A stretch of DNA of 41,971 nucleotides, counting the filler, from an uncultured virus (IMG/VR IMGVR_UViG_2061766007_004303) (Duplodnaviria; Heunggongvirae; Uroviricota; Caudoviricetes). It is 3 parts of one record of this genome, joined end to end, with 100 filler letters (N's around TTAATTAATTAA, not from the genome) between each part and the next. Parts side by side here need not be neighbours in the genome. Positions count along the whole stretch, not along the records: positions 1 to 12,177 come from IMGVR_UViG_2061766007_004303; positions 12,278 to 25,575 come from IMGVR_UViG_2061766007_004303; 1 more part is not named here. One strand, given 5' to 3'. This document shows positions 1 to 41,971 of the stretch, one piece after another. The position numbers and the translations under genes are program-made. Numbering within the stretch: the first letter of the stretch is position 1; the number at the start of each line of letters is the position of its first letter. Below the pieces are notes generated by a model. The model was given only the letters and a program-made list of their open reading frames with translations. It was not told the DNA's origin and made no database searches.

Positions 1-27
1 AAAAGTCTGCCCGATCCGTTTCAAAAC

Positions 28-375
28 ATGAGTCCGATGTCGGACGAGCTCTTTGAACAGCTCGGCGGCACCATCACGGATGACGGTACTCCGACACCCG
101 AACAGGAGTTCGAGGCGGCCTGTGCTCAGTTCCGAACCATCTGCGCCGCCATCGGGCAATTCATCGGAGCAGACAACTTCCACGGCGGCTTCGGGGAGAT
201 GGCATCTTTCGCCAGCTCCGATGCGTATCAGGCAAACCCAGTTATGGGGAACAGCCTCGCCATCCAGTGGTCGGCCGCCAACGAACAGGGCAAGTATTTC
301 GGATCCAAAATCGGCCTGGGCCAGCCTCAGTGGTGGTACAGATGCTGGCAACTGGCCGGAATTGAAATCGACTGA
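28..375 (+). CDS. Hypothetical protein, possibly 5'-partial
   Basis: Open frame ending in TGA just before the GGAGG RBS of the next gene; no recognised motif. Confidence 0.6.
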   Translation: MSPMSDELFEQLGGTITDDGTPTPEQEFEAACAQFRTICAAIGQFIGADNFHGGFGEMASFASSDAYQANPVMGNSLAIQWSAANEQGKYFGSKIGLGQPQWWYRCWQLAGIEID

Positions 376-389
376 CAGGAGGACTAACA

Positions 390-1268
390 TTGACTTCCAT
401 CGAAACCATCATTGAGCTGTACTATCAGGCTCAGANNNNNNNNNNTAACACGCATGGCGGGGTGGTATGGATTGGGTCGTCGGGCGGTCTCTTCACCAAC
501 TGTGACTTCACAAGCAATACGGGCTCAAAGGGCGGCGTTCTTTACATGGGAGCAGGAGGTGCAAATTATCCTGACTCTGGAGGACGTGGCAAGTTTGTTG
601 ACTGTCGGTTCACCGGCAATATCGCTGCGTCCGGAGGTGTTCTCTACGCTGAAGGCAANNNNNNNNNNTGGGTCGTCGGGCGGCCTCTTTACCAACTGTG
701 ACTTTACAAGCAATACGGGCTCGAAGGGCGGCGTCCTTTACATGGGCGCAGGAAGTGCGAATTATCCTGACTCTGGAGGGCGTGGCAAGTTTGTTGATTG
801 TCGATTCACCGGCAATATCGCTGCGTCCGGAGGTGTTCTCTACGCTGAAGGCAATCTTGGCAGCACAGACCCCAGCATTCAATTCAGCAGATGTGTGCTT
901 TCTGGCAACACGGCAACGCTCGGCGATGTGGCCTGCCTCAACAATGCATCTGTGAGATTCGAGGATTGCATTATTGGTGGAGCGATTGTTGCGATTCCCG
1001 GTCCCGGCATAAACAACGTAGTCACCGACTTCAAAGGAACGCAGATTATATTCGCCGGCTCCAACCGTTTCGATGGTGTGATCTCGCAGGGGGCTGGCGC
1101 TTCGGCAACGGTTTACATCTCGTCCGGGGCTGTGCTTGACTTAACAAACGTGACGACAGCCACTGTTATGTCCGCAACCAACATCATTGTCGGTCATGGT
1201 GAACCCGGAGATTATGAACTGAATCCGTGGACAATGGGCGGCTCCGCGACCATCATCACCAGCAATGC
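390..1268 (+). CDS. Right-handed beta-helix / polymorphic-membrane-repeat protein (GGxxY...FxxN repeats), fragmented by gaps
   Basis: Repeats such as GGLFTNCDFTSNTGSKGGVLY and FVDCRFTGNIAASGGVLY. About 473-658 and 669-854 are overlapping variant copies either side of a gap. Confidence 0.6.
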
Positions 1269-1300
1269 NNNNNNNNNNACTCCAAATGACGGAGGCAAAC

Positions 1301-1552
1301 ATGAGCAAGACAAACATCAAGCTCAACCTGGAAGGAGTGGACAGCAATGCGTTCTGCATTCTGGGCCACGCGATGCGCGCACTGAGACAAAACCACAAGA
1401 TGGACCTCTGGGACGAGTTCCACGCCGAAGCAACCTCCGGCGACTACAACAAACTCCTCTGCGTGGTGGCCGACTGGTTCGACGTCTGCTTCGGCGACGA
1501 AGAGGAAGACGACGAGTACGAGTTCGAAGACGAACACGAGGACGAAGACTGA
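1301..1552 (+). CDS. Small phage-type protein (L.G.D.NAF.ILG...SGDY..LL family) with acidic tail
   Basis: GGAGG RBS in a cassette-type leader (ACTCCAAATGACGGAGGCAAAC), ATG 1301; motif LEGVDSNAFCILG...ATSGDYNKLL. Confidence 0.8.
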   Translation: MSKTNIKLNLEGVDSNAFCILGHAMRALRQNHKMDLWDEFHAEATSGDYNKLLCVVADWFDVCFGDEEEDDEYEFEDEHEDED

Positions 1553-1607
1553 ACCCCAAACCGCATGGCCCGCGAAAGCGGGTCATGCCCTCCAAGGAGA
1601 CCGGAAC

Positions 1608-1844
1608 ATGGAAATCCGAATCAAAGGTTACAAACGCAACGGCGTTGGCTACTATGTAAAGCTGAACTGGCATCGCGACCCGGTCGAGGCGGGGATCGGC
1701 AAAGGCCGTATCGACAGGCTTGAAATCCGCAAAAGCGGCGAACGTAAAATCCTCTGCCGCTACGATGGCAGATGGATTACCCCGCCAGGCACGAACCTCG
1801 TGCTCCACGAAATCGTGACCGACATGATTGAGCAGTTCAACTGA
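1608..1844 (+). CDS. DUF7678-like small protein
   Basis: GIGKGRIDRLEIR...CRYDGRW...P motif and a C-terminus EQFN shared with the paralogs at 2141 and 4673; AAGGAG RBS. Confidence 0.7.
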   Translation: MEIRIKGYKRNGVGYYVKLNWHRDPVEAGIGKGRIDRLEIRKSGERKILCRYDGRWITPPGTNLVLHEIVTDMIEQFN

Positions 1845-1856
1845 AAGGACGCAACC

Positions 1857-2087
1857 ATGACCAGAAAAGAAATCGAGCTCCTGATCAACGCAATCGACAG
1901 CGCCTGCTACTGCGCGACCGGGGAACCGAGCGGAATCGGCGAAGTATGGAACGGCGACCTCGACAAGCTCGAACAACACATCGAGTTCCTCGAAATCCAC
2001 ACCGAAGACGACGAAATGACCGAATCGGCAAAAGAGCTGTTCGCAGCCGCGCGACACATGCTCGAAGCAATCCGGAAAGCAGGCTGA
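1857..2087 (+). CDS. Hypothetical small acidic protein
   Basis: AAGGA RBS, codon style as neighbours, followed by a GAAA-loop hairpin. Confidence 0.75.
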   Translation: MTRKEIELLINAIDSACYCATGEPSGIGEVWNGDLDKLEQHIEFLEIHTEDDEMTESAKELFAAARHMLEAIRKAG

Positions 2088-2140
2088 ACCACAAACAACG
2101 GGAGCCGGTCGAAAGGCCGGTTCCCCAATCAGGAAAAAAG

Positions 2141-2398
2141 ATGATTGAAATCATTAGCTCGAACGAAATGTGGACGGAAGGCCGCACGACCATCTGCGGC
2201 ACAACATACAAGGTCAGCTTCACAGTTGCCGCCAGACCGAATCGATACGGAATTGCAGGTGGCAAAGTTATCCGCCTGCGTGTCCGGCCTGTCAACAGCG
2301 GAATATTCTGCATCGTCTACGACCATGCATGGGAAATCAAGCCGCACTCCAAGGTGGCGGAAGAAATCCTCGAAGAAATAATCAACCTGTTCAACTGA
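2141..2398 (+). CDS. DUF7678-like small protein
   Basis: AGGA RBS, ATG 2141; YGIAGGKVIRLRVR...YDHAWEIKP...EEIINLFN. Confidence 0.75.
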   Translation: MIEIISSNEMWTEGRTTICGTTYKVSFTVAARPNRYGIAGGKVIRLRVRPVNSGIFCIVYDHAWEIKPHSKVAEEILEEIINLFN

Positions 2399-2406
2399 GG
2401 AAAAAA

Positions 2407-2580
2407 ATGGAAAATCACGGCAAAACGGGACAGCCCATGCGAGGCACGGGAATTCTGATTTATCCTCTCTGCAAAAGCGTCTGCGGAGTCTGGTGTCCAC
2501 TTCGAAGAACGTGTCCTTACGGAAAAAAACGCTGGGCTCAATCCCAACGGCAAAAGAATCTGCAAGGTCGACGCCCTTAG
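2407..2580 (+). CDS. Small Cys-rich hypothetical protein
   Basis: GAGG RBS overlapping the previous stop; LCKSVCGVWCPLRRTCPY; followed by a terminator. Confidence 0.5.
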   Translation: MENHGKTGQPMRGTGILIYPLCKSVCGVWCPLRRTCPYGKKRWAQSQRQKNLQGRRP

Positions 2581-2591
2581 CAAAAAACTGA

Positions 2592-2618
2592 CCCGCCAGA
2601 TGGCGGGCATTCTTTTTT
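2592..2618 (+). terminator. Rho-independent terminator
   Basis: CCCGCCA-GA-TGGCGGG hairpin followed by a T-tract. Confidence 0.7.
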
Positions 2619-2636
2619 CGTTTTTCTTCAGATATC

Positions 2637-2863
2637 GACTTGCTATTCGGGAATACCATGCTCTGAAAGAATTATCGGTATTTCTTCGCTTTCCGACTTG
2701 ATATTCCGATAACCTCGTTATGAGCAGAGCAAAAAGAAATAATCATGTTTCTTCGATAAACGACTGGATTAAAGTTGTTTATGCGCTTAATTAATAGCAG
2801 AGCGAGGCTGAACGAGGTCGCGCGAACCAACCCAAAAACTCCAAACGACGGAGGAAAACGACG
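2637..2863 (+). promoter_or_regulatory. Cassette regulatory module (upstream GACTTG-N17-GCTC, CTC-N5-GAG, terminal GACTGG-N17-GCTTAATTAA, leader, RBS)
   Basis: Motif halves at 2637/2660 and 2762/2785; closely similar to 5200-5443 but followed by a different gene. Confidence 0.75.
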
Positions 2864-2907
2864 ATGAAAATCATCAGTCAGAACGACATCTGGACGNNNN
2901 NNNNNNC

Positions 2908-3101
2908 GAACAATTCAAACAACTCTGTGCCACACACAACGACAGGAAACTGGTCTCCGGTGCATACAAAGCCTACCAGATGATCAAGCACACCGAGGAC
3001 AGACAGTACCGCCTCGAAGACACCGAAATCGTCATGGAAGACTTCTGCTGGGGCAATGAACGCAAGGACTTCATCGAAAGCCTGCGCGCACTCGGCGTGA
3101 A
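2908..3101 (+). CDS. DUF7698-like protein fragment
   Basis: DTEIVMEDFCW..ERK.FI..LR.LGV, shared with 13627-14286; gaps on both sides. Confidence 0.65.
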
Positions 3102-3190
3102 NNNNNNNNNNCCCTGCGTCATTTCATACGTTAATTGTGTTACATCCTTCATGAATGGTTCATGAGGGCAACAACACAAAGGAGTATGAA

Positions 3191-4438
3191 ATGACTCAAA
3201 AACGAAAGAATGACCGTCCTCCCGCAAAGGAAACCATCGTGTCGAAGCTCATGAAGGCTTCCCCCAAGGTGGTTCCTCACCTCAAAATTCGGAAACCCGT
3301 CAAAAAGAAGGCAGTTCCCATCGGCAAGCCCTCCCCAAGGGCGAAAGAAGACGTTCAAATCTCTATGCCTTCAGAAGAAAACGTCTCCGAAGGGAAGCTC
3401 CCCCAGAGCAAGTCGAAAGAAACAAAAACCACGGCAAAACCTCCTAAGGCCGCAAACGATGAAAAGAAGCCTCTTTCCGGGAAAGACCTCAAGAAGCATT
3501 TTAAGACCAAGGAAATGCCGTGGCAGATGCAACTGCGCCTCGACAAGCTTCGGAACGGGGATACTCAAATGCGGAGGGAATATATTCAGGACATGAATTT
3601 TCACAAATATCGTCCTGAAACAATTACACTCTATCTGACAATGATTTTGAAATTCTTCGCATGCATCTGGAAGAAACCCGAAGAAGTTACCGACAGTGAC
3701 ATTCGAGAAGCCTTTCGTTTTTTTGAAGAAGACCTCCACTGGTCCTGTTCCTATCTGATGCTGATCTTTTCTGCTGTAAAGTTCTTTTTTGATCATACCT
3801 ATCCCAAAAGCTTTAAGACGCTGGAGTTGTATCGGCAACCGCATCCACAGCCAATTCCTGCCGTATTCACGCAGGAAGAAGTTCGACGCATTATGTCATA
3901 TGCAACTGATATTCGCTACCACGCTTTTTTTGTTCTGGTTTACAGTTGTGGCCTTCGTGCAAGAGAAGCAATGCGCGTAAAGTTCTCCGATATTGATGCC
4001 AAGCAAGGGCTTCTGTATGTCATCAATGGAAAAGGCGGAAAAAACAGAATTGTTCCAATTCCCCAAGCGACAATTCATGTTCTGCGTGAAATGTGGTTGA
4101 CACACAAGCACCCAAAACTGCTTTTCCCAGGGTATAAACTCTACAATGTGCAAAAAGGAAAACAGGAAGGAACAACAAACAAGCCGGTTTCATATCAAAC
4201 GCTACTCGTTTACTTCCAAAAGATTTGTGTCCTTGCGGGGATTCGCCAACAAGTAGGGTTGCATACACTGCGCCATTCCTATGCAACACATCTCCTTGAA
4301 GAAGGAATTCCAATCAGAGTTGTTCAGGAATACCTCGGACATCGCTCACTTGCAACAACATCCATTTATCTCCATCTTACTCATAAACTGAAACGGGAAG
4401 GAGCTAATACTCTTGAAAACCTGATGCGTGATCTGTAA
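3191..4438 (+). CDS. Tyrosine recombinase (XerD/Int family, SAM-like N-domain) with a Lys/Pro-rich N-terminal extension
   Basis: Catalytic motifs YSCGLR, GKGGK.R, HTLRHSYATHLLE, LGH...TTSIYLH; GGAG RBS before ATG 3191. Confidence 0.93.
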   Translation: MTQKRKNDRPPAKETIVSKLMKASPKVVPHLKIRKPVKKKAVPIGKPSPRAKEDVQISMPSEENVSEGKLPQSKSKETKTTAKPPKAANDEKKPLSGKDLKKHFKTKEMPWQMQLRLDKLRNGDTQMRREYIQDMNFHKYRPETITLYLTMILKFFACIWKKPEEVTDSDIREAFRFFEEDLHWSCSYLMLIFSAVKFFFDHTYPKSFKTLELYRQPHPQPIPAVFTQEEVRRIMSYATDIRYHAFFVLVYSCGLRAREAMRVKFSDIDAKQGLLYVINGKGGKNRIVPIPQATIHVLREMWLTHKHPKLLFPGYKLYNVQKGKQEGTTNKPVSYQTLLVYFQKICVLAGIRQQVGLHTLRHSYATHLLEEGIPIRVVQEYLGHRSLATTSIYLHLTHKLKREGANTLENLMRDL

Positions 4439-4443
4439 CGCTG

Positions 4444-4661
4444 ATGCCGGACATTTCCGACATCTTCAGAGACAACATTGCCGCATATCCTTACCCTCTT
4501 TCCGAAGTTCAGCGGCATGCTGTTCACGATATTTGCGCCTGCCGAACACCTCACATGAGGCGCTGGGCGATTTATTCATGCCCAAATTGCGGAGAACGGC
4601 ATTTCGCATTCCCTTCCTGTGGCAACCGGAATTGTCCCAAATGCGGACAAGATAAAGTTGC
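4444..4661 (+). CDS. IS91-family transposase N-terminal Zn-binding fragment (variant of 5795-6877)
   Basis: CRT...CPNCG...SCGNRNCPKC; ends at a gap. Confidence 0.85.
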
Positions 4662-4672
4662 NNNNNNNNNNT

Positions 4673-5143
4673 GGAAAAACCTACGACATCAACATCAGAA
4701 GCATCAGAGAGAAAGGCAAAGACGGCATCTATAGACCGAGAACGTCGGTCTGGATTACGTTGGGTGAAGAAGAGGTTCATGACGCCTCGGTGGAACTTGC
4801 CATCTTCAAAGATGTGTGCGAGCTGTTCAACATGTTCCTCAACCCTGGGACAATCGAAGAAGGGTTTACGGAAGGCCCGCACAAAATGATCAAAATCGTA
4901 CAACACGATGGAGCATGGACGATTGCCGAAGCGCTGTTCGAGAAAACAATCTACCATATCAACGTGAAACACTTCGAGGAGCCGAGCAAGTACGGAATCC
5001 AGAACGGCAGAATCTCCAAGCTCTGGATTCGCGAGGAGGGGGAAATCGAACCGCTCGTGAACTACGACCGCGGCTGGGACGTCCGGCCCAGAAGCAAGGC
5101 GGCGAAAGCCATCTATGAAGAAATCCTCGCGATGTACAACTGA
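4673..5143 (+). CDS. DUF7678-like protein, 5'-partial
   Basis: PSKYGIQNGRISKLWIR...NYDRGWDVRP...EEILAMYN. Confidence 0.8.
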   Translation, partial: GKTYDINIRSIREKGKDGIYRPRTSVWITLGEEEVHDASVELAIFKDVCELFNMFLNPGTIEEGFTEGPHKMIKIVQHDGAWTIAEALFEKTIYHINVKHFEEPSKYGIQNGRISKLWIREEGEIEPLVNYDRGWDVRPRSKAAKAIYEEILAMYN

Positions 5144-5199
5144 ACATCAACCAGCCCGGCATCCGCCGGGCAATCTTTTTTCGAGAATTTTCGCATTTC

Positions 5200-5443
5200 G
5201 ATTTGCTATTCAGAAATACCATGCTGTGGAAGTTTCTTCTGTTTTTCTTCGCTTCCAGACTTGCAATTCCGATTACCTCGTTATGAGGCTGTTAAAACCC
5301 CACAAAAAGAAACTGAAAGAATAATTGATATTTCTTCGATAAAAAACTGGATTAACTCGAATTCTACGCTTAATTAATACACAGAGCGAGGCTGAACGAG
5401 GCCGCGCGAACCAAACAAAAACTCCAACTGACGGAGGACAACG
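5200..5443 (+). promoter_or_regulatory. Cassette regulatory module
   Basis: AACTGG 5345 and GCTTAATTAA 5368; CCTCGTTATGAGG palindrome; GGAGG RBS. Confidence 0.75.
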
Positions 5444-5551
5444 ATGATGGAAAACATCAGAAACGACGGAGCCAGAGCGACAGCCCAGGCTGAATCCAGC
5501 GAAGCAACCATGAACGACAACTTCAGCACGAATCGCTGACCGGAGGACATC

Positions 5552-5703
5552 ATGGCAAACAACTGCTTCATCGAAATCCTGCTCGAAACCGAAACCGAGA
5601 CCGAAGCCAAGGAACTCAACAAAATGCTCCAGACAAGCTTCGCAATCGCCCGCCGCGAAAACGTCGGGGCCTTCTTCGGAAACGATAAACGCTACCTCTT
5701 CGA
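5552..5703 (+). CDS. Hypothetical protein, 3'-partial
   Basis: GGAGG RBS, MANNCFIEIL..., cut by a gap. Confidence 0.6.
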
Positions 5704-5794
5704 NNNNNNNNNNAATTTATCTCCATCTTACCCATAAGCTGAAACGGGAAGGAGCTAATACCCTTGAAAACCTGATGCGTGATCTGTAAAATAG

Positions 5795-6877
5795 ATGCCG
5801 GACATTTCCGACATCTTCAGAGACAACATTGCCGCATATCCTTTCCCTCTTTCTGAAGTTCAACGGCATGCTGTCCACGATATTTGCGTCTGCCGAACAC
5901 CTCACATGAGGCGCTGGGCGATTTATTCGTGCCCAAATTGCGGAGAACAGCATTTCGCATTTCCTTCCTGTGGCAACCGGAATTGTCCCAAATGCGGACA
6001 AGATAAAGTTGCGAAATTCCTGGCCAAACAGCAACAAAACTTGCTTCCGGTCAATTATTTCATGATCACGGTTACTATGCCAACGGAAATGCATCGCATC
6101 TGTCGACTCCATCCAAAGACTGTTTTCAATGCGTTCTTTCACGCGGCAGAAGAGAGCATCCGTGAGCTTGCCCGCAATAAAAAGCACCTTGGAGGCGAAA
6201 TTGGTCTTATCGGAACACTACAGACATGGAAAAGGAATGGGGATTACCATCCCCATATCCATTTCCTCGTTCCAGGAGGCGGACTCTCCCCGGATGGCCA
6301 ATACTGGCTCTTCCCGCGAAAAAGAGATTTCTTTATTCCCGCAAGACCGCTTTCAATCTTGGTTCGGGGCAAAATGCACGATGCAATCAGAAAATTGGGG
6401 CTTTGTCCAGAAGTCTCGCCTGATGCATGGAAGAAACACTGGGTTTCTGATTGCTCAAATGTCGGAAATGGAATGTCCAGCTTCAAGTACCTTGCTCCAT
6501 ATATGCAACGGGGCTTTATCTCGAACTCAAGAATTGTTGATTATGACGGAGAAAAAGTGACTTTTTCGTATGTCGAATCGGCAACCAACGCAAAATGTCT
6601 CAGAACAATCAGTGCAATCGAATTCATGCGGTTGTATTTGCAACATGTTCTTCCGTCCGGGTTCCAGAAAACGCGCTATTATGGACTCTTGGGCTCCGCG
6701 AACAGAAAAACCATTCGCGAATTAAGGCTGCTTATACTGTGTTCTCGATTTGCAAGACCCGTTGAAATCCTGGAAGAATTCAAAACCTTAAAACCAATTT
6801 GCCCGAAATGTAAATCTCAGATGGTTTTCTACGGAATGCGAAGTCGTTCCCCACCTGAAATTCTGCAAAGCGGATAG
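5795..6877 (+). CDS. IS91-family (Y2, HUH) rolling-circle transposase
   Basis: Zn-finger CRT/CPNC/SCGNRNCPKC, HUH motif YHPHIHF, Y2 motif YLAPY, LQHVLP.GF.K.RYYG, C-terminal CPKC...RSPP. Confidence 0.93.
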   Translation: MPDISDIFRDNIAAYPFPLSEVQRHAVHDICVCRTPHMRRWAIYSCPNCGEQHFAFPSCGNRNCPKCGQDKVAKFLAKQQQNLLPVNYFMITVTMPTEMHRICRLHPKTVFNAFFHAAEESIRELARNKKHLGGEIGLIGTLQTWKRNGDYHPHIHFLVPGGGLSPDGQYWLFPRKRDFFIPARPLSILVRGKMHDAIRKLGLCPEVSPDAWKKHWVSDCSNVGNGMSSFKYLAPYMQRGFISNSRIVDYDGEKVTFSYVESATNAKCLRTISAIEFMRLYLQHVLPSGFQKTRYYGLLGSANRKTIRELRLLILCSRFARPVEILEEFKTLKPICPKCKSQMVFYGMRSRSPPEILQSG

Positions 6878-7064
6878 CCATATGGAACAACTCCTGACAA
6901 TAAATGTGTTTCGGGCATTTTCATGTTTGAATATGCTCTTAACGGGTTATTGTCTCTTTTCGGAAAAAGCAAGTATTTTCATCATGCAAGACAAAAAAAT
7001 GATGAATGGACTATTCCGAAAGCAGAANNNNNNNNNNAGAATAATCGATATTTCTTCCAAAAAC

Positions 7065-7148
7065 GACTGGCTATTAACGAATAGTACGCTTAATTAATAA
7101 CAGAGCGGGAAGCATAGGGCAACCCAAACAACAACAAGGAGAAACAGC
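7065..7148 (+). promoter_or_regulatory. Cassette terminal motif and leader
   Basis: GACTGG 7065 and GCTTAATTAA 7088, GGGCAACCC hairpin, AAGGAG RBS before ATG 7149. Confidence 0.75.
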
Positions 7149-7348
7149 ATGAAAAAGAGAATCGAAAGCAAGATTCCCGAAACCTTCTGGAACACCGAAG
7201 CCGGNNNNNNNNNNCTGGCCGAGCAAAGGGTCGAAATCTTTTCTCGATTTTTCTTGAAAAAAGATTTGACTTTTCGGAAAAAGCATAACCAAAGATTCTC
7301 CGATAATTCTTTCGAAAAAACACTTGCTTTTCTCATAATCGCGTTACA

Positions 7349-7625
7349 GAAAGAAAGTTCGATATTTCTTTCGTTCTCCGCTTGACTTCTTCCTTTTCTA
7401 TGCTCGAAAGAAAGTTCGATATTTCTTTCGTTCTCGACTTGACAAAGCGTTTTTCCATGCTCGAAAAGAATAATCGATCTTTCTTCGCTTTCTGACTTGA
7501 CATTTCTCTTTTGCCTCATTTCGAGCAGAAGACCGGATTTATTAAAATAATCGTAAGAAAGTTCGATAAAAAGAGCCTTTTATTCGATAAACGACTGGCT
7601 ATTAGCGTGTTTCATGCTTAATTAA
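7349..7625 (+). repeat. Tandem ~57-bp repeats of the cassette motif ending in a terminal copy
   Basis: Unit GAAAGAAAGTTCGATATTTCTTTCGTTCTC..CTTGAC recurs; motif halves 7379/7402, 7436/7459, 7593/7616. Confidence 0.8.
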
Positions 7626-7892
7626 CTAATGCCGAGCGGGATGCACGGGCAACCCGCGAACCAAACAAGAATGCCAANNNNNNNNNNCTTCGTTATGTTA
7701 CGAAGAGGAACAGGCTGTTCTATCGACATGTTTCTCTCGAAGTTATATGCTCGAAGATATAACTATTGAATAATGCGGGAAAAAGGAATCCCCATATAAA
7801 AGAAATATCGCCTTTTCTTGCTCAATTCAAGCGGGTTGATTCATTTCCGACTGGAAATGAATCGAACCAAGAGCTTAATTAANNNNNNNNNN

Positions 7893-8131
7893 CAAAAACG
7901 CGAAATGTTTATTTCTTCGGTCTTTTTTCTGATTTCGATTTGACATTTCCATTTTTCCTCAATTTGAGCATTGCGCAGGGTGCTTTTGTTTTTTATCGAA
8001 CTATTAACGCTTTTTCTTCATAAAAGGACTGGCTATTAACGAAATCCACGCTTAATTAATAAGCGTAGGGCGGCGGGGAAGCCTGCCGCAGAGAACCTCA
8101 AAACAAACAAAGCCAACGAATGGAGGCAAAC
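7893..8131 (+). repeat. ~240-bp regulatory module, copy A
   Basis: Aligns closely with 8773-9009; similarity ends at the ATGAA of the cargo gene. Confidence 0.9.
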
Positions 8132-8491
8132 ATGAAAAAGAAAATGCCGAGACACGATGAACAAGCCGATGCGATGATGCAGATCATCAACCTGATGGAC
8201 GCAGCCTACGCCATCTACAGAGCGACCTACGACGAAGACCCTGTCACCCCCGAAGAAGTCTCAATCGCCCTCGGATGGCATCCGGGGCAACGGGAATGGA
8301 TCAGCGACAAGCCGGATATCGCGAAGGCCCGCGAAGAGCTTGAAAGCATGCTGAACGACACATGGTCGAAGAGAGTCGCGCCCCTGCAAACCGCATTCAT
8401 GAGCATCCTGACCCTCGCCAAGCAGAGGCTTGACGAAACGGACTGGAGACCGTGCCGCTGTGCAACGTGCAGAGGGGACGGGGAAGCCTGA
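8132..8491 (+). CDS. Hypothetical cassette cargo protein (C-terminal CRCATC)
   Basis: GGAGG RBS, ATG 8132; terminator hairpin at about 8507-8530. Confidence 0.8.
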   Translation: MKKKMPRHDEQADAMMQIINLMDAAYAIYRATYDEDPVTPEEVSIALGWHPGQREWISDKPDIAKAREELESMLNDTWSKRVAPLQTAFMSILTLAKQRLDETDWRPCRCATCRGDGEA

Positions 8492-8506
8492 CAAACCACA
8501 AACCAA

Positions 8507-8690
8507 CGCCCGCGCGACAGCGGGCTTTTTCTGCTCGCTTGGGGCTATGTGTCGCGTGACATGTCGACTCGACCTATTAGAAAATGCGACCCCTTATGCT
8601 TACTCGGTCAAAAGGGCATAACTGGCCGTCGTTTGGCGAAATCGATTTTGAAGAGGACAGAGCAAAGCGGGATTATTCTTTTTCGGATAT
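8507..8690 (+). repeat. Conserved non-coding post-terminator module, copy A
   Basis: Similar to 10459-10645 (GGCTATGTGTCGC...GACCTATTA...ATGCGACCCC...GGCATAACTGGCCGT...GACAGAGCAAAGC.GGATTATTCTTTT). Confidence 0.85.
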
Positions 8691-9009
8691 TTCCCGAAAT
8701 AAAACCTGACTTTTCGAAAAAAGCGGAACAAATCTTTCTTCGATAAATCCTCCGAATCCGACTGGATTTATCTAAAAACGCGAAATGTTTATTTCTTCGG
8801 TCTTTCTTCTGATTTCGACTTGATATTTCTCTTTTGCCTCATTCTGAGCATTGCGCAGGGGGCTTTGTTTTTATCGGACTATTAACGCTTTTTCTTCATA
8901 AAAGAACTGGATATTAAACAATTTCACGCTTAATTAATAAACGTAGGGCGGCGGGGAAGCCTGCCGCAGAGAACCTCAAAACAAACAAAGCCAACGAACG
9001 GAGGCAAAC
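8690..9009 (+). repeat. ~320-bp regulatory module, copy B
   Basis: Matches 7893-8131 in its 3' part and 9365-9688 over its length; motif halves 8905/8928. Confidence 0.9.
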
Positions 9010-9312
9010 ATGAAGAAAGCTGAAAAAATCGCAATCGCAACAAAAATCGTCCGGGAAGAAGTCAAGCCCTGGGAACTCGAAATCACGGGAATCGGGACGC
9101 CAGGGAAACCATTCCGAATCGAAACAAACGGCAAGGCCTGGGGTGATGGCTGGAGTGCCGCGGTAATCTGCGAGAAAGGAAAGATTACCGATGTCGATGG
9201 TTCCGGCCGCTACCAAGACATTGAACGGAATGTGAAGTGGGTTAAGGACGTGGCCGAGAAACTCATCAAGGCGAAAATCAGAAACTTCTCACTGTGCGTG
9301 TGCTGGGACTGA
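9010..9312 (+). CDS. Hypothetical cassette cargo protein
   Basis: GGAGG RBS; followed by hairpin GCATGCCCC...GGGGCATGC (9326-9351). Confidence 0.8.
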   Translation: MKKAEKIAIATKIVREEVKPWELEITGIGTPGKPFRIETNGKAWGDGWSAAVICEKGKITDVDGSGRYQDIERNVKWVKDVAEKLIKAKIRNFSLCVCWD

Positions 9313-9364
9313 TTAACTCCAAACTGCATGCCCCGCATAATCGGGGCATGCCCTTTTATTCCTT

Positions 9365-9688
9365 TATTTCCCGGAATTAAACTTGACTTTTCGAAAAAGG
9401 AAGAATGAATCTTTCTTCGATAAATCTTCCGAATCCTGCTTGATTTATCCAAAACTGCGGAATTAATAATTCTTCTGACTTTCTCCGCTTTTTGACTTGA
9501 TATTTCTCTTTTACCTCATTCTGGGTATGGGAAAACGTTTCTTTTATTTTATCGAAATAAAAATGCTCTTTCTTCATAAAATTACTGGCTATTAACGAAA
9601 TCCACGCTTAATTAATAAGCGTAGGGCGGAAGGGAAACCAACCGCAGAGAACCTCAAAAAAAACAAACGCCAACGAACGGAGGCAAAC
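9365..9688 (+). repeat. Regulatory module, copy C
   Basis: Motif halves 9583/9606; leader and RBS similar to copies A and B. Confidence 0.85.
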
Positions 9689-10105
9689 ATGAAGCAAGAA
9701 ACCAAGAACAAAGTGAACGCGGCCGCGTGGCTCGACATGACCTACCTCGAAGGAATCATGAATAGCCTGAAGATGAACATCTCAGACGGATTCTTCGATG
9801 ATGTCGCGGAAATCTTCAGCAGAGCCCGTGACCTGAACGAATCGCAGGCATGGGAGTTCTTCAACGAAACAATGCGAATCGTGTCGGACATCGCGACGAA
9901 AAAGCTCGCGGAGAAAATCGAGTTCAGATACCTCAAACATACCGATGGTGAAACTGTTGATGGGCTGAAAGAGTGGGCAGAAAACGTGGCCTTCTACTTC
10001 GTGAACGGGATGGACGATGTGCGTCCGACAGCAGACACTCTTGATGCAACCATCGTCGAACAGGTCTACAAGGAAACCGAAGAACTTCTCGGGTTCACAG
10101 AATAA
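9689..10105 (+). CDS. Hypothetical acidic cassette cargo protein
   Basis: GGAGG RBS; followed by a GCGA-loop hairpin at 10116-10135. Confidence 0.8.
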   Translation: MKQETKNKVNAAAWLDMTYLEGIMNSLKMNISDGFFDDVAEIFSRARDLNESQAWEFFNETMRIVSDIATKKLAEKIEFRYLKHTDGETVDGLKEWAENVAFYFVNGMDDVRPTADTLDATIVEQVYKETEELLGFTE

Positions 10106-10156
10106 AACAGTCTCGGCCCCGCCGCGAGGCGGGGCATCCCCATCGGAGCACTGAAT

Positions 10157-10447
10157 ATGAAACAGAAAATCATCAAGTACGAAAAACGGACATTCCGACG
10201 TGTGACCAAGACCGAAGCCTTGACTGCCTACATGGCAGGTCGGGACGTTATCATCTGCCCGTGCAGACTGAATCCGGAAAAAACCTGGAAATATCAGGTT
10301 TGGAACCGGGAGTGGCGCAAAGAGTTTGTGATAGATGAAATCGGCATCAGAAACGATTTCCTCGGTCTCGTGGACTCGTTTGCATATTACGTTTGCGGCG
10401 CAAAGGCCGGACTTTATATGTCATACTACATAGAAGTAACCGAGTAA
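10157..10447 (+). CDS. Hypothetical phage-type protein
   Basis: GGAG RBS; terminator GCCCGTC...GGCGGGCTTTTT follows. Confidence 0.75.
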   Translation: MKQKIIKYEKRTFRRVTKTEALTAYMAGRDVIICPCRLNPEKTWKYQVWNREWRKEFVIDEIGIRNDFLGLVDSFAYYVCGAKAGLYMSYYIEVTE

Positions 10448-10458
10448 TTTCGATATGC

Positions 10459-11005
10459 GCCCGTCGGCAATGGCGGGCTTTTTCCGCTCAATTTGGGCTA
10501 TGTGTCGCATGACGCTGGCTTTCGACCTATTAATAAATGCGACCCCCTATGCAGAATCGGACAAATCGGCATAACTGGCCGTTATTTGGCAAAATCGAAA
10601 TTGAAGAAGACAGAGCAAAGCAGGATTATTCTTTTCCGATATTTCTCGGAATTATTCCGAAAAAAGATTGGTTTTTTTGAAAAAAGCATATTCGAAGAAT
10701 CTTTGTTTTTTCTTCTGAAAAGCACTGGATTTATTCAAAACTGAGTTACAGAATCTTTTTCCGTTATTTCTGTGCTTTTCGACTTGACTTCCGCTTGATT
10801 CATGCTCGGAAGAATAAATCGTTTTTCTTTGCTTTTCGACTTGACTTATTCTTTGTTCATGCTCCGACTATCTTTCGTCACTGATTAGATACTTTCCATT
10901 TCCCTCAAACTGAACAGGCATAAAAAAGCGATAAAAACCGCTTTTATTCGTTAATCGACTGGCTATTAACGAATTATGCGCTTAATTAAGTAATGTCGAG
11001 CGGGC
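10459..11005 (+). repeat. Post-terminator module copy B followed by a regulatory module with 57-bp tandem motif copies
   Basis: Motif halves 10781/10804, 10838/10861 and terminal 10957/10980. Confidence 0.85.
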
Positions 11006-11015
11006 NNNNNNNNNN

Positions 11016-12177
11016 TGGTACGGTCAGCTGCACGTACAGCTACTCCCTGCCGACTGCCAGCTCGTCCGTCCTCGGCGGCGTCAAGATCGGAACGAACATC
11101 AGCATCAGTTCCGGCGTCATCAGCGTCGCCAACGGTAGCACCTCGGCCAAGGGCGTTGTTCAGCTCGCTACCGTTGCCGAAGCAACTGCTGGCTCCATTG
11201 AGACGAAAGCCGTCACCCCGAAAGGGCTGAAGACTGAACTCGATAAGAAAGCCAATACGAGCCACACGCATGCCATCTCTGACGTCACCGACCTACAGGA
11301 TGCGCTGGACGGTAAAGCCGGAAGCAGCCACAGCCACGAAATCTCGGATGTCTCCGGCCTGCAGAGCGCTCTCGATGGCAAGCAGGGTACTCTGACCCCT
11401 GGCACGAATATCAGCATCACGAACGGAACCGTCAGCTGCACCTATTCGTATTCTCTGCCNNNNNNNNNNGACCGTCGCCGAAGCAACTACCGGCTCCATT
11501 GAGACGAAAGCCGTCACCCCGAAGGGACTGAAGACCGAGCTCGACAAAAAGGCGAACACCTCGCACACCCATGCGATTTCGGATGTCACCGACCTGCAGG
11601 ATGCACTGGATGGGAAAGCCGGGGCCAGCCACAGCCACGAAATCTCGGACGTCACCGGCCTGCAGACTGCTCTCGATGGCAAGCAGGGTACTCTGACGGC
11701 TGGCACGAATATCAGCATCTCGAACGGAACCGTCAGCTGCACCTATTCGTATTCTCTGCCTGCGGCCACCACCTCGGCACGAGGTGGCGTCGTGGTCAGC
11801 ACCACAGCCTCCAACGGTGTCGCCCTCGCGATCAGCTCCGGTACTGTCAGCGTGGCCGCCACTGCGGCATCCACCACGGCAGTCGGTACGGTCCGCCTCG
11901 CCACAACCACGGAAGCAACCACCGGAACGAGCGAAGCGGTCGCGGTTACCCCGAAGGGGCTGAAGACCGAGCTCGACAAAAAGGCGAACAGCTCCCACAC
12001 GCACAACTACCAGGCCGTGCTTACGGCAGGAAACGGCATCGCGATTTCGAGCAACGTGATTTCCGCTGACATCACCACCACGGCTTCGAATGGTGTTGCC
12101 CTCGCGTGGGATGGATCGACCGACAACGCGAAGAAGATCAAGGTCACGGCAACCGCCGCGACTGCTTCTGCTCGTGG
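11016..12177 (+). CDS. Phage tail-fibre protein fragments (two overlapping variant pieces)
   Basis: Tail repeats HTHAISDVTDLQDALDGKA and HSHEISDVSGLQSALDGK, fibre repeats KGVVQLAT and AVTPKGLK, and LPTASSSVLGGVKIGTNISI. The second piece reads from 11471. Confidence 0.8.
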
Positions 12178-12221
12178 NNNNNNNNNNNNNNNNNNNNNNN
12201 NNNNNNNNNNNNNNNNNNNNN

Positions 12222-12233
12222 TTAATTAATTAA
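12222..12233. other. Artificial contig-joining linker
   Basis: TTAATTAATTAA (stops in all six frames) isolated between long N runs. Confidence 0.9.
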
Positions 12234-12278
12234 NNNNNNNNNNNNNNNNNNNNNNNNNNNNNNNNNNNNNNNNNNNNA

Positions 12279-12581
12279 CAGGCCGCCGCCGAAGTCAGCA
12301 TCGGTGGCTGGGTCAAGTGGGGATACAGCGATGGCGAGTTCATCGATATGTTCCGCTGGCTCAGAAGCAAGGCCAACATCAAAAAGTTCCGCATGGCATA
12401 CGAGGAGCTTATGACCGACCAGTACGGAGAATACGAACTCCACGCGGACGGCGTGATGTGGAACAACTTCCTCGAAGAAAAAGATTTCCCGACCGAGACG
12501 GAGGACTTCGATGCCTACTGCGAAAAGGTCGAAGAAGCCTTCCGCACGAAACCCACCACCAGATTCATCGAGGTCGACTGA
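12279..12581 (+). CDS. Hypothetical acidic protein, 5'-partial
   Basis: Open frame from the gap to TGA 12581, followed by a hairpin. Confidence 0.65.
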   Translation, partial: QAAAEVSIGGWVKWGYSDGEFIDMFRWLRSKANIKKFRMAYEELMTDQYGEYELHADGVMWNNFLEEKDFPTETEDFDAYCEKVEEAFRTKPTTRFIEVD

Positions 12582-12632
12582 ACAGAAAACCAGACCCGGC
12601 GCCAAATGCGCCGGGTAATCAGGAGATGCAAT

Positions 12633-12794
12633 ATGGAATACGAAATTGAACAAATCAACGGAGACAACTGGAGGCCGGGGATGCCGAAGGCCGGATTCCT
12701 CGTCCGATACGGGATCAACGAATTTGGCTGGATGTACTGCCAGACTTTCGCCACACTGGAGGAGGCCGAGGCCTTCGCCGAGGCCATCAAATAA
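12633..12794 (+). CDS. Small hypothetical protein (F.TLEEAEAF motif)
   Basis: AGGAG RBS, MEYEIEQ...; hairpin GGGGAGC-TCCG-GCTCCCC follows. Confidence 0.65.
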   Translation: MEYEIEQINGDNWRPGMPKAGFLVRYGINEFGWMYCQTFATLEEAEAFAEAIK

Positions 12795-13096
12795 TGCCGG
12801 GGAGCTCCGGCTCCCCAATTTTCTCACATGATGCCTTTTCCGATAAGTCAAGTTCAATTTCGAAGAAATCCGAATCTTTTCCGCAGGTTCGTCGGCAGGT
12901 CTCTTCGCCTCCGTCAGGGCTTCCTGTCGCGAGCCTGCGGATTTCATTTCACCATGCAGCCTATGTCAAATTATGCCACACGCCGCAGAGTTATGCCGGA
13001 ACGTGCGTTCATGCGGACAGGGTCGCATGTTTCAAATCGAACCGACTATTCAACCGCTCAAATATCGCGGAACAACCCCCAAATTGGAGAAAAAAC

Positions 13097-13441
13097 ATGA
13101 AAGCTTTATTCATCAATGCCAGTGAACATAGTGTAGCCGCCATTGAAATCGAAAACGATTTGCATGCCATGTACGACAAAATCGGATGCCGCCTCGTGGA
13201 GTTAGTGGAGTACCGAGACGAGCTCATCGTCTGTGACGAAGAATCCCGGCTGAAGCAATGGGAACATGGATTTGCACTTGGTGACTGGCGTATCTGCGGA
13301 AACGCACTCATCCTCGGTGAGGATGAAGAAGGTGACTTCGCGGCCACGAAGCTGACCGCAGAAGACGTTACCAAAGAAATCCGCTTCTTCGGCACAGAAG
13401 AAAAAATGCCGGAACCGGAGATTCACGTAATTATGTTCTGA
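13097..13441 (+). CDS. DUF3846-like protein
   Basis: MKALFI...L..MYDKIGC.LVE...IVCDEE.RLK...ICGNALILG.DEEGDF; GGAG RBS. Confidence 0.75.
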   Translation: MKALFINASEHSVAAIEIENDLHAMYDKIGCRLVELVEYRDELIVCDEESRLKQWEHGFALGDWRICGNALILGEDEEGDFAATKLTAEDVTKEIRFFGTEEKMPEPEIHVIMF

Positions 13442-13467
13442 AAAAGATCGAAGAATCTTCTGATTTC

Positions 13468-13626
13468 GACTGGAAATATTCTAAAGCCATGCTCGCGAAT
13501 AAAAGATTGAATTAAGTTCGATTTAGCCTCGGTTTCGACTGGCTATTAACCAGTTCCATGCTTTATTAAAGATGTGGGCGGGAGAACCGCCACTAAATCG
13601 ACAACCAACCAAACGGAGAAACCAAG
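13468..13626 (+). promoter_or_regulatory. Cassette regulatory module
   Basis: GACTGG/GCTC at 13468/13491; terminal GACTGG/GCTTTATTAA at 13537/13560; GGCGG-GAGAA-CCGCC hairpin. Confidence 0.75.
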
Positions 13627-14286
13627 ATGAACGATGACACGAACACCAAAACCTACCGCCTGCTCAATACTCGTTGCATGGTGAAAAACAAAAACAAGGA
13701 ATATGTGGTCGGATACGAGAACTTGATGAAGCTCGCAAAGAAAGTGGGATACACAGATGTCTGCAAAGTGCAGTCACAGGGCAACGGTTTGACTGGCTAT
13801 CTGGGAACACGTCGCTTTCAGAGAAACTTCGAAGGATGCTTTGCGGAAGAAATCACTGAAGAAGAAGCCAAATCACTCAAAATCATGAATGAAGAACCTC
13901 AATCCAGGAAGTGCTCCGAAGAGCAAGTCAGAATTGCCGCCATCAAGGAATTCGACGCAATCCGCGATGCGGGAAAGGACTGCAATCTGGACAGCGGAGT
14001 GTACAAAGCATACAACGCCTGCGAGGATACCGAATATTTGCAGTACCGAATCGGAGATACCGAAATCGTCATGGAAGACTTCTGCTGGGAGGACGAGCGC
14101 AAAAAATTCATCAAAACCCTGCGAAAGCTCGGCGTGAAATCGATGGTCGTCACAACGTCCTCCATTGATGAAATGCACGAGTTCACGGAGCTTGGGTGCA
14201 GGCTCATTGGTCTCTGCAAAATCTCTCATTGGGACTGCTTCAGCAAACAAACTGTTGAGAAAAAGGGCATCCGATTCGAACTGTAA
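13627..14286 (+). CDS. Protein with a C-terminal DUF7698-like domain
   Basis: EDFCWEDERKKFIKTLRKLGVKSMVVT...ELGCRLIGLCKI...KGIRFEL. Confidence 0.75.
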   Translation: MNDDTNTKTYRLLNTRCMVKNKNKEYVVGYENLMKLAKKVGYTDVCKVQSQGNGLTGYLGTRRFQRNFEGCFAEEITEEEAKSLKIMNEEPQSRKCSEEQVRIAAIKEFDAIRDAGKDCNLDSGVYKAYNACEDTEYLQYRIGDTEIVMEDFCWEDERKKFIKTLRKLGVKSMVVTTSSIDEMHEFTELGCRLIGLCKISHWDCFSKQTVEKKGIRFEL

Positions 14287-14341
14287 CGTCAACCCAAGCG
14301 ACGGGGTGCGAGCCCCGTCGCAAAACATAAAGGAGCAAAAA

Positions 14342-14569
14342 ATGGACAGATTCTTTACACAGAAAACGTGCGACCGCTGCGGAGCTGAACTCAAGGTGAG
14401 GCAGATGTCCCGCTTCAACACAGATGTTTTGTGCCCGACCTGCATTGAGGAGGAGAGGCAGCATCCGGACTACCAGAAGGCGGCTGAAGCCGAGCTCGCC
14501 GCTGTTCGCCGTGGCGACAGAGATTTCCCCGGTATTGGCTGGCCGGGGAAGGATGGACGGGTCAAATGA
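14342..14569 (+). CDS. Small Zn-finger protein of GGCT/amidoligase-type phage clusters
   Basis: MDRFFTQKTCDRCG...MSRFNTDVLCPTC..EE..HPDY..A..AE....RRGD..F.GIG; AAGGAG RBS. Confidence 0.8.
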   Translation: MDRFFTQKTCDRCGAELKVRQMSRFNTDVLCPTCIEEERQHPDYQKAAEAELAAVRRGDRDFPGIGWPGKDGRVK

Positions 14570-14742
14570 AAGTGCGCGTCTGCCATAGATGCGGTACGGT
14601 CGTAAAAAAGTCGTTCGTGAAGGGCTACCCGTGGTTCTGCCCGAAACACTATGAAGACCTGTACGGAATTGAAACCGATATCATCGAGGTTCCAGACCGG
14701 AAGCCTCGGCGAAAGAAAAACAAATCAAGGAGAAACGCATGA
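14566..14742 (+). CDS. Small Zn-ribbon protein (C..C...YPWFCP.H.EDL)
   Basis: ATGA overlaps at both ends; paralogs at 16747 and 18443; below the ORF-track cutoff. Confidence 0.75.
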   Translation: MKVRVCHRCGTVVKKSFVKGYPWFCPKHYEDLYGIETDIIEVPDRKPRRKKNKSRRNA

Positions 14743-14813
14743 GCACAACCGCAGGAATCGGGCTGACGATGCACGATGGAACAATTATCCTTATTTCGTG
14801 TTCATGGAAATAA
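14739..14813 (+). pseudogene. Truncated 5' end of an MST.A.IGMTMPDGTI family gene
   Basis: MSTTAGIGLTMHDGTI matches the starts of 17153 and 18616, then runs without a gap into a regulatory module. Confidence 0.7.
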
Positions 14814-14943
14814 GTTCGATTTAAGTTCGATTGTTCTCGAAAAACGACTGGCTATTCGTGAATAGTACGCTTAATTAATAAGCGAGCGCGGGAAAGACGA
14901 CAGTACCGCAAAGAACAAGAAACCGAACAGAAGGAAACGGGAA
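14811..14943 (+). promoter_or_regulatory. Cassette regulatory module
   Basis: GACTGG 14846 and GCTTAATTAA 14869; nearly identical to 18272-18333. Confidence 0.75.
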
Positions 14944-14979
14944 ATGGAAAAACCAAGAATCGCCGCCCTNNNNNNNNNN

Positions 14980-15316
14980 TATCTTCATCGACGCGAAAAA
15001 CGAAACCGTGAGCATGATCGAGGTCGAAAACAGTCGTCAGGCCATATACGATAAAATCGGCTGCCGGCTTATCCAGATAGTTCCCTTTGCCGGGGAAAAT
15101 ATCGTCTGCGATGAGGAAGGTCGCCTCAAGACGTGGACAGATGGTTTTCAACTTGGCTCATGGCGCATCGTCGGCAACGCGCTCATCGTCGGCGATACCG
15201 AAGACGGAGATTTTGCCGACACGAAACTGTCCATGGACGAGATCATGGAACAGATACGGTTCTTCGACAAGGACGAACCGCTTCCGCCGCCGAGATTCCG
15301 CGTGATCGGGCTGTAA
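14980..15316 (+). CDS. DUF3846-like protein, 5'-partial
   Basis: Paralog of 13097-13441 (YDKIGCRL...IVCDEEGRLK...GNALIVGD.EDGDF). Confidence 0.75.
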
Positions 15317-15414
15317 GAACTTTATCCAAGAAACCTCATCTTATTCTCCGAAAGTGACTTGCGTTAATCAGAAGCCATGCTTAATTAATGTCAGCCACAA
15401 CAGAAAGGAGAAAC

Positions 15415-16046
15415 ATGATTCAACCCATCTTCTACTTCGCCTACGGGTCAAACATGAACCCGAAACGAATGCAAAAACGTTGTCCGGGGGCAGTGCCGCT
15501 CGGCATGGCCAAACTGCCGAACTACCATTTGTCCGAACGTCTCTATGCTGACATCGACTTCAAGGAAGGGTTCTGCGTATATGGCGTTCTCTACTGCATC
15601 TGGGACAAACATATTGAAACGCTGGACTTCTTCGAGGGCTACCCTCGAATCTACCGCAGAATGTGGCTTGCGGTCGAATACCAGAACGAAATCGTTCTTG
15701 CCATGACTTACGAAATGACAGCCGAAACAAAACGGATTCGCGAAGGGCAGCGTTATACAAAAAAATACCGCAGAATCTGCTCAAGGGGCGCAACATTCTT
15801 CAATGTCCCGAATTCGTTTGCCATACGAAAAAAACATCCTGAACTTCAATACCGAAAGGGAATCAGCATGAAAACAGTCAAACTCATCACCTACGGCACA
15901 CTCATGACCGGAGAATGCAACCATCGCTTCTGCGCAAATGCCGTCAACATCACGCCCTGCACAATTACGGGGACGCTCTACGACACTGGCTGGGGCTTCC
16001 CGGCATTCGAACAGACCGGAGACACGGTCGTCCATGCCGAACTCAT
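15415..16046 (+). CDS. Gamma-glutamylcyclotransferase-fold protein(s), two domains in one frame, 3'-partial
   Basis: YFAYGSNM...LDFFEGYP..Y.R (GGCT), then from Met 15868 ITYGTLM.GE.NH...GTLYDTGWGFPA (AIG2-like); preceded by motif halves 15356/15379. Confidence 0.85.
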
Positions 16047-16160
16047 NNNNNNNNNNNNNNNNNNNNNNNNNNNNNNNNNNNNNNNNNNNNNNNNNNNNNN
16101 NNNNNNNNNNNNNNNNNNNNNNNNNNNNNNNNNNNNNNNNNNNNNNNNNNNNNNNNNCCA

Positions 16161-16502
16161 ATGAGAGCCATCAAAATCGATCCCGCAAACAGAACCATCA
16201 AGGAAATCGAGCTCGCCGTCGACCCGAACCGGAGCTTGGGGGAGCTCCGGTCGATCATCGGGGCTGAGGAACTTGAACTCATCCCGCTCGACAAAAGCTT
16301 CAACCTGCTTGCCGACCTTCACGGGGAACAGAAGCCCTGCTTCGGCTTCTGCGATCTCGACGAGCCCGTGGTTCACGGCGTGGCCGTCATCCTCGGCGGC
16401 AGTCCGCGTCGCCTCAGGATGCTTCACGAGAACAAAGCCAGTTTCGACATGATCGTTGACTGGCGCAACGAACAGAATGGAACAATAAATGCCGAATCGT
16501 AA
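16161..16502 (+). CDS. DUF3846-like protein (divergent)
   Basis: MRAIKIDPANRTIKEIEL...L.ELRSIIGAE.LE...HGVAVILG. Confidence 0.6.
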   Translation: MRAIKIDPANRTIKEIELAVDPNRSLGELRSIIGAEELELIPLDKSFNLLADLHGEQKPCFGFCDLDEPVVHGVAVILGGSPRRLRMLHENKASFDMIVDWRNEQNGTINAES

Positions 16503-16746
16503 AGCCATCGTGACTGCACGGAAGGTTCAGCTCGCCTTCCTCATCAANNNNNNNNNNTGACACCGAGGCCGTACAAGCCGGAAAACTCTATGCTGGGCGT
16601 CCAATCACCAGTCGTGAGCAGGCGGATGCCGAATTCTTCGCCCACCTCCCGGACAACCAACTTCATGCCTTCCTGTACATCAAGCAGACCAGGAAGATTT
16701 GCATCCACGTCGAAGCAGTTGAACTTAACTCTCGGAGAAAACGCAA

Positions 16747-16910
16747 ATGAAAATCAGAGTCTGCCATCGATGCAGAACGCGCGTGAAGAAATCGTTTGTG
16801 GTGGGCTATCCGTGGTTCTGCCCGGAACACTACGAAGATTTGTTCGAATTCGAAACCGAGGTCATCGAGGTTCCTGACCGGAAGCCTCGCCGCAAGAAGC
16901 ACAAAGCAAG
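16747..16910 (+). CDS. Small Zn-ribbon protein, 3'-partial
   Basis: VCHRC...GYPWFCPEHYEDL; variant of 18443-18619. Confidence 0.7.
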
Positions 16911-16920
16911 NNNNNNNNNN

Positions 16921-17077
16921 GGCGATGGTGATTACCAACACCTCCAGCAGCCTCTTCGATGACCTGCACGGGTACGCAGAACTCGGATGCAAACTCATCG
17001 GGCTCTGCAAAATCGCACGATGGGATCGCTACGACAAACAGGAAGTCGAGGTCAAGGGAATCCGGTTCGAACTGTAA
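16921..17077 (+). CDS. DUF7698-like C-terminal fragment
   Basis: MVITNTSSSLFDDLHGYAELGCKLIGLCKI...KGIRFEL. Confidence 0.7.
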
Positions 17078-17152
17078 AAGAAATCACCAAGCCGTCGCCT
17101 TCGGGCGGCGGCAACCTCAAATAAAAACCACCAAACGAAATCGAGGCAAAAC

Positions 17153-17593
17153 ATGAGCACAAGTGCAGGTATCGGAATGACAATGCCGGACGGAACAATC
17201 AAGGCTGTCTACCTCCATGGGAGCGGCTACATTGTCGCAGGGGCAGGAGAAACCCTTGCAGAACACTACACTGAACGTGAAAAAGTCGAAAAGCTTATCA
17301 AGCTTGGCTTCCTGAGCAGACTTGAAGAGAAGGTCGACCCTGACCCGGCATTCCCGCATTCGTGGGCACATCCGCAGGAGAATGTAACGGTTGCCTACTA
17401 CAGAGACCGCCACGACCGACCTCTTATGGTTAAAAACTTCAAAGACCGCGGGGAATTCGGAGATGAAGGTGCAGGTCGCTTATCTGCAAGTTACCTGTAC
17501 CTCTTCGAAAACGGACGGTGGCTGGTCAGCCGTCCATACAAAAACCGGGGACTTTGGATGGAAATAAAAGACGCGATTGAAGAGGGGGACTAA
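17153..17593 (+). CDS. Phage-type hypothetical protein (MST...IG....DG.IKAVYLH..GY family)
   Basis: GAGG RBS; conserved AYYRDR and YLYLFENGRW; flanked by twin hairpins. Confidence 0.85.
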   Translation: MSTSAGIGMTMPDGTIKAVYLHGSGYIVAGAGETLAEHYTEREKVEKLIKLGFLSRLEEKVDPDPAFPHSWAHPQENVTVAYYRDRHDRPLMVKNFKDRGEFGDEGAGRLSASYLYLFENGRWLVSRPYKNRGLWMEIKDAIEEGD

Positions 17594-17676
17594 CCTCAAA
17601 TCGAGGCCGTCGCCGAAAGGCGGCGGCTGGCTTTTCAATAAAAGATATTTAAACGGCGGAATTGGAGACATCCACA

Positions 17677-17925
17677 ATGAAACTTATTTATGAAAATCTT
17701 TACGATTTCAAGCCATTTTATGGGATAGACAATTGGGATCGGATTGTTGAGGCGGGAAAAATCGATGCGTTTGACGATTATCTTGAAAACACATACCCAG
17801 ATGGAATCACCGCCACAGGGCTGGATGAACTTCTATGGAACGACAACGAAATGGAGGTAATATTCAAGGAAATCGGAATCGAAACCTCTGAGCATAAAAA
17901 AAAGAGACAGAGAATTCGCAGCTAA
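17677..17925 (+). CDS. Small phage-type protein (YPDGIT.T.L.ELLW family)
   Basis: GGAG RBS, ATG 17677; a variant starts at 19085. Confidence 0.7.
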   Translation: MKLIYENLYDFKPFYGIDNWDRIVEAGKIDAFDDYLENTYPDGITATGLDELLWNDNEMEVIFKEIGIETSEHKKKRQRIRS

Positions 17926-18442
17926 TGCTTTTTCCAAAAAGTCAATTCCTTTTAAGCAGAAAAAAGAGATTATTCTTCCGAACTCAAACGTGGTGGGCAG
18001 CGGCTGAAAAGACAAATAGAATTTGTGCATTCAAAAAAGTGTGCCCTCATCAAATTATGCGAAACATCGCTGAATTATGCCTCTGTCTGCGGTCTTGTGA
18101 TAAGGGGCGCATGTTTCAAATCGAAACGATTATTTAGCACCTCAATTTTCGGCCGTTTGACCCCCAAAAAGTCCAAAGCAGTGAGAAAATAATAAGGACA
18201 TGCTGATTCTGAAAAAAAAGGAATATTTATGTTTTTTGACTGGATTTATCAAACAAACATGCTCCCCAGATTAAGTTCGATTTAAGTTCGATTATTCTCG
18301 AAAAACGACTGGCTATTCGCGAATAGTACGCTTNNNNNNNNNNTTTCGTTATGTTACGAAGAGGAACAGGCTGTTCTATCGACATGTTTCTCTCNNNNNN
18401 NNNNATTGAAACAGTTGAACTTAGATCGAGGAGAAAACGCAA

Positions 18443-18619
18443 ATGAAAACCAGAGTCTGCCGTCGATGCAGAACGCGCGTGAAGAAATCGTTTGTAGTGG
18501 GCTATCCGTGGTTCTGCCCGGAACACTATGAAGATTTGTTCGAATTCGAAACCGAAGTCATCGAGGTTCCTGACCGGAAGCCTCGCCGCAAGAAGCACAA
18601 AGCAAGGAGGAGCAAATGA
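18443..18619 (+). CDS. Small Zn-ribbon protein
   Basis: GAGGAG RBS; MKTRVCRRC...YPWFCPEH; ATGA overlap with 18616. Confidence 0.75.
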   Translation: MKTRVCRRCRTRVKKSFVVGYPWFCPEHYEDLFEFETEVIEVPDRKPRRKKHKARRSK

Positions 18620-19101
18620 GCACGAATGCAGCAATCGGGATGACGATGCCCGACGGAACAATCAAGGCCGTCTATCTGCATTGGGACGGGTACATCGCCC
18701 ACGGCGGAGCCGGAGAAACCCTCGCGGAACATTACAAAGAGCGGGAGAAGGTCGAGAAGCTCATCGCCCTTGGCTTCCTGAGCTCGCTCGGCACAGAAGT
18801 CGAGCCGGATCCGGCATCCCCGCACTCATGGTCGAATCCGCAGCAAGGCGTCACCGTGGCCTACCACCGCGACCGCAAGGGGCCGCTTCGGTCTGCAATC
18901 GAGTTCAAGGACAGAGATTCGTTCGCGGAAGAGGCGAAGGGGTGCTTATGGGCTGAGTACGCCTATCTGTTCGAGGACGGACGCTGGCTGGTGTGCGACC
19001 TCCACCTCAGCGCGAAGCCGTGGAAGTGGAAGGTGCTGTCGGATGTTCTGAAGCAAATGGCGGAAAACCAATCGGAAAAGAACAATGAAACTGATAGTTG
19101 A
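18616..19101 (+). CDS. Phage-type hypothetical protein (YLHWDGY family)
   Basis: Paralog or variant of 17153-17593. Confidence 0.85.
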   Translation: MSTNAAIGMTMPDGTIKAVYLHWDGYIAHGGAGETLAEHYKEREKVEKLIALGFLSSLGTEVEPDPASPHSWSNPQQGVTVAYHRDRKGPLRSAIEFKDRDSFAEEAKGCLWAEYAYLFEDGRWLVCDLHLSAKPWKWKVLSDVLKQMAENQSEKNNETDS

Positions 19102-19568
19102 AAACCTCTACGGGTACACTCCCGCCTACGGGAAAACCAACTGGAGCATAATTGTCGAGGCANNNNNNNNNNNNNNNNNNNNNNNNNNNNNNNNNNNNNN
19201 NNNNNNNNNNNNNNNNNNNNNNNNNNNNNNNNNNNNNNNNNNNNNNNNNNNNNNNNNNNNNNNNNNNNNNNNNNNNNNNNNNNNNNNNNNNNNNNNNNNN
19301 NNNNNNNNNNNNNNNNNNNNNNNNNNNNNNNNNNNNNNNNNNNNNNNNNNNNNNNNNNNNNNNNNNNNNNNNNNNNNNNNNAAGAAGAGTGAAGGGTTGA
19401 GGCAAACGCGATAAAACAACAGAATGGGCTAGGCTTCATGCTTGCAAGTATTGGATCAAAACAACGGCAGGTTTTGTGGTTTTTACCTTGAAATACAGCC
19501 AAAGACTGCTATATTATCGTTGGACCGTTATCCTGACAACAAAACGTGTCCAACAGGAGCCATACGTT

Positions 19569-20786
19569 ATGACAAGAAAATCAATGGATGATGATATCCT
19601 GAGACACAAAATTGTTTCCCTGCTGAAAGAATCCGGGGCATCTTCTTCTGATGCGGACTTGAATAACGCAGTAATGAATATGCTCAGAATTCTCCCGCCG
19701 CCTGTTGTGAAACTTGATGCGATGGCTTCCCTTCCTGTGCAAACCTCTGTAGGAAATAATTGTATTCCATACCCATCGCCAACCAAATACGATTTTACAT
19801 TCATTGACCTTTTCGCAGGAATCGGAGGTTTTCGCCTCGCATTTCAGAAAGCGGGCGGCAAAAGCGTTTTCAGCTCAGAGTGGGATGAAGCTGCTCAGAA
19901 GACGTATGAAGCGAATTATGGCGAAATACCTGTAGGCGATATTCGCGCGGTCGACAAAGACGCTATTCCTGAACATGATGTCCTTTGCGCTGGATTTCCC
20001 TGTCAGCCATTTTCTCTGGCCGGAGTTTCCAAAAAGAACTCCATGGGCAGAGCAACAGGCTTTGATGATCAGACACAGGGAACACTTTTCTTCGAGATAA
20101 AAGAAATCCTGGCAAGGAAACGTCCTGCAGCATTCATGTTGGAAAATGTTAAAAATCTGTTCCGACATGACCAAGGCAGGACATTTGAGATAATCAGAAA
20201 GACGCTTGAAGATGACCTTGGTTATATTGTAAACTGGAGAATTGTTGATGGCAGCAAATGGGTTCCTCAGCATCGGGAACGACTCTTTATTGTCGGCTAC
20301 AACCCCGACTTGATTGATATTAAGAAAGAGGAAATCATTATTCCCGTTGAACCTCATCCAGAGGAAAGATTTGTCAGAAAGCAGCTGCGGGACATCGTGC
20401 TTCCTCATGTTGATGGATACACTTTGGGGCCTGGCACATGGGATACATTGGAAAGACACAAAGCCCATCATGAAGCAGAGGGAAATGGTTTTGGCTATGG
20501 GTTACACACCCTTCCGATTAAGGAAAACGAGATAACAAGGACAATTTCGGCCCGTTACCACAAAGATGGAGCAGAAATTCTTATTGAACAGCCGGGGAAC
20601 CGTCCGAGACGGCTCACTGTTGAAGAGGCAATGCAATTACAGGGATATGATCCCAAGCATTTTCTCTTCCCCGTTTCCAAAACACAGGCGTACAAACAAA
20701 TAGGTAACAGTGTTGTCTGGCCTGCAATTCATTCTTGTGCGCTGGAAATAGCCAATATCCTGAAAAACCGGAGAAAAACAAAATGA
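19569..20786 (+). CDS. dcm: C5-cytosine DNA methyltransferase, Dcm/M.EcoRII-like
   Basis: Motifs FIDLFAGIGG, GFPCQPFSLAGVSKKN, ENV, QHRER, SARYHKDGAEILI, YKQIGNSV; CAGGAG RBS before ATG 19569. Confidence 0.95.
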   Translation: MTRKSMDDDILRHKIVSLLKESGASSSDADLNNAVMNMLRILPPPVVKLDAMASLPVQTSVGNNCIPYPSPTKYDFTFIDLFAGIGGFRLAFQKAGGKSVFSSEWDEAAQKTYEANYGEIPVGDIRAVDKDAIPEHDVLCAGFPCQPFSLAGVSKKNSMGRATGFDDQTQGTLFFEIKEILARKRPAAFMLENVKNLFRHDQGRTFEIIRKTLEDDLGYIVNWRIVDGSKWVPQHRERLFIVGYNPDLIDIKKEEIIIPVEPHPEERFVRKQLRDIVLPHVDGYTLGPGTWDTLERHKAHHEAEGNGFGYGLHTLPIKENEITRTISARYHKDGAEILIEQPGNRPRRLTVEEAMQLQGYDPKHFLFPVSKTQAYKQIGNSVVWPAIHSCALEIANILKNRRKTK

Positions 20787-21194
20787 GCTTCGAAATGCGA
20801 TTAAAAAACATTTCGTTGACTCAATTTTTAGAAATGCTTGACTACGAGCATTTCTTTTGGCTTATTAAGCGATTGTCCGGGAATGACACGGGAATTACAG
20901 GTGGACATCAGTCCGGCGTGTATGTCCCTCGTCAATTCATGGAAGCAATAGTTCCGACAATTGTTACCACAGACCAGTACAATCCGACTCAGGAAATTTC
21001 CTGCTACATCCCAAGCCACGACTGTCTTAAAACCGGAATTCAGGCGAAATACTATAACAACAAGTTTTTTCCTGAACGCGAGCTGAAAAAGAAATATGAT
21101 GAATTTCGTTTGACTCGCTGGGTGGGAACTCCTTTGCAGGATGTCGAAAATACAGGAAGCATCTGCATACTGGCGGGGAAATATGTAAACGGCG
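20783..21194 (+). CDS. EcoRII-like type IIE restriction endonuclease, N-terminal effector domain, 3'-partial
   Basis: IKRLSGNDTGITGGHQSGVYVP...YYNNK...E.RLTRW...PLQD.ENTG; ATGA overlap with the methyltransferase. Confidence 0.85.
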
Positions 21195-21204
21195 NNNNNN
21201 NNNN

Positions 21205-21341
21205 ATGCCGTATTTCTGCTGGAACGCGTAACAGAACACGGTCGCCTGAAGATCACGGTCGGCTTTTCCCTTCGGCCAGTTCATCGCTGCTGTTTTCCAA
21301 TCGCAGATGGTTTCGTCTCCACCGTCCACGGTAACGAGGTC
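21205..21341 (-). CDS. PD-(D/E)XK nuclease fragment
   Basis: DLV...ICDWKT......ADRDLQATVFCYA, i.e. D...D.K plus a Q....Y motif; isolated between gaps. Confidence 0.55.
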
Positions 21342-21351
21342 NNNNNNNNNN

Positions 21352-21805
21352 TTTTATCTGTTTTTTTGCTGTTCAAATTCAGCCAGTTTAAAAACTGCTC
21401 TTTAATGAAATCCCTCGGCTGATAGAAGAAATCGCTGTTGTAGTTGGAGATATCGTCGCTGATTGGGGATGTGTAAACCTTAAATAAAGCATCTATTATG
21501 TCTCCTTCCTCGACATCTTCAATGAGCCTGGAATAGACTTTTCCAATCGTCCAGTAGCTCGGCACATCGTATTTGCACAAGGAAACATTATCAAAGACGC
21601 CTTGAGGGATTTTGGTCAGTTCTATAAACTTTTCCGCCGTTTTTGCGATTGGTTCACAATGAAGAATTCCGGCATTGGCGTAAACGTGCGAAACGATCTT
21701 TCTGCCGAGCAATTCCACTGTGGCGGACCGTTTTTGACAGGTCGTCCGTCCAATCAGTTCAATCAAACTGCAGGTAAAGAACAGGTCACTGTCATTCGTT
21801 CTCAT
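21352..21805 (-). CDS. Conserved hypothetical partner of DUF3990, 3'-partial
   Basis: DLFFTCSLIE.IGR...LHCEPI...PSYWTIGKVYSRLI...NYNSDFFYQ; start overlaps the DUF3990 end. Confidence 0.75.
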
Positions 21806-22262
21806 GGATTTCATATCTCCGGAATTCAAGTGTGTTCAGGGCATCTTCAGTGTGAAAACAAATCTGATGCGTCGGCTTTTGAAATTTTGCCAACGCCCAA
21901 AACGCTTCCCGCGAAATTGCACCATCGATGAAATCTTGAATGTAGTTAAAAATCTTGTCATTTGCCATAGGTCCTTCCACAATGTCAAAATCATGGCTGT
22001 CCCCTTTCCGGCAAGCGACAATGAAATCAAGCCATTCTTCTGTCATTTGCTCGAACACTTTAGTCCGCAAACTCGGATTCGGGTGGTAAAAGAACTCGCT
22101 GACGTATCCGGCACCGGGGAACCGTGTGGCCCAGCGGACGGCCTGTTCTTTCATAATCGTGCAATAGAACCCGGAGGAGAAATCCTTGTTGAATCTTGAT
22201 TGCCGAATTTCCGGATGGGTTACGATTTCCTGACTGCCGTGATAAATGATGCGTTGTTCCAT
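21792..22262 (-). CDS. DUF3990 family protein
   Basis: IYHGS...KDFSSGFYCT...QA.RWA...EEWLDFI..CR....HDFDIVEGPMAND...THQICFHT..AL..L.F. Confidence 0.85.
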   Translation of the reverse strand: MEQRIIYHGSQEIVTHPEIRQSRFNKDFSSGFYCTIMKEQAVRWATRFPGAGYVSEFFYHPNPSLRTKVFEQMTEEWLDFIVACRKGDSHDFDIVEGPMANDKIFNYIQDFIDGAISREAFWALAKFQKPTHQICFHTEDALNTLEFRRYEIHENE

Positions 22263-22264
22263 TG

Positions 22265-24817
22265 TCACTTTCCTCCAAGCAGTTTCTTGAACTCAGCGAG
22301 TCCGCTCATGTCATCGTCCGAACCCGTCAACTGGTCCAACATAAGAGAAAGCTCGGATTTGGTCTTCTCGATCTGCTGTTCCAGTTGCGGCAGCGTTTCC
22401 GTGTACTTTTGAGAAAGTGCCTTGATTTTCTGGTTCAGTTCTGCAATGATGCGGGCGGGCAAGGTATGGATCTGTTTCACAAGCGGATGGACCCATTTCA
22501 CTTCCAGAAGCATATCAATCTGTTCTGGCGTCAGTTTTTCTATCGTCTCTTTCGTTTTGTTCTGCAATGCTGCCGTATCTGTTTTCAGTGCCTTTTTAAG
22601 GGTCTTTTCGCGATTGATCAAGGCATCAGCTTTTTTTAGAACAGCAAGCAGCTCTGCTTCCTCTGTTTTTTCTTTGAGAGCCTTTTTGACTTCCGCAGGA
22701 ACGAAATCATTTTTTTCGGCATCAAAGAAATCGCCATTCTTATCTTCTTCGCTCATTTCTTCAACCAGCTGTTCGTGTTCCGAAACGACTTCGGCCAATT
22801 CATTTTCCTTTTGTTTCAAAGCGTTTAGATCATCCGGCAGCAATTGTTCTTGAATCAATGCAAATGGCATGATGCGTCCAACCCAGCCGTCCTGAACTTC
22901 CTCATCCTTTCCGTCCTTTTTCTTGAGGACCATATTGGGGTCGACTTTGGTGGCGGCTTCCATGCCTTCCGTTTGGAATATTTCCAAATCCACGGCGATC
23001 TTTTTCCATTCGTCATCCAGCAATTGGAATGCCTCGTATTTGTCAATCAACGGAATATTCGCAAGTCGGGAGAAAATATCCTTGCTCAGGATTGATTCCT
23101 CATGAGGAATCACCAAATCGCTGATTTTGCCAAGCAACTCTTTTTTCAGGTAAGAACCGAATCCCGCAAAAGCGTCTGCAAAGTGTTGATTGAAGCCTTG
23201 GACGGCAGAATGATTCTGGAATGCCGACTCAATGTCATCTGTCGCCAAGCTTGCGTAATGTCCATCCCCTGTGAAAAGGGTCTCCCGAAGTCCCGGCAGG
23301 GCGGACCAGTAGGTGTTAAGCTCATCAATCTCCGTCTTCGGTATACCGCCAAACATCAGAGCGTGGATATCCCAATGCTCTGCTCCAGAGTCCTTGTCAA
23401 TATACCGGGGGATATTCAAATTGTAGTCGTTCATACGGATTTCCTGCAACTCAACGGAGCGAGAGTAGCCCGGCGTGGTAATCCTGCCGATTACGGTGTC
23501 AGCAATCCGGCGAATATCCGATGCCCGGAGCTGGTTGCTCTTCCCGACCTTTTCATATCCGGCAGAGGCGTCAACAATCATCACGTCTGTGTTCGGACGA
23601 TTCTTTTTCAAAACCATGATGATGGTCGGGATGCCAGTTCCAAAGAAAATGTTTGCAGGCAAGCCGATGATTGCATCAATGTGATTGCACTCCAAAAGTT
23701 GCTTGCGGATTTGCCCCTCGGAATCGCCTCGGAACAGGACCCCGTGCGGAAGGACAATTGTCATAATCCCGTCAGGCTTGAGGTGGTAGAGGTCATGAAG
23801 AAGGAAAGCGTAATCCGCCTTGGATTTTGGAGCGACTCCGAAATTGGAAAACCTCACGTCATGTTCCTTGTTTTCCGGGTCCCAATGCTGGGAATACGGA
23901 GGATTGGACACTACAGCATCCACATACAGTGGCTCGTAGGTTCCGGCAGGATCGCTGTCTTCAAAGTACGGCCAATCTTCCTCCAATGTGTCGCCGTTGC
24001 GTGTAACGATGTTGCCCGGCAAAATCCCGCGCATGACAAGATTCATGCGAGTAAGGTTGTAGGTGTTTTCCTTCAATTCTTGAGCATAATACTTGATTTG
24101 ATTCTGACCGGACATATACCGGGCTACGGAGTGTCCAATATTGATAAGTAGAGAACCGGAACCGCTCGTCGGGTCGTAGATTTTGATCTGCGTCCGATTT
24201 TTCAGGTGGTTAGCCACGATTTCCGACATCAGGATGGAGACCTCATGGGGGGTATAGAACTCCCCGGCTTTCTTTCCTGCGTTGGCGGCAAACATGCTGA
24301 TGAGATACTCATAGATGAAGCCGAGCACATCATAGTCTTGTTTCCCGTTCATCGGAATGTCTTTAATCAGCTGAAGCAGAGAGCTGACTGCCTTCGTCTG
24401 TGAGGCCGAGTTTTCTCCCAGCTTGCTCAGACCTGTTTCCAAGGTCTTAAAGATACCGCTGAATACTTTTTTGTGGGAGGCATTGATGAGTCGGCTGAAT
24501 GCCGAAAGAGCGTCGCGGACGTTTGAGATATCGAAATCACGCCCCATTTCAAGCCATGTGGAAAACAAATCTTTGTATGCTATGAAATACCCGATGTTCC
24601 CCTGAATGAAGCTCATGGCGTCCACGTTGGATTCATCCAGCGCCCGAATATCGTCTTCGGAAAAGTCATGTTCACGTGCATATTTAAGTTCAAGTTCGGA
24701 AAGAAATTTGTAAAAAATGAAGCCGAGAATATAGTCCTTGTACTCATTTGCTTCGATTTTTGAGCGAAGTTTGTTGGCGGATTCCCATATTTTGGATGCC
24801 AGCTGTTGTTTGTTCAT
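22265..24817 (-). CDS. hsdM: Type I restriction-modification methyltransferase subunit (long form)
   Basis: IWESANKLRS, GEFYTP, YDPTSGSGSLL, VSNPPY, PHGVLFRG, YNLNIPRY. Confidence 0.95.
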   Translation of the reverse strand: MNKQQLASKIWESANKLRSKIEANEYKDYILGFIFYKFLSELELKYAREHDFSEDDIRALDESNVDAMSFIQGNIGYFIAYKDLFSTWLEMGRDFDISNVRDALSAFSRLINASHKKVFSGIFKTLETGLSKLGENSASQTKAVSSLLQLIKDIPMNGKQDYDVLGFIYEYLISMFAANAGKKAGEFYTPHEVSILMSEIVANHLKNRTQIKIYDPTSGSGSLLINIGHSVARYMSGQNQIKYYAQELKENTYNLTRMNLVMRGILPGNIVTRNGDTLEEDWPYFEDSDPAGTYEPLYVDAVVSNPPYSQHWDPENKEHDVRFSNFGVAPKSKADYAFLLHDLYHLKPDGIMTIVLPHGVLFRGDSEGQIRKQLLECNHIDAIIGLPANIFFGTGIPTIIMVLKKNRPNTDVMIVDASAGYEKVGKSNQLRASDIRRIADTVIGRITTPGYSRSVELQEIRMNDYNLNIPRYIDKDSGAEHWDIHALMFGGIPKTEIDELNTYWSALPGLRETLFTGDGHYASLATDDIESAFQNHSAVQGFNQHFADAFAGFGSYLKKELLGKISDLVIPHEESILSKDIFSRLANIPLIDKYEAFQLLDDEWKKIAVDLEIFQTEGMEAATKVDPNMVLKKKDGKDEEVQDGWVGRIMPFALIQEQLLPDDLNALKQKENELAEVVSEHEQLVEEMSEEDKNGDFFDAEKNDFVPAEVKKALKEKTEEAELLAVLKKADALINREKTLKKALKTDTAALQNKTKETIEKLTPEQIDMLLEVKWVHPLVKQIHTLPARIIAELNQKIKALSQKYTETLPQLEQQIEKTKSELSLMLDQLTGSDDDMSGLAEFKKLLGGK

Positions 24818-24967
24818 ATTTTATCTCCGATAGCTTGTCTGTACGACATGAGCGTGTTCGTGTTGATATGATAATTTAGCAGACCTTGCCTTTTTATTCA
24901 AGCCGACTACTGGCGTTTCCGATAAGTTTTCTTTTGAATTCACTCAATGACCCGGCAAGATTCATGA

Positions 24968-25501
24968 TCAGTCCTCCGCTGGAATGGTGAGTTCAACTTC
25001 TGTCCGCGCTATTTCTTTCCTGTGTTCCCGGACGAATTTGCGGATTTCCTTTTCGGTTTCAAAACGGATTTCCCTACCATCCTTCATAACCGCCCAATAG
25101 CATTCGATTCTTTCTCCGGGCTCGGCAGGATTCAAAAAAGAGGCGATCTCCTTTTCATAGGCGGTCTTCTCGCGTTTTAAGGCTGCCGCCGACAATTTCG
25201 GCGCTATTTCCTGTGCATTCGGATCATAGTCTACCTCAATCCACACGACTGCTCCCGATTTCCCTTTGAATGGCAGCGGCGTTTTGTAGCGTCTTGGATT
25301 TGCAAGAGTCCATTCGAAGAACTGAAGCTCATCGTTCCAACTGCATCCAACAATTTCCACGTCACCGATTACGGTTCCGCTCATGCTCTGGATAATACCG
25401 ATTCGACCGCGAATGTTGGTCGCCTTGGATCTGTACTCTATAGCTTTTGCTCCATCTACAATCCAACCAGCAAAGGGCGGTCTGACCAAAAGGCATTTCA
25501 T
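24968..25501 (-). CDS. ASCH domain protein
   Basis: L.VRPPFAGWIVDGAKAIEYRS...IIG.VEIVGC...W.LANPRR...PLPFKG; AGGAGG RBS. Confidence 0.85.
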   Translation of the reverse strand: MKCLLVRPPFAGWIVDGAKAIEYRSKATNIRGRIGIIQSMSGTVIGDVEIVGCSWNDELQFFEWTLANPRRYKTPLPFKGKSGAVVWIEVDYDPNAQEIAPKLSAAALKREKTAYEKEIASFLNPAEPGERIECYWAVMKDGREIRFETEKEIRKFVREHRKEIARTEVELTIPAED

Positions 25502-25619
25502 TGTTCAAGTTCCTCCTGTTATGAAATTCTGTTGTTGAGGTGTGACGGCAGCCACCCGACCACCACCTGCTTGGTNNNNNNNNNNNNNNNNNNNNNNNNN
25601 NNNNNNNNNNNNNNNNNNN

Positions 25620-25631
25620 TTAATTAATTAA
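25620..25631. other. Artificial contig-joining linker
   Basis: TTAATTAATTAA isolated between long N runs. Confidence 0.9.
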
Positions 25632-25734
25632 NNNNNNNNNNNNNNNNNNNNNNNNNNNNNNNNNNNNNNNNNNNNATTCAGAAGGATTTCCAGTCAGAAA
25701 CAACCCTTTATCGATTTTCTTCGACATCTTTCGC

Positions 25735-26148
25735 TTATTTCTTCGTCCCCACAGTTTTTCCCGTCGCATCGCGGTAGGTTGTGCCGTTCCCCGAATTTGT
25801 CGCTGTGCCGGAAGTCTTGCCTGTCGCATCGCGGTATGTGGTCTTGTTTCCAGACTCTGTGGCGGTCCCCACGGTCTTCCCGTGGGCATCGCGGTAAGTC
25901 GTCTTATTCCCGCTCTCTGTGGCCGTTCCTACGGCCTTTCCTGAGGCATCACGGTAGGTGGTCTTGTTCCCATTCGTGGTGGCTGTGCCAGTCACTTTGC
26001 CGTGGGCATCCCTATAGACGGTCTTGTTCCCGTCTGTCGTAGCTGTCCCAACGACTTTCCCGTGGGCATCGCGGATCGTTTCGCGTTCGGTGCAGAACGC
26101 GACTGTGGTCAGCAGGAGAATGATTGCGACAAAGCATGATTTGAACAT
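25735..26148 (-). CDS. Secreted protein made of 18-aa repeats (TYRDAxGKxxGTATxxGNK)
   Basis: Hydrophobic signal peptide followed by about six 54-bp repeats. Confidence 0.8.
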   Translation of the reverse strand: MFKSCFVAIILLLTTVAFCTERETIRDAHGKVVGTATTDGNKTVYRDAHGKVTGTATTNGNKTTYRDASGKAVGTATESGNKTTYRDAHGKTVGTATESGNKTTYRDATGKTSGTATNSGNGTTYRDATGKTVGTKK

Positions 26149-26163
26149 GGTCAATTCCTTTCT

Positions 26164-26693
26164 TCAAAAAAGTTTCCGGCGCACATTTTCGAGCGGCATT
26201 TTCTTTCCATGTTTGAGCGCGATGGTATATCCGTCATCAAGGACAGAGGTCAGTTTGCTCCAAAGCTCCATCGGCGGGAAGCCGTTCATTCCGCAAATGC
26301 CCTTGACCTGTTTTTTTCCATCAAACAGATTCAGCGACCATGAACGCCCATCAAGAACCGCGATTCCGGCTGGCGGCTCATAGGTTTCCGACCAGTCAGC
26401 CAGTTGACACAAGGCAAGTCGTTCCTTGAAAGCGGAACACTCTTTTTGCGTGATACAGCACGAAAGAAGTCCCTCGCTGTACAACAACTCAAGTTCGCAC
26501 TTGTCGAAATTGATTGTCAGGGTTCTGCCGATAACATCCGGCCAGTTCTTTTCATGGAAAACGAGTTTGTTGNNNNNNNNNNCCCCTCGCTGTACAACAA
26601 TTCAAGCTCGCACTTGTCGAAATTGATTGTCAGGGTCCTGCCGATAACATCCGGCCAGTTCTTTTCGTGGAAAACGAGTTTGTTGAAGTTCAT
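26164..26693 (-). CDS. Hypothetical protein (5' end duplicated across a gap)
   Basis: GGAG RBS, MNFNKLVFHEKNWP...; W.ETYEPP....LDGRSWSL motif. Confidence 0.65.
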
Positions 26694-26764
26694 GCTTCAA
26701 TCTCCTTGCGATTTCGGTGTTAATATACCATGAAGTTCGCGTTTTTTCAAACGATATTCATTGA

Positions 26765-27106
26765 TCAAGAATGACCGTTTTTGTCTGAGGCGCTTTTGTT
26801 TTCTCCTTCCTCTTTGTCGAGAACTCCGCTTCTCGCTACGATTTCCATTGTCGTCATCGCAACAATCCAAAAAATGATCGCTATGATCGCTACTGGCTCC
26901 GGGAAATGATAAATACACAGGATGAGAAGTCCCCAGAAGGCGGCGATAATCGGGAAAAGAGACTTGATCCCAACAATGATAAACACAAACAAAGCAAAGG
27001 TTCCCATGTATCCCCAGCCGAGGGCATAAAAAAGAAACATCAGAATGCCGGAAGTCAGAATGGCCCAGACATTCCCGCCGCCCAATTGAATATCTTCTTC
27101 TCTCAT
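26765..27106 (-). CDS. Small membrane protein
   Basis: Several hydrophobic segments; AGGAG RBS. Confidence 0.65.
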   Translation of the reverse strand: MREEDIQLGGGNVWAILTSGILMFLFYALGWGYMGTFALFVFIIVGIKSLFPIIAAFWGLLILCIYHFPEPVAIIAIIFWIVAMTTMEIVARSGVLDKEEGENKSASDKNGHS

Positions 27107-27140
27107 TTTTCAACTCCTGGTTTTGTTGTGTTGTATGAAC

Positions 27141-28174
27141 TCAAGCCGCCCTCAAAAGGCTCATGAGTTTGCGATAGACGTGTGCAGTGTCGCGGGCGTC
27201 TTCCAAGGCATTGTGCTGGACATCACCCTCGACTCCGAGAGCGGCTTTGAGCGCCTGAAGGGAAACGCTGCCGAACCTCAAATCCGCTTCCTGCATTTGG
27301 AAGACATCGTTCATGGACAGCGCCAGGCGCATGCTGTCGCGCCCGTGATGCGTGAATATCCGGGAGAACTCCGGGAACGCTGAACTCATGAAGTCCATGT
27401 CGAATTTGAGGTTGTGCGCGAGCGGCGTAATCGAGGTGATTCCGTTCTCCATCGCCCATTGTACAAGCTCGGCACGAACATCGGCGATATTCTCTCCCTC
27501 GGTCGGATTGAGCTTGTTCACGGAAATTGCCTTCTGGTCGATACGTTCGGGGTGTTCCGCCCGAATCCTGCATGAGAATTCTGGGATGTCCGTGGAGATC
27601 GTGAAGTCCNNNNNNNNNNTGCCCTCAAAAGGGCCATGAGCTTGCGGTAAACGTGTGCGGTGTCGCGGGCGTCCTCCAAAGCATTGTGCTGAACATCGCC
27701 TTCGACGCCAAGCGCGAGCTTGAGCGACTGCAGGGAGACACTGCCGAACCTCATGTCGGACTGCTGCACATGGAACACATCGTTCATAGACAGCGCCAGA
27801 CGCATGCTGTCGCGTCCATGATGCGTGAATATCCGGGAGAACTCCGGAAACGCAGTCTTCATGAAAGCCATGTCGAAGGCGAGGTTGTGAGCTAGTGGCG
27901 TAATCGAGGTGATTCCGTTCTCCATCGCCCATTGCACGAGCTCGGCGCGGACATCGGAGATTATCTCTCCTTCAGTCGGGTTGAGTTTGTTTACGGCAAT
28001 TGCCTTCTGGTCGATACGTTCGGGGTGTTCTGCTCGAATCCTGCAGGCAAACTCCGGAATGACCGTGGAAACAGTGAAGTCCGGGTTGAGCGGGACGATT
28101 GCGATTTCAAGGACTTCATGCCAGGCGGGGTCAAGTCCTGTGGTTTCGAGGTCAATGGCTGCAAAGACGTTCAT
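27141..28174 (-). CDS. DEDDh 3'-5' exonuclease (DnaQ-like), two overlapping variant copies across a gap
   Basis: IDLETTGLDP...EIA, AHNL.FD, HNALEDA; copies at 27620-28174 and 27141-27609. Confidence 0.9.
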
Positions 28175-28232
28175 GGTCTTTTCTCCTATCGTTGTTTTGT
28201 TGTGGTTGAATCTCCTGGTAGGCAAGCTCGTT

Positions 28233-28961
28233 TTATCGGCATCGACGTCCATGAGCAAGCCCCCTTATGCCTTCAATTAGAAACAGAACTTGGAAAATCT
28301 GAAACACGAAGAATAAAAGGGACACAGCAAGAATGACAGAAGCGATGACGACATAGATAATCGTCAAGATGACCCACTCGAAGAAATTCGTCTCTTCGGG
28401 GACTATCAAGTCCCAAAGCTCAACAAGAGGTTTTACAAGCCCAGCAAAGGGACCAGTATATTTCTTCCTTGGACGTCGGGGAGCCTTTTTCTCCTCACAC
28501 GGCTTTTCAAGCCGTTCCAGCCCCTTGTATTTCAATGCGCCTTCCCTGAAACTCTTCTCCAGCAGGGCGTTCAGCTCCGCAAAGTCGCTTTCCGTTGCGA
28601 AATGCCCCTGATCAGAGGCGGCCGAAAACCATCTTTCGGCCTCATTGTAGTCTGCCTTGACGCCTTTGCCCCTTGTATAGCAGCGGCCGAGTTCGCACTG
28701 GGCCTTAGCATGCCCCTGTTCAGCGGCAAGCCGATACCATTTTGCCGCTTCAGCATAACTTTCCCGGTCTCCTTTCCCGGTATCGTAACATCGGGCAAGT
28801 TCAAATTGAGCATCGGCATAGTCCTGCTCAGCGGCTTTGCGATACCACTTCACCGCTTCAATGTGATTCCGCGTCGAATCATGGAAGCAGGCAAGTTCAA
28901 ATTGAGCGTCCACATATCCATGAGCTGCTTCGGCTGCCATTTTTTGAATGTCGATGTTCAT
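28233..28961 (-). CDS. Sel1-repeat protein with a C-terminal transmembrane segment
   Basis: EAVKWYRKAAEQ..ADAQFELA repeats and a hydrophobic C-terminus. Confidence 0.85.
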   Translation of the reverse strand: MNIDIQKMAAEAAHGYVDAQFELACFHDSTRNHIEAVKWYRKAAEQDYADAQFELARCYDTGKGDRESYAEAAKWYRLAAEQGHAKAQCELGRCYTRGKGVKADYNEAERWFSAASDQGHFATESDFAELNALLEKSFREGALKYKGLERLEKPCEEKKAPRRPRKKYTGPFAGLVKPLVELWDLIVPEETNFFEWVILTIIYVVIASVILAVSLLFFVFQIFQVLFLIEGIRGLAHGRRCR

Positions 28962-29112
28962 GATCTGTCTCCGTTGTGGCGTTCTGTCGTTTCGGATCGG
29001 AATCTCCGTGATTCCGTGTCATCCGTCTTTCGCGTTCTGAGGTTAATATAGCATACGACACTGCCATCTAATGTCAGTTTGACAAGCAAAAACAGAAAAA
29101 AGTCGAAAAAAA

Positions 29113-29940
29113 TTACCAATCCCAGGCGTTGATATCGATAGAGCTTTCCAGTTCCTCCTGCAGCGGCTGAGGTAAAAGGGGAAAGAAATCGAACCCGGTT
29201 ATATTCTCGACCCTGTCCACCGTGACGACAAAACTTTGAAGTGGCGCTGAACTCCCGGCGTTCGGAACGATGAAGGCAAGCATTTTCTGAGGCGGAGTTC
29301 GGTCGTAAATGATTTTGTAAAAAGCGTCCGGCACGGCAACTTCGTTGGCCCCAATGGTCAGTAACGGGGTTTTCAGGAAAATCGGCCCCGTAACAATGTA
29401 CACGTCCTGCTCAGCAAGTGCGAACTTGCGGACCTGGTTTTCTAGGTCCTTCCAGATTTTGCGATTGCATTCCGGTCGCTGAGGACAGATGTTCGACATA
29501 TAGAAGCTGTCGGACATCGTTCGTGCAGAGTGCACCATATCCGCTGCCGGGGCCATGTGGCCACGATCAAAGCCGGTTTTCTTGTAATCGGCAGGGGTGG
29601 CGCTTCCGGTCGGGATGTCGGGATCAGCCCGAAAATCGTTCGAACGGGTCGAGACCTTTGTTCTGAGTTCCTCCAACGTCAACCTGTAAATGACCCACGC
29701 GGGCTGTTCGTGGAGCTCATCGTAGCCCAGCGCATATCCAGGACGGTCAATGACCGTATCGGCAGGACCGGGAATCCCCAGCATCAAATTGTCGTAGCCG
29801 GACTCATCGACCGGAACTCGACAAGAAACCGCGAAGATCAGGCAGAAGATGATCGCGACTGCAAACAGGAGGGACTTTATCCTCGAACGTTTCTTTTTTG
29901 GGGGCATGTGTGTTTTTCTTTTCCGTTTGCGTCTTGCCAT
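29113..29940 (-). CDS. DNA/RNA non-specific endonuclease (NucA/EndoG family), probably exported or lipoprotein
   Basis: FDRGHMAPAAD, SFYMSNICPQ...NRKIWKDLE, VPDAFYKI; basic N-terminus and hydrophobic stretch ending FAVSC. Confidence 0.92.
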   Translation of the reverse strand: MARRKRKRKTHMPPKKKRSRIKSLLFAVAIIFCLIFAVSCRVPVDESGYDNLMLGIPGPADTVIDRPGYALGYDELHEQPAWVIYRLTLEELRTKVSTRSNDFRADPDIPTGSATPADYKKTGFDRGHMAPAADMVHSARTMSDSFYMSNICPQRPECNRKIWKDLENQVRKFALAEQDVYIVTGPIFLKTPLLTIGANEVAVPDAFYKIIYDRTPPQKMLAFIVPNAGSSAPLQSFVVTVDRVENITGFDFFPLLPQPLQEELESSIDINAWDW

Positions 29941-30330
29941 CGTTCTTCCTCTGGCGATGCAAAGCAAAAAAGAGCGGCCTCGACCCATTGTGCGGAGAGA
30001 GGCTCGCCAAAGCCCAAACAGCCCAACAGATCGGGCCGCAAAATACGGTCCGAACTATTGTACAGCTGTTTTTTTGAAATTGGCGATTTCTCTCCGCTGC
30101 ACATAAATATATGCATCCGGTAATACCGGATTAAGTCAGAATCAAGCTATGCTGTTTTGTGCCTTGCGCCTCCTGTTCAGGTGTTGATGGCTATGTAAAA
30201 CTTCCCTGTAATATACTCCATCGGGGAGCATTTTTCAACTGCCGGACGATTATTTCGGGGATTTGCCTGGCGGTGGTGCGAAAAACCTGCTGTTTGCGGG
30301 GCTCACTCCATTGAAAAGTGCCGCCTTGCC

Positions 30331-30573
30331 ATGTATATTAAAGCAATCCTAATGTCGAGAACAACTCCAGTGAATGACCTCTCCCTCAAACTTGCCCCGG
30401 CAACCGACTGGTGTACCATGTCCCCGGATGAACAGAAGCGCGCCCTGTTCAACAAGCAGAAAGACCTGCTCGACACGTTCCTGTCCCACGGAGCCATCGA
30501 CCGCCGCCAATACGAAAAGAGCTTGACATGCATGGCCGAGAAGATGGGTATTGATTTGGACAAGGATGACTGA
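30331..30573 (+). CDS. Small hypothetical protein
   Basis: KQK.LLDTFL.HGAI...QYEKSL..M.EKMG; start uncertain. Confidence 0.65.
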   Translation: MYIKAILMSRTTPVNDLSLKLAPATDWCTMSPDEQKRALFNKQKDLLDTFLSHGAIDRRQYEKSLTCMAEKMGIDLDKDD

Positions 30574-30575
30574 CC

Positions 30576-30721
30576 ATGCCCGACAACCTATATTCTGACA
30601 TCATCGACATGCCGCACCACGTCTCAAAAGATCGGCCGCACCTGTCAATGCACCAGCGCGCGGCCCAATTCTCGCCGTTTGCTGCTCTGGTCGGGTACGA
30701 CGAGGTAATCGAAGAAACCAG
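30576..30721 (+). CDS. YolD-like protein, 5' fragment (variant copy)
   Basis: YSDIIDMPHHVSKDRP.LS...RAAQFSPFAAL.GY. Confidence 0.8.
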
Positions 30722-30732
30722 NNNNNNNNNNA

Positions 30733-30960
30733 ACACTGCCAAAATCAGGACTTTCACCGAAGGAAATCATTTCCATACGCGAAAGCACAGGCCTGACCTC
30801 AGCCGAATTTGCCAAGCAACTTGGCATCGCGGCAAAAAGGTTTTCTGCATGGGAATGCGGCAAGGAAAAACCGGGTGCGCTGGAATCAAAATACATCAGG
30901 GAATTTGGAAAAGAGATTTGCTGGGAACAGGCAGAGCTCGCGAAAGAACAGAATAACTGA
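30733..30960 (+). CDS. XRE-type helix-turn-helix protein, 5'-partial (frame not in the ORF track)
   Basis: Manual translation: LSPKEIISIRESTGLTSAEFAKQLGIAAKRFSAWECGKEKP. Confidence 0.75.
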   Translation, partial: TLPKSGLSPKEIISIRESTGLTSAEFAKQLGIAAKRFSAWECGKEKPGALESKYIREFGKEICWEQAELAKEQNN

Positions 30961-30962
30961 CC

Positions 30963-31499
30963 ATGCCTGATCATCCATATGCCGATATAATTGATTTGCC
31001 GCATCACGTTTCAAAGGATCGGCCACACCTTTCAATGCGTCAACGCGCGGCTCAGTTTTCGCCGTTTGCTGCTCTGGTCGGGTACGACGAGGTAATCGAA
31101 GAAACCAGGCGTCAGACCGACCTCAAACGCGAACTGGACGAGACGGAGAAGGCCGAACTGGATCGGAAACTGAGTGTCATTGCTGCGCATCTCACGGAAA
31201 GGCCAATTGTGGTAATCGAATACTTTGTCCCGGACAAGACAAAGGCCGGTGGCGAGTATGTGGTCAAGTCTGGTACGGTCGTGAAGATTCTGCCGGTACA
31301 GAAAAGGCTTGTTCTTAGCGATGGAACAGAAATCCGCATTGAGGATATCGCGGACATCTCCGGNNNNNNNNNNTTCAAGTCGGGTACGGTCGTGAAAATT
31401 CTGCCGGCGCAGAAGGTGCTTGTGCTTGGTGATGGAACAAAAATCCGCATTGAGGATATCGCGAACATCTCCGGCGAGCTGTTCGCGGGAGAGTTTTGA
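30963..31499 (+). CDS. YolD-like protein
   Basis: YADIIDLPHHVS..RP..S...RAAQFSPFAALVGY...YFVPD..K.GG.Y...G.V.KI; 3' end duplicated across a gap. Confidence 0.85.
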   Translation: MPDHPYADIIDLPHHVSKDRPHLSMRQRAAQFSPFAALVGYDEVIEETRRQTDLKRELDETEKAELDRKLSVIAAHLTERPIVVIEYFVPDKTKAGGEYVVKSGTVVKILPVQKRLVLSDGTEIRIEDIADISXXXXFKSGTVVKILPAQKVLVLGDGTKIRIEDIANISGELFAGEF

Positions 31500-31517
31500 G
31501 GAGAAACGAGGCGAACC

Positions 31518-32320
31518 ATGTCGAAAAACAAAGACGCAAAACGCAAAGCGAAGATAAAAGCACAGAAAGCACAGGCTGTTCAGCAGGCGCAAGCACAAAA
31601 TGAGCATGTCGCTGATGCCATCATGGACATCTGCTCCCCACTGGCGGAACAGTATATTGACCCGGAGAAGACGCCGGATGTGACCGGCTGGCTTGTCCTC
31701 TGGCGCNNNNNNNNNNCACAAGGATTTGAGCGTCAGAAGACAGTTGGAGTTGCTCCATGTCGCACATTCGAGCTGGCGGAACAGTATATTGACCCGGAGA
31801 AGACGCCGGATGTGACCGGTTGGCTTGTACTCTGGCGCATCGGGCGTATCGCATGGAATCTTACCCTCACTGGACGCAGNNNNNNNNNNGTGGAACCTTA
31901 CCCTCACTGGACGCAGGGATATTTCCCAGGCCGACCTCGACAAGACCGACCTTGATGCCGACAACAAAGAAATCCTTGCGGAGAACATCTCTCTGCTTAT
32001 CCGCAGGAAATACGAGCTCTATCCCCAAATCCGCATCAAGGTCGAAAAGATTTCCGTNNNNNNNNNNTGATTGGGGCAAGCCGAAGCTGAAGGTCAGCCT
32101 CGGCGAGACCTATAAAGAGATTCCGATTCCAAAATACGAAGACGAGAAGCCGCAGCCGCTCACGCCGGAAGCCATCCTCGAAATCCGTAAGAAAGCCAGG
32201 CTGTCCCAGGTCAAGTTCGCGGCCGCATTGGGCGTCTCCGTGAAGAAGGTCTCGGCCTGGGAGCATGGCAAGGCCGTGCCGGACGAAGCGGAGACGGAGA
32301 AGATCAGAGGAATGAAATGA
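31518..32320 (+). CDS. Protein with a C-terminal XRE helix-turn-helix, fragmented by gaps
   Basis: C-terminus EIRKKARLSQVKFAAALGVSVKKVSAWEHGKAVP; GAGG RBS. Confidence 0.7.
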
Positions 32321-32547
32321 CCAGCACATGCGACAGATGCCACCGTAAAGGTAAGACCTTTCGCATCCCGTGGACAGGCGACCGTCTTTGCTCAGACTGC
32401 ATCGGCAAGGACAGCGACCTTCAGCAGATGTTCGCTGAGATAGATTCAATGGTATATGACCAACACCTACGCGACCTCGGCATCCCGGCCGATCTCCCTG
32501 ACGGCATGAATATGCCTGTGTACATCATAGAGCCGGAAGACATCTGA
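32317..32547 (+). CDS. Small Zn-finger protein (CDRC...CSDC)
   Basis: ATGA overlap with the HTH gene; shorter variant at 40999-41112. Confidence 0.7.
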   Translation: MTSTCDRCHRKGKTFRIPWTGDRLCSDCIGKDSDLQQMFAEIDSMVYDQHLRDLGIPADLPDGMNMPVYIIEPEDI

Positions 32548-33038
32548 ACTTATCTGTCCAGACGATATTTTTCGAAATAACATGAAATNNNNNNNNNNTA
32601 AATAAAAACCTCGACCTCACGACTTTTATGCTCAAAAATCGCGTTTTTATTCACCGTTTATGCTGANNNNNNNNNNCAGATTGAATTATTCTATGCATGG
32701 TGTATATTAAATACTGGAATAGATTTCTGCTTCTGCAGGTTTTTATTCCATGCTCTTTTGAACAGGACCATCCTTTCCGGCAGGCTCTGCAGCAGTGGTT
32801 GCAACGAGTCGTGAACTTATGACCTTTTGAACCTCCACCATGCATCCATTGCCGGGAACTATTTTTCGATGATTCGCTCGCAAATCGACAAATAAAAACC
32901 TCGACTTCACGACTTTTATGCTCAAAAATCGCGTTTTTATTCTCCGTTTATGCTGAAAAAGTTTAAGAGGACGATGTTTCGAATCGCGAAAACAATCGGA
33001 GAAAAATGAGGGGTGAGCATATTCTCACCTCAAATAGC

Positions 33039-33172
33039 GTCGCGCCGGTTCGGTCCTGCCCGGTCGACCATTTTTTTGCCTCGAATCACCATTTTTCGCA
33101 CATCGTGAAACATGGTGTTTTTTTTGTATTTCGTGACACGAATCGTGGAATAATCGTGGAAAGATCGTGAAA
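33039..33172 (+). other. Degenerate tRNA 3'-end (att-like) followed by arm-type repeats
   Basis: GGTTCGGTCCTGCCCGGTCGACCA-TTTTTT, then ATCGTG(G/A)AA at 33102, 33142, 33153 and 33164. Confidence 0.55.
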
Positions 33173-33404
33173 TATTCCTGGGTTCGGGGAATCAGGTCTC
33201 CAGCTCACAACTAATAACGTGGCGAGGAAAAACTCGTTGTTTTCAGGTTAACTCTGTGCCTTGCTGCCCATATTCAGCTTCAGGGACTGACTTTGAGGCG
33301 AAAGACAAAGCGTCATCAACTGTTTTCCAGCCTGACTTCACGGCTGTGGGGCAAGACTTTTTCGACTTTTTACGGAATATCTGCACTTTTTTTCCGTTTC
33401 CGAC

Positions 33405-33432
33405 TTGATTTTTCCGGAAAACGTGGTATATT
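33405..33432 (+). promoter_or_regulatory. Sigma70-type promoter of tRNA-Pro
   Basis: TTGATT-N16-TATATT with a TG extension, 17 nt upstream of the tRNA. Confidence 0.65.
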
Positions 33433-33449
33433 TGTTAAATCGAACATTT

Positions 33450-33527
33450 CGGGGCGTAGCTCAGTCTGGTTGGAGCGCTAGGTTCGGGACTTAGAGGTCG
33501 CTGGTTCGAATCCAGTCGCCCCGACCA
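33450..33527 (+). tRNA. tRNA-Pro (CGG)
   Basis: Acceptor CGGGGCG/CGCCCCG-A-CCA, D-arm AGCTCAGTCTGGTTGGAGC, anticodon loop TTCGGGA, T-loop GGTTCGAATCC. Confidence 0.95.
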
Positions 33528-33539
33528 TTTGTAGTAGTG

Positions 33540-33590
33540 AAGACTTTTGGGACATGTCCATTGAGACCCGGTCCCAAAAGTCTTTTTCTT
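33540..33590. terminator. Hairpin terminator between the convergent tRNA and transposase
   Basis: AAGACTTTTGGGAC / GTCCCAAAAGTCTT inverted repeat followed by a T-run. Confidence 0.65.
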
Positions 33591-34869
33591 TAGTATTTGT
33601 CGATCAGTTGTTTGGATGCTTTGCCCAGTATTCCCGTTCNNNNNNNNNNNNNNNNNNNNNTCAGCTTCCGATGCGGCCGTTTGAAGTTGTAGAACTCAAT
33701 ATACTCCCGTATCGTCTTATCCAACTCCTCCGCGGAGTTGTACCAGTTGTGTGACAGTTCCTCCCGCTTCAGAATGCTGAAAAAAGCTTCCGCCACAGCA
33801 TTGTCGTGAGGTGTTCCCGGATTCGAGAGCGACTGCCTGACGCCGAGATCACGAAGCAGCTTGCGAAACGAATACGCAGTGTATTGACTTCCCTGGTCAC
33901 TATGGAAGGTCAGCCCAACGGGGCGATTCCTTGCTTCAAAAGCTTTCAGAAATGTCGTCCTGACCAGATCCGTTTTCATTTCAGGCGAAATCCCGTAGGA
34001 AAGCACCATGCGGGAGAACAAATCGATCACAACGCACACGGCATAAAACTCATCGTTGACTCTTGCATAGGTGATATCGCTCACCCAGAATTTGTTCGGA
34101 GCATCCTGAGTAAATTTTCGCAGCAAACGATTCCTCCGATATTTGTATTTCCTGTGTGTCGAGTTAAAAACGCGAGGCCTGTTCTGCTTGCACACCAGAT
34201 TCATTTCCCGCATCAGGCGTTGGATATGTTTCTTGGACACAGTATAACCACGTTCATTGAGCTTGACTCTGATCATGGCTGCTCCAAATCGCTCTCCGCT
34301 GTCGTAGAACTCGGTTTCTATCGCAACTCGNNNNNNNNNNNNNNNNNNNNNNNNNNNNACGTCGTATGAGACAAATTTAGAACACGACAAATCGAACGAA
34401 CAGGGAATTGATCTTTCAGCCGTTTGACTTCTTCGACTTTTTCCTCGTTGGTAGCAGATGCAGTACAGCGGCAAGAACGAATGATTTTGTTTTCCTGTCG
34501 TAACGATTCAAGTTCCCGCGTCATTTTATTGAGTTGCCCGGCAGTGTAAACCTTTCCGGCTTGACTGGTAGCAATTACTGCATTTTGAGCCTGCCATCTA
34601 ATCAATGTGCTTTTCGCGATCTTATATTTTGTACAAATCGCCTTAGTAGAATGGTTCTCCGCATATTCCGCCAAAATCTTTTTCCGTTCTGACTGTGTGT
34701 AGTACCTGCGAATCTGGATCCCTTCGTCATTTTTGGAGGCAGCCTCTTTCAGCCACTTTTTGACGACTGTCAAGCAGACATCGGTTTCAGAAGAGATCTC
34801 CTTCAGGGTTTTGCTTTCCTGCCGTGCGGCAAGAACACGTTCATGTGTTGCACGATCAAATTTCTTCAT
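33590..34869 (-). mobile_element. IS3-family transposase (HTH region plus DDE), interrupted by gaps
   Basis: WVSDITY, VVIDLFSR, FHSDQGSQY, DNAVAEAFFSILKRE, YIEFYNFKRPH; N-terminal HTH repeats from ATG 34869. Terminal inverted repeats not identified. Confidence 0.88.
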
Positions 34870-35018
34870 TTTACCCAATTCCTTTCTTTGGTTGGTTGAG
34901 GGTTGAAGAGGAGTATAATCAAACACAGAACATGTTTTTTTCAAGGGAAGAACGAAAAAAATAATGACGGAGGGGAAACTATCTTCTGCGTTTCGTTTGC
35001 ATTTCCGGCATTTCCCGC

Positions 35019-35047
35019 TTGTTTTTTTGCCTGGGGCGTGATATAAT
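35019..35047 (+). promoter_or_regulatory. Sigma70-type promoter
   Basis: TTGTTT-N17-TATAAT; homologous copy TTGATA-N16-TATAAT at 41660-41687, sharing upstream CATTTCCGGCATTTCCCGC. Confidence 0.65.
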
Positions 35048-35143
35048 AAAANNNNNNNNNNNNNNNNNNNNNNNNNNNNNNNNNNNNNNNNNNNNNNNNN
35101 NNNNNAAACATCTGATTGCGACAAGAATACAGAAACCGCGGAA

Positions 35144-36019
35144 ATGCTGTTACATAAAGGCAAAACAGCCTACAACGCGGAGGATTTTGAAACTGCGGCA
35201 AAGTATTTCAAAAAGGCCGCCGAGTTTGGCAATGTCGAAGCTCAATTCAACCTCGGCGTCTGCTATGACCGCGGTATCGGCATCGAACAGGACTCCGCCG
35301 AAGCTGCGAAATGGTTTCGCAAGGCTGCCGAACAAGGAGATGCTGAATCGCAGTTCATCCTCGGGTTATGCTATCACAACGGCGACGGAGTCGAACAGGA
35401 CGATGTTGAGGAGGCAAAATGGTATCACAAGGCTGCAGAGCAAGGGCATGCCGCGGCACAATGCAATCTCGGCCTCTGCTATGACTACGGTATCGGGGGC
35501 GAGCAGGACTCCGTCGAGGCGGTCAAATGGTATCACAAATCGGCCAAACTGGGCTATGCACAAGCCCTGTGCAACCTCGGCAAATGCTATGAGGACGGCA
35601 TCGGTGTCAAGCAGGATTATGTCGAGGCGGCCGGATGGTACCGCAAGGCCGCAGAACAGGGAGATGCCGAGGCGCTATGGAAATTTGGTTGCTGCTATCT
35701 CGAAGGCTATGGCGTCAAAAAGGATTTGACTGAAGCGGTGAAGTGGTACCGCAAAGCAACGGAACAAGACCATGCTGAAGCCCAAGCCTGTCTCGGTTTA
35801 TGCTATCATTACGGCAAGGGGGTCGAACAGGACTTCGTCGAGGCTGTCAAATGGTATCGCAAGGCTGCGGAACAAGGCCATGCCGGAGCCCAATGCAGTC
35901 TCGGTGTCTGCTATGCCACCGGCGATGGGGTGAAACAAGACTATGCCGAGGCAACGAAATGGTACCATAAATCCGCTGAACAGGGTTATGCACTGTTCCC
36001 CAAAAACTGGACAACTTGA
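35144..36019 (+). CDS. Sel1-repeat protein
   Basis: About seven 36-aa repeats AQ.NLG.CY..G.GV.QD..EA.KWYRKAAEQG. Confidence 0.92.
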   Translation: MLLHKGKTAYNAEDFETAAKYFKKAAEFGNVEAQFNLGVCYDRGIGIEQDSAEAAKWFRKAAEQGDAESQFILGLCYHNGDGVEQDDVEEAKWYHKAAEQGHAAAQCNLGLCYDYGIGGEQDSVEAVKWYHKSAKLGYAQALCNLGKCYEDGIGVKQDYVEAAGWYRKAAEQGDAEALWKFGCCYLEGYGVKKDLTEAVKWYRKATEQDHAEAQACLGLCYHYGKGVEQDFVEAVKWYRKAAEQGHAGAQCSLGVCYATGDGVKQDYAEATKWYHKSAEQGYALFPKNWTT

Positions 36020-36047
36020 CAAGGTGTAAAACGGCATNNNNNNNNNN

Positions 36048-36149
36048 GCCGGCATCCGCGAACTCACGCGGCAGATCACGCTCGAAGACATTCTGAATAC
36101 CTACCAGCGCCATGACGCCGAAAACGGCATCTTCGACTACTGCATCTGA
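36048..36149 (+). CDS. Possible Rrf2-family regulator C-terminal fragment
   Basis: Manual translation AGIRELTRQITLEDIL...IFDYCI*, resembling Rrf2/CymR C-termini. Confidence 0.4.
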   Translation, partial: AGIRELTRQITLEDILNTYQRHDAENGIFDYCI

Positions 36150-36563
36150 GGCGCGTCGTTTTGCCCGCACTGCTCCGAGAGCGAAATCTATCCGCCCGCT
36201 GAAACAAACGTTTTGCTTTCCGTCTATACAAAATATGCCCGACGCAATACAGCACTCAAATGGTGTTGGACCCTGCACCCGTTCCGGCATCCCATATCAA
36301 TACTGTAATGCACCTCTTTTTTCAAGGGAGACATTACGGAAAAGTAGAAAAAAAGTTTGTTTCAGCTTTTTTTGGGGAATCCGTAATGCCGGGTTGATGG
36401 ATTTATTTTGAGNNNNNNNNNNNNNNNNNNNNNNNNNNNNNNNNNNNNNNNNNNNNNNNNNCAACAGGGTATTCACCCGGCTCCATCTTTGTCCGGGGCA
36501 AGTCATATCCTATGAAGTCAATGTCGAATCGGTCATGGAACGAGATCCCAATTCCATGACTCG

Positions 36564-37045
36564 GTGACAAATACCAGCTCCGGACAAATGGCCTTATTTG
36601 AAATGGAGTCCGTCCTTGTCGTAATAGTACTCCGCCAAAACGGTTCGCCCCTGCCGGAGTTCGAGACGAACGAGGCACACGACTACTTCATCGCCCGGCT
36701 GTTTGTCCGGGAGGGCTTCTACGACTACAAAGACGGTAACGCCAGCGGTACTACCAAAGAAACTACCAAAGAAACGGCCCCAACCTCACACGGGACTATC
36801 AAAGAAACTAGCAAAGAAACGGTTTCCCTGCCTCAAGACACTAGCAAAGACACTAGCAAAGACACTATCAAAGAAAACCTGTTAAGCGCAATCCGGCACC
36901 CCCCCATATAAAGGTGGAAGAACTAGCTGACCTTGTCGGCCTGACGGTCTACGGCGTTCGATACCATATCGCCAGATTCCGCCAAAAAGGCATCTTGTCT
37001 CGTGAAGGGGGAACGAAAAACGGGAGATGGATTATTCGACCTTGA
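36564..37045 (+). pseudogene. C-terminal part of a RecG-C/ATPase-linker-wHTH type regulator, frameshifted at a C7 run
   Basis: NGSPLPEFET...YF.ARL, 12-bp KET/KDT linker repeats, then in a shifted frame HIKVEELADLVGLTVYGVRYHIARFRQKGILSREGGTKNGRWII. Confidence 0.6.
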
Positions 37046-37072
37046 AGCCGTAGCCCTCGCTTTCATCGGCTC

Positions 37073-38365
37073 TTAATCCTGCGCTTTCAGCGTGTGAAGC
37101 AGGGTACGGACTTTTTCAATCGACAGCGTGTCGATTAGACCATGCAGTTCCGCCCGTTCCGGCTCTACGACCGCAGCCGGGAGCGCGTCCTGCGTGAAGA
37201 ACGAAAGCTGTTTCATCCCTCGCCGCTTGTCTTCAAGAGTGGCATGAGCGGAATAGTGTTTCGTCATTTCCGGGCTCATGTGGCCAACGATAGACTAAAC
37301 AACGGCAAGCGGAATCCCGGCAAGCCCGGCATAGTAACAGAACGTATGGCGGCAGGAGTGCAGGTCCTTCANNNNNNNNNNCGGTACACGGGTTGTCTGA
37401 ATCCCAAGCCCTTCGAGGAACTTTTTCACCCGATAGGAAACGCCGTCTGAGTTTGCCAGATACATTTCGGCGTGCTTCGGAAACACATACTCGGATTCCG
37501 TCCGAGCTGTTGCCGCAAGCATGGTGTAAAGCTGATCGGCAATAGGAATCTGAACGGTGGTCCCGGTCTTGCGTGTCTTACGCGTAATCAAGCGATGGAT
37601 AAGATCGACTTCCGACCACTTGAGCGTGCAGATATCCCCCTCGCGCAGTCCGGTCCATACAGCCATCATGAATAGCGGACGCGTGAAGCCGTCCAGATTG
37701 TCGTAAATGAGTTTAAGTTCTTCGGTCGTGAAAGCCTCGCGTGTCTCCGCATCCGGCTTCGCCCGACGAATGCTCGCGAATGGGTTATCCTGGATGCCCG
37801 CGTCCTTGGTGAGCAGCGTAAACACCTCGGCGCAGACCATCTGGTAGAGGTGAAGAGTCCGTGCCGACAATGCGCCATCTGATTTCTGCATTGTGACGGT
37901 CCGGGCATTCTCTCCTGTCCCCCGGCTGTAGCTGACAGTCTTTTCGTACCGTCCGTTTTTCTGCAGAAGGGCGATGTATTCCTGTGCATGAGCTTCCGTG
38001 ACGTCAATCAGGTTTTCGACATCTGGATGCTCGCCGTGCATAAATGCCAGGAAATCATCCCATATTGCACGCTTTGTAGCGGCATGCCCTGCTGACGGTA
38101 TCCGGGTCCGAGGCTTCTGCTCAGCCAGATCGTATGCTTCCGCGAGGGAGTTTTTCTTTCCTCCGGTCAGTTCATCTCTGAAGTTGTCGATCAAAGCCTT
38201 CACCGTCTTTTGTTCGGAGGCTCGTTCTACCGTTGCCATGATTTTCTTTTCGTATGCTTCCGCCTCTCGTTTTGTTTTCGCACCTTCACAGCGCCCCGTG
38301 TACCTCGTACCATCTTTGATGAACTGATAGTACCACGTCCCACCTTGCCGTTTCTGTCTTACCAT
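37073..38365 (-). pseudogene. Phage-type tyrosine integrase with an in-frame TAG at 37295-37297
   Basis: WTGLREGDI, HSCRHTF, then PLAVV*SIVGHMSPEMTKHY continuing in the same frame; AAGGAG RBS. Confidence 0.88.
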
Positions 38366-38440
38366 GGTCGTCTCCTTGATGTGATACGGTTTGAATCATG
38401 GCGATACTACACGACACTTTCGGACGTTTTTCAAACGCGA

Positions 38441-38546
38441 ATCGTGGAAAAATCGTGAAAAAAACGTGGTTTTTGATGATTTTTGAACTTGCTCACGTTT
38501 GACTGGGGTCAAAAGGTCGTGAGTTCAACTCTCATCATCCCGACCA
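38441..38546 (+). other. attR-like site: arm-type repeats plus the 3' half of a tRNA-Pro (probably GGG)
   Basis: ATCGTG(G/A)AA-like units at 38441, 38452 and 38463, then TTTGACTGGGGTCAAAAGGTCGTGAGTTCAACTCTCATCATCCCGACCA (38498-38546) directly upstream of the integrase. Confidence 0.75.
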
Positions 38547-38690
38547 TTTTTTTGNNNNNNNNNNATATTTGTAATATAGCATAAAAATAATAAAAGTCAA
38601 ATAAACGCATCATGCAACCTTTTAACCGCTGCGTTTACTTTTACAATCGTCAATCTCTAACATGTTTTGCGAAAATGGACCGGATTCAGC

Positions 38691-38718
38691 TTGACTTTTT
38701 TCAAAAGGATGCTATATT
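38691..38718 (+). promoter_or_regulatory. Sigma70-type promoter
   Basis: TTGACT-N16-TATATT with a TG extension; downstream gene lost in a gap. Confidence 0.55.
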
Positions 38719-38736
38719 GATATATTNNNNNNNNNN

Positions 38737-39158
38737 GTCTCGCTATATCCCGTTCAATCCGAGGGTTGTGCAAAGGATAATCCGGCAAGGGATTCTCTGC
38801 AGAGAAACGTTCTCCGCGCCTTTCGGATGCCGAAGGACGCATTCTTCTCCCGAAATTCTNNNNNNNNNNTCCCGTTCAATCCGAGGGTTGTGCAAAGAAT
38901 GTTTCTGTCAAAGATTCTCCGCAGAGAAGCATTCTCCGCGCCTTTCGGATGCCGAAGGACGCATTCTTCTCCCGAAATTCTNNNNNNNNNNGATCGCATC
39001 ATTCCCCACCGGATGATGCGTTTTTTGTTTCTCGCTATATCCCGTTCAATCCGAGGGTTGTGCAAAGGATAATCCGGCAAGGGATTCTCTGCCGCGAACC
39101 GTTTTCCACGCCTTTCGGATGCCGAAGGACGCATTCTTCTCCCGAAATTCTCCGTTTG
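38737..39158. repeat. Three gap-separated variant copies of a ~120-bp non-coding segment
   Basis: TCCCGTTCAATCCGAGGGTTGTGCAAAG...CCTTTCGGATGCCGAAGGACGCATTCTTCTCCCGAAATTCT, three times. Confidence 0.75.
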
Positions 39159-40864
39159 NNNNNNNNNNNNNNNNNNNNNNNNNNNNNNNNNNNNNNNNNN
39201 NNNNNNNNNNNNNNNNNNNNNNNNNNNNNNNNNNNNNNNNNNNNNNNNNNNNNNNNNNNNNNNNNNNNNNNGGGGGATTGCCCGTCTTGGCTTCACCTCA
39301 AAAGCCGAAAATACACCGCGCTGTTTTTNNNNNNNNNNTCCGTCTTGGCTTCACCTCAAAAGCCGAAAATACACCGCGCTGTTTTTTGGGCATAACCTGC
39401 GTTTTGAGAGTCGCGCATCACTATCTTGAATGCTGTTTTCCTAAACCAATTTCACCGCCGAAGGTCCCAAAAAACGAACAGCCACATCTTCGATCCCCTG
39501 CGAAAAACGGAGAATGGCATTTTTCGGGCATTTATGCGGCAAAAACGAGGTAGAAACAGAATCGGGAAATCTTTCTTCGGAGTTTCTTGGCATAAACAGG
39601 AAAACAGGAGAAAAAGTGGTAATGTACACAGGGGACAAGACAAGCTGCCTGATTGAACTCAGAAAAAGACAATGATAGCCGCGTCTTGGTCATCACTTCA
39701 AGTCCGATATGCTCCACCATTTTGTTTTAAACGCCTGTGAAGTCCAACGATTTNNNNNNNNNNCTTCCGCCACTCCTCTAAGAGTGGCTTATTTTTTTGC
39801 TTTTCTCCCCACATTTCGAGCTCAGAACAGGACTTTGAGAAACATCCTCAGAGCAGGTCTGCTCGCATACACACCTCCAAAACCGGCCCAAATTCTCAGT
39901 TTTTGAGAGCCTTGAAACAGGTCAGTCCTGCTCCAAAAATGAGGGAAAGTTTCTCAAACCGATAGGGAACTGAGCTTATTATGCGAAAANNNNNNNNNNT
40001 TATTCGAGGGAGAAATGAGTCGATTTAAAATGAATCGATAAAACCTGATTTTTCCTGCTTTCGCGGAAAAAATCGTGAAAAAATCGTGAAAAACCCCTGA
40101 GCTCAAAAAGCGTGTCGTTGAGCTTGCTCTTTTGATGGCGGATCGTGAAAAAAACACGTCCTCGTAAAAATCCTCCTTTCCAGTCTTTTTGTCTTTCAAA
40201 ATAGATCCCCTTTCACCTCAAAATGCTTCTTCCGATGGTATCTCAGGAAGGGATATTCAAGACGTTTTTCACCTCATAATCGTGAAATATCGTGAAAAAC
40301 GGCTCGGTCTGTTGCCGTCAAATCGCCTGCGAGNNNNNNNNNNTTGCGAGGGTTGCGCAGGTTTTCCGCCGTCCCTTGCGTCGAGCACAGATAACCCGTT
40401 GAACGCAGTTTCAGCGTCGAAAATCGGGGATATCCCGGCGGTTCTCTCTGTTTCTTAAGGCCGAGGTCCANNNNNNNNNNATGTCTTTTGTTCGGGATGA
40501 CGAAAAAAGGGCGTCAAAGGCTCTTTTTGACGAAAAAAAGCGAATAGGTCTACACTTCGAGTATCNNNNNNNNNNCTTCCCAAGGTGGCGGTCACGGAAA
40601 AAGACGTTTTCCGCTGAAAACGGCCAAAATCGGCCCAAGTTTTCTCCGTTTTCTCTGTTTGGAGGACCGAGTCCTCCCCCCGCGCTGAAATGCGTAGCCA
40701 TTCGCATAAACGCACTAAAAACACGACTCACATGACACGTGTCATGGAGAAAACAAGCTCAAATAATTGGCGCGTATGCCTATGAGACGCGAAACAAAGT
40801 CCCCCTCTTTTGGCGGTAATGGGTTTTGAGTGAATNNNNNNNNNNGATGGTTTGCAGATTTACA

Positions 40865-41112
40865 CGCAAGAAAGCTGGCCTGTCTCAGGTCAAGTTCGCC
40901 TCGGCACTCGGCGTTTCCGTGAAGAAGGTCTCGGCCTGGGAGCATGGCAAGGCCGTGCCGGATGAGGCGGAGACGGAGAAGATCAGGGGGATGGGGAAAT
41001 GACCGGCACATGCGACAGATGCCACCGTAAATGCAAGACCTTCCGCATTCCGTGGACGGGCGAACATCTTTGCAAAGACTGCATAGACCAAGATAACGGG
41101 CTTCACGTTTGA
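40865..41112 (+). CDS. Variant copy of the XRE-HTH 3' end plus the small Zn-finger gene (40999-41112)
   Basis: Closely similar to about 32185-32410. Confidence 0.7.
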
Positions 41113-41227
41113 GTCCGATATGCCTACCACTTTTTTCCTGGAACCCCGGCCTTACGTTTTTTTCGTGGAGAAGCGGTTTGGACGAAAGCAGAGATTTTAT
41201 GTTGAGCGCCGAGAAACNNNNNNNNNN

Positions 41228-41546
41228 GAGAGACATGGTCGAAGCCGTGAAGTGGTATCGCAAGGCTGCGGAGCAGGGGTTTTCCGATGCGCAGAACAAC
41301 CTCGGTGTGTGCTATGATTGCGGCGAAGGCATCGAACAAGACAAGACCGAAGCTGTGAAATGGTATCGCAAAGCCGCCGAGCAGGGCAATGCGGGGGGAC
41401 AGCTGAATCTCGGCTTGTGCTATGAAAAAGGCGAAGGTGTCAAACCGGACAAGACCGAAGCGATCAAGTGGTTGCGCAAGGCCGCGGAACAAGACATTAC
41501 TGAGGAGAAAGCGAAAGTCGCTCTCAAACGCCTCGGCGCGGAATGA
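41228..41546 (+). CDS. Sel1-repeat protein, 5'-partial
   Basis: EAVKWYRKAAEQG..DAQNNLGVCY repeats. Confidence 0.88.
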
Positions 41547-41971
41547 TCCCGGTCTGCATCAACAATTAGTCCGTCTCGCCCCTGTCCGGCAGGCTCCGGG
41601 CAGGAAGTCGGAGGGGAAGACGGTCAATGATTTTCCTCTGCATTTCCGGCATTTCCCGCTTGATATTTTGCCTGGGCATGGTATAATANNNNNNNNNNTC
41701 TGGTCGCCCGGATCGTAATGCCTGATCCATCCGCTGTTTGCCGGGCTTACGACCTCAACCCGTTCCGCCCATGACCCGCCGTGAACCAGAACCTTTTCCG
41801 TCTTGTATTCAGCTTCCTCATTCCGGGATGCCAGTTTACCCGACCAGAAGGGTTTTTCCCGGCAAAGCTCAGCGACGTTTCCGATCATATCGCAGAAGCC
41901 CCACGCGTTCGGCGGATAGGCCCCGACCTCGCGCGTCCGGTTCCATGTTCGCTTGATGTGATGCGAATACC

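Follow-up and report, generated by a model that had tools for sequence, protein, structure and literature searches.

The two-box motif that recurs in the window, by which we mean the whole 41,971-nt stretch of DNA analyzed here, is real, and we put at roughly 60% the probability that its boxes are the core of a portable ~95-nt promoter-plus-leader module heading the transcription units of a hypervariable accessory arm. The module probably switches on small groups of genes and also marks the points at which these are swapped between phages. The window represents the accessory arm of a tailed phage or prophage, ~98 kb in size, that belongs to uncultured bacteria of the ruminant gut; the phage genes include a portal, a head-tail joining protein, a tape measure, a tail-repeat protein, an S24 repressor-like protein, and a replication module. 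Because the element is a tailed phage and not a conjugative element, promoters active on single-stranded DNA, an idea raised in a preliminary description of this DNA, are not the model. The cargo of the modules consists of small ORFan genes and encodes DUF7678, DUF3846, DUF7698, a GGACT-like protein, and unknowns. We note that the window is a patchwork scaffold with 55 N runs and two N44-TTAATTAATTAA-N44 linkers (12178-12277 and 25576-25675), and that some N10 gaps have flanks whose matches in a relative overlap, so that the order of its pieces is unreliable.

All 13 sites of the preliminary description are present on the + strand (Table 1). Exact matches to GACT[G/T]G-N15-19-GCTTAATTAA occur at 8 of the 13, all of which also conform to GACTKG-N17/18-GCTTAATTAA, and none occur in 100 dinucleotide-preserving shuffles; five sites deviate from the consensus (5345, 8905, 9583, 13560, and 18330). 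With up to one mismatch allowed, GCTTAATTAA is matched 13 times in the window versus 1.99 expected, 12 times on the + strand and once, as a palindromic overlap, on the - strand. As first described, 12 of 13 copies have their boxes offset by 23 nt; at 7849 the offset is 24 nt. The spacer had been said to vary, but it contains a semi-conserved CTATTAACGAA, and conservation reaches ~30 nt upstream and ~45 nt downstream of the boxes. A Shine-Dalgarno (SD) sequence and start codon lie 26-73 nt past the right box in all nine copies whose downstream DNA is free of an N break; N interrupts the downstream DNA of the other four. A profile search with the motif confined strong copies to 2.7-18.3 kb of the window, beyond which there is a single weak match (33378-33424, E 0.94). 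The four ordinary promoters reported at 33405, 35019, 38691, and 41660 were verified as TTGAnn or TTGTTT, 16/17 nt, then TATATT or TATAAT, and that at 33405 directly precedes a tRNA (33450-33524). Nor are the copies alleles of one or two loci: flanks differ in all 13, and the copies are distinct loci in gap-free relatives.

Table 1. Motif copies in the window, all on the + strand, with leader, start, and flanks compared with relatives G1 and G2.
Motif copy	Boxes	Leader hairpin	SD and start	Downstream	Flanks
2762..2794 (+)	GACTGG-N17-GCTTAATTAA	~2802-2823	SD 2850, ATG 2864	ORF cut by N at 2897	Upstream 97% identical to G1 copy at g1rc 61030
5345..5377 (+)	AACTGG-N17-GCTTAATTAA	~5386-5407	SD 5433, ATG 5444	31-aa ORF	100% identity to G1 copy 61858 on both flanks
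7065..7097 (+)	Exact	~7107-7125	SD 7137, ATG 7149	78-aa ORF with internal N10	
7593..7625 (+)	Exact	GAGCGGG...CCCGC		Cut by N at 7678	Upstream 90% identical to G2 copy 51991
7849..7882 (+)	18-nt spacer			N10 gap directly after	
8027..8059 (+)	Exact	8068-8089	SD 8122, ATG 8132	119-aa ORFan to 8491	
8905..8937 (+)	Left box AACTGG	8946-8967	ATG 9010	100-aa ORFan to 9312	
9583..9615 (+)	Left box TACTGG	~9625-9645	ATG 9689	138-aa ORFan to 10105; further ORFs 10157-10447 and 10493-10744	
10957..10989 (+)	Exact; right box extended to near-palindrome CTTAATTAAG			Cut by N at 11006	
13537..13569 (+)	Right box (13560) GCTTTATTAA	13576-13592	ATG 13627	219-aa DUF7698 protein to 14286	Homology breakpoint at 3' edge; upstream 100% identical to G1 63488, downstream unrelated
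14846..14878 (+)	Exact	~14888-14909	ATG 14944	ORF cut by N at 14970	Downstream resembles that of G1 63488, upstream differs (by eye; N run)
15356..15388 (+)	Left box GACTTG	None; short leader	ATG 15415	GGACT/AIG2-like protein to 16164, N111 inside	
18307..18333 (+)	Right box (18330) cut after GCTT by N10 gap; profile E 3.8e-11				

Around the boxes extends a longer unit of ~95 nt, in which an A/T-rich tract, the ACTGG box, a 17-nt spacer, the GCTTAATTAA box, a GC stem-loop, an A-rich leader, GGAGG, and ATG follow one another. Among 26 unique copies (alignment of 93 columns, 68% mean identity), ACTnG and GCTnnATTnA are invariant, and 80% of cells in the leader hairpin are paired, versus 26-44% for slid pairings, and 5 cells are compensatory. 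This layout suggested to us a promoter whose upstream end would be the A/T-rich tract, which resembles an UP element, followed by a -35-like box AC-TGGCTA, a rigid 16/17-nt spacer, and a -10-like box GC-TTAATT-AA. Transcription would start a few bases past the -10-like box, which would place the GC stem-loop at the extreme 5' end of the RNA, probably as a stabilizer, followed by the A-rich leader, GGAGG, and ATG. Each module is predicted to drive 1-5 small ORFan genes. The high likeness among copies could partly reflect homogenization by recombination and not selection on the boxes.

In the gap-free relative G1, one strand carries 9 motif copies within 10 kb. The motif ends 65-72 nt upstream of the SD-ATG in eight of these and 174 nt upstream in the ninth, 1-5 ORFan genes come after each motif, and 7 of the 8 stretches separating one motif from the next contain a terminator-like hairpin. 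In position, orientation, and fixed geometry the motif is like a promoter, and it heads small-gene units, as originally proposed. Because most of these units end in an intrinsic terminator, the array can be seen as a string of moron-like units. The G1 array shows no enrichment of canonical sigma-70-like sites (9 versus 10.9 expected). The motif is also restricted to the element: in the 3.2-Mb genome G001, 9 of 9 matches fall on the phage contig C12, recognizable copies occur in only 3 of 41 related genomes (G001, G011, and G006), and profile matches sit in one arm only of G1, G2, and the window. Taken as a whole, the original interpretation of a promoter-defined regulon is partly supported.

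The same arrays bear on a reading at the RNA level, in which the unit would be a processing or stability element within a long read-through transcript, or a multi-frame stop spacer, with transcription starting elsewhere. The conserved GC stem-loop and A-rich leader would suit such a role, as would the TAA in two frames of GCTTAATTAAT, read directly from the sequence, and the common orientation of the units and the upstream tail genes. However, the hairpins in 7 of 8 G1 intervals make it unlikely that read-through feeds all units, the best-conserved bases lie upstream of the leader hairpin in two boxes with rigid spacing, and the module matched no Rfam family, so we give this reading only a very slim chance.

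We compared the proposed promoter with those of the host, using 63 upstream regions from 400 kb of G001. Host promoters are canonical (TTGAAA-16/17-TGnTATAGT/TATATT), with TATAGT found 10 times versus 0.6 expected and TTGAAA 13 times versus 2.4 expected. The motif is not common upstream of host genes, GACTGG occurring 0 times in these regions versus 2.2 expected. Canonical promoters also precede the element's own tRNA and repressor-like gene. The motif is thus non-canonical, as first claimed, insofar as it differs from canonical promoters of both G001 and the element, but it shares the host register and many bases. In the register -35 TGGCTA / 16 nt / -10 TTAATT, motif and host promoters have in common the A-tracts, C at -36, T-35, G-33, G-14, C-13, T-12, A-9, T-8, T-7, and A-6, while the motif departs at T-11 and G-34. 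Position -11 is the base that sigma-70-type factors need most. Neither candidate -10 register has both key bases, as TTAATT is without A at -11 and TAATTA without T at -7. In related cassettes, TAAATT (3 times) and TATATT (once) take the place of TTAATT, and these rare canonical variants suggest that host sigma-A may read the family. T-11 is kept in 45 of 53 unique right-box contexts judged true copies, which were picked by judgment from 141 candidates of a loose filter.

These data can be accommodated if the modules are ordinary moron-type sigma-A promoters, served by host RNA polymerase alone, constitutively or from the prophage, and if their odd conserved bases reflect only common descent and gene conversion among copies. 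The shared register and flanks, including the GC before the hexamer, the canonical variants, terminators that insulate each unit as in morons, and the lack of a regulator linked consistently to the motif all point that way. Against it stand the retention of T-11, the strongly canonical promoters of the host, and two non-consensus boxes that stay invariant while spacer and flanks vary, which drift would not produce. We regard host sigma-A alone as an unlikely reader, though a serious one.

The boxes lie in the host sigma-A register but are invariantly wrong at T-11 and G-34, which leads us to think that a phage factor probably sets the specificity. An element-encoded sigma factor had been suggested, and a candidate was indeed found beyond the range of the window. 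This protein, ECF-like but divergent, is 198 aa long in G2 and 206 aa in G1 and is encoded in a syntenic early operon of these two complete relatives. The G2 protein matches Pfam Sigma70_r2 (25.9 bits, cut-off 24), a profile of five sigma homologues matches solved ECF sigma factors over both domains (E ~2e-6), and TIGR02937 is matched by all five. This candidate is only weakly linked to the motif: the proteins of G1 and G2 are 26% identical, yet their motifs are nearly identical; G008 and G022 have homologues (E ~1e-33) with only weak motif matches; G006 has motif copies with only a weak sigma match; and in fragment G3, which has motif copies, no sigma was found in the 520 nt upstream of the exonuclease gene or in the rest of the 43.7-kb fragment. 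Small sigma-like proteins encoded by temperate phages are known as activators of late operons, which would be a different target. The RNA-labelled runs that we examined are assembled contigs, one of them probably DNA. The phage's own ECF-like sigma factor may be the reader, a tentative assignment to which we give less than even odds; another phage regulator working with host sigma-A seems distinctly doubtful, and what these two and host sigma-A alone leave of the odds goes to the module not being a promoter.

Comparison of assemblies indicates that the two flanks of the motif recombine independently. The downstream flank of the G2 copy at 48898 is 90% identical to that of G1 59468, whereas the upstream flank is only 68% identical. 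Both flanks were usable in 66 copies; once these are clustered, more than one upstream partner is found for 6 of 22 downstream clusters, and more than one downstream partner for 6 of 24 upstream clusters. Because it is repeated, the module would be a place of unit exchange, with units traded between phages by homologous recombination.

Breaks in homology at the edges of the motif, seen between assemblies, would also be expected of a recombinase-recognized site, integron-like or a transposon end, that is no promoter. In the DNA run X3, the upstream edges of three motif copies coincide with contig joints or lie no more than 15 nt from one, and the downstream edges of two coincide exactly with loose ends. 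The right box contains a palindrome, TTAATTAA, and the window's array includes an Xer-like tyrosine recombinase (3155-4438) and an IS91 transposase (5795-6877). However, the nine G1 copies show the same junction behavior with no integrase or IS91 counterpart in the array by blastn, and the window's recombinase scores 142.5 bits, below the integron-integrase cut-off of 265. The motif is asymmetric and without an attC-like imperfect inverted repeat, a fixed distance and orientation to the SD-ATG, a UP-like tract, and a leader hairpin are not needed by such a site, and joints at a repeat of at least 33 nt can be assembly effects. We consider this explanation improbable and retain the promoter-plus-leader module.

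The known systems closest to this one include the promoter-early stem-loops (PeSLs) of T4-type phages (Arbiol et al. 2010, PMC2839356; Comeau et al. 2014, PMC4122927). PeSLs and the present modules are both repeated composite cassettes with an AT-rich tract, promoter, stem-loop, SD, and start, both are concentrated in hyperplastic regions directly upstream of ORFan genes, and both are exchange points for modular shuffling. PeSL promoters fit the E. coli sigma-70 consensus, whereas key positions of both boxes here depart from the canonical promoters of the host; PeSL stem-loops are terminators in various positions, whereas here a 5'-leader stem-loop has no U tract and separate terminators end the units; and PeSLs belong to lytic T4-like myoviruses, whereas the present phage looks temperate, has a lambda-type portal and a tape measure, and comes from an uncultured rumen host.

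Alternative and ECF sigma regulons, together with phage sigma-like late activators, resemble the present case in two respects: two highly conserved boxes at rigid spacing mark out a defined gene set, and the element itself encodes a small sigma-like protein of two domains. ECF promoters usually have CGT-like -10 and AAC-type -35 boxes, whereas the motif keeps a sigma-A promoter skeleton, with the sigma factor as candidate reader; the phage sigma-like activators that are known serve a single late promoter, in contrast to an array of accessory units. Integron cassettes are likewise small, co-oriented, and of unknown function, with a repeated boundary element as exchange site, but they are mostly promoterless, whereas every unit here has its own promoter-like module and terminator; the recombinase score and missing attC-like repeat noted above also differ. 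The stoperators and start-associated sequences of mycobacteriophages, 13-bp single boxes that are repressor sites or translation-linked, are similarly short, asymmetric, intergenic in many copies within one phage, and oriented with transcription. They lack the two-box promoter layout and leader, and TTAATTAA was not found in the repressor switch region of G2. Finally, the morons of lambdoid phages (Hendrix and colleagues), genes with their own promoter and terminator between phage genes, are, like these units, self-contained, located downstream of tail genes, and dispensable for the virion. Classical morons are single, each with its own unrelated promoter, whereas here at least nine tandem units share one nearly identical promoter-leader module.

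The two-box motif is a genuine repeated element. A search of the window with GACTKG-N15-19-GCTTAATTAA returned 8 matches, all on the + strand, against 0 in 100 shuffles, and right boxes with at most one mismatch numbered 13 where 1.99 were expected. When the sites were printed, every coordinate of the 13 copies listed in the preliminary description proved right. In three copies the first base of the left box is A or T, not G, GCTTTATTAA is the right box of one copy, the spacer is 18 nt in one copy, and the last copy is interrupted by an N run. In the alignment, the two boxes are the best-conserved part of a longer unit, which runs from an A/T-rich stretch that holds variable short hairpins or repeats containing TCGA, through the left box (a/c)GACTGG, a spacer (CTATTAACGAA...), the right box GCTTAATTAA(t) and a GC stem (GAGCGGG ... 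CCCGCGAACC) to an A-rich leader followed by GGAGG and ATG. The spacer, earlier described as varying in sequence, is not free to vary, and the alignment shows it as semi-conserved. The reported ribosome-binding site and start codon are present, with the SD-start lying 26-73 nt past the right box in the nine window copies without N interruption. A leader stem of five pairs, set by hand, has 80% of its cells paired versus 26-44% when the pairing is slid, with five compensatory cells. RNAalifold predicted no consensus structure for the leaders because the loop lengths were misaligned, and Rfam found no family at the motif, the sole match in the window being a tRNA (62.8 bits) that an IS3-type transposase pair adjoins. 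Two to three partial left-half copies and a second repeat, ttttcgacTTGACTt...gattcatgctc, precede some full modules.

The window contains 1211 N in 55 runs, mostly N10 (about 45 such gaps), and two N44-TTAATTAATTAA-N44 blocks look like six-frame-stop linkers between concatenated contigs. Because pieces flanking some N10 gaps map to overlapping coordinates on G1, the gap-free phage contig (C12) of the 3.2-Mb related genome G001, the window is a patchwork that is partly redundant at its gaps, and its piece order is not evidence. The anatomy was therefore taken from two N-free relatives. The coordinates of the features are collected in the table.

Positions of the features in the window and in the relatives G1 and G2
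Feature	Sequence	Position	Strand
Two-box motif array, 13 copies	Window	2762..18333	+
Window gap flanks that overlap on G1, first pair		446-658 vs 669-1268	
Window gap flanks that overlap on G1, second pair		11017-11459 vs 11471-12177	
N44-TTAATTAATTAA-N44 blocks	Window	12178-12277; 25576-25675	
Partial left halves and second repeat	Window	10600-10930	
Partial left halves and second repeat	G1rc	59100-59440	
Partial left halves and second repeat	G2	46860-47000	
Xer-like tyrosine recombinase	Window	3155-4438	
IS91-family transposase	Window	5795-6877	
Defence-type genes	Window	19476-24817	
Defence-type genes	G2	60.5-70.9 kb; 82-86 kb	
tRNA	Window	33450-33524	
IS3-type transposase pair	Window	33590-35163	-
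Host-type promoter ahead of tRNA (TTGATT-16-TATATT)	Window	33405	
Other host-type promoters	Window	35019; 38691; 41660	
Motif region, after tail-repeat protein	G2	about 46.8-54.1 kb	
Part collinear with the window	G2	about 44.7-94 kb	
Sigma70_r2 match	G2	19.5-20.1 kb	
Candidate sigma gene	G2	19486-20079 (L134:984-1580)	-
Candidate sigma gene, homologue	G1	46884-47501 (L135:2385-3005)	+

In a scan of the genome collection, 73 loci matched the search pattern, and the extended unit is common to only nine of these, from four records: six on G1, which belongs to a rumen MAG, one in each of two yak-rumen MAGs and one in a MAG labelled Victivallales. The remaining loci are chance matches that lack the extended unit. 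A block of near-identical ones (L009, L037, L060 and about 20 similar loci) is explained by the tmRNA gene (RF00023, 149-157 bits in 3/3 tested); they come from Planctomycetota (Pirellulales, Kuenenia) and some MAGs labelled Chitinophagaceae, and such near-identical loci under different phylum labels may reflect bin contamination. Two IMG/VR records carry the motif, the complete relative G2 (98.5 kb, CheckV 100%) and the fragment G3 (43.7 kb). Along G2, which is collinear with G1 (70.6 kb), the genes ahead of the motif region are, in order, those for the replication module, the S24 repressor-like protein, the lambda-type portal, the head-tail joining protein, the tape measure and the tail-repeat protein. 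The arm beyond its motif region holds methyltransferases, a DISARM-resembling set (SNF2, helicase, MZB/DUF1998 and PLD domains), an AAA_5 + DUF2357 pair, a kinase, and Sel1 and ankyrin proteins. G2 is collinear with the window from about 44.7 to 94 kb, so the window displays no more than the accessory half of a phage like this. Window positions 7893-11005 are present in metagenome runs from ruminant or animal gut in 12 studies. The defence-type genes, assigned from Pfam domains only, comprise in the window an m5C methyltransferase, which comes with an EcoRII-N protein, and an N6 methyltransferase of 850 aa, and in G2 an m5C methyltransferase, the DISARM-like set, Vsr and the McrBC-like AAA_5 + DUF2357 pair. 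The early region is rearranged between G3 and G2: the early operon of G3 (exonuclease to G2 left end) directly precedes the portal gene and shares its strand, whereas that of G2 is inverted, with the sigma, repressor-like and methyltransferase genes between operon and portal.

The layout of the array is clearest in G1, where nine copies lie inside 10 kb on a single strand. The distance from motif to SD-ATG is 65-72 nt in eight copies and 174 nt in one, and 1-5 small ORFs follow each SD-ATG. A terminator-like hairpin is present in 7/8 of the intervals between motifs, and the next motif stands roughly 100-400 nt past the last ORF or terminator. A consensus scan of this array showed no excess of canonical sigma-70-like sites (9 vs 10.9 expected). 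The genes that stand after the nine copies of G1 and the 13 of the window are small and have no assigned function: DUF7678, DUF3846, DUF7698 and a GGACT/AIG2-like protein were recognized, and the others match only PHROG families of "unknown function" or nothing. In the Protein Atlas, one cargo protein had no match and another matched only DUF7678 viral clusters. Cassette content is not the same among G1, G2, G3 and the window.

Restriction of the motif to the element, raised in the preliminary description, was borne out in the related assembly: 9/9 matches with at most one mismatch in G001 sit on its phage contig, and a reversed-pattern control gave 0. Any match at all occurs in 6/41 related genomes, and unit-like copies are found only in G001, G011 and G006. 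A profile search confines the strong copies to one arm in G1, G2 and the window. The relaxed pattern ACTKG-N16-18-GCTW gave no copy ahead of structural genes, and the intergenic regions there were also free of copies by eye. All nine TTAATTAA sites in G1 are motif copies. We considered a repressor operator and rejected it, as the switch region of G2 ahead of the S24 repressor-like gene lacks TTAATTAA.

A motif of this kind might be an ordinary host promoter, and we compared it with 63 upstream regions from 400 kb of G001, phage contig excluded. The host set is rich in TATAGT (10 vs 0.6 expected), TATATT (14 vs 1.3), TTGAAA (13 vs 2.4) and ACTTGA (8 vs 1.3), and its top promoters read (a)C-TTGAAA or TTGACT, 16/17 nt, TGn-TATAGT or TATATT. 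GACTGG occurs 0 times versus 2.2 expected. Host-type sites are seen at all four window positions where ordinary promoters had been reported, one of them ahead of the tRNA, and a host-type promoter also precedes the S24 repressor-like gene of G2. With host-type promoters at these places in the element, the cassette motif stands apart as a class of its own. The unit's sequence model also detects host-type promoters in the related genomes G006, G008 and G011, which share the left half of the motif, tttttcggaaacg-GACTGG-aaaa, and have TATAGT or TATATT 19-20 nt past GACTGG. Written in the host register, the motif is AC-TGGCTA / 16 nt / GC-TTAATT-AA; it equals host promoters at C-36, T-35, G-33, G-14, C-13, T-12, A-9, T-8, T-7 and A-6, and it departs from them at -34, -32 and -31 and in an AT-to-TA swap at -11/-10. 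Aligned with the top host promoters and with the host-type sites of G006, G008 and G011, the motif also shows their context: A-tracts on the upstream side, C at -36, GC ahead of the -10 and an A behind it. Part of the motif's apparent strangeness is lost in the host register.

What remains is the -10 element. A canonical sigma-70/sigma-A promoter has a -35 near TTGACA, 16-18 nt, and a -10 near TATAAT with A at -11 and T at -7; the best register of the motif, TGGCTA/16 nt/TTAATT, agrees at 3/6 + 3/6 positions and has T at -11, and the alternative, TGGCTA/17 nt/TAATTA, has A at -7 and is also not canonical. From 141 right-box contexts passed by a loose filter, 53 were judged true copies, with TTAATT in 45, TAAATT in 3, TATATT in 1 and CATATT in 1. 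The main reason for expecting a dedicated factor is that a sigma-A promoter should be severely impaired by an invariant T at -11. Other readers were rejected: sigma-54, by eye, for the missing GG/GC at 10-nt spacing; sigma-28, also by eye; a T7-type single-subunit promoter, as Pfam scans show no such polymerase; and a ComX-type box, by eye, as GAAT occurs in just part of the spacers.

A family search of G2 detected Sigma70_r2 in a 198-aa protein that scores 25.9 bits on PF04542 (cut-off 24) and has a C-terminal HTH. Its 206-aa homologue occupies the syntenic place in G1 (26% identity, E 1e-11), and in both phages a DUF3799 exonuclease gene lies directly downstream, in the early operon. G011 has three homologues, and others occur in G008, G022 and G033. 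A profile of five homologues matches solved ECF sigma factors with E about 2e-6 over both domains (positions 45-174), and 5/5 match TIGR02937, below its curated cut-off. By these matches the element has a gene, outside the window, for a sigma-70-family protein in which sigma-2 and sigma-4 domains are both present. The earlier statement that no candidate regulator is clearly linked in the window holds, and G1 and G2 encode this candidate. Sigma and motif are both present in G1, G2 and G011, all but G2 being fragments or fragmented MAGs. Among further fragmented MAGs, G008 and G022 have sigma homologues (E about 1e-33) with weak motif matches, and G006 has two strong motif copies with a weak sigma match, the phage-like DNA on its contig C6 being just 1.5 kb at the contig end. 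In the fragment G3, no sigma was found in 43.7 kb, including the 520 nt before the exonuclease gene. Searches of viral contigs with single sigma proteins found no relatives beyond G2 itself. Taken together, the two-box motif is real, with its sites and promoter-like layout as first described; a dedicated promoter class read by a phage factor is a plausible interpretation, for which the sigma is a candidate.

The copies also mark boundaries between unlike flanks. Upstream of window copy 13537 the sequence is 100% identical to G1 63488, downstream it is unrelated, and the blastn match stops exactly at 13569. At copy 14846, the printed flanks, compared by eye, show a downstream leader that resembles G1 63488 and a different upstream side, and G2 48898 matches G1 59468 at 90% downstream and only 68% upstream. 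Scanning metagenomes with a stricter pattern yielded 57 copies spread over about 40 contigs (max 5 per contig), which with 25 from the window, G1 and G2 make 82 copies, falling into 23 downstream and 27 upstream clusters. The 66 copies with usable flanks on both sides show 30 distinct flank combinations; 6/22 downstream clusters are joined to two or more upstream partners, and 6/24 upstream clusters to two or more downstream partners. These discordant flanks and the breakpoint at 13569 argue that the copies recombine and shuffle modules, an exchange of the PeSL type described for T4-type phages. In DNA run X3, three motif copies have a contig joint that starts at their upstream edge or no more than 15 nt from it, and two have loose ends exactly at the downstream edge; we count these only as a hint, because joints at repeats can be assembly effects. 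The assembled contigs of RNA-labelled run X17 cover all 30 bins and may be DNA, and those of polyA RNA run X19 gave five short, poorly matching pieces. We note that the window array also contains a Xer-like tyrosine recombinase, which falls short of every curated cut-off, and an IS91-family transposase, which scores 313.7 bits against a cut-off of 125; N gaps and a cassette separate the two pieces; blastn found no counterpart of either in the G1 array.

We file the motif as a putative mobile promoter-leader cassette of the phage accessory region. The fullest reading, to which we give roughly one chance in four, is that a temperate phage of an uncultured rumen host uses its own divergent ECF-like sigma to read a sigma-A-shaped promoter with T at -11. 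The sigma would switch on a tandem array of at least nine ORFan units as a single regulon; because each unit bears the same promoter-leader module, the array would double as an integrase-free cassette-exchange platform, working by homologous recombination at the promoter and adjoining the phage's defence-system arm. With this unit, the concept of a mobile regulatory cassette, known so far from lytic T4-type phages, reaches a tailed phage that looks temperate and belongs to an uncultured gut lineage. The motif also provides a precise tag by which accessory genes of this phage group, which may act in counter-defence or host takeover, can be located in rumen metagenomes, and it marks 23 downstream gene clusters among 82 copies. 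If the phage sigma reads the boxes, the two would form a compact orthogonal promoter/sigma pair, and the -10 element would be one of the sigma-70 family that lacks A at -11. If host sigma-A alone reads them, the array would be an ordinary but tidy case of promoter-mediated module shuffling.

Several known systems invite comparison. An integron cassette array was rejected, since the tyrosine recombinase scores 142.5 bits against the TIGR02249 cut-off of 265 and the motif is asymmetric, without attC-type R''-L''/L'-R' arms. A single-stranded-DNA (Frpo-type) promoter, as in a plasmid leading region, where a long hairpin rebuilds the -35 and -10 boxes, was likewise set aside: the element is a tailed phage, not a conjugative element, and the alignment shows no conserved long hairpin joining the boxes, just short, variable ones. 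A moron is a non-essential prophage gene with its own promoter upstream and its own terminator downstream; the units may be of this kind, as G1 has terminator-like hairpins and a promoter is predicted from sequence. The closest described system is the PeSL of T4-type phages. Its parts are an AT-rich tract, a stem-loop and, between them in the list of elements, an early promoter that is strong and sigma-70-like; about 50 copies are known, most of them ahead of ORFans in hyperplastic regions, and they mediate modular shuffling (PMC2839356; PMC4122927). The two differ in three respects: the boxes of the unit are non-consensus and deviate from the host set, whereas the PeSL promoter is sigma-70-like; the stem-loop of the unit lies in the leader, whereas that of PeSL acts as a terminator; and the phage is temperate-looking here, lytic and T4-type there. 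They are alike in layout, location and exchange, each being a repeated composite of promoter-like sequence and stem-loop before ORFans in a hypervariable region.
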